From: Verrucomicrobiia bacterium
Lineage (GTDB): Bacteria; Verrucomicrobiota; Verrucomicrobiia; Limisphaerales; UBA1319
Reading direction: 5' to 3'
Length of the DNA stretch: 64,000 bases
Assembly (NCBI GenBank): GCA_963664225.1
Contig: OY760937.1
Location: 1,056,001 to 1,120,000, forward strand
A model generated the notes under the pieces. The model was not told the origin of the DNA. It saw only the letters and a list, made by a program, of their open reading frames with translations, and ran no database searches. This document shows, piece by piece, positions 1 to 64,000 of the stretch (positions within the stretch are counted from its first letter, which is position 1; every line of letters starts with the position of its first letter). The translations under genes and the position numbers were made by a program.

Positions 1-1437
1 ATGTCGTTCGGCGGCATGATGGCCTCGGGTGCCAACCGCCGGTCTTTCCGCTGGCTGACGGATCCCGACTTTGACACTCAAGTGAACTTCGAAAAGAAAA
101 CGCCGTGCCTGCTCGATGTGGGCCCTGACCTCGGCCCAGCGCAGGACATCGCGCCTGGCGCGGTGTTTGAGTCGTTCCACACCTGGGTGTTGCCGTATGA
201 CAGCTACGACCGCGAACGTTGCGGCCTGGCCATGCGGCGGATGTATCGCGTGATCGCACCGTGGGCCACGGAGAATCCGCTGATGATGCACGTGCGTTCC
301 GCCGATGGTCCCACGGTGACCAATGCCATCAACCAGTGCGCGGCAACCGGATTTGAGATGGTGATTCTAAGTTTCGGCAGTGGTTTCGACCTCGAGAACG
401 AAAGCCCGGAGACGCTGGCCACGGCGCGCCGTTATGCGGAATACGCGCATAGCAAAGGCATCGAGATCGGAAGTTACTCGCTGCTGGCTTCCCGACAGGT
501 GGGCGGCGGCAACGACGTTGTGATGCCGCCCGGCAAATCCCCGGTCTTTGACAATTCCCCATGCCTAGTCAGCGCATGGGGGACCAACTATTTTCGCAGG
601 CTTTACGAGTTTCATCTGGCGGGCGGATTCACTCTCTTGGAGCACGATGGTTCGTATCCCGGCGATCCCTGCCTGAGCCTCCAGCATCCGGGCCATCGCG
701 GCATGGACGATTCACGCTGGAATCAGTGGCGGGCCATCGCGGATTTCTACAAGTGGTGCCGTGCTCAGGGCATCTATCTGAACGTGCCAGACCATTATTT
801 TTTGACCGGTTCCAGCAAGACCGGCATGGGTTATCGGGAATCGAACTGGTCGTTGCCGCGCGAGCAGCAGGTCATTCACATGCGGCAGAATATCTTTGAC
901 GGCACCTGGGAGAAGACCCCCAGCATGGGCTGGATGTTTGTGCCGCTGACGGAATATCAAGGCGGCGGCGCGGCGGCAACCATTGAACCGCTGGAGGAAC
1001 ACCTCGATCACTATGAACGAATGATGATGGGCAACCTGGCACTCGGTGTGCAGGCCTGTTATCGCGGCCCGCGCCTCTACGACACCGACCGCACGAAGGC
1101 CATGGTCCAACGCTCGGTTGGCTGGTTCAAAGCCCACCGCGACATCCTCGAAAGCGATCTCATCCACGGTCGTCGCGCAGACGCCCGCGATCTCGATTGG
1201 ATGCTCCATGTAAATCCGCAGTTAAAGGAGAAAGGCCTGCTCGTTGTTTTCAATCCGCTGAATCAGCCGGTGCAAAAAACTTTGCGCGTGAAACTCTATT
1301 ACACCGGCCTGACGAAGGCAGCCCACGTGAGTTTGCAAGGCCAGAAAGCGAAGACCTTCAAGTTGAGTCGCGACTATACCATTGAACTACCCGTGCAAGT
1401 GCCCGCGCAAGGGATGACCTGGTGCGTGGTGGAATAG
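1..1437 (+). CDS. Glycoside hydrolase-like protein (alpha-galactosidase/GH36-like TIM barrel), probably 5'-truncated by the window edge
   Basis: 478-aa ORF starting at base 1. Segments SFGSGFDLE, EHDGSYPGD, GMGYRESNWSLPR and a C-terminal beta-sandwich resemble proteins usually annotated as alpha-galactosidase in Bacteroidota/PVC. Activity is not established. Confidence 0.55.
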   Translation: MSFGGMMASGANRRSFRWLTDPDFDTQVNFEKKTPCLLDVGPDLGPAQDIAPGAVFESFHTWVLPYDSYDRERCGLAMRRMYRVIAPWATENPLMMHVRSADGPTVTNAINQCAATGFEMVILSFGSGFDLENESPETLATARRYAEYAHSKGIEIGSYSLLASRQVGGGNDVVMPPGKSPVFDNSPCLVSAWGTNYFRRLYEFHLAGGFTLLEHDGSYPGDPCLSLQHPGHRGMDDSRWNQWRAIADFYKWCRAQGIYLNVPDHYFLTGSSKTGMGYRESNWSLPREQQVIHMRQNIFDGTWEKTPSMGWMFVPLTEYQGGGAAATIEPLEEHLDHYERMMMGNLALGVQACYRGPRLYDTDRTKAMVQRSVGWFKAHRDILESDLIHGRRADARDLDWMLHVNPQLKEKGLLVVFNPLNQPVQKTLRVKLYYTGLTKAAHVSLQGQKAKTFKLSRDYTIELPVQVPAQGMTWCVVE

Positions 1438-1446
1438 GGATAGGCC

Positions 1447-2004
1447 TTATTCCGTGCTCGATCGAATGGATTTGCCGTCCACCAGCAAATCCTTTAGAAA
1501 GGCTTTTCCATTTTTGCGGGCGACTACCACGGCTGTGAGTCTGCCTCTCGGATTTCCTTTTTCCTCATTCACATAAAAGCGGTTGATGCCGTAATCCACA
1601 TGGACTTTAGGATCGGAAAGTTTCACACTTTTGTTGTTGGTCCATTGAGTTTCTTCAATGTAAACCACTTTGGCCTGGAATAATTGATTGGTGGAGGAGG
1701 GCTCAAAACAATTGGTTGAACTGCGTGTCGGCGCCCAAATGGGACTGTTTTTTTCAGGTGAAAATTCCACAAAGACTTTTTGGCCGGCTGTGGGATGCCC
1801 GCCTTCGAATTGGGATAGATTCAGGATAGCCGCCGGATAAGAAAGCGCCACGTATTGGCCTTTAATTGGATCGCGAGGATCATACACGCCCGCGTCAATG
1901 GTGATGGGTTGTGCAGTGCGAAAAAGGCTTTCCTGTTGGACGACCATTCCAATCAAAATGAGGCATTGGAGGCAAAGCACCAGAATGAATACTTTGGTTT
2001 TCAT
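1447..2004 (-). CDS. GDYXXLXY-family membrane-anchored protein
   Basis: N-terminal TM helix, then YDPRDPIKGQYVALSY (variant of DPRDxxRGDYxxLxY) and VDYGINRFYVNEEKG. Lies downstream of a DUF2157-like gene, the usual partner. Confidence 0.8.
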   Translation of the reverse strand: MKTKVFILVLCLQCLILIGMVVQQESLFRTAQPITIDAGVYDPRDPIKGQYVALSYPAAILNLSQFEGGHPTAGQKVFVEFSPEKNSPIWAPTRSSTNCFEPSSTNQLFQAKVVYIEETQWTNNKSVKLSDPKVHVDYGINRFYVNEEKGNPRGRLTAVVVARKNGKAFLKDLLVDGKSIRSSTE

Positions 2005-2018
2005 GGTGGAAAATCAGG

Positions 2019-3149
2019 TTATGATTTCATTTGAATGAGCCTGGTGTAGCGATGCACGGCGTAACCCACGATGAGCAACACCGCCCCTGTGGATATGAAC
2101 AGAAGCCCCGTGGAAAGCAGATCCGCAAAAAGAGTGAAATACCGATGTATCACAACGATGCAAACCATGAGGAGCGATCCGCGCATGATAAACTTGGAAT
2201 TCATTCCCAGCCCCGCAGCCGCGCCCAGTAAAGAAATGATGAAGATGGCAGCTGATGCGGCCCATCCTAGCATTTCCCAATCATAGTGTTGTTTTGGGAA
2301 TGAAGATGCTACGCCAAACACGCCGAAAACCAGTCCCAAGCCGATGCCCCATAATCGCACAGAATTGGTTTGTTGTTTTTGGAGCAGTGTGACGATCACG
2401 AATGCTGCGGCGAGGAATATCTCTATCCCGGCAACCCACCCATTGAATTTGGACTCGCCCCAGCTTTCGCCAAAACAAAGGAATAGAAACCAGGCGTTTA
2501 GCAATCCCCAACCGACTTTCAGAGTTGGACCGCTGAAGGCCGCATAGGAACTATTTTCGATCCAATACTTTATGAGCATCCACACCAGACCGAGAGTGCT
2601 CAGAATTTGAAAATTCTGAGCCCATTCATAGTGGTGGAAAAAGCCATCAATGCAAAACGATTCCATGCAAGCCCAGATTGTGAATGCCGACATGAAAAGG
2701 GTGTACAGGGCATTGGAACGGAGAACCCACGGCAGTGGCGACAGGGCCAGCATCCATAACAGAAAGGCATCCGGCTCGCGGGAAGAAAGATTATAGACTT
2801 GGCCGATGATGGCGATGTTGCATAAAAACAGGCAGCCTGCGACGAAATGAAGAAAATCCCCAATAAAAGGATGTTTCCCAGTGGTGGAGCGCAGATGATA
2901 TCCCGCGCAATGAATGGCTACCATGGCGATCAAGCCGCTGGCGATGCGAACGAGGCCCGGGATTCTATCCCAATTATGCGCGACTACCAACGCCAGCCCT
3001 GAGGTGACCAATCCGACGGCAATCCATGTCAGGATGATGGGAAGCCTGGATTTCGATTCCTTGAGTAGATAGGCATCCAGAATTTTTGCTGCCTGCTCGG
3101 TGCTGATCAATCCGTCCTTTTCCAGTTGGCGAATGTCTGCGAAATTCAT
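2019..3149 (-). CDS. DUF2157-family polytopic membrane protein
   Basis: N-terminal LEKDGLISTEQAAKI and VAHNWDRIP, IAIIGQVYNL, followed by many TM helices. ATG at 3149 preferred over the TTG at 3185. Confidence 0.8.
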   Translation of the reverse strand: MNFADIRQLEKDGLISTEQAAKILDAYLLKESKSRLPIILTWIAVGLVTSGLALVVAHNWDRIPGLVRIASGLIAMVAIHCAGYHLRSTTGKHPFIGDFLHFVAGCLFLCNIAIIGQVYNLSSREPDAFLLWMLALSPLPWVLRSNALYTLFMSAFTIWACMESFCIDGFFHHYEWAQNFQILSTLGLVWMLIKYWIENSSYAAFSGPTLKVGWGLLNAWFLFLCFGESWGESKFNGWVAGIEIFLAAAFVIVTLLQKQQTNSVRLWGIGLGLVFGVFGVASSFPKQHYDWEMLGWAASAAIFIISLLGAAAGLGMNSKFIMRGSLLMVCIVVIHRYFTLFADLLSTGLLFISTGAVLLIVGYAVHRYTRLIQMKS

Positions 3150-3199
3150 TGAAAGATGATGAAATGTAATATCAGATAATGTCAATAAAAATAGGTGAA

Positions 3200-5929
3200 T
3201 TAATAATTCTTTATGCCAGAATCATTGGAACCTTGGGATGATTGGGGTGCGTGCTGGGCGCGCCTGGATAGCATCTCCTGAATGTTTGAGCGTTCGAACT
3301 CTTCCTGAGCACGTCGTTTTTCCAGGAAATGGCGGTATTTGGCGGTTTCCTCATCGGTCCATACGGCGGCCTCGGCGTAATCTCCGCAATAGGGGACGAG
3401 CAGATCGATCCAGCATTGGAATTTGTCGAGTTCCTCGCGGGTAAGTTCGACCTTGTAATGGTCTTTCTTGAGCAAGGGGATCAAATCGCTTGTGGCGGAG
3501 CCTGCACTGAATGGGGGCAGCAACGGCGGCGCGGATTGCGGGCTGATCCAGTTGACGAGGCGGTTGGTGACGCCCATGTAAGCACCGTCCTCATTGCTTT
3601 GACGCGAGCGGCGGGAGTGGGTCAGAGCCAGATAGGCATCGCTCCAGGCGCGCTTGGCCACCGGATCAATGTTGGTTTCGCCGAGCAGGCTGAACACCTT
3701 GGGTTGGCCAGCGGCGTTCTTTCCTGGCGTCGGATTTCTTGAACGCCGCCCGGTCATTTGTTGCATGGCCTCGCGGTCGTTGTGGCAGGATACGCATTTG
3801 CGATCGAGGATCGGCTGGATTTCCTTTGCAAAACTGAAACCGCGCGTGGGACCGTAAAAAGGTTCCAGGGTTTGGGGTGGTTGCGCCAGGGCCAGCGGCA
3901 GGCCGCGTGTGGGCGGTGGCGCGGAGTTTTTGTTCTCATGGCAACCCACACAGGAGGCCTGTTCACCGGGCTGAAGAGTGTTCCAACTGCGCATGGTTTG
4001 GACCACCCGGCCCTGGGCATCGAGCGCCTGAAAATAATGCGGCATGCGCGCGGGAACGTAAAAGCTGGCCGAACCGTCCTCAAAAACGCGGGCATCGCCC
4101 AGCACGACTTTCACATCCCAGCAGGCATTACCAACCGCGATGGGCGTGCTCACCATGGCACCTCCGGCCTCGCCGCCATTGGAATTATTGCCGACGCCCG
4201 CCGGACGATATTCGAGGGCCACCACGCGCAATTTTTTAATCGAGCCTCTCGAAACTCCCTTAAGGCCGGGGCCGGCGTAGATATCCTGCACGTAACAGAT
4301 GCCCTTATCCTGGCGGTAATCCACTGTGGTGGGGCGCAAGGCGGGACGTTGACGCGGCATCACCGGGACTGGTTGGCAGCAGGGCAGCGTGGCGTCGGAC
4401 GTAAGCAGTTCACGCCGACCGTCCACGTTCATATAATAAACACTGAAGTGAGCGATTGTCTGGCCACGGTTGTCCTTCTCCCATCCCTTGGGGGCGTAAG
4501 TGACGATGAATTCGCGCTCGTTCAGAGGGTAGGGATATTGGAATAATTCACCGTCCTGTCCGTATTGGTCCACATGCACAGCCGGAGTCTCGCGCGGTGG
4601 TGCAATCAGTTTCGCGCCGCTGTTTTCCTGACGACCCACGGAGGGATCGAGCAAACCGAGCTTTCCGGCCTGCGGTGTGTGATGTCCCATGAAAATGGCG
4701 ACGGCCTTGGTGGTGCCTGGAATGGCGCGTGCATGACCGATGGTGGTGGGGAACCACGAATTGTTTCCGTAGAATTCGCTCTGACCGGTGCCGTCGAAGT
4801 TCATCTGGAACAAGCCCTGCGGAAAGATCTGGCCCCGGTCGTTGTAATCCCATCGGGTGTAGAGAATGCGTCCGTCGGCCGTCACGGTAGGGTAGAGGGT
4901 ATGCACCTGGTCGAAGCCTAGGCGCCGCAGGTATTTTCCATTGGCATCGCAGGTGTAGAGATTGCTCACCTCGGTCCACCAGCAATCGACCGTTTGAACG
5001 CATCGGGTGGAGGTGAAAACAATATCGTCGTTGGGCAGGTAACATCCTTCGTAATCGGCGAATCCAAGGCCTGAGGTGATTTGGCGTACCTTGCTGGTCT
5101 CAAGGTTCATTTCGTAGAGATGGTAATCGTCCTCGTTGAGCGATTTCTTCCATGAAAAAAGAACCCGTTTGGCGTCGTAGGAAATGGCGGGATCGCGAAT
5201 GGCTCCATTGGGATCGCTGAGGAGCGTGCGTGTGCGGGCGCGCAAACCGTCGATTTCCAGGAGGCAAATCTGGGAGTCGGGTAGAAAATGGCGCTCGTTT
5301 TGGGCGTCCGATTGGCCCTCGGTGTAGGCGAAAAACGAAGGCATCACCGTATGATGCTTTAGGAAAACCATTTTTGGTGCCTGGGCCAGGACGGTTTTTA
5401 AGCGCGCACCACGTCGGCTTTCGCAGAGCCTGGCGTAGAATTCCAGCCACTGGGAGCGGTTGGATGGATTGGCCTGTTTACTGAGTTGCGACCACTCGGA
5501 ACGCAATGTTGGAGCGTTGTTCGTGATTTCTCCCAGAACGCGTTCGATCATCTGGCGTTCAATGCCAAGGTCCTGTGTAAGTCCGGCAAACCAGGATGCA
5601 AAATTCAATCCATTATCCTGGTCAACCCAATCCCACTCCACCGGAAAATCATACTCCATTTGCGTCCAAATCCGCCCCGCCTCGGCAATCTTATTCTCTG
5701 CCGTTCCCTGGGTCGCGCATAAGGCCTCACGCGTGGCAATCATGGTGGCGGCCCAGGAATCCTTGCGGATGTAAGCGTTGCTTGCAGGATTGGCCGCAGC
5801 TTGCAATGCGCAGAGCCCAGTGCCGAAGATCAGCATGGCCACTGCTGCAACGAAAACGATCCGGTAAGTGCCAAGCCAGCCAGTTTTTTGGGCAAACACA
5901 ATTCTCATGAGTATTCTCGTTTTTAGCAA
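3200..5929 (-). CDS. Exported HZS-alpha-like protein (beta-propeller + hydrazine synthase alpha middle-domain-like region, two CxxCH motifs)
   Basis: Signal-like N-terminus; TolB-like propeller repeats (DPAISYDAKRVLFS, DYEGCYLPNDDIVFTSTR, YTRWDYNDR); DGSASFYVPA..YFQALD..GRVVQTMRSW; SCVGCHE and KCVSCH. The start may be the ATG at 5908. Confidence 0.7.
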   Translation of the reverse strand: MLKTRILMRIVFAQKTGWLGTYRIVFVAAVAMLIFGTGLCALQAAANPASNAYIRKDSWAATMIATREALCATQGTAENKIAEAGRIWTQMEYDFPVEWDWVDQDNGLNFASWFAGLTQDLGIERQMIERVLGEITNNAPTLRSEWSQLSKQANPSNRSQWLEFYARLCESRRGARLKTVLAQAPKMVFLKHHTVMPSFFAYTEGQSDAQNERHFLPDSQICLLEIDGLRARTRTLLSDPNGAIRDPAISYDAKRVLFSWKKSLNEDDYHLYEMNLETSKVRQITSGLGFADYEGCYLPNDDIVFTSTRCVQTVDCWWTEVSNLYTCDANGKYLRRLGFDQVHTLYPTVTADGRILYTRWDYNDRGQIFPQGLFQMNFDGTGQSEFYGNNSWFPTTIGHARAIPGTTKAVAIFMGHHTPQAGKLGLLDPSVGRQENSGAKLIAPPRETPAVHVDQYGQDGELFQYPYPLNEREFIVTYAPKGWEKDNRGQTIAHFSVYYMNVDGRRELLTSDATLPCCQPVPVMPRQRPALRPTTVDYRQDKGICYVQDIYAGPGLKGVSRGSIKKLRVVALEYRPAGVGNNSNGGEAGGAMVSTPIAVGNACWDVKVVLGDARVFEDGSASFYVPARMPHYFQALDAQGRVVQTMRSWNTLQPGEQASCVGCHENKNSAPPPTRGLPLALAQPPQTLEPFYGPTRGFSFAKEIQPILDRKCVSCHNDREAMQQMTGRRSRNPTPGKNAAGQPKVFSLLGETNIDPVAKRAWSDAYLALTHSRRSRQSNEDGAYMGVTNRLVNWISPQSAPPLLPPFSAGSATSDLIPLLKKDHYKVELTREELDKFQCWIDLLVPYCGDYAEAAVWTDEETAKYRHFLEKRRAQEEFERSNIQEMLSRRAQHAPQSSQGSNDSGIKNY

Positions 5930-6104
5930 ATGATGAGGGTGAATGCAACGCCCGGACTCTCAGAAAAACAGGAAAGAACTTCCAATGGTGGAGTTCGATT
6001 CTCGCTTCGCTCAAAGATTGCGTTTGGGTTTCGTTTGCGTCTCGGTTCCAATTTCCCTTTTCTTGGCAAAGCCCAGACTCTAAGGTGTCTGGAAGTAATC
6101 GGGA

Positions 6105-7247
6105 TTGATCATGGAACCGGTCTTAAAACTTCTGCGGGAATTGGTTGCGCTGCCCAGCGTCAATCCGGCCTTTTTGCCGCCCGGAGACATCCATACTGGC
6201 GAGCGCCGGGTGGCGGATTTTCTTGCGGCCCAAGCGGGTGTGTTGGGTCTGGACGTCGATTTTCAGGAGGTTTTACCCGGCAGGTCCAATCTTTGGGTGC
6301 GGCTTGAACCGCAGGGGCCGGTGCGGCGCAGGGTGGTTCTGGCGGCGCACATGGATACAGTGGGTGGGCTGGAGATGCTGGGCTCGCTTTTCACACCCCG
6401 GATGGCCAAAGGGCGGCTGTATGGTCGCGGCGCCTGCGACACCAAGGGCAGCGTGGCGGCGTATTTCACCGCGCTGGCGCAGGTGGCGGGTGGTTCCCAT
6501 CGACCTCAAAACACCGAGATTCTCTTTATCGGACTCATTGATGAGGAGAATGACCAGGCCGGATCGCGCGCCGTGGTGAAGCGAAAACTGAAGGCGGACC
6601 TGGCCATCGTTGGCGAACCGACCTTGCTGAAAGTGGTGACCGCACATAAAGGGGACCTCTGGCTGCGGCTGGAAACCCAGGGTCGCGCAGCGCACGGCGC
6701 CACGCCCGAGTTGGGGCGCAACGCAGTCCACGAAATGGCGCGGATAGTGGATTTTCTGGAGACAGGCTATCGGAAACAGTTGGAACGGCGCAGCCATCCT
6801 TTGCTTGGTAAACCCACCGTCAATGTCGGCGGAATCAAGGGCGGTGTGCAGCCCAATGTGGTTCCCGCGCAATGCTCGGCTTGGGTGGATCGCCGCACCT
6901 TGCCCGGTGAGACGGAGCGGGGCATCATTCGGGAATTGCGTGACGCATTGAAAGGGCAGGGCTTGAAAGCGGAGATTGCCAGCACAAAGAACGGGCCCTG
7001 TCCGTCGTTGGAAACTGATTTTCAAAATCCATTGGTTCGTGATTTGTTCAAAGCTGCGGGCCAGACGAAGCCCGAAGGAGTGCGCTATTTTTGCGACGCC
7101 GCCATTCTGGCCGGGGGCGGCACGCCGAGCGTTGTTTTCGGGCCTGGGGATATTGCGCAGGCGCACACGTCCGACGAATGGATATCGATCGCTTCCCTCA
7201 ATAAATCCGTGCAAGTGTTGACGCGATTTCTGGAGTCCCAGCCATGA
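6105..7247 (+). CDS. M20 family metallopeptidase (ArgE/DapE-like deacylase)
   Basis: AHMDTV, LYGRGACDTKG, DEE, GEPT, GRAAHG, FGPGDIAQAHTSDEW motifs. Confidence 0.9.
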   Translation: MIMEPVLKLLRELVALPSVNPAFLPPGDIHTGERRVADFLAAQAGVLGLDVDFQEVLPGRSNLWVRLEPQGPVRRRVVLAAHMDTVGGLEMLGSLFTPRMAKGRLYGRGACDTKGSVAAYFTALAQVAGGSHRPQNTEILFIGLIDEENDQAGSRAVVKRKLKADLAIVGEPTLLKVVTAHKGDLWLRLETQGRAAHGATPELGRNAVHEMARIVDFLETGYRKQLERRSHPLLGKPTVNVGGIKGGVQPNVVPAQCSAWVDRRTLPGETERGIIRELRDALKGQGLKAEIASTKNGPCPSLETDFQNPLVRDLFKAAGQTKPEGVRYFCDAAILAGGGTPSVVFGPGDIAQAHTSDEWISIASLNKSVQVLTRFLESQP

Positions 7248-8197
7248 ACGCGCCTCTGCCGCTGGTCACCATCATCATTCCCACCAAACCGGATTTGCGG
7301 GAAATTCAGGCGGTTGGTGCCGCGCTGAAATTGGATTATCCCAAGGACCTGCTGGAGATCATTGTGGCGCGTGGAACACAGCCGGCGGTGCAGCGGAATA
7401 AGGCTTTGCGCGAGGCGCGTGGGGAACTCGTCTATTTCCTGGATGACGACAGCATTCCAGAGCCTGGCAATTTGCGACGGGTGACGAACTGGTTCGATCA
7501 GCCCGAGGTTCAAATTGTGGGGGGGCCCAATTTGTGCCCGCCGAATGCTCCCAAGTTGGAGCAAGCCTTTGGGTTGGTGATGGGTGCCTTGCTCGCGTTC
7601 GGACCCAGCCGCGCGCGTTATAGCCCTGTGGGAAAAGCGCGTCCGTCCAGCGAGAAGGAACTGATTTTGTGCAACATGATTGCCCGTCGTGAACCGCTAT
7701 TGAAGCTGGGCGGTTTTGATGAGGCGCTTTATCCCAACGAAGAAAACGCCTTGATGGACGAGCTCCAAAAGCAGGGCGGGCAGATGATCTACGACCCGGA
7801 ATTCCGGATTGAACGAAGGCCGCGCAAGACGCTCAAGGCGTTCATGAAAATGCTGATGACCTACGGACGCGGTCGCGCGGAACAGTTTCGCCTGCATCCG
7901 ACACCCGGTTCGGCGTTGAACCTGGTGCCGCCCCTGTTTTGCCTGTATTTGCCCATGGCCCTGATTTTTCGCGGATTGTGGCTGTGGCCGCTGGCGTTTT
8001 ACGCCCTGGCAGTTCTGGCCCAAACAGCGGCGTTGCGGACGCCCTCGGGCCGCAGGATGGCGCGTGTGGCGCCTTTGATTGTGCTCACTCATCTGCTCTA
8101 TGGCGCGGGATTTTGGAAGGGATTATTCACCCGGTTGACTCCGCCAACAGTGGAGCGAGCCAATGCGGTTACTTTGGAGCGCGTGCCTGTATTATGA
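7244..8197 (+). CDS. GT2 family glycosyltransferase with C-terminal TM helices
   Basis: LVTIIIPT, QRNKALREARGELVYFLDDD (DxD), GGFDE, hydrophobic C-terminus. ATGA overlap with the upstream gene. Confidence 0.85.
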   Translation: MNAPLPLVTIIIPTKPDLREIQAVGAALKLDYPKDLLEIIVARGTQPAVQRNKALREARGELVYFLDDDSIPEPGNLRRVTNWFDQPEVQIVGGPNLCPPNAPKLEQAFGLVMGALLAFGPSRARYSPVGKARPSSEKELILCNMIARREPLLKLGGFDEALYPNEENALMDELQKQGGQMIYDPEFRIERRPRKTLKAFMKMLMTYGRGRAEQFRLHPTPGSALNLVPPLFCLYLPMALIFRGLWLWPLAFYALAVLAQTAALRTPSGRRMARVAPLIVLTHLLYGAGFWKGLFTRLTPPTVERANAVTLERVPVL

Positions 8198-9465
8198 GCG
8201 GAACGTCGAGCAAAGCCTCATTTTTCAAACAGGGCGGGTGGATGGTGGTGGCGACTGTCGGCGGCGGCGTTTTCATGTCAGCGGTGCATCCGTTGGTGTC
8301 GAAAATGCCGCCCGATGAATACGCAATATTCTACTCGCTGCTAAGGGTGTTTTTGCTGTTGGGGATTCCCGCGGGTGGCCTGCAAACCATCTTTGCGCAA
8401 CAGACGGCGGCGTCATTGGAGGACCGCCAGGCCCGTCAACTTACGGGAGCCACGCGCGCGGTGTTGCGCGCGTCATTCCTGATATGGCTGGTTCTGTCCT
8501 CGTTTATTCTGATGGCCAAAAGCAGCATTATGGACGCCTTGCAGATTACCCATTTCGCCGCCCTGGGTTTTACAGTCCTCCTTGGTCTGCCCTCGTTGTG
8601 GATGCCGGTGTTCAAGGGGTTGTTGCAGGGGCGGCAAAACTTTGCTGGCTTGGGATGGGTGTTGATGCTTGATGGCATGTGCCGCTTTGCCAGTATCGCC
8701 GTGCTGGTGGTCATTCTCCATGGGCAATCGGGCAGCGCCATGGCCGGGGCGTTTCTTGGACAGGTGGTTGCCATCATCGTGGGCTTGTGGCTGACGCGGG
8801 ATGTGTGGCGTGGTCCATGCGAACCTTGCGAATGGCGGCCCTGGTTTCGCAAGGTGATCCCTTTGACGTTGGGAACCGCCGCGTTGCTATTCATGTCCAA
8901 TGCGGATGTCCTGTTCGTTCAAAATGCCATTCGCAATGAAACGGCACTCTACAGCGCCGGTGCGATGATCGGATTTGCGCTGGCACAATTCATCCTTCCG
9001 CTGGCGACGGTCATGTTTCCCAAAATTGTCCACAGTGCCGCGCGCGCTGAAAAGTCGGATGCGCTGGCCATGACCTTGAAAAGCACGGCGTTGTTGGGAG
9101 GGTTGGCGGCACTGGCATCCACCTTGCTCCCCGAATTGCCGTTGCGGATTCTGTATTTTCGCAATCCGGCGTATTTTGTTACAGCGGCGCCATTGGTGCC
9201 GTGGTTTGCATGGGGGATATTGATTTTAAGCATGGCTTATGTGCTCGTGACCAACCTTCTGGCCCGGGAAAAGTTCGCGATTGTTCCCTGGCTGGTGGTG
9301 ATCGCCCTGGCCTATGGGGCGACCTTATATGGCGTTCGCGGATCGCTCGTTCACATGGAACCGCTGATCGCCTTCCGTCGGGTGATTCAGATTCTCTCGG
9401 TTTACAGTGCTGTGATTCTGCTGGTCTCGATGCGGTTCACATGGCCCCGAAAACAGGAGCCCTGA
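8194..9465 (+). CDS. Wzx/MOP-type polysaccharide flippase-like membrane protein
   Basis: About 12 hydrophobic helices; MSNADVLFV, ALYSAGAMIG, VMFPKIV patterns. ATG at 8194 overlaps the GT2 stop (ATGA). Confidence 0.75.
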   Translation: MSGTSSKASFFKQGGWMVVATVGGGVFMSAVHPLVSKMPPDEYAIFYSLLRVFLLLGIPAGGLQTIFAQQTAASLEDRQARQLTGATRAVLRASFLIWLVLSSFILMAKSSIMDALQITHFAALGFTVLLGLPSLWMPVFKGLLQGRQNFAGLGWVLMLDGMCRFASIAVLVVILHGQSGSAMAGAFLGQVVAIIVGLWLTRDVWRGPCEPCEWRPWFRKVIPLTLGTAALLFMSNADVLFVQNAIRNETALYSAGAMIGFALAQFILPLATVMFPKIVHSAARAEKSDALAMTLKSTALLGGLAALASTLLPELPLRILYFRNPAYFVTAAPLVPWFAWGILILSMAYVLVTNLLAREKFAIVPWLVVIALAYGATLYGVRGSLVHMEPLIAFRRVIQILSVYSAVILLVSMRFTWPRKQEP

Positions 9466-10347
9466 TTACGAACGCCGACCCAGTTTGACGAATTGCTCCG
9501 GGGACACGCCGTAGTGCTTTTTGAACGCGCGTGAAAAATGATAAGGATCGTCGAATCCCAATTCGTTGGCCACTTCCTTGATGAGTTGGTTCGAATCGAT
9601 CAGCCGCTGGGCTGCGGCCCTCATGCGCAGACGCATCATGTGGTGATAGGGACTGGCATGGTTGAATCGCTGGAACAACCGGCACATGTAAGCCGCATTC
9701 ACATGGCACGCGCTGGCGAGATCCTGCGCAGTGTGAAGTTCAAGTCCGTGTTCCTCAAGATGCTTCAAACAGCGTTGGTAGGTGTAGTAGGCCCGTAATT
9801 CTGAAGAGCCGTAGGGCACTTGAATATCCGCGCAACGAATCAGCAGGCACTCCAGTTGCAGCGAGCACAGCCGCGGGGCGTGTTGGGACGCGCTGAGTCC
9901 CGCGGCAATCAGTTCGTTGAAATTCTCGATCAGGGCGCCTGTGGAGGCCGCCTGGCGAATGGTTCCCGGCGCCAGCCCATATTCCTTTAATAAACCTCCA
10001 GCCTTGCGCCCGTTGAAATCCACGAAATATTTGAGCAGACTCTGGCCGTCATCCGGTACGATGGAATGTTCCACCCCGGGGCCGTAAGTGAAGACCGCTC
10101 CCGGTTGAAGGGTGAATTTCTTTCCATCCAACACCAGCGCGCCATGACCGCCCGCCACATATTCGAGGCAAAAATAAGGAAAGTTCGTGCGATGAATCTT
10201 ATAGCGCGGGTCGGATTGTTCGCAACCGCCGCAGACGACCGCGAGATCCGTCGCGTGGCGCGGATTCAGATCGAGAAAAAAACGGCGCGCCTCCGAGACC
10301 TGGGTGGAGAAAAACTCCGGCTGGGCCAATGGTTCTGTTTTTTTCAT
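9466..10347 (-). CDS. AraC family transcriptional regulator
   Basis: N-terminal cupin-like ligand domain and C-terminal double HTH (IKEVANELGFDDPYHFSRAFKKHYGVSP). Divergent from the sugar cluster. Confidence 0.93.
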   Translation of the reverse strand: MKKTEPLAQPEFFSTQVSEARRFFLDLNPRHATDLAVVCGGCEQSDPRYKIHRTNFPYFCLEYVAGGHGALVLDGKKFTLQPGAVFTYGPGVEHSIVPDDGQSLLKYFVDFNGRKAGGLLKEYGLAPGTIRQAASTGALIENFNELIAAGLSASQHAPRLCSLQLECLLIRCADIQVPYGSSELRAYYTYQRCLKHLEEHGLELHTAQDLASACHVNAAYMCRLFQRFNHASPYHHMMRLRMRAAAQRLIDSNQLIKEVANELGFDDPYHFSRAFKKHYGVSPEQFVKLGRRS

Positions 10348-10358
10348 GGATCAGCAAT

Positions 10359-10395
10359 GGTCAAAAATATCCATCATTCGGTCAACAATGACCAT
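10359..10395. promoter_or_regulatory. Candidate AraC-type operator: two direct repeats with 21-bp period
   Basis: GGTCAAAAATATCCAT (10359) and GGTCAACAATGACCAT (10380), 13/16 identical, in the divergent intergenic region. Confidence 0.55.
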
Positions 10396-10530
10396 GGTGG
10401 CTTGCCCGGTCCTTGGGCAATATGCTTCTTATAGATGGTTGACGCGCGTGGGGTATTCAACCCAAAATGTTGAAAATCGTCGGAAGCCGGATTTTTGAAC
10501 CGCACGGCGAAATTTGAAATACAAGCGATT

Positions 10531-10920
10531 ATGTTAAAGAATGGCATACTCAACCCGCAGATCAATGATCTGTTAAGCCGGGTGCGTCACACGAACCTGC
10601 TGGTGATCTCGGACCGGGGCTTTCCCTTCTGGCCGGAAATTGAAACCGTGGATGTTTCTGTCGTTGATGATCTGCCGACCGTCTTGCAGGTGCTCGCCGC
10701 TGTGCGTGGCAACTTCATCATTGGCAAGGCCTGGATGGCCCGGGAATTTCTACGTGAGAACAACGCCGCTACGCAAAAGGCTTTTGACATGGCGCTGGAG
10801 GGAATTCCCCGCGTGTTTGAGTCGCACGTTAAATTGAAGGAGCGCGTGCCTCTGGCCATTGGATTGATACGCACAGGGGACACCGTGCAATACGCAAACA
10901 TGGTTTTGGAATCCGCATAG
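10531..10920 (+). CDS. RbsD/FucU family sugar mutarotase/pyranase
   Basis: MLKNGILNPQI..RVRHTNLLVISDRGFP, SHVKLKE, IRTGDTVQYAN. ATG at 10531. Confidence 0.88.
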   Translation: MLKNGILNPQINDLLSRVRHTNLLVISDRGFPFWPEIETVDVSVVDDLPTVLQVLAAVRGNFIIGKAWMAREFLRENNAATQKAFDMALEGIPRVFESHVKLKERVPLAIGLIRTGDTVQYANMVLESA

Positions 10921-11041
10921 TTTGTAGTTTGGATTGGCGCGCGGCCGCCGTTGCGGTTGGGTGCCAGATTTTATTAATTGAATAATATCCATCTTTCACC
11001 AAAGGGTTGAAAGGTTTGGAAAAAAAGAAAAGAATCAGAAT

Positions 11042-12028
11042 ATGAAAGAACAGTTGACAGTGGTGGCTGGAGCCGGTGGCTTTATTGGAGGATCCCTGGT
11101 GGCCGATTTGCGCCGTAAAGGTTATCCCCGTATCCGTGCGGTGGACGTCAAGCCCCTCACCGAGTGGTATCAGAGGTTCGATGATGTGGAGAACATCGTT
11201 CTGGACCTCAATCTGCGCGAGAATTGCAATGAAGCCTGCCGTGGCGCTTATCAGGTGTTCAATCTGGCGGCGAACATGGGCGGCATGGGATTCATCGAGC
11301 GCAACAAGGCCTTGTGCATGTTGTCCGTGCTGATTAATACACACATGCTGCAGGCAGCCATTAAGTATGATGTTAAACGGTTTTTCTATGCCTCAAGCGC
11401 CTGTGTCTATAATGGTGACAAACAAAAGGTGGTGGATGCGCCCGCACTAAAGGAGGAGGACGCCTATCCCGCGCTGGCGGAGGACGGTTACGGTTGGGAA
11501 AAATTATTTTCCGAGCGCATGTGCCGCCATTTCCGCGAGGACTTCGGCCTCTACACCCGCGTTGCCCGTTTTCACAATGTCTATGGGCCTAATGGCACCT
11601 GGGATGGCGGACGTGAAAAAGCGCCTGCGGCCATCTGCCGGAAGGTGCTTGAGAGCAAGATGTCGGGCAATCATGACATCACCATTTGGGGCAAGGGCGA
11701 TCAAACTCGCTCTTTTATGTATATCGATGACTGCGTCAAGGGCATTCAGATGATCATGGACAGCAATATCCTCGAACCGATCAACCTTGGCAGCAGCGAA
11801 ATGGTGTCGATCAACCAATTGGTGGATCTGGTCGAGAGCATCGCGGGCATCAAGCTCAAGCGGCATTATGATCTGAGCGCGCCCAAGGGCGTCAATGGCC
11901 GCAACAGCGACAACACGATGATCCAGCAACTGTTGCATTGGGAGCCGAACATCAAGTTGCGCGACGGTTTGGAAAAGACCTACGCATGGATTCATGACGA
12001 AATGATCAACAAACGCCAAAGCAAGTAA
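11042..12028 (+). CDS. GDP-mannose 3,5-epimerase-like extended SDR
   Basis: GAGGFIG, FNLAANMGGMGFI, FFYASSACVY (catalytic Cys), YGWEK (YxxxK), RFHNVYGP, GGREKAPAAICRK (catalytic Lys). These match the plant GME signature as recalled. Confidence 0.85.
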   Translation: MKEQLTVVAGAGGFIGGSLVADLRRKGYPRIRAVDVKPLTEWYQRFDDVENIVLDLNLRENCNEACRGAYQVFNLAANMGGMGFIERNKALCMLSVLINTHMLQAAIKYDVKRFFYASSACVYNGDKQKVVDAPALKEEDAYPALAEDGYGWEKLFSERMCRHFREDFGLYTRVARFHNVYGPNGTWDGGREKAPAAICRKVLESKMSGNHDITIWGKGDQTRSFMYIDDCVKGIQMIMDSNILEPINLGSSEMVSINQLVDLVESIAGIKLKRHYDLSAPKGVNGRNSDNTMIQQLLHWEPNIKLRDGLEKTYAWIHDEMINKRQSK

Positions 12029-12050
12029 CAGGCTTCAACATTAATGATTG

Positions 12051-12082
12051 GAAACGCGGATGACGGCATCCGCGTTTCTTTT
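12051..12082 (+). terminator. Intrinsic terminator-like hairpin
   Basis: GAAACGCGGATG-ACGG-CATCCGCGTTTC (12-bp stem) followed by TTTT, 22 bp after the epimerase stop. Confidence 0.65.
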
Positions 12083-12146
12083 GGCTTGGATCGGCTCCGG
12101 CCATTCACTGTATCCGGTGCTCATCAACCTCCAATATTGACCCGAC

Positions 12147-15100
12147 ATGTTTCAACCGTGGGATTATTTGATTGTAACCGCTTCGAACGACAGCCAGGCG
12201 GCTGCGTACCGACGGCAGCTCGATTTGCGGCGTGAACTGGGGTTGCTCCCGGACATTGGGCAGGTTCTGGTGGTGGCGGATCTGGAGGGCAAGCGCATCG
12301 GAAGCGGTGGCAGCACGCTGCTCTGCCTGATGGAGGTTCTCTCTCGCGAAATCGATCGTGGCGGATTGGACGCGCGCGATTGGGAGACATTGCAGGCTGT
12401 GCTGGCGCAACGGCGGGTCTTGATCATTCACGCCGGGGGAGATAGTCGCCGGCTGCCTGCCTATGGGCCATGCGGCAAAATCTTTGTGCCCGTGCCGGGT
12501 GAGAGCGACAGCGCGTTGGGTTCCACATTGTTCGACCGGCAGTTGCCAATCTTCATGGGGTTGCCTGCATCGCTGCGAGGGCAGGGACAGGTGGTGGTGA
12601 CTTCTGGCGATGCCTTGATCCTGTTTGAAAGCGGTGAAATGCCGCCGGTTGCGCAGGGGATTACCGCGCTCGGTTGCCTGGCTTCCCCTGAGGCGGCTAG
12701 TAAACACGGCGTGTTTTGCGCCAATGAACAGGGCCAGGTTCGGGTTTATCTTCAGAAACCGAAAGTCGCGGAGCAAATCAGCAAGGGCGCGGTGAACCGT
12801 TTCGGCCAGAGTGTTCTGGACATTGGCGTGATGAGTTTTGACGCCGCATCTGCGGTGGCGCTGTTGAAGGCGTTTGAGGTGGAGCCACTGGCTGCGGCTG
12901 AAGCGGGAAAAAAAGACTCCATGCGTTTCGGTTGGTCCGCCCCGATGCGCGAACTCATTCTCAACTCCGGTTTGGATTGGTATCGGGAAATTTGCTGTGC
13001 GCTGGGATCTGAAGTGACCGTCGATCACCATCTGGCCAGTGTGCGCGACAGCGGTTCCAAGTGGCCGAAAGAAAAGCTGGCGGCTCTATTTAAACCTCTG
13101 GCCAGGCTGCCATTTCATTTGCGTCAAATTCCGCAGTGCCAATTCCTTCATTTTGGGACCACACGCCAGTTGATCAGCAGCGGACAGGACTTGACGCAAT
13201 TCGATCGCGGCGTCAGTCGGCCGGGCGATAATCTCCTCATCAATCACCATTGCGTGAATGGGGGCGTCATTACTGGCGGAAATTCATGGCTCGAGGCGTG
13301 TCGCGTCGCTGCGCCCTTGACTCTCGGTGGCGGCAATGTGCTGGTGGGTGTGGATGTCGATCAACCCTTGAGTCTTCCTGCCGGCGCCTGCGTGGATGTC
13401 ATTGCCGGGAAAAATAATCGTGGTGACGCCGTTCATTTCTGTCGTCTCTACCATTCGGCGGACACGTTCAAGGACACGACGGCCAAAGGTGGAACAATCG
13501 CCGGACGACCTCTCCTGGAGTGGCTGGCCATGGCGGGATTAACTCCCGCACAAGTCTGGGATGCCAGCATTCCCGAGAACCAGCGCAGCCTTTGGGATGC
13601 ACGGGTATTCCCGGCGCAATCTGGCAAGTCCGATTATCACCAATGGCTCTGGATGTTGGATCCAGCTCAGGCAACGCCAAATCAAAAACAGGCGCTTGCC
13701 GCCGCCGATCGCTACAGCGTGGCCGAAATGGCGCTTCTGGCGGATCAGGAGGCCTTTTATCAGCGTCGCTCACAGCATCGTGCTGAGGAAATTCGTCATG
13801 CGCTCAAGAGGCTTTTCCGGCGCGACAGCGGCTTTTCCGCACGGGAACTGGCCTTTGTGCTCGAGCATTCCGAAGACAGGGCGGCATGGCTGGCGGATTT
13901 ACTAGGCGACGCCCATTTTCAGATGAATGGGGGCGCCGGGGCGGGAATGGGAGTGTTCATTTGCTGCCGGATTCTCCATTCGATGGCCAGCGCCATCATG
14001 GTGATGGCGGAAACCCGCAGTGGCGAGCCGCGAGTTGTGGATGTCGTGCCCGGATTAACCGGCGCGATCACCCCGGCATTGGCAGAGTGGCTGGCTTCAC
14101 TGGGTTTGAAAATATCGGACACGATTCTGGCTTCAGAATGGACTAAAAAGGTGACCGATTGCGCTTTCGAACAAATCAGCCGCACCATTCTGATCAGTTC
14201 GCTGAGTCGGGTGGAGCATCCTCGCAATGCCTTGCGCGGCGGTGAGACCGTGTGGGGACGGGCCCCGGCAAGGCTCGAGTTGGGCGGCGGATGGACCGAT
14301 ACGCCTCCATACACTCTCGAATATGGCGGCAGCGTGATCAACACAGCCGTCAATCTCAACGGCCAGCCGCCGATCCATTGTTATGGACGGGTGATTCAGG
14401 AACCGGTCATTCGGCTTTTTTCCATCGAAGCCGGTCTGCACGTTCAGATCGATCAGTTGAAGGATTTGCTCGATTATCGCAATCCGCGCGACATTTTTGG
14501 CCTGGTCAAAGCCGCTCTGGCGATTTCCGGATTCTCCCCTGAAATGGCGGACTGGCCCGCCAACGTGACGTTACGCCAGATGTTGGAGGAGTTTGGGGGT
14601 GGCATTGAATTAACCACGTTGACCGGGATTCCCACCGGGTCGGGACTTGGCACTTCGAGCATTGTGGGAACGGTGCTGGTGGGTGTCATCAACCGGATGC
14701 TGGGTCGCCCGTTGAGTCAGCGCGAATTATTCCACAACGTGCTGCGCCTGGAACAGGCCCTGACGACCGGGGGCGGTTGGCAGGACCAGATCGGGGGCGG
14801 TGTCGGGGGAAGTAAATTAACAACGACGCTGGCCGGCTTATTCCCGGATCCCAATATTCATTACGTTCCGGACGATGTGATCGATCCACGGCTTAACGGC
14901 GGCTCCACGCTTCTTTATTATACCGGCATTACGCGTCTGGCGAAAAACATCCTGCGCCAGATTGTGGGCGATTATCTGGATCGCAACCGGGCAACGATGT
15001 CCTGCCTGGCGCAGGAGCATCAGGTGTCGCGCAATTTGATGGAGGCCATGTCGCGCAAGGACTCCGAAGCCTTTGGACGATATGTGGATGAGGCCTGGAG

Positions 15101-15350
15101 GTTGCAGAAGCAGTTGTGCAGTGAGGTTACCAATCCATCCATCGAACATTTGCTGGCGATGATTCGGCCCCATATTCACGGGGCGCGCATTCTTGGGGCG
15201 GGATCGGGCGGGTTCATGCTCATGATTTGCAAAACCCCGAAGGACGCTGCCGCAATTCGCGAAAAGCTCCTGCGCGAGCCTCTCAATGAACGCTCGCGTT
15301 TTTTTGACTTTGCAGTCAATGATAAGGGCTTGGAAGTGACAACTTGTTAA
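12147..15350 (+). CDS. fkp: Bifunctional L-fucokinase / sugar-1-phosphate guanylyltransferase (Fkp/FKGP-like)
   Basis: N-terminal RIGSGGSTL, IIHAGGDSRRLP, HGVF, FLHFGT; C-terminal GHMP kinase PARLELGGGWTDTPPY, PTGSGLGTSS, TTGGGWQDQIGG, GAGSGGF. Confidence 0.88.
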   Translation: MFQPWDYLIVTASNDSQAAAYRRQLDLRRELGLLPDIGQVLVVADLEGKRIGSGGSTLLCLMEVLSREIDRGGLDARDWETLQAVLAQRRVLIIHAGGDSRRLPAYGPCGKIFVPVPGESDSALGSTLFDRQLPIFMGLPASLRGQGQVVVTSGDALILFESGEMPPVAQGITALGCLASPEAASKHGVFCANEQGQVRVYLQKPKVAEQISKGAVNRFGQSVLDIGVMSFDAASAVALLKAFEVEPLAAAEAGKKDSMRFGWSAPMRELILNSGLDWYREICCALGSEVTVDHHLASVRDSGSKWPKEKLAALFKPLARLPFHLRQIPQCQFLHFGTTRQLISSGQDLTQFDRGVSRPGDNLLINHHCVNGGVITGGNSWLEACRVAAPLTLGGGNVLVGVDVDQPLSLPAGACVDVIAGKNNRGDAVHFCRLYHSADTFKDTTAKGGTIAGRPLLEWLAMAGLTPAQVWDASIPENQRSLWDARVFPAQSGKSDYHQWLWMLDPAQATPNQKQALAAADRYSVAEMALLADQEAFYQRRSQHRAEEIRHALKRLFRRDSGFSARELAFVLEHSEDRAAWLADLLGDAHFQMNGGAGAGMGVFICCRILHSMASAIMVMAETRSGEPRVVDVVPGLTGAITPALAEWLASLGLKISDTILASEWTKKVTDCAFEQISRTILISSLSRVEHPRNALRGGETVWGRAPARLELGGGWTDTPPYTLEYGGSVINTAVNLNGQPPIHCYGRVIQEPVIRLFSIEAGLHVQIDQLKDLLDYRNPRDIFGLVKAALAISGFSPEMADWPANVTLRQMLEEFGGGIELTTLTGIPTGSGLGTSSIVGTVLVGVINRMLGRPLSQRELFHNVLRLEQALTTGGGWQDQIGGGVGGSKLTTTLAGLFPDPNIHYVPDDVIDPRLNGGSTLLYYTGITRLAKNILRQIVGDYLDRNRATMSCLAQEHQVSRNLMEAMSRKDSEAFGRYVDEAWRLQKQLCSEVTNPSIEHLLAMIRPHIHGARILGAGSGGFMLMICKTPKDAAAIREKLLREPLNERSRFFDFAVNDKGLEVTTC

Positions 15351-15353
15351 ACC

Positions 15354-16454
15354 ATGCGCCATGCACTGATAATTGCCGGTGGGTCGGGAACGCGCCTTTG
15401 GCCGATGAGTCGGGCGGGGCTCCCCAAACAACTGATTCCGTTCATTGGCGGGAAAAGCCTGCTCCAGATTTCGTTCGATCGCCTGGAGGGATTGACCTCG
15501 GCGGAGAATCGGCATGTTTGCGCCAATCAGGGACAGGAGGCGCTCATTCGTGCTGCGCTTCCCGCATTGGGCAGGGAGCAATTCCTGGGAGAACCAGTGG
15601 GGCGCGACACGCTCAACGCCGTGGGTTTTGCGGTGGCTGTGATCGCGCGCAAGGATCCTGAGGCAGTCATCGCAGTCGTCACAGCCGACCATTTGATCGA
15701 GCCAGTCGCCGAGTTTCAGGCGATTGTGAAAGCCGGTTTTGAGTTGGTCGAAAAACAGCCTCAAATTCTGGTCACCTTTGGCATTGAACCCACAGGACCC
15801 GCCACAGGCTACGGTTATCTGCAATTGGACGCTCCCATTGGCGATGGCACCAATGCGCGCCGTGTGAGCCAGTTTCGGGAGAAACCTGACGAGGCGACCG
15901 CGCTGGAATATTTCAAAGCCGGCCCGGACCAGTATTTGTGGAATAGCGGCATGTTCGTCTGGAAGGCGACGACGCTTCTGGATTGCATCCGTGGTTACGA
16001 ACCACAGGTTTTTGAAGGCTTGAATAAAATAGCGGAAGCTTGGGACACACCTCAGCGTATCTCAACTTTGGCTGCGGTTTATCCGAGGTTGCGCAAGATC
16101 AGTGTGGATTTTGCAGTAATGGAACCGGCGTCAAGGGATCCCAAGGTTGCGGTGGCGGCGATTTCCATGCCACTGCAATGGTTGGATGTGGGATCGTGGC
16201 CCAGTTTTGCGCAGACCTGTCCGCATGATGCGCAGGGCAACGCCATCGCCGCCCAAAAGCAACTACTTCAAAATACTTCGGGCAGCTTGATTGCATCGAG
16301 TGATCCCAATCATTTGATCGCCGTGATGGGCTGCCAGGATCTGATTGTGATTCATACGCCCAATGCCACCCTGATTTGCCATGCAAGCCAGGCCGAGCGC
16401 ATCAAGGAAATGCAGGCCAGGGCTGGCGCGCAGTTCGGAAGTCAGTATGTGTGA
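15354..16454 (+). CDS. manC: Mannose-1-phosphate guanylyltransferase (no PMI domain)
   Basis: IIAGGSGTRLWPMSR..PKQ, EPVGRDT, ADHLI, TGYGY, FREKPD, WNSGMF, ISVDFAVME, WLDVGSW. Confidence 0.92.
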   Translation: MRHALIIAGGSGTRLWPMSRAGLPKQLIPFIGGKSLLQISFDRLEGLTSAENRHVCANQGQEALIRAALPALGREQFLGEPVGRDTLNAVGFAVAVIARKDPEAVIAVVTADHLIEPVAEFQAIVKAGFELVEKQPQILVTFGIEPTGPATGYGYLQLDAPIGDGTNARRVSQFREKPDEATALEYFKAGPDQYLWNSGMFVWKATTLLDCIRGYEPQVFEGLNKIAEAWDTPQRISTLAAVYPRLRKISVDFAVMEPASRDPKVAVAAISMPLQWLDVGSWPSFAQTCPHDAQGNAIAAQKQLLQNTSGSLIASSDPNHLIAVMGCQDLIVIHTPNATLICHASQAERIKEMQARAGAQFGSQYV

Positions 16455-16551
16455 GTACCGGTTTGCAGGCTTTTGGGATTAAGTTGCGGAATTGGAGGCG
16501 AATTTGCTTCGCTTGGCGGAGTGAATCCCTTACAAAATCGCCCTAAGTATT

Positions 16552-18342
16552 ATGACGACCGCGACCAGATCATCAGAATTCAAGCCGCTGAAATTCGGAA
16601 CCAGTGGACTCAGGGACTTGGACGAGAACCTGACCGATTTGGAGGTGTTCACCAACACACGCGGCTTTTTAAAATACCTATTGGAACTGGGGGCAAACCA
16701 TTTGCCAGGGGGCATTCAGCCCGGCAGCAAAGTGGCGCTGGCAGGAGATTATCGTCCGAGTTCCCGCCCTGATAAAATTCCCAGAGCGGTTGCCGCCGCC
16801 ATTTTGGATGCCGGCTGTGTGGTGGCCTATTGCGGCCCGGTGCCCACTCCCGCCGTGATGAATCTGGGAATGGTGCGCGGCATTGCCAGTATCATGGTGA
16901 CCGGCAGTCATATTCCATTTGGCCAGAACGGCATTAAATTCAACCGCCCGGATGGGGAGATTCTGAAATCGGAAGAGGCATCCATACTCGCGCATGTGGC
17001 GGAGGTGCGCGTCCGGGTGGCCGAGCAGCAAACACGAGAACCGCTGTTTGATTCCAAGGGAGCTTTCATGCCGGTCAAATCACTAGGCGTGACGCACATG
17101 ACCTTATTGTCTCACGCGTCGGAATCCTTGCGCAAACCCGATGCCCGGGCGGCTTCGGAGTTCGTAAACCGGTATCTACAGGAGTTCGGCTCCGAAGCAC
17201 TGCGGGGGCTGGAATTGGTGTTTTTCAAACAATCCGCCGTGGGGCGCGATATTTTACCCGCCATTTTTCGTGGCTTGGGCGCAGTCGTATCCGAGGTTGG
17301 TGCGCTGAACGTCGAGGCGGGCGAATTCCTGCCCGTAGACACGGAAAAAATGGAGGAATCGGTCCGCGCCGATTTGCGAACTTTGGCTCGCGAACATGCC
17401 GAGCGCACCGGTCGAAAGCCATTTGCAGTGTTGAGTGCGGATGGCGATTCGGATCGCCCCGTGTTCTGCGATGAAAATGGCGAATTCGTTCCCGGCGACC
17501 AATTGGGTGTGCTGGCCTCCTTGTATCTCAAGCCTTCCTTCGTGGCGCTGCCCATTACCTGCAACAGCGCCGCCGTGGAAGCCCTGCAAAGTTTTGCGAC
17601 CGTGGTCCAAACCAAAGTTGGATCTCCCTACATCAATAAGGCCATGCAGGACCAACTGGCGCTTGATCCCCAGGCGCGGGTTGCGGGTTACGAGGCCAAT
17701 GGCGGTTATCTTTTGGGATCGGATTGGCTGTTCGAGGGGAAAACTCTCAAGGCCCTGCCCACGCGCGATAGCGTGCTGCCCATGATCTGTGCATTGCTGC
17801 TGGCGCGTCGTGGAACTGTGACCACGGCCTCCAACAAGACCTTGCGGATCGATAAAGTTTCCGATTTGGCTGGTTTGATCGATCGGCATACCGCGGCAGG
17901 CGTGGTTGATCGCCACGACGGAGTGCCTTACGCATCGGCTGAAACTGGCAAACGCATTGTTGCGGCGCTATGTCCGCAGTCCGGCGCGGTGATGGAAGTT
18001 GATTTCCAGCGGGAAACGGTTCTGCAGATTCCGACTAATACCGGTGGCAAAGTGAAATCAGCCGGGCAGGTTCTCAATCCAATGCTGTTCGAAGAATTGG
18101 AATCCATTCGGAAAAAGCTCTCCCATTACTTCCTGCCGGGGATGGGGTATTCGACCATTTCGAAGATCAATTATCTCGATGGCGTCCGAATTTATTTTGC
18201 CGACGGCGACATTGTTCAACTGCGGCCGTCGGGTAACGCGCCAGAGTTCCGGTTTTATACGGAGGCCGCCAGCGCAAGCCGGGCGCAGGAGATGTGTGGC
18301 CAACGCGTTGATATTGTTCGCCGGATGATCGAGAGTTTGTAA
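16552..18342 (+). CDS. manB: Phosphomannomutase
   Basis: FGTSGLR, MVTGSHIP (phosphoserine), DGDSDR (metal loop), GYEANGG, LRPSGNAPEFR. Confidence 0.9.
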   Translation: MTTATRSSEFKPLKFGTSGLRDLDENLTDLEVFTNTRGFLKYLLELGANHLPGGIQPGSKVALAGDYRPSSRPDKIPRAVAAAILDAGCVVAYCGPVPTPAVMNLGMVRGIASIMVTGSHIPFGQNGIKFNRPDGEILKSEEASILAHVAEVRVRVAEQQTREPLFDSKGAFMPVKSLGVTHMTLLSHASESLRKPDARAASEFVNRYLQEFGSEALRGLELVFFKQSAVGRDILPAIFRGLGAVVSEVGALNVEAGEFLPVDTEKMEESVRADLRTLAREHAERTGRKPFAVLSADGDSDRPVFCDENGEFVPGDQLGVLASLYLKPSFVALPITCNSAAVEALQSFATVVQTKVGSPYINKAMQDQLALDPQARVAGYEANGGYLLGSDWLFEGKTLKALPTRDSVLPMICALLLARRGTVTTASNKTLRIDKVSDLAGLIDRHTAAGVVDRHDGVPYASAETGKRIVAALCPQSGAVMEVDFQRETVLQIPTNTGGKVKSAGQVLNPMLFEELESIRKKLSHYFLPGMGYSTISKINYLDGVRIYFADGDIVQLRPSGNAPEFRFYTEAASASRAQEMCGQRVDIVRRMIESL

Positions 18343-18388
18343 GGTTTTCAGCGTTTGAATTGATTTTGCACCGCTCAAGCTCACTTTA

Positions 18389-18937
18389 ATGAAACCGTGG
18401 AAGACACTTGGACGGCAGGAGATTTGCCATCCGAATCCATTTTTAAAGGTCGAACTGCATAGTGTCGAACTGCCTGGTGGGCGGCGGATTGAGGATTGGC
18501 CGTGGGTGATTACGCCGGAATTCGCGGTGATGTTGGTTAGGGACACAGAGGGCTGGTTTTTGTGTTTTCGGCAAACAAAATATGCGGTGGAAGGGACGAC
18601 GCTTGCACCGGTGGGCGGTTTTCTGGAGCCGGGTGAGGATCCCCTGGCTGGCGCGCAGAGGGAACTCATGGAGGAAACGGGCTATACGGCCGGGAAATGG
18701 AAATCGCTTGGGAAGTACCCTGTGGACGCGAACAGGGGCTGCGGTGTGGCGCATTTGTTTGTGGCCTGGGATGCAGAGAAGTCCGGGGAAAGTGGCGAGG
18801 GGGATTTGGAGGAACAGGAGCTGGTGCTTTTGACGCATGAGCAAATGTCCGATGCTCTGGTGGACGGCCAATTCAAGGCGCTGCCCTGGATCGCTGTCGT
18901 GGCGCTGGGCCTGCGGTATCTGGAAACGCATTCCTGA
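18389..18937 (+). CDS. Nudix hydrolase (NDP-sugar pyrophosphatase-like)
   Basis: Nudix box GFLEPGEDPLAGAQRELMEETGY; ADP-ribose/GDP-mannose pyrophosphatase-like N-terminus. Confidence 0.88.
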   Translation: MKPWKTLGRQEICHPNPFLKVELHSVELPGGRRIEDWPWVITPEFAVMLVRDTEGWFLCFRQTKYAVEGTTLAPVGGFLEPGEDPLAGAQRELMEETGYTAGKWKSLGKYPVDANRGCGVAHLFVAWDAEKSGESGEGDLEEQELVLLTHEQMSDALVDGQFKALPWIAVVALGLRYLETHS

Positions 18938-19010
18938 TTGGAGCAGGGGTCAAATATCGCCCGGCATGTGTTGACGCTTTCCGTGGGTGGATTAAGAATG
19001 GGCCATTCCT

Positions 19011-20333
19011 ATGAGCAATGACAAAAGCAGGACACTCTCGCGGCGTCGGTTTCTGAAACAGATGACGATGGGGGCCAGCGCGGTGGCGCTGCCTTATTTT
19101 ATTCCGGCGTCCGCACTGGGGCGTGACGGCTATGTTCCGCCCAGCGAGCGCATCGTGATGGGCGGCATTGGCATGGGGGGGCGCGGTTCTTATGATCTGG
19201 GCTGCATGCTGGCGGAGCCGGATGTGCAGTGGGTTGCCGTTTGCGATGTTGTGAAAGGCAAGCGCGAAGCGGCGAAGAACACTGTGGACGGTAAGTATGG
19301 CAACAAGGATTGCGCCGTGTATGGCGATATGCGGCAGCTTCTGGCACGCACGGACATCGATGCCGTGTTGATTGCCACCGGGGACCGCTGGCACGCGCTG
19401 GCTTCGGTGATGGCGATGCGGGCGGGCAAGGATGTTTATTGTGAGAAGCCGGCCTGCCTGACGATGGCGCAGGGACAATTGGTTGTGGAAACCGCCCGCC
19501 GGTACGCCCGGGTTTACCAGACGGGCGCCCAACGGCTCAGCGAGCCGAATCATGTTTTTGCCATTGAATTGGCCAGGTCCGGCCGACTGGGTCCGATTCA
19601 TACCGCTTATGCGGACATTCGTTGGCGCGACGGGTCGCGTCAGGACTGGCTGCCGGCGGAACCGGAACCGTCCAAGGATGAACTGGACTGGGATTTATTC
19701 CTCGGTCCCAGTCCGTGGAGGCCGTACAACAGCGGCTATCTGAATTCGGGGTGGTATCATTATTATGATTTCGCCACGGATGTTGCCATGTGGGGCGCGC
19801 ACTCGGTGACCCAGGCTTTGGCCGGGCTCGATATGACGAATGTTTCCAGCATCGAGTTCGAGTACGCGGGGCCGGATGAGACGATGGTGACGCATTTGTC
19901 CAACGGGGTGAAGCTGGTGCTGTTCCGGGTGAGCGGGTCGGTTTGGGAACCGTGCAAGTACTGGCATGGCGCCTGCGGGGAGCGGTTCGATGGCCCCGAG
20001 GGATGGGCTGGGGCTGCGGACGGTTATTCGCAAACGGATGTGTCATCCCCGGCGCTGTTGCGTGAATACAGGAAGGTGATCACGGAATACACGGGTCGGA
20101 CACAACGGTCGATGAGCCATTTGCGTGATTTCTTCGATTGCATCCACTCGCGCCAACTCACGGTGGCAAACCCTGAAGTCATGTGCCGGTCCATGCACAT
20201 CTGTCTGGCCGCCGACATTAGCGGGCAATTGAAACGAAACCTGAAGTTCGATCTAATCAAAGCCGAGTTTTTGGGCGATCCCGAGGCCAACCGGTTGAGG
20301 TCCCGCGCGATGCGGGTTCCTTATTCGATTTGA
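19011..20333 (+). CDS. Tat-exported Gfo/Idh/MocA oxidoreductase
   Basis: SRRRFLK twin-arginine signal, GGIGMGGRG, AVCDV, DAVLIATGDRWH, KDVYCEKP. Confidence 0.9.
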   Translation: MSNDKSRTLSRRRFLKQMTMGASAVALPYFIPASALGRDGYVPPSERIVMGGIGMGGRGSYDLGCMLAEPDVQWVAVCDVVKGKREAAKNTVDGKYGNKDCAVYGDMRQLLARTDIDAVLIATGDRWHALASVMAMRAGKDVYCEKPACLTMAQGQLVVETARRYARVYQTGAQRLSEPNHVFAIELARSGRLGPIHTAYADIRWRDGSRQDWLPAEPEPSKDELDWDLFLGPSPWRPYNSGYLNSGWYHYYDFATDVAMWGAHSVTQALAGLDMTNVSSIEFEYAGPDETMVTHLSNGVKLVLFRVSGSVWEPCKYWHGACGERFDGPEGWAGAADGYSQTDVSSPALLREYRKVITEYTGRTQRSMSHLRDFFDCIHSRQLTVANPEVMCRSMHICLAADISGQLKRNLKFDLIKAEFLGDPEANRLRSRAMRVPYSI

Positions 20334-20436
20334 TTCAACCATCCGGAAACCAAACCTTGGTTTTGCCTGCGATAACGCTTTCTTCGTGTGCGGGCTGAAC
20401 AAAAGGATGGTTTTTGGGAAAAATGCGGACTAATTT

Positions 20437-21078
20437 TTGAGTGTGATTGCGTTGATTGATTATGGATCGGGCAACTTGAGGAGCGTCGAAAAGGCGCTGC
20501 GGTTTGTCGGGGCGGACGTTCAAGTGGTCAGTGAACCCTCGGGTCTGCGCCATGCCCGGGCGGTGGTGCTTCCAGGGGTGGGGGCGTTCGACGACTGCAT
20601 TACCGCTTTATCGCGCCAGGGATTGTGCGATCCCATCCGCGAGTTTATTGCCTCGAACCGGCCTTTTTTGGGGATTTGCGTGGGCTATCAGGCGTTGTTT
20701 GAGCGGAGCGAGGAATTTGAGAGCAAAGCGGCTGGATTGGGTGTTTTCCATGGCAAAGTGGTCCGTTTTACCGAGCGGAAAGGATTGAAAATCCCGCAAA
20801 TCGGGTGGAATCAGATTGCCATAACACAGGCTGATTGTCCTCTGTATAAAGGGATTAAGGATGGCAGCTACGTCTATTTCGTTCACAGCTATTATCCGCA
20901 ACCGCTGGATGCCTCGATCATGGCCACCCGCACGGTCTATGGAGAAGCGTTTGCGTCATCCGTGTGTAAGGGGAACATCTTTGCGACCCAGTTTCATCCC
21001 GAGAAAAGCCAGGAAGTGGGATTGTGCCTATTGAAGAACTTTGTGGAACTGGCGGGAGCGAAGCGGGTCCAGGCGTGA
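20437..21078 (+). CDS. hisH: Imidazole glycerol phosphate synthase glutaminase subunit
   Basis: IDYGSGNLRSV, LPGVGAF, LGICVG, PQIGWN, YFVHSY, QFHPEKS. Confidence 0.96.
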   Translation: MSVIALIDYGSGNLRSVEKALRFVGADVQVVSEPSGLRHARAVVLPGVGAFDDCITALSRQGLCDPIREFIASNRPFLGICVGYQALFERSEEFESKAAGLGVFHGKVVRFTERKGLKIPQIGWNQIAITQADCPLYKGIKDGSYVYFVHSYYPQPLDASIMATRTVYGEAFASSVCKGNIFATQFHPEKSQEVGLCLLKNFVELAGAKRVQA

Positions 21079-21129
21079 AGTAGTTTTCAACTTAAGTGAC
21101 GAAAAACCCTAAAAATGCCCTTTTGGCAT

Positions 21130-21171
21130 TTGACAGTCGTTATGAGGCGATGTAAATACAATGTAGATACA
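21130..21171 (+). promoter_or_regulatory. Sigma70-like promoter with tandem palindromic operator
   Basis: TTGACA at 21130-21135. Tandem 11-mers ATGTAAATACA / ATGTAGATACA (21150-21171), each a TGTA-N2-TACA palindrome, overlap the -10 region upstream of the TA-like pair. Confidence 0.65.
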
Positions 21172-21203
21172 ATGAATGGGCAAATGATTTACAATTGAGC
21201 AAT

Positions 21204-21491
21204 ATGGAGTTCGATTGGAACGATTTGTCCTTTGAATTGGATAGTTCTTTGACGCCACGAGATATTGAAGAGTCGTTCGAGGATCCGTTTGCGATCAAGT
21301 TGCTGCCTGATTCGTCGCGATTTTCGGTGCAGGCCCGTTTTTTTAACTTGGGAAAGGCGGCGACTGGCAAAGGCATATTCAGTGTCTATCGAACCAACGG
21401 AAAGACGTTTCGGGTGATTTATGCGCGGTTCTTTGTGCCTGAAGAGCAGTTTTTCTATCAGCGCAAAGTGAACCAGTCTTTGAATCCGTAA
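21204..21491 (+). CDS. BrnT-like (RelE-fold) toxin homologue, atypical
   Basis: MEFDW start, IEESFEDP, RFFNLG, FRVIYAR..EEQFFY. Lacks the usual N..KHG segment. Confidence 0.65.
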   Translation: MEFDWNDLSFELDSSLTPRDIEESFEDPFAIKLLPDSSRFSVQARFFNLGKAATGKGIFSVYRTNGKTFRVIYARFFVPEEQFFYQRKVNQSLNP

Positions 21492-21631
21492 GAACCAGGA
21501 TTGCAGTAAGGCAGGATGGGTTCGCGGGATGAAGCGTGGTGAGACGATTTGGGGTTCAGGGTTAGTGATGTGGTTTACCAGTGGGTTGGCTGCCTACAAC
21601 CTGCTGGTAAGACCATAACTGAGAATTCGCC

Positions 21632-21940
21632 ATGAATGAGATTAGCAATTGGGACGAGGTGCCGCTGTTCGACCGGGAAGAAGCGGAGGCAGCGTTTTGG
21701 GCGGAGAATCGGCCGAATTTGCGGTTGATGGAGAATTCAGTTGCCGCAGGCATGGAAAATGCTGAATCTGTAACCATCACCTTGCGCATGGACCCGCGAA
21801 TGCTCGGTAAAATCAAGCGGCTGGCCCGGCTGCGGTATTTGAATTATCAGAGCATGATCAAACAATGGTTGAGCGAACGGCTCGAGCAGGAATTTAGAGA
21901 TCGGCAGGGCGGATCTGGATTCGGGCGGGATTTCAGTTGA
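21632..21940 (+). CDS. BrnA/CopG-like ribbon-helix-helix antitoxin
   Basis: VPLFDREEAEAAFW N-terminus and ITLRMDPRMLGKIKRLARLRYLNYQSMIKQWL C-terminus. Confidence 0.75.
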   Translation: MNEISNWDEVPLFDREEAEAAFWAENRPNLRLMENSVAAGMENAESVTITLRMDPRMLGKIKRLARLRYLNYQSMIKQWLSERLEQEFRDRQGGSGFGRDFS

Positions 21941-22033
21941 AAAAATTCACGCTTACCCATTGACTCTGACGTTCTTCCAGTGATGGGGTGTGAACAAATG
22001 GCCTGAGGTATTTGAAAAGAAGAATGGAATGCG

Positions 22034-22693
22034 ATGACAGATAAGACGAAAATGAAGCAGCGGACCCGCAAACGGGGTTTTACGCTGGTGGAGATGTTGG
22101 TGGTCATATCGATCATTGGCGTGCTGGCGTCCATGGTTGTGGGTCTGGCCGGCGGGGCGACCAAACAATCACGCATGAAACGCGTGAAATCGGATTTGCA
22201 GAACATCGTCACAGCTATCGATCGTTTCAAGTCCAAGTATGGATCTTACCCGCCGGATAACGGGCGCGTGACGGTCAGCGGTGGGCAGACCAATTACCTG
22301 GCGGTGCCCAATCAGCTTTTTTATGAGTTGGTGGGATCGGTGCACCGGCTGAATGCGGCTGGACAATCGGAGTTTTACGTTCCACAGCTTGGTTTGACCG
22401 CCAAACAAGGCGACATCAAGACGTGGTTTGGAGTGGAAGGATTTGTCAATGCCACTGAGAACATGAAGGATGTGGAGAATTTTCTTCCCAATTTCAAGAC
22501 CAATGACGTGGCCCGGATTCCCATGACCACGCAAACGCCTTTGGTGGGTTTGCGCGTGGCGGTGAAAAATCCGGGGACCAATGAGAATTTCTGGTATTAC
22601 CGCAGCACGAATCCAACAAACAACCCCACCAGCTACGATCTGTGGGCGGTTGTGGTGATTGGCAAAAACACAAACATCATCAGCAACTGGTAG
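22034..22693 (+). CDS. Type IV pilin / GspG-like pseudopilin
   Basis: RKRG|FTLVEMLVVISIIGVLA class III signal; AIDRFKSKYGSYPP; SYDLW. Confidence 0.88.
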   Translation: MTDKTKMKQRTRKRGFTLVEMLVVISIIGVLASMVVGLAGGATKQSRMKRVKSDLQNIVTAIDRFKSKYGSYPPDNGRVTVSGGQTNYLAVPNQLFYELVGSVHRLNAAGQSEFYVPQLGLTAKQGDIKTWFGVEGFVNATENMKDVENFLPNFKTNDVARIPMTTQTPLVGLRVAVKNPGTNENFWYYRSTNPTNNPTSYDLWAVVVIGKNTNIISNW

Positions 22694-22708
22694 AGAAGAG
22701 AGACGACC

Positions 22709-23560
22709 ATGCATTCGCAATTTTCAATTATGAAAAGAAACGCAGACATTCGTTTATATCGTCAGCGAGGTTTCACGCTGATCGAACTTCTGGTGGTCAT
22801 CAGCATCATAGGCATCCTGGCGGGAATGACTTTGCCCGCGGTCGTCGGCGTGCAGAAGAAGGCGAAGATCAAGGTCGCCCAGATTGAGATCAACAACATC
22901 ATGAGCGCGGTGACGGCCTATTACGGGGCGTATAACCGGTATCCCTGCACCAAGGAGGCGCTCGACGCGGTGAGCCAGACGCCCGTGAATTGCCCTGATT
23001 TCACCTTCGGCATTCTCTCCACCATGAGCTATTCGAACAAATTTGGCCGCATTCAGATGGCGATTCAAAACGATTACAACAATGGCGCGGTTTCCTATCA
23101 GGACGACAACCGCGAGGTGATCGCGATATTGCGGGATACCATAACGGTGCAAACGCCGGGATCGGGCGGGGTCATCATTAACGCCAATCATTCGCGCAAT
23201 CCGGAGCGCAATCCGTTCTTGAATGTCAAAGACGTCTCCTCCATTTCGGGGCCGGGTGTCGGGCCGGATGGTGTCTATCGTGATCCCTGGGGTTCACCCT
23301 ATATCATCACGCTGGATTTGAACTATGACAACCAGTGCCGGGATGCGTTTTATCGGAGGGATGCGGTTTCGGCGGACACGGGGGACCGTGGATTCAACGG
23401 GCTGTTTCGCGTGAAGCAGGCGAACAACACGGCGATTGCGAATGGCTTTGAGGCGAAGGCGTCTGTGATGGTGTGGTCGCTGGGACCGGATGGCAAGGCG
23501 GACATGAACCTCAAGGCGGGTGTGGGTGTGAATAAGGATAATGTGTTGGGTTGGAAATAG
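22709..23560 (+). CDS. GspG-like pseudopilin
   Basis: RQRG|FTLIELLVVISIIGILA; DPWGSPY and VWSLGPDGK..DNVLGW C-terminal GspG-like motifs. Confidence 0.88.
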   Translation: MHSQFSIMKRNADIRLYRQRGFTLIELLVVISIIGILAGMTLPAVVGVQKKAKIKVAQIEINNIMSAVTAYYGAYNRYPCTKEALDAVSQTPVNCPDFTFGILSTMSYSNKFGRIQMAIQNDYNNGAVSYQDDNREVIAILRDTITVQTPGSGGVIINANHSRNPERNPFLNVKDVSSISGPGVGPDGVYRDPWGSPYIITLDLNYDNQCRDAFYRRDAVSADTGDRGFNGLFRVKQANNTAIANGFEAKASVMVWSLGPDGKADMNLKAGVGVNKDNVLGWK

Positions 23561-23604
23561 GAGACGCCAGCCAGGCTGGCGGCTCACGTTGGAAAAGTTG
23601 TTAC

Positions 23605-24426
23605 ATGAACACTCAATGGAATCCAGATGACCCGCGCGTGAAGCGGGGAGGGGCGTTCAGCCTGATCGAACTGCTGGTCGTCATGGGGCTCATGGGGATG
23701 CTGGCGGCGATCGGTCTGCCGGCGCTGAAAGGGTTGGGCCAATCCAATGCGATGTCGGCGGCCAATCGGCAATTGCTGGACGATGTCGGTCTGGCGCGCG
23801 CCATGGCGATCAAGAACCGCACGACGGTTTACATGGTGTTTGTGCCGCCGAATCTGGCCGCGTTATTGCCCCGGTTGAGCACTGCGCAGGAGCGCAAGCA
23901 ACTGACGAATTTGAGCGGCGGACAATACGCTGGATATGCCCTGCTGGCCAAGCGAACGGTGGGAGATCAGCCCGGACAGGATCATCCGCGTTATCTCACC
24001 GATTGGCGCAAATTGCCGGAGGGCGTGTTCATCTCGACGAATAAATACGCGCGTTGGGCGCGCAATTCATGGCAGCCGTTTTTGAACACAACCAACCGCC
24101 CATTCGCTTATTACGACCAACCGGCGGGAGACCCCGGGCTTCCATTTCCGACGTCCACCAGCCCCCGATGGCCGCTGCCTTACATCGCTTTCAATTCCGC
24201 GGGGCAACTAACGCGTCCAACACATGATGGCACCCCGTTGAAGGACGAGATCATTCCTTTAACGCGCGGCAGTATTTTTTACGTTCGGGACAATGCGGGC
24301 CAGATCACCTTGGGAACGCCAGATGTTCAGGAAACACCTCCAGGCAACAGCACGAATATGTTCAATTACATTCACATCGACTGGATGACCGGACGGCCCA
24401 GAGTCGAGAAACAGGAGATACGATGA
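23605..24426 (+). CDS. Minor pseudopilin, GspH/FimT-like (Verru_Chthon cassette protein D-like)
   Basis: RGGA|FSLIELLVVMG; LARAMAIKNRTTVYMVF; YIHIDWMTGRPRV. ATG at 23605. Confidence 0.8.
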   Translation: MNTQWNPDDPRVKRGGAFSLIELLVVMGLMGMLAAIGLPALKGLGQSNAMSAANRQLLDDVGLARAMAIKNRTTVYMVFVPPNLAALLPRLSTAQERKQLTNLSGGQYAGYALLAKRTVGDQPGQDHPRYLTDWRKLPEGVFISTNKYARWARNSWQPFLNTTNRPFAYYDQPAGDPGLPFPTSTSPRWPLPYIAFNSAGQLTRPTHDGTPLKDEIIPLTRGSIFYVRDNAGQITLGTPDVQETPPGNSTNMFNYIHIDWMTGRPRVEKQEIR

Positions 24427-25256
24427 ACCTGTTTGTTGCGAGCGGAAAAGCGGGGCTGGATCGGGGTGTGAAGACCGGCATGCGATCTGGCTTGAGCGGG
24501 TGGCTTCGACGGGATTGCCGGGCCTTCACGATGATTGAAATTGCCATGTCCCTGGCGATCGTGGGATTTGCGCTGGTGGCAATCATTGGTGTGCTGCCCA
24601 ATGGCGTTCAAGTCCAGAAGAACAATCGGGACGACACGATCATCAATCAGGAGGGGATGATGATTCTGGAAGCCATTCGCAACGGGACCATGAATTTTGG
24701 CACGTTGACGAACATGGTGGACGATGTGGCGGTTTATTGCACGAACAGCCAGGGGGCACCCAAGTCTTACACGAATATTGTATTGAATTCACCGATGCAG
24801 ATCATGGGTTTGCTGAGCATTCCCGTTGGCGCCGTCTATCAAACGAACAAGTCCGGGCCCTCCATGTATGCCACGCAGGTCGTTGCAAAAGTGCGGGCGA
24901 AAACGGGGGTGATCTCCCAGCAGGGGACCAACAAGGATACCCGGGAATTCGCATTCAGCTTTCTCCTACAGCCGGAAATCCGGCCTTTTACAAACTACGG
25001 ATCGTATATGGCGACCAACCAGACCAATCTCCTGAAGGCGGGATTGAGTTTGTATGAATTGAAATTGGTGCTGAGGTGGCCTGTTTATGGTAAACAAGGG
25101 TCCTGGCGGGCGGGGGCGAACCATCAGGTTTTCCGCACGCTGGTTAATGCCAGTGTGACGAACTTCCTCGCAGCGCCCACCAACAACGGCATCTACTGGT
25201 ATTTCTTCGATCCGTACGACAGCCGGTCAACCAACGTGGCGGGGAGTCAGCAATGA
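24423..25256 (+). CDS. Minor pseudopilin, GspI/PilV-like (Verru_Chthon cassette protein B-like)
   Basis: CRA|FTMIEIAMSLAIVGFALVAIIGVLP. ATGA overlaps on both sides. Confidence 0.8.
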   Translation: MNLFVASGKAGLDRGVKTGMRSGLSGWLRRDCRAFTMIEIAMSLAIVGFALVAIIGVLPNGVQVQKNNRDDTIINQEGMMILEAIRNGTMNFGTLTNMVDDVAVYCTNSQGAPKSYTNIVLNSPMQIMGLLSIPVGAVYQTNKSGPSMYATQVVAKVRAKTGVISQQGTNKDTREFAFSFLLQPEIRPFTNYGSYMATNQTNLLKAGLSLYELKLVLRWPVYGKQGSWRAGANHQVFRTLVNASVTNFLAAPTNNGIYWYFFDPYDSRSTNVAGSQQ

Positions 25257-26203
25257 AGCGTCCTAATACAAAACATCAGTTCAGCGGGATTGGCATTGTG
25301 CTGAGGACCACGCAGGCCTTTTCGCTGCTGGAAATGATGGTGGTAATGTCCATGTTGACGGTGATCGTGCTGGGCTTGTATAGCGTGTTTGACCACACGC
25401 AAAAGGCATTGCGCAGCAATAACGCGCAGGTGGATGTGATGGAAACCGGACGCGCGGCGATGGATCTCCTGTCCAGGGAATTGGAAGGGGCCATGGCCAC
25501 GGGTCAGATTGGGACCAACACCAATTCTTTTCACATGACCAATACGGTGAGTGTTTACAATACCACCACGCACGACGGCTTCACCATGCGACTCAATGAT
25601 GGAACAGTCCGGACCAACGTGCTGGAGGATGTGTTTTTCATGAGTCGGTCCAACAATTGGTGGACGGGATACGGGTATTTTATCGGGGGGGTATCGAACA
25701 ACTTGATCGTGACCAATCTTGTGTGGAAAAGCGGATTGGGAACGCTCTACCGTTCCACGGTGCAGAATAATCCGCCACTGATGCAATTTCACGATGTCAG
25801 CCAGTTCAACGAATTAGTGCAGAAGTTGAACTTTGGCCACTGGTATTTGACAAACTCGTATCAGATCGCGGATGGCGTGGTGCATTTCCGGGTGCGTCCC
25901 CTGGATGCGGAAGGACAAATCATGGTGCCTTTCTATACGAATATATTTGGATTTCGCGCCACCAATTACAACGTGCTGAACGAGCCCAATCCCATTGCGC
26001 GCGAATACCAGATGCGGTTTGCCAGCAATCAACTACCGGCGTTTATCGAATTGGAGTTGGGTTTGCTGCCGCCGCAAGTGTTGCAACGGGTCAGGGCCAT
26101 TGAAAACGCGGATGCGCAGCGAAACTTTTTGACCAATCAAGCCAACGCCGTTGTGCTTTTCAACAAAGTAATACGGCTTCGGAACGCCCAAAATGAACGG
26201 TAA
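25253..26203 (+). CDS. Minor pseudopilin, GspJ/PilW-like (Verru_Chthon cassette protein C-like)
   Basis: TQA|FSLLEMMVVMSML; GRAAMDLLSRELE; IADGVVHF; LPAFIELEL. Confidence 0.8.
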   Translation: MKRPNTKHQFSGIGIVLRTTQAFSLLEMMVVMSMLTVIVLGLYSVFDHTQKALRSNNAQVDVMETGRAAMDLLSRELEGAMATGQIGTNTNSFHMTNTVSVYNTTTHDGFTMRLNDGTVRTNVLEDVFFMSRSNNWWTGYGYFIGGVSNNLIVTNLVWKSGLGTLYRSTVQNNPPLMQFHDVSQFNELVQKLNFGHWYLTNSYQIADGVVHFRVRPLDAEGQIMVPFYTNIFGFRATNYNVLNEPNPIAREYQMRFASNQLPAFIELELGLLPPQVLQRVRAIENADAQRNFLTNQANAVVLFNKVIRLRNAQNER

Positions 26204-29200
26204 ATTGAATTTGAGCCAGGCAGTCCCCACGATGCCCGCTGGGATCGCGAAAAGCGGATGGAAGGGGATGAGGGAAACCCATGCCTCACGCGGTGTGGCG
26301 CTGGTCGTCACGCTGATCATGCTTTCGGTGGTGACCTTCATGGCCGTCACCTTCCTGGCGCTGAGCCGGCGCGAGAGAGCGTCGGTGGCGGTGACCGTGG
26401 ATCAAACGACGGCAAATTTGATGGCGGACGCCGCGCTGGCCCGGGTGCAGGCCGAGGCGGTGTCAAGAATCATGGCACGGACCAATATGAGCGCTTATGA
26501 GTTCATGGTCTCCACGAATTTCATCAATCCGCGCGGGTTCATTCCGAACAACTTCACTCCCACCAATGTGGCCTTCAGGGAAAGCTCCGGCGCGCCTCTC
26601 ACGCCTAATGATATGCGGGTCGTTCTCAAGAACCTGCTGTTCGATCCGCGCGCACCGGTTTTTGTGGTGACACAGGCGAATACCCGGCCGGATTTTCGCT
26701 ACTATCTTGATTTGAACCGGAACGGGACCAATGAAGCCAATGGATCGCTGCCTGTATATGGGAGCGACGGCAAATACCTGGGATACAGTAATGTATTTGT
26801 AGGCGATCCCGAGTGGATCGGGGTGCTTGAATACCCCAACCTGCCGCATTCGGCCACAAACCGGTTCATCGGCCGGTATGCCTTCATGGCGCTGCCCATG
26901 GGCAAGAGTCTGGACCTGAATTTCATGTATAATCAGGCCAAACAGATCCGCCCGGCATGGGATGGTTACATGCGCAACCAGGGCGTGGGTTCCTGGGAGC
27001 TGAACCTGGCGGCGTTTCTGACTGATCTGAATCCGAACTTCTGGCCCAGCAACGGACCGGCGGGGAATCCCAATTATTTTTATAATACCAATTTTGGGGC
27101 CGCCAGCAGCGGGGCCGGTTTTTCCAACGCGCTGACCATTCTGCAATACCGTTACCGGACCAATTACAACAATCTGGCGAGTATCCAGACTTTGTATGGG
27201 ACGGCCGGAGCGAACGCCATCCACACGAATCAGGTGGATGATTATTCGGATGGGCCTTACATGACGTCCACCCTGGCGTTGACCAACGAGCCAAATTCGC
27301 TCAATCAACCTGGCCGGCCTGGAACAGATGATCCGATGCTTCCATGGTCTGGCAGCGATGCGCCGCAGATGTATTACGATGTGCAGGAGTTGTTCGATGG
27401 GAACAAGACTTCGGCGGATTTCACCAATCGTTTGTTGAGCGGTTCAATGGCAGGACCGGGGCGATCCACCATGGATCGTTACACTTTTTACAGAATGGTC
27501 AGTCAGTTGGGGGTGGATTCAGATCTGAATTTGGGAAAAATCAATCTCAACTACGATAATTACAATCCGCTGACGAAGACGTTTGGCGAGGCGACGAACT
27601 TCTTGAACTGGAGGGGGAGCAATTTCTTTAATCTGGCGGCGGACCGGATGATAAAACAAGAAGCGCGGCTTTTTCAAAATTTCCCCAATTCCATCACAAA
27701 TATCTGCGTGTATCCACCAGCCAATAATCAATACACGCCTGCGGTGCATCGGCTATTGCAGTTGGCCGCCAATATTTATTGCACTGCCGGAGCCACGAAC
27801 GAGCTGTCCTCCATTCCCAATACACCCGCGCTGCCCGCGGTGTTTCGTCCGATATTCAGGGTGAATAATGGACGGGTGTTCATTAACGGGTATGTCGAAG
27901 AGCGAGGCACCAATTTCATTGCCAACCGTTGGTATGACTTGAACGTGCCAAACCCGGCTCCGGCGCTGGCGCTATTGAGCGCAAACTCAGCGAACGCCAA
28001 CATCTATGGAGTTCCCCTTGTGATCGGCGTGAAGAAGGGATATCCGAATTTCAATGAATGTGCGATGCGCACAGTGATGGAAGTGACCCGGAAGATCGAT
28101 GTCTCGAGGCCGACGACCTTCGCGCGGCCTAATTCGACCAATGTGATGTTTATTCTGGGGGTGTCGAACATCTTCGCCGTTGAGACATGGAATTCCTACA
28201 GCAAGGCGTTTCAGCGTCCGTTGGAAATTCGCGTGACCAATTCGGTGTTCATGTATCTGACCAATAACGCCGGATGGGGTTATAACCACGGGCCGGGATT
28301 CCAAGCTGTGCTGAGGACGAATTTCTATAGAGGCAACTGGTTCAGCAACCAGTTCCTGGTCATCACCAATACGGCAATCTCCAACTCCATTTTCCTGAGC
28401 AACTCGATCGTCAATGGGAGTTTGCTGCGACCCCTCAATCCGGCCTTTTTCGTGCCACCCGCAGTATTGACGAATGTGATCAATCCCTCCAACCACATCT
28501 GGATGGTTGCCACCAATCGGATGCAATATATGGCGATCGACCGTTCTTCGGGGAGGGTGATCGATTTTGTGAATCTGGACAACCTGGCGGTGCAAGTGGA
28601 CATCACGGGGTTATTGCTTGGCAATGCGAATATGCAGGAAACCAATGATTCGGTTTCCAGGCTGGTATGGAATGCAAAGGACGGCATCACCAATCAAATC
28701 CAAATATCCCTTGGAAATACCAAAGTGGATGAAACGTCCTGGAGCAGCGCTTCCAAGAATGCGATCACCGGCGATGACAAGAATAAGAGCATCGATCGAT
28801 TTAGGGTATTTGTTGGATTGGACCCGGTGATCTATAAGAAAGTCGATTTGCAGCAGGAACTCCGGCAGACCCTGACGATGCAGGCGCCATTAACTCCCAG
28901 TCGGCGGGTGGCCTACACGGTCTCATTGCAGGCCAACGATCCCCTGGTGCATTACACGCTTGGCGATCTCTATGACCAGATGATCACCAACCAGGTTGAC
29001 ACCATCAAACCCACCGGCGGGCCGCTGCCGGCGAACAACATCGGTTTTCGCAATCGCAGGTACCAACCATGGGGTGGCAATCCGGATGTGTCCGGGGATA
29101 CCAATAAGTTCAATCTTGCCATAAAGGATCCCATGGTGAAGACCTCGGACGATTGGGATTTTCCGACGAACAAATTCCCGAGCATTGGATGGCTGGGCCG

Positions 29201-29945
29201 GGTGCATCGCGGAACGCCCTGGCAGACGGCGTATTTGAAATCCGAGGTGGCCGAGACCAACGCCTGGAGGTTGTGGTCCGGGCATTATTTCACGCATCCA
29301 ACCAACGACTGGAGTTTGCTCGAGTTGTTCACTACCGCTGTGTCGGCAAATGCTTCGCGGGGCCTTCTCTCAGTCAACCAGACCAACCTGGCCGCCTGGT
29401 CGGCGGTGTTGAGCGGGGTCATGGTGATGTCGAACACCAGTCCAAACGCAAATCCGCCCAACAATGTCAGCGTGGCGATCATTCAGCCCAACTCGCGCGA
29501 ATTGCAGACCATCGTGGAGGGCATCAACCGGACGCGAAGTTCGATGTCGAACGGCGTATTCAACCATCTGGGCGAGTTTCTCGCGACACCTGAACTCTCC
29601 TTTAATTCGAGGTCCGGGCGAATCTCCCCATACTTGACGAATATTTTAAGTCTGTATTACAGACAACCTGAGAGCGTCAAGGTGTCCGACCAGGTTTTTG
29701 AACGCATCCCGGAGATGATTTTGGGTCTCGTGCGTGAGGATCATCCGGGGTACGTGGTCTATACTTATGGGCAGGCGCTGGTTCCGGCGCCCCAATCCCT
29801 CGTCCTGTCCGGACCGGATCGCGGGTTGTGCACGAACTATACGGTGGTGAGCGAGTCCGCCTCCAAGCATGTGATGCGCATCGATGGGACGGCCACCAAA
29901 CCGGTCGTGGTGCCGGAACGGTTCCAATACATACCCAATGACTGA
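26193..29945 (+). CDS. Giant GspK/PilX-like minor pilin (Verru_Chthon cassette protein A-like), 1250 aa
   Basis: SRG|VALVVTLIMLSVVTFMAVTFL (no Glu5, typical of K/PilX); GKINLN, GLLSVNQT, FNHLGEFL, YVVYTYGQAL GspK-like motifs. Confidence 0.78.
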   Translation: MNGKLNLSQAVPTMPAGIAKSGWKGMRETHASRGVALVVTLIMLSVVTFMAVTFLALSRRERASVAVTVDQTTANLMADAALARVQAEAVSRIMARTNMSAYEFMVSTNFINPRGFIPNNFTPTNVAFRESSGAPLTPNDMRVVLKNLLFDPRAPVFVVTQANTRPDFRYYLDLNRNGTNEANGSLPVYGSDGKYLGYSNVFVGDPEWIGVLEYPNLPHSATNRFIGRYAFMALPMGKSLDLNFMYNQAKQIRPAWDGYMRNQGVGSWELNLAAFLTDLNPNFWPSNGPAGNPNYFYNTNFGAASSGAGFSNALTILQYRYRTNYNNLASIQTLYGTAGANAIHTNQVDDYSDGPYMTSTLALTNEPNSLNQPGRPGTDDPMLPWSGSDAPQMYYDVQELFDGNKTSADFTNRLLSGSMAGPGRSTMDRYTFYRMVSQLGVDSDLNLGKINLNYDNYNPLTKTFGEATNFLNWRGSNFFNLAADRMIKQEARLFQNFPNSITNICVYPPANNQYTPAVHRLLQLAANIYCTAGATNELSSIPNTPALPAVFRPIFRVNNGRVFINGYVEERGTNFIANRWYDLNVPNPAPALALLSANSANANIYGVPLVIGVKKGYPNFNECAMRTVMEVTRKIDVSRPTTFARPNSTNVMFILGVSNIFAVETWNSYSKAFQRPLEIRVTNSVFMYLTNNAGWGYNHGPGFQAVLRTNFYRGNWFSNQFLVITNTAISNSIFLSNSIVNGSLLRPLNPAFFVPPAVLTNVINPSNHIWMVATNRMQYMAIDRSSGRVIDFVNLDNLAVQVDITGLLLGNANMQETNDSVSRLVWNAKDGITNQIQISLGNTKVDETSWSSASKNAITGDDKNKSIDRFRVFVGLDPVIYKKVDLQQELRQTLTMQAPLTPSRRVAYTVSLQANDPLVHYTLGDLYDQMITNQVDTIKPTGGPLPANNIGFRNRRYQPWGGNPDVSGDTNKFNLAIKDPMVKTSDDWDFPTNKFPSIGWLGRVHRGTPWQTAYLKSEVAETNAWRLWSGHYFTHPTNDWSLLELFTTAVSANASRGLLSVNQTNLAAWSAVLSGVMVMSNTSPNANPPNNVSVAIIQPNSRELQTIVEGINRTRSSMSNGVFNHLGEFLATPELSFNSRSGRISPYLTNILSLYYRQPESVKVSDQVFERIPEMILGLVREDHPGYVVYTYGQALVPAPQSLVLSGPDRGLCTNYTVVSESASKHVMRIDGTATKPVVVPERFQYIPND

Positions 29946-30087
29946 GCCATCCCGTGCAGAGGGCAAGAGTGTAGTGAAGACGGGATAAACGGGATGGAAA
30001 TGGCGGAGAGGGGTTGAGTCGCGGCCGATGCGACAGGGGCCTTTTGAATAATTTTGTCAAAGCATTGAATTTTAGAAGAATCTGGTT

Positions 30088-33000
30088 ATGCGTATAAAAA
30101 CTCGCACTTGGTGTCTGATCAGCTTGCTGCTGTTCGTTGCTGCCGGTGTCTGCTGGTGGTTGGGCAATCTTCAGCAGGACCGCCATGCGGCTGCCTCGTC
30201 GAATGCGGCGGCGACCAATACCCCCGCGACGGTGACCACCGCATCGAACGCCACGCCGGCAATCGCGTTGCTGACCGGAAGCGGCACGAATGCAACCTCC
30301 CGTAACAGCGCGGAATCCCGCGCGGGCCGGTTGACCAACACCACCAAAAAATTGTCGGAACTTACACGGACCGAAACTGCGATCTTATTGCGCAACGCGT
30401 TCCTGGATACCGCCGAAACTGGCGTGCCCCAAATTCCCGAGTCGCTGCGCAGTCAGGGTGATCCCGGAAGTTACATCGTGCAGAGCCGGGGAGCGATCAA
30501 CGACGCGTTCCGTGCGGAATTGCAAACGGCTCATGCCTCGATTGTTTCGTACATTCCAAACAATGCCTATCTGGTGGAAGCCGATCCGTCCGCAGCCCGG
30601 GCGTTGACGGGCGCGGCCGGTGTCAGCGCCGTGCTGCCGTTCGAACCATATTACAAACTTGATCCCAAGCTCCTTGCGCTGGTTCTGGAGAATCAGGCTA
30701 TGAGCGATGATGCGCGGTTGCAGGTGACTTTGCTGCCCAATGGCGCAGAGGCGGGGAAGCTGGCCCTGGAGGGACTCGGCATCAAGATACTCAGCGAGAC
30801 GCGCACACCATTCGGGCCATCGGTGACGGTGCAGCCCAAGGCGGACAGCCTGGTGGCGATAGCCCAACTCAAGCAGGTGCAAGGCGTGGAGCCAGTCTAT
30901 CACCGCGTGCTGGCCAACGATATTACACGCTATGTGGCGGCGGTTTCCGAAAGTTCCACCAATGCCACCAACTACCTCGGGTTGACCGGCACGAATGTAT
31001 TGGTGAATGTGAACGACTCGGGCATCGATGCCACGCATCCGGATTTGAAGGATCGGGTGTTTTCAGTCAATCCGGCGTATTTGACCGATCCGGATGGCCA
31101 CGGCACGCATGTGGCGGGAATCATCGCGAGCAGCGGGAGCAAGTCGAGCACGGTGACCAACGCGATTGGATCGGTGACGAACGCGGACTTTCGCGGGATG
31201 GCCCCGGGCGCAGAGCTTTTTATCCTGCCTGTGGATATTCTGACCGGGCCGATCAGTTCCGATGTTTACCTTCTGGAAACTGCGGCCAGCACCAACGCCT
31301 TTATCTCCAATAACAGTTGGGTCTATGACGGATCCACAGAGTATGATATTTCGGCGTCAAGTTATGACGCGGCGGTGCGTGACGCGTTGCCTGGGAAGTC
31401 AGGGGAGCAACCGCTTCTGATTGTTTTTGCGGCGGGCAATCATGGCGGTGGCGCCGTGGATGGCACCGGTGGCGAACCCGATACCATTCGGTCTCCGGCC
31501 ACGGCGAAAAATGTGATCACGGTTGGCGCATTGGATCATTTCCGCAACATCACCAATGAGGCCTGGATGCCCGATGAATTTGGAAACAAGGTCACCAACG
31601 CATGGTTCCTGGGGGATACGGACAGCGACGACCAGGTGGCCTCTTATTCGAGCCGGGGCAATGTGGGCGTGGGAACGGAAGGGGATAATGGACGGTTCAA
31701 GCCTGACGTGATCGCGCCGGGTTCCTATCTGGTTTCAACGCGCGCGACGGGCTGGCTGATGGATACCAATCCACCCAAAGCCATCAATAACCAATTTTTC
31801 AATCAGGAAAGCGTTCCTGGCTTGCTGAATGACTATTCCATATATGTCCCGGACACCGCCTCGCGACTGATATTGCAAGTAACCCCATCGTTTGGGTTTT
31901 CCAATGCGTTTCCGGGCCTGCCCATCTACGTGCGGCACGGGGATTTTCCCGATGCGAATACGTATGACGTGGTGGGCACCAACCAGGTGGAATTGCCCCG
32001 GGATTTTCCGATTTCGGCCGGGGATTGGTTTTACTCGGTGGGCAATAACAGCGGGGAATTTGTGCAATTTGACGTTCAGACATCCATCATTGTTTCCAAT
32101 GCCTACGGGAATTACTACCAGGTGCTCAAGCAAATCAACGATGACTGCGGGCCCTACTACCGTTACGAGACCGGCACCAGCATGTCGGCGCCGGTGGTGT
32201 CTGGAATCCTGGCGTTGATGAAGGAGTTTTTCGAGCAAAAGCTGCCTGCGGACAAGCGTATGACCAACAGCCCGGCCCTGATGAAGGCGCTGATCATCAA
32301 TGGCGCGCATTCGGTGAGCGGGCGTTATGATCTCTCGCCAAACAAAACTCGCAATATCGAGGGTTGGGGCATTGTGGATCTGACCAACAGCATTCCGATG
32401 GCCTTAACCAACGGCGTTACCACCAACGGACCTTTGGTGCTGGTGGAGCAGAGCGTGACGAACGCCCTGGCCACGACGCAAAGCAAGACCTGGGCGGTTG
32501 GTGTTTCGTCCGATGCCACTAATTCAGGCCTGAAGTTCACGCTTGTGTGGACCGATCCCCCAGGAAATCCGAATGCCTCTTCCAAACTGGTCAACGATCT
32601 GGACCTGGTGGTGACTAATCTGGACACGGGGGACGTGTATGTGGGCAACGACATTCCTGAGCAGAGCGATTATAACACCGTTCAAACCACAAACAGCGTT
32701 TCCCGATTCGATTTGGTGAACAATGTGGAGAATGTATTCATCCGCGAGGCCAGGGGCACCAACTACAGCGTGACCGTTCTGGGACGACGTGTGAATGTAA
32801 ACGCGGTGACGGCCAATACCAACCTTGTGGTGCAGGATTATGCGCTGGTGATCTCCTGCGGCGACCTGACACTGACCAACGGCCTTGGATTGACGGCCCT
32901 GGCGCCGGTGAGTTCCGTCGCAACCACGAACGCGCTGGTCACGCGCCCGACGAGGGAAATAACCAATGGCGTGGCGTTGATGAACGAGAGGGTGGGCGCC

Positions 33001-36000
33001 AACTCGGCCTTGGCCTCGACAAACCGTGTCCTCCCCCTGGCGGCCACGAACGGCACGGCTGTGCAGTGGAATTTTTACGTGTTTACCAATTCCATTTCGA
33101 CCAATAACCCAACAGGTCTCACCAATGGTCCCAACGTGGCTTTCATTACTTTCCAACCGCCGAACCTGTCCAATTCGAGGTTGTTGGATGCGGATATCGA
33201 CCTGTATGTTTCCACTAATCCGGCGTTGACCAATCTGGATCCGCTGGTGATTTCCGCGGCGGACAAGTCCACAAGTCGCGGAGGGACGGAACTGGTGTTT
33301 TATACCAACGCGCCCTTAGGCCGGGTTTACTACATCGGCGTGAAATCCGAAGACCAAAAGGCGGCGGAGTACGGGTTCATAGGATTGTCGAGCCAGGTGC
33401 CGTTTTCGCAGAACATCAATGGGAGCATGCTGATGCAGGTCTTTCCACTATTTCAGGTTATTCCCGATGGCGCGGCTGACCGGCCGGGCCGCACGAATGC
33501 CTTTGCGATCGGGACCTTCCCGCTGAAGGTCGGCAGGGTGGTGGTGACCAATGTGATCACCCATCAGGATTTGGGAGACATAGTGGAAACCCTCAGCCAT
33601 AACCAAAGCTATGTGACACTGTTCAACCACAATTTGAACAACACAAATTTTGCGGGGACGAATATGATGTTTGTCTTCGATGACAGCAATGGCGGAGGCA
33701 TTCCATTCAGTCGGCCCTCGGACGGCCCGGGTTCCCTGTTGGACTTTAAAAATCAGCAGGCGTTGGGTGTTTGGATGCTGAACATGACTGATAACGGACT
33801 GACGCACACCGGACGCGTTGAGAGTTGTTCGATCTGGATCGATCCGTTCCCGGCCTTGACCGGTCTGGCCGGCCGTGTCGAACCCAGAACCTGGCAGTAT
33901 TATGGAATTACAGTTCCGCCCGAGGCCACTAACTTGACGGTGACCGTTTGGGATCTCAACCCGGCGCTGCCCTTGGATGTGTATGTGCGCGGCGGAGATT
34001 ATCCGGGCGCCAATGTTTACGACAAGCATGTGCGCGTGGATCCGAACCTGCCGTTCGACCCCACCAAGCCGACGCTGCAATTGGGGTTGGGCGACTCGCC
34101 GCCCTTGGTTCCCGGGCAGTTCTATTACATCGGGGTGTATAATCCCAATAATGTGGCGATCGATTTCCGGATCGATGCGAGCCTTCAGTATGATTTGTCA
34201 GGCGGCTTGGCGCAGACCTTCATTTCCCAAGATACGCCGATGCCGATTCTGGACGATGCGTTGACGATTTCGAGCAACTTTGTGTCGCTCAACCGGCAGA
34301 TCATCGATGTGCGCGTCGGTTTGCGCATCGACCATCCCCGACTCTCGGATTTGTCCATTCATCTGGTAAGTCCGCAAGGCACGCGCGTGTTGCTGGATGA
34401 AAACCGCGGACAGCAAGCGGGGACGCAATTTGGTTATACCATCGGCACGAACATCAATTACGCGACTTTTGCTGAGCTGACGAATTATCCATCGACGCCG
34501 ATCAAATTCGCGCAGCCACAATTCACCAACAGCATCATCGGTCCGATCATCTATCAACAGGACTTTGAGACAGTGGCGCCGGGGAGCTACCCAACGGGAC
34601 CACGGTTCGATAACTGGCTGGTCATTGGCAATCCGGTGACGGTGTTGACCGATCCGGTGCTGGCCAATTCAGGAACGAATCTGTTGGAAATGTCGGGAAG
34701 CCGAATCCGGCGGGTGCTTCCGACACAGGCAGGCACAGATTACGAATTAACCTTTGCCTACCGGAAATATCCGTCGCTGGACGGCCTGATTGGTTGGTGG
34801 CCCGGTGAAGGCAACGGCAGTGATGTTTTCGGGCGTCAAAACGCATTGCTCACCAACGGGGTCATCTTCGAGAATGCCGTGGTCGGGCAGGGTATGAGGT
34901 TTAACGGCGTCCGCAATTACGGGGTTCTTACAGGGGATCCTGCGGCTTTGGCCGTTCCCCATTACACGGTTGAGGCCTGGGTAAAACCGCTGACCCAAGT
35001 GAATAATTTTCAGGGTCAGTCGCTTGTTTTTGGTCAGGCGTTTGGCCGGGCCCAATTGGTTTTGCGGCCGGGCACCACGGGCGTAAAAGTGGCCTGGCAA
35101 TTTGCCGACTCGCGCTTCAGCGTGGTGAGTGTGGAAAGCACCCGTGAAATTCCGATCAACCAGTTCACCCATCTGGCGGGAACCTGGGATGGATCGAATT
35201 TGCGGATTTATATCAACGGCGTGCTTGATGCCACGCTGGCCACTCCCAGCGCTCCCCGGTTGTCCACGGCGGGATTTTATATTGGCGGATTTAATTCGCG
35301 CGGCGCAGAGGGACTGGCGATCGGCCAGTACTTGAACGGAACGATCGACGAGATCGGTTATTTCAATGTTGCGCTTGACGCCACCAACATTGCCGCGATT
35401 TACGCAACGGGTTCGCAAGGGAAATGCTCAATGCAGGTTTCTCCGGAACCTTGCAAAGCGACTGTGAATGTCTCGCTGGCCGGGGTTGGTACCAATGATA
35501 TTTTTGGCGATTCGACATGGCAGGTGTTCAAGTTGCCATTCAAAGCGCCTGCCAACAATATCGCGATCAATCTGCAAAACACTCTGGGGAACATGCTGAT
35601 TGAGGATGTTGTCCTGCGCGAGAAGGGGCGGATCTATCAGGCGGAGGAGTCCCTGGAAGCGTTCAAGGACGAGCCCAGTCAGGGCAACTGGCGGTTGGAG
35701 GTTGAGGACTCCCGCGTGGGACCAGGGGTGGGTGCGCTGCCCGTGGCATCAATAGTGAGCTGGGAACTGCAATTCATCTTTGCGTCCCCATCGATCAGTG
35801 TCGTCACATTGACCAACGCCGTTGCCTATACCAACGTTGTCGTTGGCGGCGACACGAAGTATTTCAAGATTGTTGTGCCGCTCTCGGCGCATTTCGCCAC
35901 GAATACGCTCACTGGCACGGGTGACTTGATCCTGATCGGAAACCGGGCGGGGCTGCCCACGGGGGATTCGTTGCTCGACGATTATTATGTCGATAACCGG

Positions 36001-37800
36001 GGTGTGAATGGCGGCGAATATCTTTTGTTGAGCACAGGCAGTCCGCTGAACGCTCCCTTGCAACCCGGCGGTGTGTATTACCTCGGGGTGAGGAATAAGG
36101 ATCCGAGGCAGAACAACACCTTCAGCATACGCGTGGATTTCGACCAGGTCGATCAGCCCGCGAATGTCATCACGCTAACGAGCGGCGTTCCCATCACCCG
36201 TTCGGTGAACCAGGGAAACCTCCCGGATTATTTTCGGTTCACCGTGACCGCGCTGGCCTACGAGGCCACATTCGATCTCTTCCCGAGCAACGGCGATGTC
36301 AATCTGGTTTTGCGCAAGGGAGGGCCTGAGGTCGATCCGCTTCCGACGCTGACGCGCTATGATTATGCCAGCACGCAACCGGGCACCACGCCCGACCAGG
36401 TGGTGGTCACAACCAATTCGTTCCCGGTCAAATTGAGTCCCGGTGTCTGGTATCTGGCGGTGTATAATGCGGATACCAATACTGTGGACTATACCATCCG
36501 CGCGACGGAGTTCCTGAACATCGTCACCAACGTGGTGCAGCTGACAAATAATGCACCGCTCAATGCGCAGCAGACCTTTGGTCCCTATCTGACCAATTTC
36601 TACCGTTTGAGCATTACGGAGACCAATCCAAGCTTCCGTCTCGATCTGTATAATCTGACTGGGAACGGGAATCTGGTGTTGCGCCGGGGACAGTATCCGA
36701 CCAGCAATCTTTTCGATGCATCGAGCATCAATCTCGGGACCAATTCCGAGACCATCGTGGTGACCACCAATGCGTTGGCGCCCGATCTCAATGGGGACTG
36801 GTATGTTGCGGTGCTCAATCGGGAAACCAACGCGGTGGACTTCACCTTGCGGGCCATTGTTGCTCCGCAAGTAACACCCCTGGCCGATACTGTGGGGATC
36901 ACTGATGTGGTCAAGGCGGGGCCGGGCTGGCATTATTACTCCTTTAATGTAAGCACGGACGCTGTGGCGGCCTCGTTCGAATTGCTGCCACAGAATGGCG
37001 ATGTCGGTTTGTATGTGCTTAACTCGACCAATATCCTTTATCCCTGGCCGACGCTGACGAGCTACAATTACCGCAGCGACCAGTCGGGAACAAATCGGGA
37101 GTTGATCACGGTATCGACCAATTCAATCCCGAAAGCACTGACTGGAGGGACTTGGTTTGTCGGCGTGTATAATCCCGGCACGAACGCTGTGATTTATCAG
37201 ATCATGGCCACCGAGCTGCGTCCTTCGGTTACGCCGATCATCACACTGTTCAACAATGTGATTGTGAATCGTCCGGCGTTGACCAACGGCAATGTCGCGT
37301 ATTTCCAATTCCAGGTCAGCGTCCAGGCGACGCAGGCGATTTTTGAGACGTTCTTTGCCACTGGAAATATGAGCCTCTATGCGCGGCAAGGTCTGCCTTT
37401 GCCCACACCTGTTAATGCGCATTTCAGCAGCACGAATGCCGGCGCGGCGGATGAGATGATCCGGGTTTACACGAATTCGCAGCCTGTGGCGTTGAGTCCG
37501 GGCTGGTGGTTCCTGACGGTCAGCAACAGTGATGTAAGTCCTCAGAAATATTCGATTCGCGCGGTGGAATTGTCAGCGACCCCGCTGGCGATCCGTCCGC
37601 AATTGAGTTTCAGTCCCTCGACGGTGTGCCTGACTTGGAGTTCGTTGATCGGCGAAAGTTATTCGATTCAGGGTAAGGCCAAAATCACCGATCCGATCTG
37701 GATTCCGCTCGCGCCGACACAGGTGGCCAGCAATCAATTGACCACGATCTGTCTGCCGACTCCGGCCACGAACCAATACTTCTTCTGGGTGCATCCGTGA
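30088..37800 (+). CDS. Giant S8 subtilase with PPC-like repeats, two proprotein-convertase P-domains and a LamG domain
   Basis: Catalytic motifs VNDSGID, DGHGTHVAGII, FAAGN, GTSMSAP; TLVWTDPPG..NDLDL; HPRLSDLSIHLVSPQG; FTHLAGTWDG..IYING..GTIDE; repeated LSPGxWY/FLxVYN modules; N-terminal signal/anchor. Confidence 0.9.
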   Translation: MRIKTRTWCLISLLLFVAAGVCWWLGNLQQDRHAAASSNAAATNTPATVTTASNATPAIALLTGSGTNATSRNSAESRAGRLTNTTKKLSELTRTETAILLRNAFLDTAETGVPQIPESLRSQGDPGSYIVQSRGAINDAFRAELQTAHASIVSYIPNNAYLVEADPSAARALTGAAGVSAVLPFEPYYKLDPKLLALVLENQAMSDDARLQVTLLPNGAEAGKLALEGLGIKILSETRTPFGPSVTVQPKADSLVAIAQLKQVQGVEPVYHRVLANDITRYVAAVSESSTNATNYLGLTGTNVLVNVNDSGIDATHPDLKDRVFSVNPAYLTDPDGHGTHVAGIIASSGSKSSTVTNAIGSVTNADFRGMAPGAELFILPVDILTGPISSDVYLLETAASTNAFISNNSWVYDGSTEYDISASSYDAAVRDALPGKSGEQPLLIVFAAGNHGGGAVDGTGGEPDTIRSPATAKNVITVGALDHFRNITNEAWMPDEFGNKVTNAWFLGDTDSDDQVASYSSRGNVGVGTEGDNGRFKPDVIAPGSYLVSTRATGWLMDTNPPKAINNQFFNQESVPGLLNDYSIYVPDTASRLILQVTPSFGFSNAFPGLPIYVRHGDFPDANTYDVVGTNQVELPRDFPISAGDWFYSVGNNSGEFVQFDVQTSIIVSNAYGNYYQVLKQINDDCGPYYRYETGTSMSAPVVSGILALMKEFFEQKLPADKRMTNSPALMKALIINGAHSVSGRYDLSPNKTRNIEGWGIVDLTNSIPMALTNGVTTNGPLVLVEQSVTNALATTQSKTWAVGVSSDATNSGLKFTLVWTDPPGNPNASSKLVNDLDLVVTNLDTGDVYVGNDIPEQSDYNTVQTTNSVSRFDLVNNVENVFIREARGTNYSVTVLGRRVNVNAVTANTNLVVQDYALVISCGDLTLTNGLGLTALAPVSSVATTNALVTRPTREITNGVALMNERVGANSALASTNRVLPLAATNGTAVQWNFYVFTNSISTNNPTGLTNGPNVAFITFQPPNLSNSRLLDADIDLYVSTNPALTNLDPLVISAADKSTSRGGTELVFYTNAPLGRVYYIGVKSEDQKAAEYGFIGLSSQVPFSQNINGSMLMQVFPLFQVIPDGAADRPGRTNAFAIGTFPLKVGRVVVTNVITHQDLGDIVETLSHNQSYVTLFNHNLNNTNFAGTNMMFVFDDSNGGGIPFSRPSDGPGSLLDFKNQQALGVWMLNMTDNGLTHTGRVESCSIWIDPFPALTGLAGRVEPRTWQYYGITVPPEATNLTVTVWDLNPALPLDVYVRGGDYPGANVYDKHVRVDPNLPFDPTKPTLQLGLGDSPPLVPGQFYYIGVYNPNNVAIDFRIDASLQYDLSGGLAQTFISQDTPMPILDDALTISSNFVSLNRQIIDVRVGLRIDHPRLSDLSIHLVSPQGTRVLLDENRGQQAGTQFGYTIGTNINYATFAELTNYPSTPIKFAQPQFTNSIIGPIIYQQDFETVAPGSYPTGPRFDNWLVIGNPVTVLTDPVLANSGTNLLEMSGSRIRRVLPTQAGTDYELTFAYRKYPSLDGLIGWWPGEGNGSDVFGRQNALLTNGVIFENAVVGQGMRFNGVRNYGVLTGDPAALAVPHYTVEAWVKPLTQVNNFQGQSLVFGQAFGRAQLVLRPGTTGVKVAWQFADSRFSVVSVESTREIPINQFTHLAGTWDGSNLRIYINGVLDATLATPSAPRLSTAGFYIGGFNSRGAEGLAIGQYLNGTIDEIGYFNVALDATNIAAIYATGSQGKCSMQVSPEPCKATVNVSLAGVGTNDIFGDSTWQVFKLPFKAPANNIAINLQNTLGNMLIEDVVLREKGRIYQAEESLEAFKDEPSQGNWRLEVEDSRVGPGVGALPVASIVSWELQFIFASPSISVVTLTNAVAYTNVVVGGDTKYFKIVVPLSAHFATNTLTGTGDLILIGNRAGLPTGDSLLDDYYVDNRGVNGGEYLLLSTGSPLNAPLQPGGVYYLGVRNKDPRQNNTFSIRVDFDQVDQPANVITLTSGVPITRSVNQGNLPDYFRFTVTALAYEATFDLFPSNGDVNLVLRKGGPEVDPLPTLTRYDYASTQPGTTPDQVVVTTNSFPVKLSPGVWYLAVYNADTNTVDYTIRATEFLNIVTNVVQLTNNAPLNAQQTFGPYLTNFYRLSITETNPSFRLDLYNLTGNGNLVLRRGQYPTSNLFDASSINLGTNSETIVVTTNALAPDLNGDWYVAVLNRETNAVDFTLRAIVAPQVTPLADTVGITDVVKAGPGWHYYSFNVSTDAVAASFELLPQNGDVGLYVLNSTNILYPWPTLTSYNYRSDQSGTNRELITVSTNSIPKALTGGTWFVGVYNPGTNAVIYQIMATELRPSVTPIITLFNNVIVNRPALTNGNVAYFQFQVSVQATQAIFETFFATGNMSLYARQGLPLPTPVNAHFSSTNAGAADEMIRVYTNSQPVALSPGWWFLTVSNSDVSPQKYSIRAVELSATPLAIRPQLSFSPSTVCLTWSSLIGESYSIQGKAKITDPIWIPLAPTQVASNQLTTICLPTPATNQYFFWVHP

Positions 37801-38786
37801 CCCGACGCAAAGACAGTCCCAAACAAGTTACTGCGAAAATGCAGTCCTCGCCTGGGGCTTTGGTGTTGTCGCTGAATCCGGCGGTGGATTTGGAGTGGAT
37901 CGTTCCGGTGGTGCGCTGGAACGAGAAGAACACGATCGAGGCCGAACGTCGCTGGGCTGGCGGAAAGGGTGTGAACGTCGCCCGATGGTTGCGGCACGTG
38001 GGTTGTCGGCTTAAATTAATGATTCCTCTGGGAGGCGCGCCAGGGGATGAAATGCGCGCCGCTTTGCGCCGTGAAAAAATACCCACCCGGATTATTCCTT
38101 TGCATGAGGCCTCACGGGTGGATGCCGTGGTGACCGCAGCCGATGGCCGCCAACTACGCTTCAATCCGCGTGGTCCCCGCCTTGCCGAATCCGAATGGCG
38201 CCGGTTGGAGAAGGAGTTTAAGAGCCTCCTCAAACAATCCCGATTACTCGTGATTTCCGGCAGCATGCCGCCGGGCGCGCCGGTCGATCTATACGCGCGC
38301 TGGACTCGGATGGCGCAAGGGCAGGGCCTTCAAGCGCTGGTGGATTGCGATGGGCCGGTGTTTGCTGAAGCCGTGAAGGCGGGACCGTTCTTGGTCAAGC
38401 CCAACGCGCATGAGCTCGCCCAATGGATCGGCAAACCCCTGAAAGGGATTGCGGAATTGCGAGCCGCCGCAGTGGCATTGTCCCAGGCGACAGGCGGATG
38501 GGTGGCTGTTTCCCGGGGGCCTCAAGCGGCTTGGTTGCTGCGGGCGGAAAGCGGCGAGTTTTATCAGGCCACGCCTCCCGCGATGGAGATTCAAACTACG
38601 AATGGAGCGGGGGATGCAATGCTGGCCGGGATGGCCGGTCGAATCTTGCATGACGCCGAGCCTGCGGATTGGTTGCGCCATGGGGTTGCCACTGGAGTTG
38701 CGGCCACACAATGCCCGGCGGGAACCACGCCAACGCAAGAGGTCTTCGATTGCTGTATTAAACAAATCAAGGTCGTGGCGGGATAA
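37797..38786 (+). CDS. PfkB family hexose-phosphate kinase (1-phosphofructokinase-like)
   Basis: LSLNPAVD, GGKGVNVAR, SGSMPPG, VKPNAHEL, GAGDAMLAG. Confidence 0.9.
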   Translation: MTRRKDSPKQVTAKMQSSPGALVLSLNPAVDLEWIVPVVRWNEKNTIEAERRWAGGKGVNVARWLRHVGCRLKLMIPLGGAPGDEMRAALRREKIPTRIIPLHEASRVDAVVTAADGRQLRFNPRGPRLAESEWRRLEKEFKSLLKQSRLLVISGSMPPGAPVDLYARWTRMAQGQGLQALVDCDGPVFAEAVKAGPFLVKPNAHELAQWIGKPLKGIAELRAAAVALSQATGGWVAVSRGPQAAWLLRAESGEFYQATPPAMEIQTTNGAGDAMLAGMAGRILHDAEPADWLRHGVATGVAATQCPAGTTPTQEVFDCCIKQIKVVAG

Positions 38787-38844
38787 TCCGCGGGAGCGCG
38801 AATAAGGGCTGTGGGATTGCGATCAATGCGATTTCAGCCGCGCC

Positions 38845-41574
38845 ATGATCCCGAAAACACAGGCAAATTCCTGCTCGCAGTGGTCTCTCGATCCCATTAA
38901 AACAACGGATGTGAAACACCCTTGCTCATTCGGAAAAGTTGCTGCTGTAGGAATGTTTTTGATGGCCTGCGTCGGCACCGGCTTTGGGGATATCGCGATT
39001 CGCACCATCAAAGTCGGCATGTCCGGGGCTGCCTTGCTCATTAACGGCAATTTCGATGAGCAAAGCGCCAAGGCCGCCAATGCCTGGCGTGGATGGCAAA
39101 AGGGTTTTCAGATGGTTGCCGATGAGGGCAGGAATGGCTCCCGGGCGGTCGTTTGCTCGCGAAAGGAAGGCGACGGTGAAAATGGCGCCAGCCAGACTCT
39201 TGAATTAAGACGGACGAATACAGCACCGATCATCGTCAGCGGTTGGAGCAAAGCTGAGGATGTTAGCGGCAGCCCGGACAGCGGATACTCGCTCTATGCG
39301 GACCTCGTTTTTGAAGATGGCACCACCCTTTGGGGGCAGACTGCAAATTTCTCTTGCGGCACACACGATTGGGAACAAGGCGAGTTTGTGATTCTGCCGG
39401 ATAAACCGATCCGATCGCTCACCTTGCACTGCCTGTTCCGGGGACACACGGGCAAGGTCTGGTTTGATGACGTTGTGTTGCAGGAGATGAATATTCCATC
39501 AGGGGCCGTCATGTATCAGGGCGCGCCGATTGAAACGAATTCAGCCCAAATCAAGCCTGTGCCAGGCGAGCCTGCCAAAACAATCGAATCCGAGGGCCTG
39601 GCAATGACGTTCCAAGGTCAAACGATCGCCTCCATGGCCATGAATCAGAAAAAAATGGACTCGGCCGCGCCGGGTGGTTTTCTGGTCCGTGATTTTGAGG
39701 CCAAATCCGATTTTCACACCTTCAAAAACGGGGTTTGTGAAGAGTTGGGGCTGAAGATAAACGCCGCTTTTACCAAGGCGAAAAACCATGTCGTGGTGTC
39801 TGGAGAAGTTCAAAATACCACAGGAAAAGATCGCGCTGTCACGCTGCTTTTTTCATTGCCCGTGGATGCCACTGGCTGGACCTGGGGGGATGACGTGCGG
39901 CATGTGCGCCTCATCCAGGGGAATGAAGAATATGCCAACACGTTCAACCTCCATAGCGGAGCCAACGGCAAAATGTCCTATTATCCGTTGGCGGCCGTTT
40001 GGAATCAAAAAGCTGGAATCGCCCTGGGTATGGATATGGATTACCCGGCGCAATACCGGCTGGTTTGCAACAGTGCGTTACGCCAATTCTTCATTGCCTA
40101 TGATTTTGGACTGACTCCTGAGACATCCAATTCACATGGGCAGGCAAAGTTTCGCTTTGTCATTTACACGTTTGAACCGCAATGGGGATTTCGTGCGGCG
40201 CTTCAAAAATATTATGAGATATTTCCCCAGCACTTCACAAAGCGAGTCCGGCGCGAGGGCAACTGGATGCCTTTTACCGATATTTCAAAAGTGAAGGGGT
40301 TCGAGGATTTTGCCTTTGCCTTTCAGGAGGGCGCCCCCAATGTGGTCTTTGACGATCAGCATGATATCGCCAGTTTCGTATATGTGGAGCCGATGAGCCA
40401 TTGGCTGCCGATGCCGATGGCGGTTCCTCGAACTTATGACGGGACACTCAGTCTTTTGCGCGAAGACCTCTCGGGCAAGAGAGGGGACACTTTGAAACAG
40501 ATGGCCTCGGCCACATTCAGCAGCGGCTCTCATCAGGCGAATGGGCAGTTTGCCATGTCCATTCAAAAGGCACCGTGGTGTGATGGGGCCGTCATCTACT
40601 TAAATCCGATGCCCGGTATCGTAACGAATGCCACCTATCCATCCTCCAAAGCCAGCGTCATGAAGAGGTACATCCAAGAGGCGTTCGAGAGCAACGCTCC
40701 GAAGACCCAAACAAGTGTGCCCATGGCTGGCCTTGACGGCGTGTACCTGGATTCGATCGAGATGGCCGCTGAAGAACTCAACTACAGACGGGAACATTTT
40801 CGTGTGACCAAAACACCGCTGGTCTTTGACCAACAAGGCCGACCATGCCAATTAATGATGCTGGCCACGTGGGAATTTGCCCAATCCGAAGCCAGCGAAA
40901 TGCATCGGCAGAACAAGTTTATGTTCGCCAATTCCGCGCTCTGGAAATTCAGTTTCAATGCGCCATTACTGGATGTGATGGGCACCGAAGTGGATTGGAT
41001 GACGGGCGGACGTTACCAGCCTTCCACAGATACGATCATGAATTTTCGGAGGGCATTGTGTTATCAAAAGCCTTACTGCCTGTTGATGAACACGGATTAT
41101 AGTGCATTTACGCCCGAAAAGGTGGAACGCTATTTCCAACGGTGTCTCTTTTACGGAATCTGGCCTGGCTTCTTCGATCAGGAAGCCGCGTCCAAGGATC
41201 CGTATTGGGATTCCAAAGGCCGCTGGTATGAGCGCGACCGGGCATTGTTTAAGAAATACATGCCTCTCTTCCAGCAAACCACTGCTGCGGGCTGGAATCC
41301 GATCACATTTGCACAAGCGGACAATAACGATATTCATCTGGAGCGCTTTGGTCCTGACGCACAAAAGCGCCTTTTCATTACGCTCTGCAATGAATCGGAG
41401 AAAACACAATCGGGCCGGGTGAATGTCGATTTTGTAGGGCTGGGGATAAAGCCAATGGTCGAAGCCACGGAATTGATCTCGGGATACAGACACCTGGCGG
41501 ACAAGGAAGGATGGCCTGTTGAGCTTAAGCCTCAGGAAACCGAGGTGCTGGTGCTTGATTTCAAAAACAACTGA
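38845..41574 (+). CDS. Exported protein with N-terminal CBM4/9-like domain and putative glycoside hydrolase barrel
   Basis: LLINGNFDE..ASQTL..GWSKAEDV..GTHDW..GKVWFDDV jelly-roll, then LDGVYLDSIE, FMFANS, DVMGTEVDW. The true start is probably near 38911-38954. Confidence 0.6.
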   Translation: MIPKTQANSCSQWSLDPIKTTDVKHPCSFGKVAAVGMFLMACVGTGFGDIAIRTIKVGMSGAALLINGNFDEQSAKAANAWRGWQKGFQMVADEGRNGSRAVVCSRKEGDGENGASQTLELRRTNTAPIIVSGWSKAEDVSGSPDSGYSLYADLVFEDGTTLWGQTANFSCGTHDWEQGEFVILPDKPIRSLTLHCLFRGHTGKVWFDDVVLQEMNIPSGAVMYQGAPIETNSAQIKPVPGEPAKTIESEGLAMTFQGQTIASMAMNQKKMDSAAPGGFLVRDFEAKSDFHTFKNGVCEELGLKINAAFTKAKNHVVVSGEVQNTTGKDRAVTLLFSLPVDATGWTWGDDVRHVRLIQGNEEYANTFNLHSGANGKMSYYPLAAVWNQKAGIALGMDMDYPAQYRLVCNSALRQFFIAYDFGLTPETSNSHGQAKFRFVIYTFEPQWGFRAALQKYYEIFPQHFTKRVRREGNWMPFTDISKVKGFEDFAFAFQEGAPNVVFDDQHDIASFVYVEPMSHWLPMPMAVPRTYDGTLSLLREDLSGKRGDTLKQMASATFSSGSHQANGQFAMSIQKAPWCDGAVIYLNPMPGIVTNATYPSSKASVMKRYIQEAFESNAPKTQTSVPMAGLDGVYLDSIEMAAEELNYRREHFRVTKTPLVFDQQGRPCQLMMLATWEFAQSEASEMHRQNKFMFANSALWKFSFNAPLLDVMGTEVDWMTGGRYQPSTDTIMNFRRALCYQKPYCLLMNTDYSAFTPEKVERYFQRCLFYGIWPGFFDQEAASKDPYWDSKGRWYERDRALFKKYMPLFQQTTAAGWNPITFAQADNNDIHLERFGPDAQKRLFITLCNESEKTQSGRVNVDFVGLGIKPMVEATELISGYRHLADKEGWPVELKPQETEVLVLDFKNN

Positions 41575-41581
41575 CAATCCA

Positions 41582-42271
41582 TTATTCCGGTCCCCCCGAC
41601 ATTTGTGGAGGAGAATCGAGAGGTTGATCTTCAGATTCAAAAGAATTGTACATGTCCACCAGATCATTATAGGCCTCAGCAAATGCGTTTGCGTTGACTT
41701 CGTCCATCGCATCCGGGCCCACCAACTCGATGATCTCAATCCGCCTCTCAATGAGCGGTAAATCGTCCGCAGTCAGATTCTCCGGGTCAGGGAAGCCTTC
41801 CTCATTCAGGTCTTCGATCAGGTTCTGGCGCTCATCGGCGGATAGAGTCGGATCGTTAATGGCGGCATACCAGTAATCCTCGGCGTCGCGATCGATGCCA
41901 ACATAACGTAAAGCAAAGCGCGCCATGGGATATTGGTCTGGCTCCACCCAATCAAAGATGGACCAGGAAAAGTCCAACGTAGCCTCTGGATTTAAATCCA
42001 CCCCGGCGAAGATCCCGGCTGGCGGTGCTGTGGGAGTCACCTTGGGAGAAATGTTGGTTTCCGCGCCCTGAATTGGTTCCAATTCGGCGGGAGGAATCTC
42101 CATGGGCTTGGCGCGGGTCGCTTCAGTTTTAGGCCGATCGGCTTGAATGTTGGGCCTGATTCTGGCTACCGGCATGACAATCTGCGGCGTTGTGGTGTGG
42201 GTAAGTATGAGAAAGTCCACAGTCAGCGTAGCAAACACCGCAATAATGATGAGTTTTCTGCCAGTTCGCAT
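41582..42271 (-). CDS. Hypothetical membrane-anchored protein (Pro-rich linker, acidic helical domain)
   Basis: 229-aa ORF with N-terminal TM helix, low-complexity linker and ARFALRYVG..W..AINDP..ERQNLIEDLNEEG domain. Confidence 0.65.
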   Translation of the reverse strand: MRTGRKLIIIAVFATLTVDFLILTHTTTPQIVMPVARIRPNIQADRPKTEATRAKPMEIPPAELEPIQGAETNISPKVTPTAPPAGIFAGVDLNPEATLDFSWSIFDWVEPDQYPMARFALRYVGIDRDAEDYWYAAINDPTLSADERQNLIEDLNEEGFPDPENLTADDLPLIERRIEIIELVGPDAMDEVNANAFAEAYNDLVDMYNSFESEDQPLDSPPQMSGGPE

Positions 42272-42489
42272 ATCGTTGTTATTCGGGCCATCCGGCTGGT
42301 TGCCAATGCCTTTACGCCGTCTTATCCTGCCTTTTCCAAACCGGTGTTACCCGTTCCACAGAGGTAACTTCGCCGCTCTTCGCGTTCACCGCAACTGTTG
42401 TGGTGATCCTGGGATTTTGTGGAGCAATGCAAAACCTGAAAACAATGGAAATCCACCACTGGGCACCTGCCGATCCGTTGCTGGCAGGG

Positions 42490-42620
42490 CATATGCCTGT
42501 GAAGGTGCCAACACAGCGAGGTGGAAGGCCTCGTTAAGTTAAGCGTTTGTTTACGAGCCTGTGACCGAGGGTAACTGCGGCATGGTAACACGACCATGGA
42601 GAGCAACCGGAGGTGAACCG
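42490..42620 (+). ncRNA. Possible group II intron 5' (domain I) remnant
   Basis: ATGCCTGTGAAGGTGCCAACACAGCGAGGTGGAAGGCCTCG..GTGACCGAGGGTAACTGC..GAGCAACCGGAGGTGAAC resembles domain I of bacterial group II introns as recalled. Hairpin CGAGG/CCTCG is present. No RT ORF follows. Confidence 0.4.
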
Positions 42621-42738
42621 TCATTCCTTCACCATTAACCCGGGGCGTCCGCCTCGCGCTTTTGCCTTTTTTACTCTCTCTATCAGCGCCAGACGTTGAC
42701 GTTCGCCCCGGATTTTGCACGCCGCTCCGATCCCGGAT

Positions 42739-44619
42739 TCAGGCTTTGTCCGGGGTTTTGGTGGTCAGTACTTGCTCAAGCAATTCGTTGAGGCGTTTGA
42801 GCATGGTGCGAGGATCCTCAAGAATACCGGCGGCAACGCGGGCGTTGTCCAGCACCTGTTCGGCCACTTTGGCCGCCAGGGCAGGGTCCTGCTGGCGCAT
42901 GGTCTGGAGCCTTACAATGATGGGGTGACGTGGGTTCATTTCCAAATCCTGTTGGCCTCCAGCGGGGGCGTCCTGATCCTTGTGCATGGCCTTCAGGATG
43001 CGTCGCATGCTTGCTGTCATCATTTTGTCAGGATCGACAACCACAGCGGGACTGTCCACCAGACGCTGCGATGCGCGCACTTCGTGGACTTTATTTCCCA
43101 GGGTGTCCTTCATCCATTTCGCAAGGTCTTGAGCCTCGGTATCGCTCAACGCCCCTTCGCGGTTTGGATTTTCGACGGTGATATCCGCCTTTTCAGCCGG
43201 CTTGAGCGATTTGCCATCGAACTCACGCAAATGGTCCATGACAAACTCATCCCAGGGATCGCTGAGGAATATGACCTCAAAATGGCGTGCCTTGAAGGCC
43301 TCGTAATAAGGGCTGTTCTCGAGCGATTCCCTGTTGGGCCCCAGCAAATAGTAGATCTCCTTTTGCTCCGAGGGCATCCGTTTGACGTAATCCGCGAGCG
43401 AGGTCTTTTCGCCTTTGGGCAGGCTGGAGGTCTCGTAGCGCAATAGTTTGCCCAATGCCGCGCTATGGGTGTAATCCGTGACGATGCCTTCCTTGATGAA
43501 CCGATTGTATTGTTCATAGAACTTGTCGTATGCAGCCGGGTCTTTTGCAGATTGCTCATCGAGAAATTTGATGAAACGACTGGTCAGAATCTTGTTGAGC
43601 TTCTCCATCAGGCTGGTGTCCTGCATCATTTCCCGCGAGATGTTCAGGGGGATGTCCTCGCTGTCCACGACACCGCGCAGAAAGCGAAGCCAGTCCGGCA
43701 GTAAATCCTTGGGGCGGGACATGATAAGGACTTTGCGGCTGTAGAGATGCACCTCGCATTCGGTTCTTGAGATTCCCAATGCCTCAATATTGCTGGGCGG
43801 CACAAAGAGGAGCGCCTGGATCGAGAGCGGGGCGTCCGTGGAGAAATGCAGCCGGAAGAGGGGATTTACCCGGTCATGACCGATGTAATGATAGAATTCG
43901 TTGTAATCCTCGTCCTTGATTTCGTTTTTGTTGCGGGCCCACAGCGCGCCAACGGTGTTGATGGTTTTGCCATTCAACGTGATGGGGAAGGGGACGAAGT
44001 TCGAATAACGTTTGATGATGCCTTCAAGCCTGTCCGCATTGGCAAATTCCTTTTGATCATCCTTGAGCTGAAGGACGATTTTTGTGCCTCGCGGGGCGTC
44101 GATGATGGCATCAAGCTCATAACCTGTAGAACCTTCGGAGGTCCAGCGCCATGGGCTTTCTTCGGTGACATAGGAGCGGGTATCGACGACGACTTTTTTT
44201 GCCGCCATGAATGCTGCGTAGAACCCCACCCCAAATTGGCCGATCAAGTTCGCTTCAGGTTGGGAGGCCTCGCGGTTTTCTTTGAGCTTTTGGAGGAACG
44301 CCTTGGACCCGGAGTGCGCAATGGTGCCCAGGTTGTCCACGAGTTCGGCGCGGGTCATTCCCACGCCCGTATCTGTAAAGGTGATGGTGCCTTCTTTTTC
44401 ATCCGTGGTGATCGCAATGCCTAGCGCGAGATCAGCCTGAAATATAGTTTTCCCGGAACTGGTGAGAAAACGCAGCTTTTCAAGGGCATCGGCCGCATTG
44501 GAGATCAGTTCGCGGACAAAGATTTCTTTATCGGTATAGAGCGAATGAACAACAATGTTTAGCAATTGTTCGATTTCCGCCTGAAAATGATGTTTTTCGG
44601 TCGTATTCATGTCTGCCAT
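42739..44619 (-). CDS. htpG: Chaperone HtpG (Hsp90)
   Basis: FQAEIEQLL, SLYTDKEIFVRELISNAADA, NLGTIAHSG, IGQFGVGFY, GVVDSEDIPLNISRE. Confidence 0.97.
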   Translation of the reverse strand: MADMNTTEKHHFQAEIEQLLNIVVHSLYTDKEIFVRELISNAADALEKLRFLTSSGKTIFQADLALGIAITTDEKEGTITFTDTGVGMTRAELVDNLGTIAHSGSKAFLQKLKENREASQPEANLIGQFGVGFYAAFMAAKKVVVDTRSYVTEESPWRWTSEGSTGYELDAIIDAPRGTKIVLQLKDDQKEFANADRLEGIIKRYSNFVPFPITLNGKTINTVGALWARNKNEIKDEDYNEFYHYIGHDRVNPLFRLHFSTDAPLSIQALLFVPPSNIEALGISRTECEVHLYSRKVLIMSRPKDLLPDWLRFLRGVVDSEDIPLNISREMMQDTSLMEKLNKILTSRFIKFLDEQSAKDPAAYDKFYEQYNRFIKEGIVTDYTHSAALGKLLRYETSSLPKGEKTSLADYVKRMPSEQKEIYYLLGPNRESLENSPYYEAFKARHFEVIFLSDPWDEFVMDHLREFDGKSLKPAEKADITVENPNREGALSDTEAQDLAKWMKDTLGNKVHEVRASQRLVDSPAVVVDPDKMMTASMRRILKAMHKDQDAPAGGQQDLEMNPRHPIIVRLQTMRQQDPALAAKVAEQVLDNARVAAGILEDPRTMLKRLNELLEQVLTTKTPDKA

Positions 44620-44806
44620 AAAATTTACTTAAACCTTCAACATAATTAAGAAAGAGAAGGGTGCAGTGTGTCAAGCATGACGTGCTATGCAGATTTGCAG
44701 AAAAACACAGAACAAGGAATGTCGCGCCTTTAAGACAGGGGATGCAGGAACGACGAAGTGCCCTTTGCATAATCAGGATGCTGAAACCGCAATAGGTCAG
44801 TGTCGC

Positions 44807-46693
44807 TTACTTATAGGTCAGCCCGTAACCAAACTTAAACAGTGGATCATAGGGCTTGCCACCAACGTTGATCGGAATCTGCGCAACCGAGCGCGGCCAG
44901 GAGTGAGAGAGTTTGCCCGTGGGCTTGTAGTCACCGAACAAAACGTCGGCCACGCCCTGACCTTCAGAACCTGGCAGCCAGGCCGCAACCAGGGCATCGG
45001 ACTGACTCAGAATATCGCCAAGAATCATCGGACGTCCGGACAGGAGAACCACAACCACGGGGATCCCCGCCTTCTTCATATTGGCCAATACTTGGATTTG
45101 GGACTTCTCCAAAGCCAGGTCGGCGTTGTCCCCGCTGAATTCAGCGTAGGGTTTTTCTCCAATAACGACGACACCCACATCCGCGCCTTCGGCGCCCGTT
45201 CCGTCTGTGGAGAAGGTCACCTGGTTGCTATTCGCAGCAGTGTGCTTGATGGCATCCAGAATCGTGGTGCCGCCCGGGATTTGGTTGGTCAGAGAACCCT
45301 GCCAATCGATGGTCCATCCTCCGCATTGCATTCCCAGATTATTGGCCCCAATGCCGGCGACATGGATGCGCCTGGCGTTTTTTGTCAGGGGCAGAGTTTT
45401 ATTCTCGTTTTTCAGGAGGACGAGGCTTTCCCGGACGGCCTTGCGGGCGACAGCGCGATGCTCGGCCGAACCAAAGGATTTGTGCAGATTGCGATCCGCC
45501 AGCGGTGAGCGGCTTTTGTCCATCAGGCCCATGGCGAACTTGACTCTGAGAATTCGCGTGACCGCGTCGTCTATGCGTGACATGGGCACCTTGCCTTCGT
45601 TGACCAACTCCTTGAGTTGACGGCAAAAATCCGGGTATTTATCCGTCAGCATCACCATGTCGATGCCTGCGTTGATCGATTGTTCGATGCAATTCTTGTA
45701 ATCCACGTTTTTCGCGTCCGGAGCAAGCTGATCGATGGCATTATAGTCGGAAATCAGGAAGCCTTCGAAACCCAGTTCGCCTTTGAGCAGGTCCGTCAGC
45801 AGATACTTTTCACCGCTGCATTTTTTGCCGTTCCAACTGCTATAGGAGGGCATGATTGTTGCTACGCCTTCTTTTACGGTGGTTATGTAACCTTGGAGAT
45901 GAATGCGGCGCAATGTGGCTTCATCGCAGCGCGTGTCACCCTGATCCAGGGCGTGGAGATCGTTTTTTGTGGAAGTGCCGTAAGTCGTCCCGCCGTCCCC
46001 AATGAAGTGTTTGGCGCAGGCAGCGACTGAGACCAGTTCCGAGAGGTTGGCACCCTGAAAACCCCGAACCGCTGCCCGCCCCAGATTTTTGACGATTTTG
46101 GGATTTTCCGAATACCCTTCATAGGTTCGTCCCCAGCGTTCGTCCCTGGGCACGGTAACGCAGGGGGCGAAAGCCCAATTGATGCCCGTCGCGCGCACTT
46201 CCTCGGCGGTAACGCGTTCAATTTTTTCGACCAACTTCCGATCATTGGCGCAGCCCAAGCCGATGTTGTGAGGGAAGATCACGGCGCCGGGGATGTTATT
46301 ATGGCCATGCACGGCATCAACACCGTAGATCAATGGAATGCCAAGCCGGGTTTTGATGGCGTGCTGCTGGAAGCCGTCCACCATGTCTGTCCATCCCTTC
46401 AGGGTGTAGTCCGCCTTATCTTTGGGGCCTGAACCACCGCCGCTCAAAAGCGAGCCGAGAAAGTATTTTTCAATGTCCGTGGGACTCTTGAGGAACGCCT
46501 GGTCAGGCTGGCACATTTGTCCGATCTTTTCGTCCAAAGTCATTTTACCCAGTAATTCCCTGGCCTGTGGGTTAAATGCAGTGAAGACCTTCTGCTTCGA
46601 TTCAGCCTTTGTCATCGCGGAAAAGGATAGCAAAAGACCCGCAATCACGGGAACGATGGGCAGCATGACTCCATCGAGAATTGTGTTTCTCAT
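44807..46693 (-). CDS. GH3 beta-glucosidase / beta-glucan exohydrolase, exported
   Basis: [63 protein letters not shown]. Start uncertain (46693 or nearby). Confidence 0.93.
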
Positions 46694-46968
46694 AACATTA
46701 GTGTGGTCCCGCAAATATGAATATCTCCCATATGGTGTCAATTCGCTTTCGTGCTCGACTTAATTTATTTTGACGCTCACTTCAATGATCTGGCCGCCAG
46801 TGGTCGCTTGCTCATTGCCCGGGTTTGAGACCTGTTCTCCAGTTGCAACCAGCCGAAAAGGATGGCAGGACGGACACTGCAGGCCCAAACCGCCGATTAT
46901 TTTCGTATTGCGGTTGAAGCCTCTTTTCGCCAAGGCTATGGGGCTATTAATTGAGCTTTGGACCAGAT

Positions 46969-49683
46969 ATGATGACCAGCAGCCAGATACGCCAGTCGTT
47001 CCTCGATTTTTTCAAATCGAAGCAGCACACCATTGTACCCTCCTCGAGTCTGCTGCCGGATTCGCCCAACCTGTTGTTTACCAACGCGGGGATGAACCAG
47101 TTCGTGCCGATTTTTCTCGGCCAACAAAAGTGTCCCTACACCCCCGGACGGGCGGCCGACACACAGAAGTGTATCCGCGCGGGCGGCAAGCATAACGACC
47201 TGGAGGATGTCGGTTTGGACACCTATCACCACACCTTTTTCGAGATGCTGGGAAACTGGAGCTATGGCAATTATTTCAAGACCGAAGCCATTGACTGGGC
47301 CTGGGAACTGGTGACCGGGGTTTGGAAATTTCCGAAGGAACGTCTCTACGCCACGGTCTATTGCCCGGACAAGTCCAAGGGCGATCCCAGCGATTTCGAC
47401 CAGGAAGCTTACGATGCCTGGGCCGTGAAATTCACCGCCGCCGGTTTGGACCCGAAGGTCCACATCTTGAACGGCAACAAAAAGGATAATTTCTGGATGA
47501 TGGGCGAGACGGGTCCCTGTGGACCCTGTTCCGAATTGCATTTTGACCTCACGCCTGCGGGCGATACCGGCGGCTCCCTGGTCAACATGGGCAGCCCCAA
47601 GTGCATTGAAATCTGGAACCTGGTGTTCATGCAGTTCAACGCGAACCCGGATGGCACGTTCTCGCAACTCCCGGCCAGGAACGTGGACACCGGCATGGGC
47701 TTTGAACGCGTCACGAGCATCATGCAGTGTACGCACGGTTTTAAGGACTTCACGGGGATCATTTCCAATTACGAAACCGATATTTTCCGCCCTATTTTCG
47801 ACCGTCTGGAAAAGATGAGCGGCAGGAAGTATGGGTCAACGCTTCCCAAACCGGGTTCGATTGGCGACACCGTGCAGGAAAAAGAGGACATTGCCTTCCG
47901 TGTCATCGCCGACCATATCCGCACGCTGAGCTTTGCCATCGCGGACGGAATCACGCCGGGCAACAACGACCGCAATTACGTTTTGCGCCGCATTCTCCGC
48001 CGCGCGGTTCGTTTTGGCCGCACGCTCGGGTTCCAGGAGCCGTTTTTCTACAAGTTGGTCGATGTCCTCGCCGCCACAATGGGCGATGTCTTCCCCGAGA
48101 TTCGGGCCAAGGCTGACGTCGTGCAAAACACCATCCGGGTTGAGGAGGAGTCGTTCAACAAGACCCTGGATCGCGGCATCGAATTGTTCCGCGAGGAAGT
48201 GGCGTCACTTGGCGACAGCAAAAAACTGACCGGTGACTTTGCCTTCAAGCTCTACGACACGTATGGATTTCCCCTCGACCTGACCGAGTTGATGGCTCGC
48301 GAGCAGGGATTGACGGTGGACACCGCCGGTTTCGAGAAGTTGATGGAGGAGCAGCGGACCATGGCGCGCTCGGCCCAGAAACGGGAAATCATCAGCGTCT
48401 CCAATGTTCAGACCACCGTGCCGACCCGCTTTGTGGGCTACGACCAGATGGAGGCAGATGCCACGGTTCAGGAGATCGTCAAGATCAAGGACAAGACGGC
48501 CGTGGTGTTGGATGTTTCCGCCTGCTACGCCGAGATGGGCGGCCAGGTGGGGGACATGGGCAAACTCTCGGGACAAGGCCATGAGTGGCACATTGCGAAC
48601 ACGCAGAAGGCGGCGGCCACGTTCCTCCATATTCTGGACAAGAACGCTACAGATGGCGCGAGTCTCCCGGAAGTGGGCAGTCCGGTGAAATTGGTGGTGG
48701 ATGCGGCCCGTCGCGCGGCCATCCAACGGCACCATACCGTGACGCATTTACTGCATTGGGCATTGCATGAGGTGGTCAGCCGCGAGGCCTCGCAAAAGGG
48801 TTCGTTCGTTGGCCCGGACAAGTTGACCTTCGATTTCAACGGCAGCGCCCTGACTCCCGGGCAGGTTGCCGATGTGGAGCGCCTGGTCAATGAGCGGATC
48901 GTTGAGAATGCCCCGGTCATGTGGATGGACGTGCCTTTCGAGGAGATCAAGGGCCGTCCCGAGGTGATGCAATTTTTCGGCGAAAAATACGGGGACGTCG
49001 TGCGTGTCATTCAAATCGGCGGGAAAGCCGGTCAATTCAATGGTTACTCCATGGAATTGTGCGGCGGCACTCACACCCATGCCACGGGGGAGATCGGCTT
49101 GTTTCGCATTGCGGCGGAATCCGCCATTGCGGCCGGGGTGCGGCGCATCGAGGCCATGGCGGGATTGTGCGCCTATGAAAAAGCGCGCCACGACGCGGGG
49201 CTGTTGCTGACCTTGGCCGGCAAGATCAATTCGCCCGTGGCCGAGGTGGAGAAGAAAATTGAAACGCTGCTCGCTCAACAGAAGGAACTGGAGCATCAGC
49301 TCAAGACCGTCAAAATGAAACAGGCTGGCGAGATGGCCCGCAGTTTGCAGGCGCAGGCGAAAACCTATGGATCCGTGAAGGCGATCATTCAGGCCATCGC
49401 CGATGCCGATGGAGATTTTCTCCAAAGCGTGGTGGAAACGCTCAAGAGCGAGTTCAAAGGCGTCGTGGTTCTTGCCAGCGTTAACGGGTCCACAGTGGCC
49501 CTGGCCGCAGGTGTTTCGCATGAGCTGACAAAACAGATTCAGGCGGGGAAAATCATTCAGGCCATCGCGCCAATCCTTGGCGGCAAGGGCGGCGGCAAAC
49601 CTGATTTTGCGCGCGGGGCCGGCAAGGAAGCCAACAAGGTTGCCGAGGCGCTTGCCAAGGCCGAATCGTTGATGCCTGCTTGA
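46969..49683 (+). CDS. alaS: Alanine--tRNA ligase
   Basis: LLFTNAGMNQF, QKCIRAGGKHNDL, HHTFFEMLGN, DTGMGFER, HTVTHLLH, ELCGGTH, GGKGGG. Confidence 0.98.
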   Translation: MMTSSQIRQSFLDFFKSKQHTIVPSSSLLPDSPNLLFTNAGMNQFVPIFLGQQKCPYTPGRAADTQKCIRAGGKHNDLEDVGLDTYHHTFFEMLGNWSYGNYFKTEAIDWAWELVTGVWKFPKERLYATVYCPDKSKGDPSDFDQEAYDAWAVKFTAAGLDPKVHILNGNKKDNFWMMGETGPCGPCSELHFDLTPAGDTGGSLVNMGSPKCIEIWNLVFMQFNANPDGTFSQLPARNVDTGMGFERVTSIMQCTHGFKDFTGIISNYETDIFRPIFDRLEKMSGRKYGSTLPKPGSIGDTVQEKEDIAFRVIADHIRTLSFAIADGITPGNNDRNYVLRRILRRAVRFGRTLGFQEPFFYKLVDVLAATMGDVFPEIRAKADVVQNTIRVEEESFNKTLDRGIELFREEVASLGDSKKLTGDFAFKLYDTYGFPLDLTELMAREQGLTVDTAGFEKLMEEQRTMARSAQKREIISVSNVQTTVPTRFVGYDQMEADATVQEIVKIKDKTAVVLDVSACYAEMGGQVGDMGKLSGQGHEWHIANTQKAAATFLHILDKNATDGASLPEVGSPVKLVVDAARRAAIQRHHTVTHLLHWALHEVVSREASQKGSFVGPDKLTFDFNGSALTPGQVADVERLVNERIVENAPVMWMDVPFEEIKGRPEVMQFFGEKYGDVVRVIQIGGKAGQFNGYSMELCGGTHTHATGEIGLFRIAAESAIAAGVRRIEAMAGLCAYEKARHDAGLLLTLAGKINSPVAEVEKKIETLLAQQKELEHQLKTVKMKQAGEMARSLQAQAKTYGSVKAIIQAIADADGDFLQSVVETLKSEFKGVVVLASVNGSTVALAAGVSHELTKQIQAGKIIQAIAPILGGKGGGKPDFARGAGKEANKVAEALAKAESLMPA

Positions 49684-49697
49684 CAATGCCATTCAAG

Positions 49698-49795
49698 CAT
49701 CCCGGAAGGGATGCCAGCGATTAGCCGGGGATGCGGTCGTCGAGACCGCAATCCCCGGACACCCACGCAAATGAACACGATCCCGGTAGGGATCG
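49698..49795. repeat. REP-like triple-hairpin element
   Basis: GCATCCC-GGAA-GGGATGC, CCGGGGAT-GCGGTC..GACCGC-AATCCCCGG and CGATCCC-GGTA-GGGATCG directly after the alaS stop. Confidence 0.7.
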
Positions 49796-49895
49796 CAGGA
49801 GCTTCTCCACATATCCCAGACAACTGTAGGTTCCAACAGCGTCGGGCTTTTTTCCTTCTTTAATTCTGAATCGCCAACGGCGCGACCTTATATCA

Positions 49896-49916
49896 GCCTG
49901 GGCCATCGGCCCAGGT
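49896..49916 (+). repeat. Left copy of 21-bp target-site direct repeat
   Basis: GCCTGGGCCATCGGCCCAGGT, identical to 51655-51675, abutting the left inverted repeat. Confidence 0.92.
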
Positions 49917-49938
49917 CTGGAGTTTGGCCCCCTTACGA

Positions 49939-51384
49939 TCAGTTAAGACTTAGAAAGATGGCGGCTTCTAGTGGTGGATCGCATTTTCTGCCGTTCTGGG
50001 TGGGAATGGTATTTGATGAGAGCGGCAGAAAATGGGTGGTTAGGGCTGTAGCCCAAAGTTCATAACGCAATTGCGTGATTAATTCGTTGGTTGTGGCTCT
50101 CTGGCCGGGCTTACGTTTGTACCAGCACGGGCGTTTGAAGGTCTCCGGCTGGCCGTCGGCACCGTAGGTTTTGACGGCGCCCAGGAGCAGTAGCGCGTAG
50201 GCTGCCACGGCCAGCGCCGGGGCATTCTGATTGGAAGCCTCGGACCGAACCTGGGCCTGTCCGACCCCCAGAAGAGTTTTCTCATCCCGGAAGTTGACTT
50301 CGATATCCCATCGCCAGAGATAAAACTGCACCACCTTTTCCAGGGGCAGATTCAGATCAGTGCAGATGAGAAAAGCCGGTTCGCGCCGTTCCAGCTTGCT
50401 GGACCTGGTACGGCGGTAAGCCACCGGCTCGATGACGACCAGACGCAGGGAGTGGCCGGCCTTGTCCATCTGCGAGTAGACGGGCGCCAGGGTTTTGACC
50501 CGGAACTGGTAGCGTTTGCCTGCCGCAAAGGCCTCCACGGTTTGCCAGGGTTGGGCCGGGTCCTTGAGCAGTTGTTCCGGCGTGGGGCAGTGGGCCCCAT
50601 ACTTGCGTTTGCGGCCGTGCGCGGCCTGCCCTGTCGGGGGAAAGTAAAAGGCCGAGTCCTTGCGCACGCGGCCAATGAGGGTGGTCCGCTCCGGAATCTG
50701 CCCCAGAACGGTGCCATTGGTGAAGCGGCCATCGAGGGTGGCAATCAGCGGCCGCTGGCTCGAACCGCTTTGATCCATTTGCCGGCGCATGTGGGTCAGG
50801 CGATTGCGGCCCGCCACATTGATATTCATTTTGGCCCGTTGCTCCCGGTAGGCGGCCCAGCGCTCTGGCGCGGCATCCTTGCGCGGCTTGGCGGGCAGGG
50901 CCGCATGCTGGAAGTCCACCGGAATCATCCGTGCCGCCCCTTGTGAGCCCAGCGGCACGGCCGCAGAAATCTGCAGGACCCGCAGACCCCGGACAAAGTT
51001 GACCTGGAATGGGGGGCTCAAGGGATCACGCTGAAAACGGGAGCCAAAGATGCGCGGACCGGTTTTGCGCAAGAGCGAGTCGTCCATGGCCACGACCAGA
51101 GGATCCTTGGACGGGAAGTCCTGCTCGATTTGGGCGCGGATCCGGTCGAAAACCCAGTCCTCGTCGAAATGATCCTCGGAATAGAAGCGGTAATCGGCCG
51201 TCCAATCCTGTTGGGTGCGGTTTTGATTGCGCAAGAGCCCTGTAATGGTGTGGCGGCCGAAGCACACCAACTGGGAAAGCAGATGGCGGCGGCCCCGAGC
51301 CCAGGCCTGCGGGGAAGAGAAGCCGGGAGCACATAGATCGATCAGCTCCTCGATTTGGTCGAGGAGGGAGGCGTTTTTTTTAAA
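49939..51384 (-). CDS. DDE transposase (orfB), probably translated as an orfA-orfB fusion by -1 frameshift
   Basis: VVAMDDSLLRKTG (D1), IATLDGRF (D2), YLWRWDIEVNFRDEK (Y-2-R-3-E-6-K signature of the IS4 superfamily). Slippery A8 run at 51374-51381. Confidence 0.85.
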   Translation of the reverse strand, partial: FKKNASLLDQIEELIDLCAPGFSSPQAWARGRRHLLSQLVCFGRHTITGLLRNQNRTQQDWTADYRFYSEDHFDEDWVFDRIRAQIEQDFPSKDPLVVAMDDSLLRKTGPRIFGSRFQRDPLSPPFQVNFVRGLRVLQISAAVPLGSQGAARMIPVDFQHAALPAKPRKDAAPERWAAYREQRAKMNINVAGRNRLTHMRRQMDQSGSSQRPLIATLDGRFTNGTVLGQIPERTTLIGRVRKDSAFYFPPTGQAAHGRKRKYGAHCPTPEQLLKDPAQPWQTVEAFAAGKRYQFRVKTLAPVYSQMDKAGHSLRLVVIEPVAYRRTRSSKLERREPAFLICTDLNLPLEKVVQFYLWRWDIEVNFRDEKTLLGVGQAQVRSEASNQNAPALAVAAYALLLLGAVKTYGADGQPETFKRPCWYKRKPGQRATTNELITQLRYELWATALTTHFLPLSSNTIPTQNGRKCDPPLEAAIFLSLN

Positions 51385-51566
51385 GCGACCGGGTTGGGGG
51401 GGACCTGGTCGCGCGAGAGAATGAGGTGACCTTTGTCGGCAATGGTCCACCGGACATCCTCTCCCTTGTCGAAATCCATGGCCTGGGCGATGGCGGAGGG
51501 GAAGTTGATGTACCATTGCTGGCTTTGCTTGCGTTGGATGAGCTGGACTTTAGTTGGATAACCCAT
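51342..51566 (-). CDS. IS orfA, AbrB/MraZ-like swapped-hairpin small protein
   Basis: MGYPTKVQLIQRKQSQQWYINFPSAIAQAMDFDKGEDVRWTI fits the AbrB pattern (I.P..I...(L/M)...GE.V.W). Alternative ATG at 51575. Confidence 0.7.
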   Translation of the reverse strand: MGYPTKVQLIQRKQSQQWYINFPSAIAQAMDFDKGEDVRWTIADKGHLILSRDQVPPNPVALKKTPPSSTKSRS

Positions 51567-51654
51567 AGTGGCCATATCTAGTCACATAACTAGACCACGC
51601 GCAACAAAATAATAATCCCACCAGCGGTTTGTCTAGTCCGGGGCCAAACTCCAG

Positions 51655-51675
51655 GCCTGGGCCATCGGCCCAGGT
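51655..51675 (+). repeat. Right copy of 21-bp target-site direct repeat
   Basis: GCCTGGGCCATCGGCCCAGGT immediately after the right inverted repeat. Confidence 0.92.
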
Positions 51676-51792
51676 AACCTGCCGTAAAACTTAAATAGGG
51701 CTGTAAGCCCGATCCATCCAGATAAACATCCCTCCCATCCTGCCGGGCCTCCTCCTTCGCGACTTCGCGCGAGACAATATTCAGAGCCCCCC

Positions 51793-52287
51793 TCAATTGG
51801 CGGTCTTCTCCACTTCAAATCCCTCCATATCGGCGGGATTCACGAATACCAGGTCGGCGCTGCCGTTTCCGCGTCGCACAAGGGCGGCTGGATGTTTCGT
51901 CAGGCATGCCAGTAATTCGTCATCGCCCAGTATTTTAAAGCCGCCAGCCTTCGTGTGGATGGCGGTAAATGCAAGCGGAGAGCTCTTCACCGCCGTCACA
52001 GACTCGCGTGTTGCCAGCAACATGCCAGGATTGAGCTTTTGAGAATGGATGATTGACAGGGCACTTTCCTGTTCAACGCGATTCAGGGGCGCCACGGGCC
52101 TATGCAAAAAAAACGTCACCGCAACAGCGACGACAACAAGGACCAGTCCCGATCGGACAGCCTGTCGGACCTGCTTCCGCCGTCGTGCCGCGCGAAAGGT
52201 GTTTTCCATCAGCGCAGCCTGGAACTCAGCCGGGGTGCCTTGCTCCAGAACCTCCTGCAATAAATCCGTAACTTCTCTATTCTTCAT
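51793..52287 (-). CDS. Putative single-pass anti-sigma factor
   Basis: Overlaps the ECF sigma stop; basic stretch RRRKQVR, one TM helix, short external domain. Confidence 0.6.
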   Translation of the reverse strand: MKNREVTDLLQEVLEQGTPAEFQAALMENTFRAARRRKQVRQAVRSGLVLVVVAVAVTFFLHRPVAPLNRVEQESALSIIHSQKLNPGMLLATRESVTAVKSSPLAFTAIHTKAGGFKILGDDELLACLTKHPAALVRRGNGSADLVFVNPADMEGFEVEKTAN

Positions 52288-52885
52288 CTTTCAACCTTTC
52301 GAGAATCAGGCTCTTCAGCCGGACGCGAATGCGGGTCAGGCGCGATTCCACCGCTTTTTCTGAGAGGGCCAGCGCGATGGCAATCTCGCGGACCGATTCG
52401 CCTTCGAAATACTTTCGTGCGATCAAACTCCGATCTTCATCAGGCAGTGCCGGGAGAGTCGCTGCCAGACAATCCGCCAGCCGGTCTTCGGCCTGCGGCA
52501 CAATTCGGGTGGGGGATTCCTTCTGTTCAAACCAGCGAGTTAAAAACGTCAGGTAACGTTTGAATTTTCGCCGCTCATCCACCAGCGAACTATGGGCCAG
52601 TACCGCCAGCCAGCTCCAGAAGGCCTCCTCGGTGTCGAACTTTTTCACATGCCGCGCCACCCGCACCAGCGTCAATTGCAGGGCCTCGCGCGCCAATTCC
52701 TCGTTTCCATGCGCCATCACCAGCAGATAGCGCAGGAGCCTTTGGAAATAGAGGCCGAAGAAGGTGCGAAAGGCGGCTTCGTCGCTGCGCGCCATGGCGG
52801 TCGTGAGCGTGGACATGGAAGGCGCCTCATCCGAATTCGTCTTTGCGACTGCTTGTTCGGTGATCAAGCTGGTGTTGATAAGCAA
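52277..52885 (-). CDS. ECF RNA polymerase sigma factor
   Basis: DEAAFRTFF..Y..RLLRY, LAREALQ, FWSWL, LPDEDR..KYFEGESVREIA..SEKAVESRLTRIR. The start may be the ATG at 52816. Confidence 0.9.
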   Translation of the reverse strand: MLINTSLITEQAVAKTNSDEAPSMSTLTTAMARSDEAAFRTFFGLYFQRLLRYLLVMAHGNEELAREALQLTLVRVARHVKKFDTEEAFWSWLAVLAHSSLVDERRKFKRYLTFLTRWFEQKESPTRIVPQAEDRLADCLAATLPALPDEDRSLIARKYFEGESVREIAIALALSEKAVESRLTRIRVRLKSLILERLKDEE

Positions 52886-52951
52886 TTACAAACTTAGGAC
52901 CGCCAGCCCGCGCTGAGCACAGAAACTGGCGTCCCTTCTTAACGGCGAAGC

Positions 52952-53698
52952 CTACTTTGGAGTCCCGGGATTACCTGGTAATAGCGGTCGGGGCATGCCC
53001 GGCAGCGTTGGTTGCCGGGGTCTCAATTGTTCCAAGACACTCTCAATGATCTTGAGATTCTCTTCCGATCCGACGGCAATCAACAGCTTGGTTTCAGGAT
53101 GGAATTTGAGCTGCGGCACTTTGGTCACATGGAGCATTTCCCAGCCGGATTGGATCGCTGTTGTGATGTCTTCGATTTTGTTTTTTTCCAGCAAGGGCTC
53201 TAATTGGTAGAAGCGGCAGATATCCTTGATCGGCGGTAGTTCCGTGGGTTTTTGAACCTGGAAATACCAGACAGTATTGTCGCCGTTGCCTTGTGTTGCA
53301 AAGCCATAATTGGTTTCAGCTTGGCTGTATCCATTTCCATAAGGAATGGTTACAACTCTACGACTAACCATTTGCAGTGCTTTGAAGAGTTCTTTGACGG
53401 TCACGTTACTCATCTTCAGCGGCGGAATTTGGACATCGTTACAATCGTCCGGAACGATGGCGTTGAGAGGTTTGTGCATGGCTTTTTCAATGGCCGCCAC
53501 AAATTCTTTAGGGTTGCCTCCGGAAAAGTCCAGGTCAAATTGGATTTCATCGGAAGCAGGCTGAGCAGGTTGTCCAGGTTGAGGCATTGCCGGTGGTGGC
53601 AAGCGGACCGGCATAGGGTTTTGTCCGTGAAGTGCCAGTGGCATCAAGGACGACGCCAGCAGGATTGCGATAAGGGTTCTTTTCATACGTTTGTTCAT
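52952..53698 (-). CDS. Exported Pro-rich hypothetical protein with secretin N-domain-like segments
   Basis: Signal peptide; FDLDFSGG..IPPLKMSNVTVKELFKAL (STN/N0-like); FHPETKLLIAVGSEENLKIIESVLEQL (N1-N3-like). Confidence 0.55.
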   Translation of the reverse strand: MNKRMKRTLIAILLASSLMPLALHGQNPMPVRLPPPAMPQPGQPAQPASDEIQFDLDFSGGNPKEFVAAIEKAMHKPLNAIVPDDCNDVQIPPLKMSNVTVKELFKALQMVSRRVVTIPYGNGYSQAETNYGFATQGNGDNTVWYFQVQKPTELPPIKDICRFYQLEPLLEKNKIEDITTAIQSGWEMLHVTKVPQLKFHPETKLLIAVGSEENLKIIESVLEQLRPRQPTLPGMPRPLLPGNPGTPK

Positions 53699-53781
53699 TT
53701 CACATCCAATCTTTTAATAGGATACACGCCAGCCGTTTGAAAATCCTTCAAACAATTTTCATAAAACCTCCGGCTTTATTC

Positions 53782-55293
53782 TCATCTCACAACGGTTTGC
53801 AGCAAGGCGGGCAGACGACAATCCGTGCAAGTAGCGTTGGAACAGTCGCAAAAGTCGTGGACGATCTGGTGGAGACCCTGTTGTTCAGCCGCAGTGCGAA
53901 GTTCAATCTTTGAGCTGCATAGCAGGCGTTCGCGCGCCAATTTGAGAACCGCGTTGTCGTCGGTTTTGGGCCAATTAAGGCAGGCGGTTTCTGCTGCGGC
54001 CATCAGGTCGGTATTGTGGCCGGCTTGAGCACGGGCCCAAAACCAGGGCAGCAGTGCGTTCATGGCGATATCCGTCACACGCGAGGGGCCGACCAGCGGT
54101 TCCAATTTGGGCAGACTGGCCGAGCCAAAACTCCAGTGTTGCGACCAGAATACGTCCGGTCCGGATTGCAGCGTGGCGGTCAGGGTTTGGTGACACCGAT
54201 TCCAGCAGGGATCGCGGCGGCTTGGGGTTTCTGCGTTTATCCCGGAGGCGTTCTTCGATACGCCGACGTCATTCGACAATTCCTCAAACCAGTGTTCCAG
54301 CGAGGCAATAAAGTGGTTGGACGATAACCAATGGGCGGCGAGGGCGAGTCTGCGATGCGGGTGATTGGCGGGCCGCAGACCGTTCATGCGCCACACTTTT
54401 GGCGGCAGTATGAAATCCGTGAGCACGCCCCGTTCCCGCCACCAGGAATCCCAAAGCAGTTTCAGATAAGGGGTGGTTTCCATTCGCGCTTTTGGAGGAT
54501 CGCCGGGCATCAGGCCGGAGAGCCCCAAAAGGCGCGCCTGCCAGCCAATGAGCGTTTCGGGAAGCGGTCCGGGCGTTTGGCGCAGGGCAGGGAGCGTTTC
54601 CGCAATACGAACCATGGGCCAGGTATTATTTTTAAAACCCAGCGCTCTGAAAAGGGACTCCCACAGCGCCTGTGCCCAGCCGGCCTCACGGGCACGCGCC
54701 TGGATTTGCAGGGCTTTGGCGCAGAGGCGGACCTTCGCCGCCTGACGGAGCAATTCACTTCCAGTCTCGGGTTCAAGTCGTCGCCACAATCCAGCGCACG
54801 CACCGGTGAATGCCGGAGGCCATTCCTCTGCGGAATCCGTCCCCAGCCACTGGGTCAGCTCATTAAGAGGAGCGTCCAGGAACGGTTCCAATGCCAAAGT
54901 GGGCAGCGAGGATTTGGAATCGGCGTCTGAGCTCCAGACCACATGCAGGAGAACCTTGGAAAAATCGGGATTGCGATCGTGCCGGTGGGAGTGCCAGCAC
55001 GAGGGTTCAATGTCCACTTCGATGTCTCCAACCTGTGGCGCCTCGCCATTGAATTGGACGACGGCCTGGCGAAAGTCGGGTCCGGCCTCGCGATTGAGAA
55101 ATCCAGGGTGAAGGATTTGGAGGGTGCGTTCGTCCAACGTATGAAGTTGGCCGCGCCGGATGCGCTGATGTCGCCAGACGGCCTGCATCAGGCGCTCGGG
55201 CGGTGAGGCATGCCGTGGTGTTTCGTGCACTGCAATTTCCGCCGGTTTTACGACACGCCAGTCCTGATAAAGCAACGGGTGGAGCAAATGCAT
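53782..55293 (-). CDS. DUF2851 family protein
   Basis: ERLMQAVW, HPGFLNREAGPDF, GDIEVD..W..HRH..NPDF..VLLHVVW, LGFKNN, RPANHPHRRLA, QQGLHQI..DFC..CTDC. ATG at 55293 preferred. Confidence 0.8.
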   Translation of the reverse strand: MHLLHPLLYQDWRVVKPAEIAVHETPRHASPPERLMQAVWRHQRIRRGQLHTLDERTLQILHPGFLNREAGPDFRQAVVQFNGEAPQVGDIEVDIEPSCWHSHRHDRNPDFSKVLLHVVWSSDADSKSSLPTLALEPFLDAPLNELTQWLGTDSAEEWPPAFTGACAGLWRRLEPETGSELLRQAAKVRLCAKALQIQARAREAGWAQALWESLFRALGFKNNTWPMVRIAETLPALRQTPGPLPETLIGWQARLLGLSGLMPGDPPKARMETTPYLKLLWDSWWRERGVLTDFILPPKVWRMNGLRPANHPHRRLALAAHWLSSNHFIASLEHWFEELSNDVGVSKNASGINAETPSRRDPCWNRCHQTLTATLQSGPDVFWSQHWSFGSASLPKLEPLVGPSRVTDIAMNALLPWFWARAQAGHNTDLMAAAETACLNWPKTDDNAVLKLARERLLCSSKIELRTAAEQQGLHQIVHDFCDCSNATCTDCRLPALLQTVVR

Positions 55294-55481
55294 GGAATTG
55301 CTTTTCCGTTGGAAGCGATGCAAAGTCAAGCGTTGGATGCGGAAATGTCTGACACTGGGCCTTTTGGATTGGGTGGTGAAGGCTGCGGACGAAGCGTCAT
55401 CAATGAAATGAAAGATGGAATTTTGATGTGTTAGTCTTTGCCAGCAACCGCCTCGACAGTGTATAAGAAACGGTTGAATCA

Positions 55482-56447
55482 ATGAACGATGGCGCAATGA
55501 TAGAAGTAGCGAATTTGACCAAGCGTTACGCGGGCCACGCGGCGATAAATGACTTGTCGTTTACCGTGACGCGCGGGGAGATCGTGGGTCTGCTCGGGCC
55601 GAACGGCGCCGGGAAGAGCACCACCATGCGCATCCTGGCCTGTTTCATGCCCGCTTCTTCAGGAACGGCGCGGGTCGCCGGTTACGATGTGTTCAGCCAG
55701 TCGCGGGAAGTCCGAAGCCGGATCGGCTACATGCCTGAGAACAATCCGTTGTATCAGGAAATGCGGGTGCGCGAGTATTTGAGCTTTCGCGCGCGGCTCA
55801 AGGGATTGAGTTGGCGCAGGACTCGCGAGCGTGTGGGCACCGTTATGGACCAGTGCGCATTGACCGATGTGAACCGTAAGATCATCGGGCAACTCTCAAT
55901 GGGTTACAGGCAGCGCGTGGGCCTGGCCGACGCCTTGGTTCATGAACCGGAATTGGTGATTTTGGACGAACCGACCTTGGGTCTTGATCCGAATCAGATC
56001 CGGACCGTGCGCCAGCTTATCAAAAGTCTGGGAGGCAGCCATACGGTTTTGATCTCGACGCATATTCTGCCCGAGGTGGAAATGACCTGCAGCCGGGTGC
56101 TGATTTTGCACGAGGGGCGGATTCTGGCCGCGGACACTCCGGAGAATCTCCAGGCGACACTCAGCGACGGCGGTCAGGTAATTGCGGAAATTTCGGCGCC
56201 GTTGACGGAGGTGCGGGAGTTTTGCAGCGGAGTGGAAGGAGTGGCGCGGTTCGATGTCACACCTGTGGACGGGGCTTTTTTGCGTTGCACGCTCACACCC
56301 AAACCCGGCATCGATCTGCGGACCCCGGTGTTTGACGCAGTGCGTGCCCGTGGATGGTCGTTGCGTGAATTGACGCGCTCACGGCCGAGTTTGGAGGACG
56401 TGTTCGTGCACATCACACGGGCGGAGAAGGAAGAGGAGGAGAACTGA
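55482..56447 (+). CDS. ABC transporter ATP-binding protein (GldA-like)
   Basis: GPNGAGKST, LSMGYRQRVGLA, ILDEPT, STH. Confidence 0.93.
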   Translation: MNDGAMIEVANLTKRYAGHAAINDLSFTVTRGEIVGLLGPNGAGKSTTMRILACFMPASSGTARVAGYDVFSQSREVRSRIGYMPENNPLYQEMRVREYLSFRARLKGLSWRRTRERVGTVMDQCALTDVNRKIIGQLSMGYRQRVGLADALVHEPELVILDEPTLGLDPNQIRTVRQLIKSLGGSHTVLISTHILPEVEMTCSRVLILHEGRILAADTPENLQATLSDGGQVIAEISAPLTEVREFCSGVEGVARFDVTPVDGAFLRCTLTPKPGIDLRTPVFDAVRARGWSLRELTRSRPSLEDVFVHITRAEKEEEEN

Positions 56448-56449
56448 CG

Positions 56450-57202
56450 ATGCAGGTTTTTTTGACATTGGTTCGGCGCGAACTGGGCAGTTATTTCGCC
56501 TCGCTCACGGGTTACGTGATCATTGGCGCGGTCCTGTTTTTATTGGGCTTGAGCTTTACCGATTTGATGGACCGTTTGAACAGCGAAGCCACCGATATGC
56601 CGATAACCGAGTTGTTTTATCAGACGTGGTATTTCTGGCTGATCCTGCTCCTGGCCTCGCCGTTGATCACCATGCGGACCTTTGCCCTGGAAAAAGCGTC
56701 GGGCACCTTTGAAACACTGACGACGACTCCGATCTCCGATGCGCAAATCGTGCTGGGCAAATTCACCGGGGCCTTATTGTTCCATCTTTGCCTCTGGCTG
56801 CCATTGTTGGGGAGCATTTTTATCGTGCGTCATTTCACCAATGACATCACAGCATTTAATCCGGGAGTGCTGGCGAGCACGTTTCTGGGGATTTTCCTCG
56901 TGGGCGCTTTGTTCATGTCCATGGGATGTTTTGCTTCGGCGTTGACTCGCAGCCAGATCATTGCGGCGATGATCAGTTTCGTCCTGGGGATCGCGTTCTT
57001 TATGCTCAGCTTCCGGTCGTTTTTTGGGCTGCCGCAGAACACCTGGACCTCCAGCGTGCTGGCTCGCATTTCCATGATTGAGCACATGCAGGATTTTGTG
57101 CGGGGAATTGTGGATACACGCTTTGTGGTTTTTTATGTGAGCGTGACGACTTTTTTTCTGTATCTGACCTTAAAGGTGGTGGAAAGCAGGCGCTGGAAAT
57201 AA
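56450..57202 (+). CDS. ABC-2 permease (GldF-like)
   Basis: RRELGSYF, ITMRTFALEKASGTFETL.T.P, IVLGKF, SALTRSQIIAA, six TM helices. Confidence 0.88.
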   Translation: MQVFLTLVRRELGSYFASLTGYVIIGAVLFLLGLSFTDLMDRLNSEATDMPITELFYQTWYFWLILLLASPLITMRTFALEKASGTFETLTTTPISDAQIVLGKFTGALLFHLCLWLPLLGSIFIVRHFTNDITAFNPGVLASTFLGIFLVGALFMSMGCFASALTRSQIIAAMISFVLGIAFFMLSFRSFFGLPQNTWTSSVLARISMIEHMQDFVRGIVDTRFVVFYVSVTTFFLYLTLKVVESRRWK

Positions 57203-57203
57203 A

Positions 57204-58718
57204 ATGTCAAATTATACGGATAAACAGGCGAGTTTTTCGCTCGGGAAGCGGTGGACCATCGGGTTCAATGTGGTTGTTTCCGTGACAGCCTTGCTGGCGC
57301 TGGTGTTCATGGTGAATTTCCTGGCGTCGCGCCATTCCACGCGGTTCATGTGGTCGGGCCAGAATCCCAATCAACTCTCGGCTTTGACAGTTCAATTGCT
57401 GGGTAATTTGACGAATCAGGTGAAAGTTGTTGTTTTTTTCGACAAACAGGAAGCCTTGTACAGCTCAGTTTCATCTTTGCTGAACGAATACCAGTTGGCA
57501 TGTCCGCGATTAAGCGTTGAATATGTCGATTATCTGCGCAACCCCGGATCAGCCCAATTGATGATCGAACGATACAAACTCTCATTTCCATCCGAAGATT
57601 ATTACAAGAACCTGGTGATCTTCGATTGCAACGGTCGGATCAAGATTGTTTATGAGAAGGAAATGTCAGACATGGATATTTCCGGTCCTTTGAGCGGAAC
57701 CTCCAAGGAAATCAAACGCAGCAATTTCAAGGGCGAGCTTTTGTTCACTTCGGCCATTGTCAGCGTCACCGATTCGCGGCGTCTGAAGGCGTATTTCTTA
57801 GAGGGCCACCGCGAGGCCAATCCGCAGAGCGATGAACCGAGCGGTTTTTCGAAATTGTCGCAGTTGCTCCAGCAGAACAACATTCAAGTGGAGCTTCTGT
57901 CGCTTGCCAGCCAGGAAGTTCCGGCTGACTGCAATTTGCTGGTCGTTATCGGTCCCCAACAACGTTTCGATCCGGAAGAACTGGCGCGGATGGACAAGTA
58001 TTTGAGCCAGGGGGGGCGGATGTTTATCTGCATGAACAATCTGGGCCGGACAGGCATTGAGAAACTGTTGGAGACTTGGGGGGTTCGCGTGGGGGATAAC
58101 CTGGTGTTCGATGTTCCATCGTCGAGCAAAGGTGCGGACGTGACACTAAATCCCGATTTGATTGCAACCAATTACGTCACCCCCAGTCATCCAATTGTTA
58201 AACCGTTATTGCGCTCGAGATTACGCCTGGTTTTGCCTCGCAGCGTTGAAATTGCGATCACCAATAAATCGGCGGCTGATGCACCGAAAGTGGAGGAATT
58301 GGCCTCCTCGGGGCAGGATGGAATTGTGGTAACGGATATTCGCAACGGTGTGCCTTATCCCGATTTATATCGCGACCGGCGCGGTAGTATCCCAGTGATG
58401 GCTGCTGTGGAAAAGGGAACCGTGCAGGGGATAGGGGCGGATCGCGGGGCCACTCGGATCGTTGTGGTTGGGGACTCGATCTTTCTAAGCAATCAACTCA
58501 TCGATTTTCTGGCTAACCGGGACATTGCGGTGCTGGCAGTGAACTGGCTTTTGGACCGGTCGTATTTAATGGGTGGAATTGGCCCGAGGCCCATAAGGGA
58601 ATTTCATCTTGTGATGAGTCCTGCACAATTGTTGATGGTGCGCTGGGTCATGCTGGGTGCCTTGCCTGGAGGCGTTTTGTTTTTGGGCGGATTGGTTTGG
58701 TGGCGTCGCCGACATTAA
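57204..58718 (+). CDS. GldG-like ABC auxiliary component
   Basis: N- and C-terminal TM helices; LSALT..LL.NL, YFLEGHRE, LLVVIGPQ, RIVVVGDSIF, NRDIAVLAVNWL. Confidence 0.85.
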   Translation: MSNYTDKQASFSLGKRWTIGFNVVVSVTALLALVFMVNFLASRHSTRFMWSGQNPNQLSALTVQLLGNLTNQVKVVVFFDKQEALYSSVSSLLNEYQLACPRLSVEYVDYLRNPGSAQLMIERYKLSFPSEDYYKNLVIFDCNGRIKIVYEKEMSDMDISGPLSGTSKEIKRSNFKGELLFTSAIVSVTDSRRLKAYFLEGHREANPQSDEPSGFSKLSQLLQQNNIQVELLSLASQEVPADCNLLVVIGPQQRFDPEELARMDKYLSQGGRMFICMNNLGRTGIEKLLETWGVRVGDNLVFDVPSSSKGADVTLNPDLIATNYVTPSHPIVKPLLRSRLRLVLPRSVEIAITNKSAADAPKVEELASSGQDGIVVTDIRNGVPYPDLYRDRRGSIPVMAAVEKGTVQGIGADRGATRIVVVGDSIFLSNQLIDFLANRDIAVLAVNWLLDRSYLMGGIGPRPIREFHLVMSPAQLLMVRWVMLGALPGGVLFLGGLVWWRRRH

Positions 58719-58780
58719 CACTCAAGAGCACTCGCAAGCTATGGATGGCGCAATGACATTCAGGGGGCCCTGAAAAATAA

Positions 58781-60625
58781 ATGAATTCAAAGAGAACTTT
58801 AATTTTGCTCGCGTTGGTGGCCGGTATGCTGGGGTTCATCATCCTGTTTGAAAGGCAGGGAAACGAAGAGGCCACGACCGTCGGCAAGACGGCGCGCTTG
58901 TTTGCCAATTTCAATCCCTCATCGGCGAGCGCGGTGGAAATCGTGCTGCGCACCAACAGAATCATCAGAGCCGAGCGTGTTCATGATGATTGGATGCTCA
59001 AGATGCCCATTCAATACCCGGCGAATGCCGCGCGGATCGACGGGTTGCTCAACGCCCTTTCTTTATTGAATCGCCAGTCCCATATCACCGCCCAGGAGTT
59101 GCTTTCTCAAAAACAGAACCTGGCTGCCTTTGGTCTGGATCCGCCGCTGGCCAGCATCATTGTCGAACTACCCCATGAACGAGTGGAACTCAAAGTGGGC
59201 GGCAAATCGCCCGTGGGAAACCAGGTCTATGTGCAACTGGTGGGATCAGATGGCATCTTTTTCACCGACGCGCTGCTGCATGAGCGCATTCCTCAGCAAC
59301 CTGACGATTGGCGGGATCCGACGTTTCTACGGCTGCGTGGCCTGACATTCAACCGGTTGGAAGTGGTGAGTAAGGCAGGGGATGTTGAATTACAGATCGA
59401 TCCCTCGACTCAATTATGGCGGTTGACCAAGCCGATGAATGCGCGGGCGGACAATCAAAAGATCGCTCAGTTGATTCGCCTGCTTGAGGACTGGCCCATT
59501 GCGCGGTTTCTGCCTGAGTCCATGACGCCCGACTTTGATGCGCTGGGGTTGCAAACGCCCGAGGCCTCCCTGATGGTGGGCCAGGGCACCAACGACATTT
59601 TTGTGGTGCATTTTGGAAAATCTCCGACCAATGAGGCGGGGCTGGTTTATGCGCGGAGTTTGCCGCAGACCAATGTAATGCTGGTGCCGCGTGATGTTCT
59701 GACGCGCTTGCAGGCGCCATTTATTGAATTGCGCGAACCACACATGATCTCGACGCCGATAACGGCCGTGGATTTGATTGAAGTCAAATCGCAGGAGTCA
59801 TTCACCCTGCGCAAAATGGCCGATAACTCCTGGGCGATCGCCGGGGCGACCACCGTTCCTGCGGATGAGGAACTGATGAAGAATTTTCTGGCGGATCTGG
59901 CCTCGTTGCGGATCACGTCGTATGTCAAAGATGTGGTCACGGATTTTTCGGCCTATGGCCTGGATTCGCCAGGCCGACAATACACGCTGAGGCGGATCAT
60001 GACCAACACGGTGTCCGGGGTGGTCAATCCCATCCTGGCCCAAATCAATTTTGGGACAAATAACGCCGACCAGATCTATGCGCGATTGAGCAACGAAACC
60101 TCCGTTTATTCCACAAAATGGGTGGACAGTTGGAAATTGCCTACGCAGGCGTACCAATTGCGCTACCGCCAGATTTGGAATTTCACCACCAACGATGTGA
60201 GCAACCTGACCATTAATTTTCAAGGTCGGACCAACAAGTTGGTGAGAAACGCGGCCCGACAATGGACGCTTGCGCCTGACCCCACTCCCTTGGGCGGGCC
60301 TTTAACGAACCTTGTGGATGAGGTTCTATTTCGTCTGGGGCAGCTTCGGGCCGAATCGTGGACTGCTTCCGGAGACGACCAGATGGCTCGATTTGGTTTT
60401 CCTACGCCCCGGCATCAGATCACCGTGGAAGTTGGAGTCACAAATCAAGCCCAGTCTCTTTCCCTGGATTTTGGAGGGGAATCACCGACCCAAAACATGT
60501 ACGGCGCAATTCTGCGCGATGGCCAGAGGTTGATTTTTGAATTTCGAATGCCTGTCTATCTCTTGTATTCGGAAATCTTGCGACAACTTTCCGTGCCGCC
60601 AGCCAATAAACCGCCCAAATCCTGA
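58781..60625 (+). CDS. Multi-DUF4340 domain protein
   Basis: N-terminal anchor; repeated W.(L/M)..P...PA(N/D)...I..L...L...FGLD.P modules. Confidence 0.8.
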   Translation: MNSKRTLILLALVAGMLGFIILFERQGNEEATTVGKTARLFANFNPSSASAVEIVLRTNRIIRAERVHDDWMLKMPIQYPANAARIDGLLNALSLLNRQSHITAQELLSQKQNLAAFGLDPPLASIIVELPHERVELKVGGKSPVGNQVYVQLVGSDGIFFTDALLHERIPQQPDDWRDPTFLRLRGLTFNRLEVVSKAGDVELQIDPSTQLWRLTKPMNARADNQKIAQLIRLLEDWPIARFLPESMTPDFDALGLQTPEASLMVGQGTNDIFVVHFGKSPTNEAGLVYARSLPQTNVMLVPRDVLTRLQAPFIELREPHMISTPITAVDLIEVKSQESFTLRKMADNSWAIAGATTVPADEELMKNFLADLASLRITSYVKDVVTDFSAYGLDSPGRQYTLRRIMTNTVSGVVNPILAQINFGTNNADQIYARLSNETSVYSTKWVDSWKLPTQAYQLRYRQIWNFTTNDVSNLTINFQGRTNKLVRNAARQWTLAPDPTPLGGPLTNLVDEVLFRLGQLRAESWTASGDDQMARFGFPTPRHQITVEVGVTNQAQSLSLDFGGESPTQNMYGAILRDGQRLIFEFRMPVYLLYSEILRQLSVPPANKPPKS

Positions 60626-60633
60626 ACTGCGAC

Positions 60634-63600
60634 ATGGCTTCTCGGGTGACCAGGAAAATTTGGCGGAGACTCCGGCTTGGCTTCCGCTATTTCCGCGTGA
60701 CGCTCTGGCTTATTGTGCTGATCGTGGCGGCGTTCCTGGTTTACCTCAACGAGGTCGGTCTGCCTGACTTTGTTAAGAACCCAATTCTGACGGAATTGCG
60801 CGCCCGCGGGCTGGAATTGGATTTCAGCCGGTTGAGACTCTTATGGTATCGTGGCATCGTCGCCGAAAACATCAACTTGGGTTCGCGGGAAGCAGGCGGT
60901 CCGCAATTTTTTATCGACGAGGCGGAGGTGCATTTGCGGTATGGCGCGTTGGTGCACTTTCGCGTCGAACTCGAGTCTCTGGCGATCCGGCAGGCTCGCT
61001 TCTGCTGGAACCTCCCCGCGCTGGAGGAATACCCCTCCCGTCTATTGAGTGTGGACGATATCACAACTGAATTGCAGTTCTTGCCGGAGGACGTTTGGGT
61101 GCTGTCAAACCTGCGCGGTCATTTTTTGGGCGCGGATTTGGTTTTTGCCGGCGCCGTGACCAATGCCTCGTTTCTCAAGGAACTAAAGGGGCCCGTGGAT
61201 ACCAACAAGGTTGCGGTCTCTCAAGGCAACCTGTGGCATCGACTTTTGTATTTGCGCGACAGCATCGATTTTCAATCCACACCACGTATCGAAGCGCACC
61301 TGCAAATCGACGCGCTGCACCCGGAGCGATTCACGGGCGACGCGAGCATCAAATTGCCCGGCGCCCGCTTCCCAGGAGGAAACGTTGGGGAAGTGCATTT
61401 AAACGTCAAGGGGAGATCCGCTGATGATGAAGTCGGACCTTCGAAGGCGGACCTCGTTGCCAAAGTGGCCGGAATGCAAATCGAGAATTACCGTGTCGCA
61501 ACGGCTCAATTCAATTCACGCGTCGAACTCAATGGCGCCAATTCAATGCCGGAACTTGTGACCGTTCAGGCGAACCTGCGTCACGGAGCGTTGCCATGGG
61601 GAACCTTTGCAATGGCTTCAATTTCAGGTGAAACGCGTCCTGACAAAACGATCGAGGGCTGGAAAACTCAGTGGCACGGCGAGGTGGATCGTCCGAATAC
61701 ACCATGGGGTTCGGCCGATTCCCTGGAAACAAAAGGGCAGTGCGCCATGCCTGCGCTGTCATTCACGAATGTTGACTCCACGGCGGGTGGTTCGGTCGGC
61801 TTGGGCAGATGGCTCCGGGCATATTGGGCTGCAGTGAAGAATCAAGCCAATACGAACACCCAAGCGGCCATAGAGACAACTCTGAAGAAAGTGAAAACCA
61901 AATGGGCGGATGCCAGCTTAGCACATCTCTCGGTGCATGCGAGCCGCAATGCGCAACCTGGAGTCCGCGAGGTTTTCGGCGCGAACAAGGCGGAGTGGTG
62001 GGATGCTTTCAAGCCGTTTGACGCGCAAGTCGAGGGTTCGTTGGATGGTGTTACAAGCGTTTATGGACCAGTGGATCGTTTCGAGTTTTCCAGTCAATGG
62101 CAGCCGCCCAATTTGAATTTGAGCGGGCTTCATGCCCGGCTGTTCGGGGGGCATTTCAATGCCAGAGCGGGGGTGAACTTGAACGCACGTAAGGCGGATG
62201 CTGAAATTGAGTCCAACTTCGACGTTCATCAAATCGGCATCCTGGTTGGACCCGGGAGCCAGCGTTGGCTGCGGCAATTCGGCTGGGGCACGCCGCCCCA
62301 AGTTCGCGCTCAGGTCAGTGCGACATTGCCGGATTGGAGCCTTCCCTTTGAACAATGGCCCGATGCAATGGATCCGACACTCACCGTCGCAGGATCGGTG
62401 TCCAGTTGGCCCGCGTCGTTTCGCGGCGTGCCCGCCTCCTCGGCGGAACTGCACTTCAACTATGAGAATGGCATGTGGTTTATTCCGGACATTTCCGTTC
62501 AGAGGCCGGAAGGCGGGGTGTTCTTGACTTATGTGGAAGATCCCGAATCGCACGGATTTTTCTGGGAAGGTCGCAGTTCGATCGATCTGGCGGCTCTTAA
62601 ACCGCTTTTTACCGAATCCCAATTCAAGGCGATGAATCTATTTCATTTCAACAGTCCGCCGGTGATTGCAGGCAATGTATGGGGAATCTGGCATGGCGAA
62701 GACAGCCTCGGTTTGCGGGCGGTTGTGGACGCCAGGGATTTTGCCTTTCGCGGTGAATCCATCGCCCAGGCGCATCTCCCATTAGCGTTTACCAACGAGT
62801 GGCTGACTTCCACCGGGGCTGTCCTCCGGCATCAGGACCAGCCCGTTGAAGTCGGTCAGACGTGGTTTAACACCCGTGAAATGCGTCTCTATTTGACCAA
62901 TGCAATCGCGCGTATCGATCCGGGCGTGGTCGGCCGTGCCATCGGGCCCATGACAGCCGAGATTCTGGAACCTTACCATTTTGGCAAGCCTCCAAAAGTC
63001 CTGGTCAACGGCTGGCTGGATGTAACGGATACTGACCAGGCCGATATGATGTTTCAGGTCGAGGGCGGCCCATTTCGATACTGGCGGTTTAACTTGGATG
63101 CCGTGTCCGCCGGGGTCCACTGGAAAGGACCTTCTCTGAGCATCAGAGATTTGAATGGGAAGTTTTATCGTGGTCAAATACAAGGTGTGTTGGATGCGGA
63201 TTTCACCCCGCGAATCGGCACCGATGTCAGCTATCGAATCGCCATCACCAACACGGACATGCGGACTTTGATGCAGGACATTTCCAATGCGACCAACCGG
63301 TTGGAGGGAACGCTGGCTGGGGAATTAAACATCACGCACTTGAATTCCGCGGATTGGAAAAGTTGGCAGGGCAATGGACGCATGCATCTTAAGCAGGGAT
63401 TGATCTGGGATATTCCCATGTTTGGCATGGTCTCCACTGTTCTAAACTCGATTGTTCCTGGCATTGCCAACAGTCGGGCTGAGGAGGGCAATGCCACGTT
63501 CACCATCACCAACAGCCTCATCAACACAAAAGACCTCGATATCCGTGCTTCGGCGATGCGCCTCTATTATTCGGGAACGGTCGATTTCGATGCCAATGTA

Positions 63601-63858
63601 AATGCGCGTTTGGAAGCGTCCTTGTTTCGGGACTGGTGGTTGCCGGGCAAGGTGTTTGGCCTGGCTTTGACTCCGTTGACCAAGCTTTTGGAATACAAGG
63701 TCACGGGCACGCTGAGCAATCCAAAGAGCGAGCCACTTTATATTTTGCCCAAATTTCTACTTGCGCCGTTGCATCCCATTAAAGCAATCAAGGATTTGTT
63801 CCCTGCAGAAGACCGCTCCAATTCAAGCGCAAAGGATCCCGTTGTGGATAAAAAGTAA
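60634..63858 (+). CDS. AsmA/YhdP-like protein
   Basis: N-terminal TM anchor followed by a long beta-rich body; C-terminal AsmA_2-like region (GKFYRGQIQG, LYYSGTVDFD, YKVTGTLSNPK). Confidence 0.75.
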   Translation: MASRVTRKIWRRLRLGFRYFRVTLWLIVLIVAAFLVYLNEVGLPDFVKNPILTELRARGLELDFSRLRLLWYRGIVAENINLGSREAGGPQFFIDEAEVHLRYGALVHFRVELESLAIRQARFCWNLPALEEYPSRLLSVDDITTELQFLPEDVWVLSNLRGHFLGADLVFAGAVTNASFLKELKGPVDTNKVAVSQGNLWHRLLYLRDSIDFQSTPRIEAHLQIDALHPERFTGDASIKLPGARFPGGNVGEVHLNVKGRSADDEVGPSKADLVAKVAGMQIENYRVATAQFNSRVELNGANSMPELVTVQANLRHGALPWGTFAMASISGETRPDKTIEGWKTQWHGEVDRPNTPWGSADSLETKGQCAMPALSFTNVDSTAGGSVGLGRWLRAYWAAVKNQANTNTQAAIETTLKKVKTKWADASLAHLSVHASRNAQPGVREVFGANKAEWWDAFKPFDAQVEGSLDGVTSVYGPVDRFEFSSQWQPPNLNLSGLHARLFGGHFNARAGVNLNARKADAEIESNFDVHQIGILVGPGSQRWLRQFGWGTPPQVRAQVSATLPDWSLPFEQWPDAMDPTLTVAGSVSSWPASFRGVPASSAELHFNYENGMWFIPDISVQRPEGGVFLTYVEDPESHGFFWEGRSSIDLAALKPLFTESQFKAMNLFHFNSPPVIAGNVWGIWHGEDSLGLRAVVDARDFAFRGESIAQAHLPLAFTNEWLTSTGAVLRHQDQPVEVGQTWFNTREMRLYLTNAIARIDPGVVGRAIGPMTAEILEPYHFGKPPKVLVNGWLDVTDTDQADMMFQVEGGPFRYWRFNLDAVSAGVHWKGPSLSIRDLNGKFYRGQIQGVLDADFTPRIGTDVSYRIAITNTDMRTLMQDISNATNRLEGTLAGELNITHLNSADWKSWQGNGRMHLKQGLIWDIPMFGMVSTVLNSIVPGIANSRAEEGNATFTITNSLINTKDLDIRASAMRLYYSGTVDFDANVNARLEASLFRDWWLPGKVFGLALTPLTKLLEYKVTGTLSNPKSEPLYILPKFLLAPLHPIKAIKDLFPAEDRSNSSAKDPVVDKK

Positions 63859-64000
63859 GTGAATGCGCCGCTGATACTCGGCAGCGCGCAAGGCCCCTAA
63901 TTCTCCGCCGAATGTAGCCCGCCAGCGCCGCTCTTGAATTTCAAATTGGTGCGTTCCCCCTGGCCGGTCGGTTGTGCGCAGTTCCACAGGCACGCCCCGC

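Follow-up and report, generated by a model that had tools for sequence, protein, structure and literature searches.

A seven-gene cluster in a Verrucomicrobiia bacterium that could link L-galactose to mannose phosphate through GDP-sugars

A cluster of seven genes at positions 9466-18937 of the 64-kb stretch of Verrucomicrobiia DNA analysed here (the window) appears, from the families of its products, to be a real hub between GDP-L-galactose and GDP-mannose, and could turn L-galactose into mannose phosphate by way of GDP-sugars. Functional coupling of a 3,5-epimerase of GDP-mannose (GME) with an L-sugar kinase/guanylyltransferase is supported by comparative genomics, which points to such coupling across several phyla and in two forms that are not homologous. 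To the proposal that the net outcome is assimilation of L-galactose, with an entry module through which the free L-sugar reaches the GDP-mannose node, we give about an even chance, and the catabolic direction is circumstantially supported; sequence alone cannot separate burning L-galactose from making it for surface glycans. No GDP-sugar route from L-galactose to mannose phosphate was found in the literature searched.

The identities and positions of the seven genes given in a first-pass annotation of this DNA were borne out by ORF, Pfam and PDB comparisons. A regulator of the AraC family whose ligand-binding domain is of the cupin type (HTH_18, E 2.9e-20; AraC_binding, E 1.6e-11) is encoded on the minus strand (9466..10347), and a divergent intergenic region of 147 nt (10348..10494) separates it from the remaining genes, all on the plus strand; a consensus scan, agreeing at 9 of 12 hexamer positions, places in this region a promoter-like site (10439-10468, plus strand) that is no more than a match to a pattern. 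The next gene (10495..10920) encodes a sugar mutarotase or pyranase of the RbsD/FucU family (PF05025, E 4.9e-22), whose three PDB matches are all RbsD ribose pyranases and none FucU. Homologues with 67-69% identity adjoin a long Fkp (loci L014 and L015) or a GME (genome G403), and in L014, from a same-genus relative, a 55%-identical AraC homologue has the same divergent placement ahead of FucU-Fkp. The epimerase (11042..12028) is encoded by the one GME-type gene that the genome was found to hold. It aligns over residues 8-326 with Arabidopsis GME (2c59, E 4.5e-89) and, as an extended SDR close to characterised GMEs, keeps the catalytic Cys, Tyr-x3-Lys and Lys stretches as FFYASSAC (SSAC), YGxEK and GGREKAPAA, the Cys and Lys having the catalytic roles described in PMC6678494. 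Between the epimerase and fkp there is indeed the terminator-like hairpin noticed earlier (12050-12079, plus strand), with a perfect 13-bp stem and a 4-nt loop followed by TTTGGCTTGG, a weak T run; the surrounding 131-nt segment has a folding energy of -39.2 kcal/mol (z -1.84), and the region matches no Rfam family. This hairpin may split fucU-GME from fkp-manC-manB-nudix.

The Fkp-like protein (12147..15350, 1067 aa) combines in one chain an N-terminal pyrophosphorylase (PF07959, residues 85-490) and a C-terminal GHMP kinase (PF00288, 809-883; PF08544, 964-1044), the architecture of bifunctional Fkp, and matches Bacteroides fragilis FKP (5yys) with E 1.6e-116. It scores 581.3 bits against a cut-off of 721 on the NCBIfam equivalog model NF009948, on which the canonical Fkp encoded elsewhere in the genome reaches 1061.9 bits, and it belongs to a clade of about 1060 aa that a branch of support 100 divides from canonical Fkp, at only about 30-40% identity. 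Since the genome holds the canonical enzyme as well, the long Fkp is an extra paralogue. The residue comparison with B. fragilis FKP gives no evidence of an L-galactose preference: the residues aligned with D136, H168, G169, Q186, K187 and H272 are kept, and of the two positions said to face the fucose methyl group Phe270 is kept and Val137 is replaced by Ala, which gives no clear sign of a 6-OH pocket. According to the authors of PMC11982464, the B. fragilis pocket has no specific contact with the methyl group, and the Km for L-galactose is 3.3 mM.

Three nucleotides after fkp begins manC (15354..16454), whose product joins an NTP_transferase domain to a ManC beta-helix and resembles solved mannose-1-phosphate guanylyltransferases (Thermotoga maritima 2x5s, E 9e-56); it falls below the cut-off of TIGR01479, a model that also spans a PMI domain missing here. 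The atypical ManB-like mutase (16552..18342, 596 aa) is additional to the GlmM and the generic 478-aa PGM/PMM of the genome. Its best PDB match is a Brucella 'phosphomannomutase' (4hjh, E 6.7e-66) and, while it reached no NCBIfam equivalog cut-off, all four PGM_PMM Pfam domains (I-IV) are present. The alpha-D-phosphohexomutases carry a phosphoserine loop (S-H-x-P), a metal loop (DxDxDR) and sugar and phosphate loops, and the translation reads TGSHIP, DGDSDR, YEANGG and RPSGNAPE, as in members of that family. Last comes a Nudix hydrolase of the NDP-sugar/ADP-ribose pyrophosphatase type (18389..18937; PF00293, E 7.5e-14), with an intact Nudix box in its translation and with NudE, ADP-ribose pyrophosphatases and NudF as nearest matches (the latter two being its PDB matches). 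Its sequence does not place it in the Gmm/WcaH or NudK GDP-mannose hydrolase subfamilies, and on the YffH/AdpP subfamily model it scores 18.9 bits against a cut-off of 79.55.

Family membership suggests how these proteins might work together. The RbsD/FucU-type enzyme would supply the anomer for the long Fkp, which would phosphorylate L-galactose at C1 and then form GDP-L-galactose, L-fucose being perhaps a further substrate, and GME would hold GDP-L-galactose in equilibrium with GDP-D-mannose. The exit from GDP-mannose could lie through ManC in reverse, consuming pyrophosphate from Fkp, or through the Nudix hydrolase, yielding GMP and mannose-1-phosphate; the 596-aa mutase would then produce mannose-6-phosphate, and a PMI encoded elsewhere in the genome, outside the cluster, would lead on to fructose-6-phosphate. 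The net result would be that, on induction by the sugar and under AraC control, L-galactose is assimilated into the mannose pool. The cluster would also be amphibolic, with ManC and possibly the mutase having to run forward as well so that Gmd and Fcl receive GDP-mannose, comparable to the two-way use of galE in E. coli.

Neighbourhoods in other genomes, together with the gene identities, argue for this assimilatory reading. Of 77 judgeable loci, 52 carry an SDR gene directly upstream of the long Fkp, and in 13 of the 77, spread over several phyla, it is of GME type. The GME-long Fkp pairs fall in two Fkp subclades, one of Verrucomicrobia/Acidobacteria and one Aminicenantes-like, and each has its own GME subtype, the subtypes tracking the subclades. 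The reading is weakened by the full seven-gene order being seen only in the window. In genomes of the same family, Fkp gives way to two proteins encoded next to GME, one GHMP-like (263 aa) and the other an RfaE-domain-II-like nucleotidyltransferase; this kinase-like and transferase-like pair is followed in G403 by a 67%-identical mutarotase, and in G409 a GME, a GHMP-like gene and a fucosidase-like hydrolase stand together. The same-genus relative G401 holds parts of the cluster on separate contigs: AraC-mutarotase-Fkp (68%) at one site, at another a GME gene that overlaps the beginning of a gene for a GH29 fucosidase, and at a third, all on the same strand and separated by 4, 12 and 262 nt, the mutase (58%), a PMI-like gene, a Na+/solute symporter and the Nudix gene (60%). 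The conservation of AraC and mutarotase with Fkp in this relative, and its grouping of mutase and Nudix with a PMI-like gene and symporter and of GME with GH29, are what lends the catabolic direction its circumstantial support. In the window's genome itself, assimilation is further favoured by nine GH29-like genes, by the long Fkp being extra to a canonical one and the 596-aa mutase to GlmM and a generic PGM/PMM, by the presence of a PMI elsewhere, and by domain annotation, which found no glycosyltransferase, flippase or polymerase within 9466-18937.

Several observations weigh on the other side. Because no other ManC-type gene was found in the genome, manC must serve biosynthesis too and cannot encode a dedicated catabolic enzyme, and ManC is likewise the sole copy in a Bryobacteraceae genome (G460) carrying a FucU/GME/Fkp/ManC block. 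The lack of a transporter or PMI, remarked earlier for the cluster, extends to the whole 64-kb window, which also shows no hydrolase. Of the components of a catabolic operon, the regulator is in place; symporter, PMI-like gene and GH29 are linked to cluster homologues in G401 only, and the PMI-like gene, found in none of the other genomes among the 61 searched, was not found in the window's genome either. GME-Fkp pairs mostly occur in isolation, with unrelated genes around them, and this, like the lack of a clear sign of a 6-OH pocket and the hairpin that may divide the cluster, tells against assimilation. So do two general considerations: a Nudix gene beside manC and manB also occurs in biosynthetic clusters, as with gmm in E. 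coli, and PMI and PMM also carry out the first two steps of GDP-mannose synthesis.

A rival reading, a dual de novo and salvage supply of donor sugar for surface glycans, we consider possible, if on the doubtful side. Mutase, ManC and GME would here run forward from mannose-6-phosphate, mutarotase and Fkp would salvage free L-galactose or L-fucose into the same pool, and the Nudix hydrolase would trim the amounts of GDP-sugars, a task that falls to Gmm in the colanic acid cluster. Such a supply would fit the sole ManC and the many long-Fkp loci that are plainly biosynthetic: in Planctomycetes, genes for Gmd, an Fcl-like protein, a glycosyltransferase resembling TMEM260 and a flippase accompany long Fkp, and locus L047 reads Fkp-Fcl-ManC-Gmd, making salvage beside the last de novo step a recurring layout. 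GMEs with 70-73% identity in class relatives sit in exopolysaccharide loci with exosortase, WecG, Wzy or UDP-glucose dehydrogenase, and PMC8787198 and PMC6678494 tie bacterial GME so far only to LPS and antibiotics. Gmd was not seen in four of five genomes with GME-Fkp pairs, one of the four a complete chromosome, so GME and Fkp would be the only sources of an L-galactose or L-fucose donor there. A GT2 gene also lies 1.3 kb upstream of araC; it is not kept beside the cluster in G401, and the cluster has no glycan-assembly genes of its own. Moreover, an AraC that senses sugar, together with a mutarotase, typifies the use of free sugars, relatives place GME by fucosidase-type hydrolases and mutase and Nudix by a symporter, and dual supply gives no reason for the co-transcription of ManC with a salvage enzyme across a 3-nt gap. 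The absence of gmd and fcl, reported earlier, holds for the window and not for the genome, where Gmd, Fcl and the canonical Fkp already cover GDP-fucose. Of the catabolic chain first proposed, the gene identities and the coupling of GME with the kinase/guanylyltransferase are supported, and the direction has circumstantial support; the sole ManC and the biosynthetic loci weaken it.

It is unlikely that the cluster reflects ordinary fucose salvage encoded beside housekeeping GDP-mannose genes, with Fkp a plain fucokinase, GME serving an unrelated glycan and the gene order meaningless. All genes are of known families, the seven-gene order was seen in the window alone (one metagenome contig, 95% identical, repeats the stretch Fkp-ManC-mutase), the parts are scattered in G401, GME and Fkp never share a contig in the 12 further genomes with both in a 401-genome phylum sample, and the long Fkp lacks an SDR gene directly upstream in 25 of the 77 judgeable loci. 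Yet an SDR gene in the other 52 is far from random, GME subtypes follow Fkp subclades, non-homologous genes replace Fkp beside GME in relatives, and a second Fkp is at hand for fucose. Least probable, and indeed very improbable, is another sugar, be it L-fucose (through GDP-L-fucose and 3,5-epimerisation to GDP-6-deoxy-D-mannose, that is GDP-D-rhamnose), D-arabinose, which B. fragilis FKP accepts (PMC11982464, in part), or L-gulose, whose GDP form is a by-product of GME (PMC6678494, in part): the mutarotase is nearer ribose pyranases than FucU, but a GDP-rhamnose route could already be served by Gmd and its Gmd-like neighbour. A phosphohexomutase, moreover, requires a 6-OH, an argument first made for L-galactose over fucose, and if the products were 6-deoxy sugars or pentoses the mutase would have no role.

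If the cluster does assimilate L-galactose, it would parallel the Leloir series GalM-GalK-GalT-GalE-Pgm in its succession of mutarotase, anomeric kinase, nucleotide sugar, epimerisation, release of hexose-1-phosphate and mutase, and in having enzymes that, like GalE, would be amphibolic. It would differ in that the nucleotide is GDP in place of UDP, the sugar an L-sugar and the epimerase a 3,5- instead of a 4-epimerase, and in ending at mannose-6-phosphate, which needs PMI. The label 'Leloir-type' given to it at first is inexact, because none of the seven proteins has a GalT-type (HIT) transferase domain and two pyrophosphorylases would do the exchange; with these or the Nudix hydrolase in that role, the cluster comes closer to the Isselbacher route, the pyrophosphorylase variant of the Leloir pathway. 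Fucose salvage proceeds through FKP in B. fragilis (5yys/9iit), whose two-domain architecture the Fkp described here shares, and through mutarotase, fucokinase and pyrophosphorylase in mammals; the Fkp described here is likewise paired with a mutarotase, and differs in belonging to the long clade, whose members usually follow directly on an SDR gene. The upper section of the plant Smirnoff-Wheeler pathway (PMI, PMM, GDP-mannose pyrophosphorylase and GME) comprises the same four activities as predicted here; neither VTC2 (GDP-L-galactose phosphorylase) nor later ascorbate enzymes are seen in the cluster and, with a kinase/guanylyltransferase feeding the L-galactose end, the route could run in reverse. 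The GDP-fucose genes for colanic acid in E. coli (gmd-fcl-gmm-manC-manB) likewise group ManC, ManB and Nudix with an SDR gene modifying a GDP-sugar, but the cluster is without gmd, fcl and glycosyltransferases, its SDR is GME, its Nudix is of the ADP-ribose pyrophosphatase type rather than Gmm, and AraC and a mutarotase are present. Oxidative routes via L-galactonate, as in Bacteroides vulgatus, start from the same presumed substrate, and one of them, in Luteolibacter LG18 (PMC12632266, in part), comes from the same phylum; in these routes the free sugar is oxidised with no nucleotide sugars involved, and none of their enzymes is found in the cluster.

The core of the cluster is, on firm grounds, a kinase/guanylyltransferase for an L-fucose-type sugar coupled to GME, the 3,5-epimerase that acts on GDP-mannose. 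The seven reading frames lie exactly where the first-pass annotation had placed them, and family and structure-sequence searches agree with its label for every one. The AraC-family regulator (9466-10347, minus strand) combines HTH_18 with an AraC_binding cupin domain. The remaining genes are all on the plus strand: an RbsD/FucU-family protein (10495-10920; PF05025) whose three PDB matches are all ribose pyranases and none FucU; GME (11042-12028); a two-domain Fkp-like protein of 1067 aa (12147-15350; PF07959 and GHMP kinase domains; B. fragilis FKP, 5yys, E 1.6e-116); a ManC without PMI domain (15354-16454; Thermotoga GMP 2x5s, E 9e-56); a 596-aa alpha-D-phosphohexomutase (16552-18342; top PDB match 4hjh, E 6.7e-66); and a Nudix hydrolase (18389-18937) whose closest relatives are ADP-ribose pyrophosphatases. 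Aligned to Arabidopsis GME (2c59), the epimerase retains the catalytic Cys and the Tyr-x3-Lys and Lys stretches, and catalytic roles for the Cys and Lys are given in the available part of PMC6678494. The phosphoserine, metal, sugar and phosphate loops of the mutase are all retained, and the Nudix box is intact. Downstream of the mutarotase gene the intergenic gaps measure, in order, 121, 118, 3, 97 and 46 nt. The hairpin previously reported between GME and fkp is present at 12050-12079 as a perfect 13-bp stem with a weak T run after it, and Rfam yielded no match within 9000-21500 of the window at E <= 0.1.

Several other genes of the window were characterized. Directly after the Nudix gene, a Gfo/Idh/MocA oxidoreductase (19011-20333, plus strand) carries a twin-arginine signal and a partial glycoside 3-dehydrogenase match; because of that signal it was rejected as a member of the cytoplasmic pathway and left out of it. 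A gene of this family, 31% identical, adjoins araC in the same-genus relative G401. On the other flank (7244-9465, plus strand), a GT2 glycosyltransferase (weak MftF/EpsD-like matches) and a 508-aa reading frame without family match overlap; the pair ends 1 base before the araC stop and has no conserved counterpart next to the cluster in G401. The window also encodes a 909-aa protein with a hydrazine synthase alpha middle domain (3200-5929, minus strand; PF18582, E 6.7e-32), a run of prepilin-type (N_methyl) pseudopilin-like genes followed by proteins of 1250 and 2570 aa (22034-37800, plus strand), the latter with subtilase, P-domain and LamG domains, and a DDE_5 transposase (49939-51516, minus strand). 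Matches to prepilin-type and 'Verru_Chthon cassette' families occur among the proteins of the window and, like the organism names given for the nearest loci, point to Verrucomicrobiota.

The host genome is a single contig of 5.78 Mb, in which the window takes up positions 1056001-1120000. Its canonical Fkp, 969 aa long (C1:213094-216003), reaches 1062 bits where NCBIfam sets a cut-off of 721; the Fkp of the window scores 581 and is an extra paralogue. Gmd (555 bits) lies above its cut-off and Fcl (493 bits) just below the cut-off of 500, and de novo, GDP-mannose-dependent GDP-fucose synthesis therefore exists in this organism. The bona fide Gmd is adjoined by a Gmd-like paralogue, possibly a GDP-rhamnose reductase (C1:4827436-4829431, outside the window), and unrelated genes fill the 10 kb that separate Fcl from the canonical Fkp (202246-216003, also outside). 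The ManC of the cluster is the only ManC-type gene found in the genome (one tblastn match at E <= 1e-8), the five other NTP_transferase genes being RmlA, GlgC, a glucose-1-P cytidylyltransferase and two short ones. Further mutases are GlmM and a generic 478-aa PGM/PMM; since a Pfam search recovered the latter, the notion that the 596-aa mutase is the only PMM of the genome was rejected. A class I PMI with a borderline score is encoded at C1:2933185-2934162. Nine GH29-like genes are present, and no FucI was found above its cut-off. No pathway genes were found linked to the host GH29 orthologue, the best symporter homologue or the Fcl/canonical Fkp region. About 3.7 kb away from that GH29 orthologue is a gene for a group II intron reverse transcriptase/maturase (L206, 1263-2948).

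The first-pass annotation had named a search for co-clustering elsewhere as a check; the GME-Fkp pairing recurs, the full seven-gene order does not. In a phylum sample of 401 genomes, 44 carry GME homologues at E <= 1e-60 and 57 carry Fkp homologues at E <= 1e-40; none of the 12 other genomes having both carries them on one contig, but the Fkps of these genomes are of the canonical type, and the lack of co-location thus says little about the long clade of about 1060 aa to which the window Fkp belongs. A large protein collection contained 1021 Fkp proteins at E <= 1e-50, canonical ones included; the best 120 of these are 52-100% identical to the window Fkp, measure 966-1130 aa and come, by source names, from Acidobacteriota and Planctomycetota. 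Loci were fetched from species genomes (80) and metagenomes (65), all 145 containing an Fkp match, and 119 of them belong to the long clade (at least 44% identity). Where the upstream side could be judged (77 loci), the same-strand gene directly before the long Fkp is of GME type in 13 and another SDR (LegB, GalE or UXS-like) in 39, with no SDR gene directly upstream in the remaining 25. Five loci left out of the 77 for a missing Fkp N-terminus or margin (L039, L054, L058, L060 and L066) also have a GME-type gene just upstream. The 41-46% identical 'GME-like' genes are, judging from their sequences, true GME homologues; the one tested, at L038, matches 2c59 at E 5e-84 and retains the Cys and Lys stretches.

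A FastTree phylogeny of 118 Fkp proteins separates the canonical and long clades with a support of 100 and places Acidobacteria as sister to the window and its same-genus relative; the GMEs of Acidobacteria loci L015 and L017 are 75-79% identical to that of the window. An upstream GME is found in 14 of 21 rows of an Aminicenantes-like subclade, and another SDR in 39 of 56 rows of the Planctomycete one. Taken together, the upstream-gene counts and the tree indicate that the GME-Fkp pairing is old and recurrent. Other parts of the cluster are rare among the 119 long-clade loci: ManC lies near Fkp in three (L015, L047 and L117), a mutase in one (L117, a 3.3-kb contig with an Fkp 95% identical to that of the window), a mutarotase in two, AraC in one and a Nudix gene in none, and most GME-Fkp pairs have only unrelated genes around them. 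The upstream SDR of the Planctomycete loci is LegB/GalE-like. The long Fkp also seems to occur in split forms: in Aminicenantes (L054, L058, L060) kinase-half-only matches directly follow GME, and two relatives have stand-alone homologues of the N-terminal pyrophosphorylase half, of about 580-590 aa (G404:C259:5233-6852 and G453:C10:38180-39790).

In G401 the parts are spread over three sites. A contig end carries AraC (55% identity), mutarotase (69%) and long Fkp (68%) with no GME among them, and the GME (61%) overlaps the start of a same-strand GH29 alpha-L-fucosidase gene. A third, operon-like run (L182, G401:C107, 302-6575, minus strand; gaps of 4, 12 and 262 nt) comprises the mutase (58%), a 409-aa protein, a Na+/solute symporter and the Nudix gene (60%). 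The 409-aa protein matches NCBIfam manA at E 9.4e-9 with a score below cut-off, all 13 of its weak PDB matches are mannose-6-P isomerases and its named Atlas neighbours are all PMI families, which marks it as a divergent PMI-like cupin. The lack of PMI and transporter in the cluster, noted earlier as a caveat, extends to the rest of the window, where no PMI, sugar transporter or L-galactose- or fucose-releasing hydrolase was found; homologues of the cluster genes do have such partners, but in G401 only, the PMI-like gene being present in one of 61 genomes (that of the window, where it was not found, and 60 relatives). In the same-family relatives G403 (L191, 5789-8923), G406 (L192, 6652-9424) and G409 (L193, 5269-9538), GME is followed by a conserved 263-aa protein without Pfam match. 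Its two ends resemble, collinearly and at BLASTP E 0.013-0.017, the opening and closing motifs of the kinase domain in Fkp, and its named Atlas neighbours are GHMP kinases. The next gene in G403 and G406 encodes 273 aa, its C-terminal half matching RfaE domain II (E 4.7e-18), a sugar-1-P adenylyltransferase; in G403 a mutarotase 67% identical to that of the window comes after it, and in G409 the place after the 263-aa gene is taken by a fucosidase-like hydrolase. Within one bacterial family, GME is thus linked with an L-sugar kinase and a nucleotidyltransferase by two non-homologous arrangements, which is the strongest argument for GME and the activating enzyme sharing a substrate pool. The contexts in these four relatives speak for the use of a free sugar.

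The known reaction of GME interconverts GDP-L-galactose and GDP-mannose, phosphohexomutases require a 6-OH, and it is L-galactose that provides a role for each gene of the cluster. B. fragilis FKP takes L-galactose poorly (Km of 3.3 mM vs 34 uM for fucose, in the available part of PMC11982464). In the FKP alignment the window Fkp has Ala for Val137 and retains Asp136, His168, Gly169, Gln186, Lys187, Phe270 and His272, a residue comparison that carries no specificity signal. The proposed route from L-galactose to mannose-6-P is supported in part: gene identities and the coupling to GME stand, while the direction of net flux is not settled by sequence, and an even chance is given to L-galactose being inducibly assimilated into the mannose pool. 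In a complete pathway of this kind, to which somewhat less than an even chance is given, the long Fkp clade would act as L-galactokinase and GDP-L-galactose pyrophosphorylase, GME would run in reverse from GDP-L-galactose to GDP-mannose, and mannose-6-P would be reached through Nudix GDP-mannose pyrophosphatase activity or ManC pyrophosphorolysis, followed by the dedicated 596-aa mutase. Bacteria of several phyla would in this manner use for growth the L-galactose released from plant or algal glycans.

The main rival, which we regard as possible but rather doubtful, is a dual de novo and salvage supply of a glycan donor, with GME and Fkp, by analogy, as the two arms for GDP-L-galactose. Planctomycete loci lend it weight: L127 (8749-18247) has, in this order, an SDR, long Fkp, Gmd, an Fcl-like gene, a TMEM260-like glycosyltransferase and a flippase, and L119 (8962-17125) an SDR, Fkp, a glycosyltransferase, a methyltransferase and a flippase. 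These have the look of a conserved locus for a glycan, salvage arm included. At L047 (8081-14409; in order Fkp, Fcl, ManC, Gmd) the long Fkp provides salvage next to the final de novo steps towards the same donor. In class relatives, GMEs of 70-73% identity have exosortase, WecG, Wzy, methyltransferase and UDP-glucose dehydrogenase genes around them. The same reading draws on the isolation of most GME-Fkp pairs, on the cluster ManC being the sole one both here and in a Bryobacteraceae genome with FucU/GME/Fkp/ManC, and on Gmd not having been seen in four of five genomes with GME-Fkp pairs, one of them a complete chromosome; Fcl-like matches, all below cut-off, occur in two of the five. That the gene order is coincidental, or that the module acts on another sugar, is improbable.

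A full-text search of the literature found no GDP-linked L-galactose catabolism. In their available parts, the GME review (PMC8787198) and the first bacterial GME paper (PMC6678494) connect GME in bacteria with LPS and antibiotics only, PMC12632266 describes an oxidative L-glucose/L-galactose route in Luteolibacter LG18 (2025), and PMC9602106 holds nothing relevant. If L-galactose is indeed assimilated through nucleotide sugars, this would represent a second, unrelated solution to its use and the first catabolic role for GME, provide a function for the large, unstudied long Fkp clade, help explain L-galactose use by glycan-degrading soil and water bacteria, and yield enzymes useful for making GDP-L-galactose and other L-sugars. 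As a test case the window is well suited, since it brings epimerase, kinase/transferase, ManC, mutase and Nudix hydrolase together in one place with a regulator adjoining.

To our knowledge, the L-galactose catabolism described so far is oxidative only, reportedly also in Bacteroides vulgatus. All the proteins of the cluster belong to known families, and it is as a nucleotide-sugar (Leloir-type) catabolic variant that the proposed pathway is new. We suggest tentatively, at somewhat less than an even chance, that it constitutes a complete GDP-linked Leloir/Isselbacher-like catabolism of L-galactose, present in several phyla and in two non-homologous versions. Its ManC, and perhaps its mutase too, would be amphibolic in the manner of E. 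coli galE. The Leloir pathway proper relies on a GalT-type enzyme; as none is present in the cluster, the proposed scheme comes closer to the pyrophosphorylase (Isselbacher) variant.

Follow-up and report, generated by a model that had tools for sequence, protein, structure and literature searches.

Gene content of the locus

We analysed a 64,000-nucleotide stretch of DNA (the window) from a soil or water bacterium of a Verrucomicrobiota lineage. Positions 22034-37800 hold an operon of seven open reading frames (ORFs), which runs from prepilin-type proteins to a giant subtilase, and further ORFs rich in the Thr-Asn (TN) dipeptide lie downstream (Table 1). The preliminary description had labelled some of the pilins I-, J- and K-like, names that were not confirmed, as the searches gave nothing beyond the prepilin N-terminal motif and weak matches below threshold. 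The GspG-like pilin matches TIGR01710 at 2e-17, which is under the cut-off of that family, and the 316-aa pilin resembles Verru_Chthon cassette protein C weakly and below threshold. The 1250-aa protein belongs to no Pfam family and reaches an Atlas feature score of 0.97 against the cluster 'Verru_Chthon cassette protein A family'. The conserved N-terminal domain of the protease has no family match; a weak match (E 0.032) leads to a stretch of another subtilase that is Fervidolysin_NPro-like according to Pfam.

Table 1. ORFs and the protease domain considered here, with observed TN and NT pairs and the TN number expected.
Feature	Coordinates	Strand	Length (aa)	TN / NT	Expected TN	Domains and remarks
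Prepilin-type protein	22034..22693	+	219	6 / 1	1.7	Pfam N_methyl, E 2.8e-9
GspG-like major pseudopilin	22709..23560	+	283	0 / 1		Pfam N_methyl and T2SSG
Prepilin-type protein	23551..24426	+	291	4 / 2	1.2	N_methyl, E 1.6e-4
Prepilin-type protein	24423..25256	+	277	11 / 0	1.6	
Prepilin-type protein	25253..26203	+	316	9 / 4	2.5	
Verru_Chthon cassette protein A-like	26193..29945	+	1250	31 / 6	9.0	
Subtilase	30088..37800	+	2570	66 / 10	18.1	Peptidase_S8, P_proprotein, Laminin_G_3, PPC
Protease N-terminal conserved domain	30373..30945	+				Residues 96-285; TN-free; pro-domain by position only
ABC_transp_aux (GldG-like)	57204..58718	+	504	3 / 0	0.9	Outside 22034-37800
DUF4340 protein	58781..60625	+	614	10 / 1	2.4	
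AsmA-like protein	60634..63858	+	1074	9 / 6	3.0	Moderate excess

Specificity of the Thr-Asn excess

In the enriched exported proteins Thr-Asn occurs at about 3.5 times the chance level, in the Thr-first order only. Counting in every one of the 38 long window ORFs showed that the TN and NT numbers first given were almost exact and that the effect is stronger than first stated. The seven operon ORFs (5206 aa) contain 127 TN against 35.2 expected (z 15.5), the sole outlier among the 400 dipeptides (runner-up EL, z 3.6). In the same ORFs NT (24 vs 35.2), SN (31 vs 30.8), TD (13 vs 20.6) and TQ (13 vs 16.9) are not enriched, which bears out the order specificity. The 28 ORFs outside Table 1 (12,578 aa) carry 30 TN against 23.2 expected (O/E 1.29), with one TN each in AlaRS and Fkp and none in HtpG.

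The excess persists when composition is preserved. In 2000 shuffles per protein the 66 TN of the protease (18.1 +/- 3.9, maximum 33) and the 31 of the 1250-aa protein (8.9 +/- 2.8) were never reached, nor were the counts of the 277-aa pilin and the DUF4340 protein; the observed number was matched in 1 of 2000 shuffles for the 316-aa pilin, 3 for the AsmA-like protein, 4 for the 219-aa pilin and 45 for the 291-aa pilin, the weakest case. The N-x-S/T sequon, from which TN had rightly been set apart, is not enriched (26 observed vs 30.7 in shuffles). Pooled homologues (271,192 aa, counts that are not phylogenetically independent) give an O/E of 3.53 for TN, with 0.94 for SN, 0.79 for NT, 0.85 for TD, 0.63 for TQ and 0.84-1.0 for the gapped pairs T-x-N and T-xx-N. 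The proposed form '[T/S]-N' is not supported, since Ser cannot take the place of Thr (0.94-1.08 for SN).

Family by family, TN is in excess in the homologous locus ORFs of the 219-aa (41 ORFs, 93 vs 46.0), 291-aa (49, 140 vs 48.1), 277-aa (38, 200 vs 54.9) and 316-aa pilins (50, 263 vs 65.9), of the 1250-aa protein (70, 1734 vs 487.2) and of the protease (61, 2933 vs 815.8). All 120 protease homologues among the matches listed lie at O/E 1.92-5.41 (median 3.61), and the best 150 representatives of the DUF4340 family are all TN-rich (pooled O/E 5.0-5.5). Two parts of the operon are bare. The GspG-like pilin is an internal negative inside the operon, and its 45 homologues hold 30 TN against 55.7 expected (NT 23). 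In the window protease the stretch between residues 84 and 290 is TN-free; among 25 homologues the pro-like domain has 2 TN against 7.3 expected, that is 0.04 per 100 aa, and every other protease region 1.7-3.1.

An artefact of composition, internal repeats, a DNA word, codon-pair bias or mis-called ORFs has a negligible chance of accounting for these numbers and is already refuted by the controls. Two observations could be read in its favour: Thr within TN is encoded by ACC in 62% of cases against 33% elsewhere, and the repeat-rich E. coli proteins YeeJ and Ag43 reach O/E 2.3-2.4 for TL and NG. The ACC preference is explained by a general NNC-before-AA junction bias, which also affects Ala, Gly, Val, Pro and Ser codons. 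In the ten ORFs of Table 1 TN is encoded by eight hexamers (ACCAAT 49, ACCAAC 44, ACGAAT 22, ACGAAC 17 and, more rarely, ACAAAC 7, ACAAAT 6, ACTAAT 3, ACTAAC 1), and ACNAAY stands 149 times in frame against 2-19 times in each of the five other frames. No tandem repeats were found in 22034-37800, where the prepilin N-terminal segment forms the sole real direct repeat, and the sequence context differs at every TN site. Together with the shuffles and the recurrence of the same bias across hundreds of homologues from five unrelated families, this argues against an artefact, and the earlier claim of a protein-level bias rather than a DNA repeat holds.

Extended motif, conservation and structural context

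In four unrelated families (minor pilins, 1250-aa family, protease and DUF4340) the motif lengthens to T-N-{not P}-{uncharged, mostly hydrophobic}. The third residue is Pro at 0.19-0.43 of background, against an over-representation of NP otherwise (1.55 in ORFs without a signal). At the fourth position, two residues after Asn, K/R stand at 0.08-0.15, D/E at 0.20-0.48 and VILMFC at 1.58-1.77 of background. In the window this position has Ser at 0.66 and Thr at 1.05, not one of the 148 TN sites has K or R there, and all ten sites of the DUF4340 protein match T-N-{not P}-{uncharged}. TN pairs 2, 3 and 4 residues apart are rarer than in random placement, at 0.07, 0.19 and 0.33 of the expected number. 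In TN-rich families 27-31% of all Asn are preceded by Thr, and Lys makes up 1.5-2.2% of residues against 3.1-4.8% elsewhere.

TN units are better conserved than other dipeptides, yet turning over. Between the protease and a 53%-identical homologue TN is kept at 45 of 66 sites, against 32% for all dipeptides, and Thr at 47 of 66 positions inside TN against 68 of 167 elsewhere. Among 25 sequences there are 654 TN column pairs, 370 of them in one sequence only.

The excess is independent of fold. TN sites of the pilin family fall in coil (55), helix (68), strand (52) and insertions (29), and in an AlphaFold2 model of the 277-aa pilin (mean pLDDT 80.9) 4 of 11 TN lie at or directly past strand ends. 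The S8, P-domain, LamG and PPC regions of the protease share the excess alike (3.2-3.9). It is also seen in five all-alpha TPR proteins of about 900 aa (15-19 TN vs 1.9-2.5 expected), in 120 homologues of YkuD transpeptidases (497 vs 142.9) and in PSTAG-rich linker-like segments (15,917 aa; TN 322 vs 84.7, NT 73, SN 80 vs 74.0), which are likely disordered.

Compartment and lineage

The excess had been described as confined to exported proteins. That cytoplasmic proteins are free of it was confirmed: by an ORF calling and signal-peptide rule that are crude, cytoplasmic-type ORFs stay at an O/E of about 1.0-1.2, ORFs without a signal at 1.15-1.24 under every filter, and signal-bearing ORFs outside the operon reach 2.45. 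It does not extend to the exported class as a whole: once the operon families are set aside, individual enrichment is seen in just 10 of 98 signal-bearing ORFs, the remaining 88 having a pooled O/E of 1.32. Large secreted proteins without an excess include an astacin-like (17 vs 11) and a Kelch protein (8 vs 5.5).

Five families show the bias across relatives that belong to Verrucomicrobiota subdivision 3, and it is shown only in relatives labelled Verrucomicrobiota, subdivision 3, Limisphaerales, Pedosphaera or Limisphaera. Locus L046 of Limisphaera sp. VF-2, a cultured member, is among those that display it. Near relatives of the DUF4340 protein hold 154 TN against 30.9 expected, and twelve distant members 8 against 8.7, with KD, SD, DG, EG, KN or SG in the conserved TN columns; solved S8 homologues likewise have other residues at the TN positions of the query. 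Outside this lineage no excess was seen in the E. coli adhesins YeeJ (TN 11 vs 19.7, NT 13) and Ag43 (4 vs 8.3) or in the exported ORFs of Parabacteroides (102 vs 112.7, NT 105). The proposed lineage specificity is supported.

Interpretation of the motif

Thr-Asn looks like an undescribed protein-modification tag. We tentatively regard a modification sequon as the best reading, at somewhat less than an even chance. It fits best because four positions are constrained and all structural contexts, including linkers, are involved; specificity, the extended motif, selection, compartment, lineage, the bare regions, spacing and precedent also count for it. T-N-x-Phi (Thr, Asn, a non-Pro residue, an uncharged and usually hydrophobic one) would be a sequence-level recognition motif, under selection in numerous exported proteins of a single Verrucomicrobiota lineage (subdivision 3; Limisphaera and Pedosphaera relatives), most likely for covalent modification outside the cytoplasm. 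Our best guess is that Thr would be O-glycosylated by a membrane-bound, periplasm-facing transferase with a lipid-linked sugar as donor, an enzyme that would read Asn and the two following positions. Densely occupied sites would form a coat over those parts of envelope and secreted proteins that are mature and long-lived, and could shield them from the many giant subtilases of the lineage; parts that pack tightly (major pseudopilin) or are removed (protease pro-like domain) would stay bare.

Several points count against the sequon. Most exported proteins have no excess, and an O-glycosylation system that shuts out Ser strictly would be unusual. In Parabacteroides exported ORFs the Bacteroidota sequon D[ST][AILVMT] is not over-represented (98 vs 92.5 expected), which shows that a sequon alone need not bring enrichment, therefore a 3.5-fold TN excess needs the added assumption of strong selection at many sites. 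No transferase was found: oligosaccharyltransferase types (Wzy_C/PglL, STT3/PglB, PMT) are lacking among the window ORFs (Pfam, NCBIfam). In related loci 42 membrane ORFs were detected next to the operon, and the 35 of them that were scanned include none of these types either; nor does one recur next to it across 80 such loci. One of these (L054) encodes a TMEM260-like protein with TPR repeats, a single chance neighbour. The window does contain GDP-mannose synthesis genes, and the GT2, flippase-like and GDP-sugar genes (7244-18937) to which the preliminary description had pointed showed no link to the motif. What stands of its sequon proposal is recognition at the sequence level, without the Ser variant and without the exported class as a whole.

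TN might instead be a local structural or physicochemical preference, an uncharged strand end, helix cap or surface turn with nothing attached, in proteins that fold without cytoplasmic chaperones. This is unlikely in our estimation, although distant DUF4340 members have turn pairs (KD, SD, DG, EG, KN) at the TN columns, TN-rich families are Lys-poor and very close TN pairs are avoided. The hydrophobic fourth position, as expected of the next buried residue, and the strand-end sites of the one pilin model would also fit such a role. It leaves unexplained why an order effect is limited to one lineage (TN/NT is 11/13 in YeeJ and 102/105 in Parabacteroides exported ORFs) and why Ser, Asp and Gln are no substitutes, and TN occurs in every secondary-structure class, in all-alpha TPR proteins and in the likely disordered linkers (O/E 3.8).

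We think it distinctly unlikely that the motif is recognised non-covalently, by a lineage-specific periplasmic chaperone, secretion or quality-control factor that would bind T-N-x-Phi in unfolded or exposed segments of its clients, much as SurA prefers aromatic-x-aromatic. Restriction to exported proteins, and to a subset of them, is consistent with such a factor, as are the four constrained positions with K/R sharply excluded and the lack of the motif in the pro-like domain and the major pilin. At least 60 copies per protein, individual sites that are highly conserved in folded domains, and sites in surface turns and linkers are, however, more than one would expect a targeting or holdase signal to require, and no candidate binding protein was seen. 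That Asn rather than Thr is modified, through an N-linked sugar or some other change to its amide, with Thr at -1 of a non-canonical sequon, appears quite improbable. At the 66 TN sites Asn is kept somewhat more often than Thr in three homologues (50/47, 52/47, 42/33), the share of Asn that follow Thr is high, and Pro is disfavoured directly after Asn, as in N-x-S/T. Against this stand the unenriched N-x-S/T and the window without an STT3/PglB-type protein, and we know of no oligosaccharyltransferase that reads position -1.

Comparison with known systems

The operon resembles the Verru_Chthon cassette (TIGR02596-TIGR02600) in that a protein of about 1300 aa comes after several prepilin-type ones, and N-terminal segments match cassette proteins A, C and D weakly. 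The NCBIfam scores are, however, 17-29 bits against family cut-offs of 70-332, and here a 2570-aa subtilase comes after the cluster; to our knowledge no such subtilase features in the description of the cassette.

With N-x-S/T (in bacterial PglB, D/E-x-N-x-S/T) the TN motif shares the Asn, a disfavoured Pro next to it and the restriction to exported proteins. It differs in that Thr directly precedes Asn and that Asn+2 is hydrophobic, not Ser/Thr; N-x-S/T itself is at chance here, and no STT3-family protein is encoded in the window. The GT-C O-mannosylation systems (bacterial PMT/GT39; eukaryotic TMTC and TMEM260) act outside the cytoplasm, as the proposed TN modification would, and the TMEM260-like domain fused to TPR in L054 and the GDP-mannose genes of the window are reminiscent of them, but the window encodes no such transferase and none is found repeatedly next to the operon. 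TMEM260 is presented in the available part of its report as a Thr-preferring GT-C transferase with a sequon (bioRxiv 10.64898/2026.09.21.753134), P-x6-P-x3-P-x2-G-G-x3-T, which is unrelated to TN and occurs in one domain type only. The actinobacterial PMT is described as having no consensus motif.

A relative within the PVC superphylum, the planctomycete Kuenenia stuttgartiensis, has an S-layer protein that is heavily O-glycosylated, with a proposed short motif G-T/S-X (PMC5088730; bioRxiv 10.1101/2020.12.03.409086). The motif is another one, concerns one protein and accepts Ser, and the accessible sections of these publications report no proteome-wide enrichment.

A further parallel is the D-(S/T)-hydrophobic motif of Bacteroidota, given in the accessible text of its report as the only known motif-driven bacterial O-glycosylation, with a transferase still undiscovered (PMC12871550). 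The TN motif differs in being non-acidic and in using Thr only, and the Bacteroidota motif is not enriched here (protease 7 vs 9.4; exported ORFs of the loci O/E 0.76-0.81). That sequon is not over-represented in the exported ORFs of Parabacteroides, as against the roughly 3.5-fold TN excess, and modification is proven for it and proposed for TN. Within what that text covers, D-(S/T)-(A/I/L/V/M/T) and T-N-x-Phi are alike as short linear motifs of non-cytoplasmic proteins, lineage-wide and with a hydrophobic residue past the hydroxy residue.

TN excess in the pilin-subtilase operon and in related loci

The ordered dipeptide Thr-Asn (TN) was found far above composition-based expectation in the products of a co-directional gene cluster, hereafter the operon, which comprises five prepilin-type genes (one of them GspG-like), the gene of a 1250-aa protein and that of a 2570-aa subtilase, as well as in a DUF4340 protein encoded outside it (see table). 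The seven operon ORFs together (5206 aa) contain 127 TN vs 35.2 expected (z 15.5), with the runner-up dipeptide at z 3.6; the inverted pair NT (24 vs 35.2), SN (31 vs 30.8), TD and TQ show no excess. Among cytoplasmic-type ORFs of the window, AlaRS and Fkp carry one TN each and HtpG none, and the 28 remaining window ORFs (12,578 aa) sum to 30 vs 23.2. The preliminary description had proposed that TN excess in exported proteins marks a [T/S]-N signal for glycosylation or another modification; its hand counts proved near-exact on recount, and Ser as the alternative first residue has to be dropped, given the SN count.

An artefact is excluded as the explanation of the excess. Composition-preserving shuffles reached the observed TN count in 0 of 2000 trials for the protease (maximum 33), the 1250-aa protein, the 277-aa pilin and the DUF4340 protein, which rules out a composition artefact, the excess persisting after correction; the excess is least secure in the 291-aa pilin, with 45 of 2000. 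TN is encoded by eight hexamers, and ACNAAY occurs 149 times in frame vs 2-19 times in each of the five other frames, which rules out a DNA-level word. Tandem repeats are absent from the operon and only the N-terminal prepilin segment recurs as a genuine direct repeat, so that tandem or long direct repeats are also rejected as the cause, in line with the earlier claim that this is not a DNA repeat. Within TN, Thr is encoded by ACC in 62% of cases vs 33% elsewhere. In the operon homologues, Ala, Gly, Val, Pro and Ser codons likewise favour C over T at their third position when the next codon starts with AA, and the ACC preference is thus a general junction bias of NNC before AA, ruling out a TN-specific codon choice. 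Upstream of the AA-starting Asn and Lys codons, a third-position C is favoured and T strongly avoided in all six four-fold families tested in the related loci (L001-L080), and avoidance of off-frame TAA may lie behind this bias.

Coordinates of the features discussed. Positions preceded by an L-number refer to related loci with operon homologues; TN and NT are observed counts and the expected TN is derived from composition.
Feature	Position	Strand	TN	NT	TN expected	Remarks
909-aa protein	3200-5929	-	3		2.5	hydrazine-synthase-alpha-like middle domain, haem-binding-like motifs; no TN excess
Sugar-nucleotide/polysaccharide cluster	7244-18937					GT2, flippase-like ORF, AraC regulator (-), epimerase, Fkp-type fucokinase/GDP-fucose pyrophosphorylase, mannose-1-phosphate guanylyltransferase, phosphomannomutase-like, NUDIX
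Flippase-like ORF	7939-9465					about 11 helices, no family match
Glutamine amidotransferase gene	20437-21078					
Operon	22034-37800	+	127	24	35.2	seven ORFs
219-aa pilin	22034-22693	+				
GspG-like pilin	22709-23560	+				
291-aa pilin	23551-24426	+				
277-aa pilin	24423-25256	+	11	0	1.6	
316-aa pilin	25253-26203	+	9	4	2.5	
1250-aa protein	26193-29945	+	31	6	9.0	no Pfam family
2570-aa subtilase (protease)	30088-37800	+	66	10	18.1	Peptidase_S8, P_proprotein, Laminin_G_3, PPC
Protease residues 96-285	30373-30945	+				conserved, between signal anchor and catalytic domain
909-aa protein	38845-41574		3	4		placed like the TPR proteins of relatives; no family, no TN excess
DDE_5 transposase gene	49939-51516	-				between AlaRS and ECF sigma factor genes
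DUF4340 protein	58781-60625	+	10	1	2.4	614 aa
TN-rich signal-bearing TPR proteins	L026:12118-14829, L064:10809-13484, L030:18007-20727, L009:21107-23770, L071:21354-24110					YbgF/BamD-like by NCBIfam
TMEM260-like membrane protein	L054:25132-28143		10		3.1	1003 aa, PF11028 (5.3e-8) and TPR repeats
YkuD transpeptidase (P0301)	L067:27396-28742					

A scan of species-representative genomes yielded 80 related loci, nearly all with the record titles, from which all taxon names of relatives are taken, of Verrucomicrobia, Verrucomicrobiota, subdivision 3, Limisphaerales or Pedosphaera. Operon proteins are matched by 354 of the 1053 ORFs called in them (simple longest-ORF rule, minimum 80 aa), and synteny is thus conserved. 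Pooled over the 80 loci, the ratio of observed to expected TN (O/E) is 3.60 for the protease family (2933 vs 815.8), 3.56 for the 1250-aa family (1734 vs 487.2) and 2.02, 2.91, 3.64 and 3.99 for the four minor pilin families, z-scores pooled over homologues in this way overstating independence; the GspG-like family lies at 0.54 (30 vs 55.7). The 120 listed of 967 protease homologues all show an excess (O/E 1.92-5.41, median 3.61), and those with a source name belong to Verrucomicrobiota, Limisphaerales or Pedosphaera. The cultured Limisphaera sp. VF-2 is included, with TN 47 vs 10.4 in its protease homologue and 30 vs 6.4 in a 1320-aa protein. Outside the operon, the 150 best DUF4340 representatives (down to 29% identity) are all TN-rich (pooled O/E 5.0-5.5, none at or below 1.3), and 120 YkuD L,D-transpeptidase homologues contain 497 TN vs 142.9. 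Five of the 80 loci (L014, L016, L057, L065, L070) carry the operon or protease with its TN bias under the titles Akkermansia muciniphila, Bifidobacteriaceae or Bifidobacterium, and the bias is also carried by a protein named Candidatus Paceibacterota (P0010); mislabelling or mis-binning of metagenome assemblies is the probable reason.

The claim that the excess is confined to exported proteins is borne out in one direction. Under a crude signal-peptide rule and ORF calling, the other locus ORFs that are 150 aa or longer and lack a signal-like N-terminus have O/E 1.15 (152 vs 132.4; n=298), a class that includes spurious Arg-rich ORFs and gives 1.15-1.24 once filtered more strictly for length and composition, the result being unchanged; non-operon membrane proteins (at least 150 aa) have 1.25. 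Non-operon signal-bearing ORFs of that length reach 2.45 (221 vs 90.2; n=98), of which only 10 are individually enriched (133 vs 23.6), the other 88 pooling at 1.32, so export does not by itself entail the excess. DegP-like, BamB-like, BNR, cytochrome, astacin and Kelch proteins are exported and TN-poor. The richest non-operon ORFs encode TPR proteins, about 900 aa long and located in some relatives directly downstream of the protease (TN 15-19 vs 1.9-2.5, O/E about 8). The four ORFs with Tat signals, an underpowered test of Sec dependence, gave TN 2 vs 3.3.

In the controls from outside the lineage the excess is absent. Within the DUF4340 family, 12 distant members at 20-26% identity, of which just one is named (Candidatus Acidiferrum), have TN 8 vs 8.7, and 18 near relatives have 154 vs 30.9. 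The beta-rich secreted E. coli proteins YeeJ (11 vs 19.7) and Ag43 (4 vs 8.3), similar in Thr and Asn content, lack it, as do exported ORFs of Parabacteroides distasonis (TN 102 vs 112.7, NT 105), the strongest of all dipeptides in this 200-kb control (34,579 aa of signal-bearing ORFs) being at z 4.9. Solved subtilases from Bacillus and an archaeon have other residues at the query TN positions. A plasmid collection yielded no PVC records, its matches being Streptomyces, Azospirillum, Bacteroidota and Acidobacteriota. Loss of the excess on composition correction and an equal excess in non-PVC secreted proteins had been named in advance among the outcomes that would speak against the modification proposal; since the excess survives the former and is missing from the latter, neither was obtained.

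Motif, conservation and structural context

The context of 7678 TN sites, and then of four unrelated families one by one, extends the dipeptide to TN-x-Phi, in which x is not Pro and Phi is uncharged and mostly hydrophobic. Across the four families Pro after the Asn is at 0.19-0.43 of background, and at the fourth position K/R fall to 0.08-0.15 and D/E to 0.20-0.48, with V, I, L, M, F and C enriched 1.58-1.77; none of 148 window TN sites has K or R there. Gapped T-x-N and T-xx-N stay at chance level. Neighbouring units are avoided, TN-TN spacings of 2, 3 and 4 residues occurring at 0.07, 0.19 and 0.33 of random expectation. Thr precedes 27-31% of all Asn in the TN-rich families, the figure being 3-5% for the GspG-like family and for signal-less ORFs.

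The two residues of TN are conserved together: a protease homologue of 53% identity retains 45 of 66 TN (vs 32% of all dipeptides), and Thr is kept at 47 of 66 positions within TN vs 68 of 167 elsewhere. Turnover is nevertheless extensive, with 654 TN column pairs among 25 protease homologues, of which one is present in all 25 and 370 in a single sequence, a singleton count inflated by misalignment in variable regions. Where Asn is kept and Thr lost in this alignment, Ser is the commonest substitute (195 cells), SN overall still being without excess.

Every mature region of the protease family is enriched (O/E 2.8-3.9, 25 sequences). The domain formed by residues 96-285 is nearly bare, with TN 2 vs 7.3 over the 25 sequences, or 0.04 per 100 aa vs 1.7-3.1 elsewhere. 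By its position it is probably a pro-domain; Pfam and PDB gave no family match, and one weak local match (E 0.032) is to a stretch of another subtilase that Pfam names as fervidolysin pro-domain. In the model of the 277-aa pilin (mean pLDDT 80.9), the sole structure model, the 11 TN are spread over a short pre-strand helix, the ends of strands and the residues that directly follow them, loops, a helix of low confidence and one strand. When 38 homologues were mapped onto this model, TN fell in coil 55 times, in helix 68 times (34 of these at one conserved LTN site), in strand 52 times and in insertions 29 times. A Foldseek search of this model against PDB gave no match at E <= 0.001, and PDB sequence searches gave no match for the 1250-aa protein; DUF4340 matched a designed repeat protein and nothing else. 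In TPR proteins TN occurs both within helices and in inter-helix loops. Canonical TPR repeats have Y-P-x-S in these loops, which was seen once in the L026 TPR protein itself. Segments rich in PSTAG and poor in hydrophobic residues (15,917 aa), picked by a heuristic of our own and probably disordered linkers, contain TN 322 vs 84.7 (O/E 3.8), NT 73 and SN 80 vs 74.0. The Ser/Thr/Pro/Ala-rich N-terminal linker of the YkuD transpeptidase P0301 has six TN in 100 residues, each followed by L, V, P or T and then by P or A, and resembles a mucin-like modified linker.

The operon and its setting

The Pfam motif for prepilin cleavage and methylation (N_methyl) was detected in all five pilin ORFs, in four at or above the 21.2-bit cut-off (E 6.6e-10 to 1.9e-4) and in the 277-aa pilin under it (19.8 bits, E 5.9e-4). 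The 1250-aa protein is alike by language-model features (0.97) to clusters named Verru_Chthon cassette protein A, and this is the only likeness to that cassette. Its NCBIfam models all score far below cut-off (A 17.3 vs 332.3 bits, C 28.8 vs 256.5, D 21.8 vs 70). The I-, J- and K-like pilin labels used previously are not confirmed. The operon looks like a Verru_Chthon-cassette-like pseudopilus, with display or secretion of the protease as its possible role. In the protease, D310, H338-G339-T340, N451 and S698 occupy invariant columns of the 25-sequence alignment; by reference to subtilisin they are assigned as catalytic triad and oxyanion residue. The TN-rich families are low in Lys, at 1.5-2.2%; the two TN-poor pilin families have 4.4-4.8% and other ORFs 3.1-4.1%. 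Lys is also depleted at most positions flanking TN. Kexin-like (P-domain) proteases cleave after basic residues, and the low Lys may be connected with them.

The recurring upstream neighbour in related loci is a T2SSF platform gene (12 of 35 scanned membrane ORFs); in the window (G+C 54-59%) the glutamine amidotransferase gene takes its place, followed by a 955-nt gap. PADLOC matched generic subtilase models only, Rfam and tRNA scans of the window were empty, the promoter scan was at chance (12 vs 11.9 expected) and terminator-like sites numbered 29 vs 20.9 +/- 4.3 in shuffles.

No transferase candidate was found in the window or recurrently near the operon in related loci. Pfam detected no STT3-family gene among the 38 window ORFs, no GT-C O-mannosyltransferase (PMT, TMTC, TMEM260-like) was found in the window, and Wzy_C (PglL, PilO, PglS type) gave no hit in the window or in the 35 scanned of 42 operon-adjacent membrane ORFs in related loci. 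The TMEM260-like protein with TPR repeats, seen in one of 80 loci (L054) and itself TN-rich, is a lead for a hypothetical transferase. The sugar-nucleotide cluster of the window showed no link to the TN motif; the true start of its flippase-like ORF is probably downstream of the overlap.

Interpretation

The order and residue specificity, the four-position motif in unrelated folds and in disordered linkers, the restriction to exported proteins of one lineage, and conservation with turnover together with bare regions argue for a sequence that is read, and against a fold. The simplest reader, and the one we tentatively favour at somewhat under an even chance, would be a covalent modification outside the cytoplasm with TN-x-Phi as its sequon; bare regions would then be places where a bulky adduct is harmful. 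A lineage-specific preference for uncharged turns or caps would account for the typical surface-turn pairs (KD, SD, DG, EG, KN or SG) that stand at the conserved TN columns in distant DUF4340 proteins, but it predicts a single structural context, and TN is spread over coil, helix, strand and insertions in the pilin family, over helices and loops in TPR proteins and over linker-like segments; we consider it unlikely. A motif recognised non-covalently by a periplasmic factor appears a little less probable still. Least probable among these, in our estimate, is that Asn is modified and not Thr. As to the nature of the modification, Thr O-glycosylation is our best guess by analogy, favoured by two precedents, the Bacteroidota motif and Thr-preferring GT-C transferases.

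If the sequon is glycosylated, many envelope and secreted proteins would have about one quarter to one third of their Thr and Asn residues placed within sequons. The known Bacteroidota sequon is without excess in its own phylum (98 vs 92.5 in Parabacteroides exported ORFs), so to explain the size of the TN excess one has to assume in addition that a protein benefits from carrying many sites. We speculate that this advantage could be self-protection from the numerous giant subtilases of the lineage, and the pro-like domain of the protease might be sequon-free as it must be destroyed. The full proposal, that subdivision 3 Verrucomicrobiota possess a second, independent motif-driven general glycosylation with the sequon Thr-Asn-x-hydrophobic at about 3.5 times chance, whose coat shields their own exported proteins from giant secreted subtilases and leaves the pro-like domain free, is put forward as a possibility, though one less likely than not.

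Were TN-x-Phi a sequon, bacteria would have just one other motif-driven system of general O-glycosylation, and this one would be the first found by sequence statistics alone; the glycoproteome of this soil and freshwater lineage, which is abundant yet poorly cultured, would become predictable from genomes, the bias could serve as a phylogenetic profile in the transferase search, and the motif as a short portable tag for glyco-engineering. If nothing is attached, one ordered dipeptide accounting for 27-31% of Asn in whole families, in one compartment and one lineage, would hint at an unknown constraint on folding, export or survival outside the cell. Either way, the TN bias is a practical marker that separates exported from cytoplasmic proteins of this lineage and flags records that carry the Verrucomicrobiota operon under other names.

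Comparison with known glycosylation systems

The N-x-S/T sequon of PglB, AglB and STT3 is at chance level (26 vs 30.7 +/- 4.8 in the protease, 16 vs 17.4 in the 1250-aa protein) and is thus ruled out, as the preliminary description had held. In titles and abstracts returned by a full-text search, no Thr-Asn motif, glycoproteome or motif-attached glycan was reported for Verrucomicrobiota, and the available text of a 2025 review of bacterial O-glycoproteomics does not mention Verrucomicrobia, Akkermansia or Planctomycetes (PMC12645811). For the Kuenenia S-layer, two reports propose a motif G-T/S-X (PMC5088730; bioRxiv 10.1101/2020.12.03.409086), and a TMEM260 preprint describes a Thr-preferring, sequon-reading GT-C transferase (bioRxiv 10.64898/2026.09.21.753134). 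The only known motif-driven O-glycosylation in bacteria is that of Bacteroidota, according to another 2025 review (PMC12871550). Its acceptor motif, D-(S/T)-(A/I/L/V/M/T), does not rise above chance here (7 vs 9.4 in the protease, 2 vs 3.1 in the 1250-aa protein, 661 vs 873.5 in the operon homologues) and is ruled out. The Bacteroidota motif is acidic, whereas the enriched unit T-N contains no acidic residue, and in the glycosylation reading its frequency of about 3.5 times chance would be unlike that of any known bacterial sequon.
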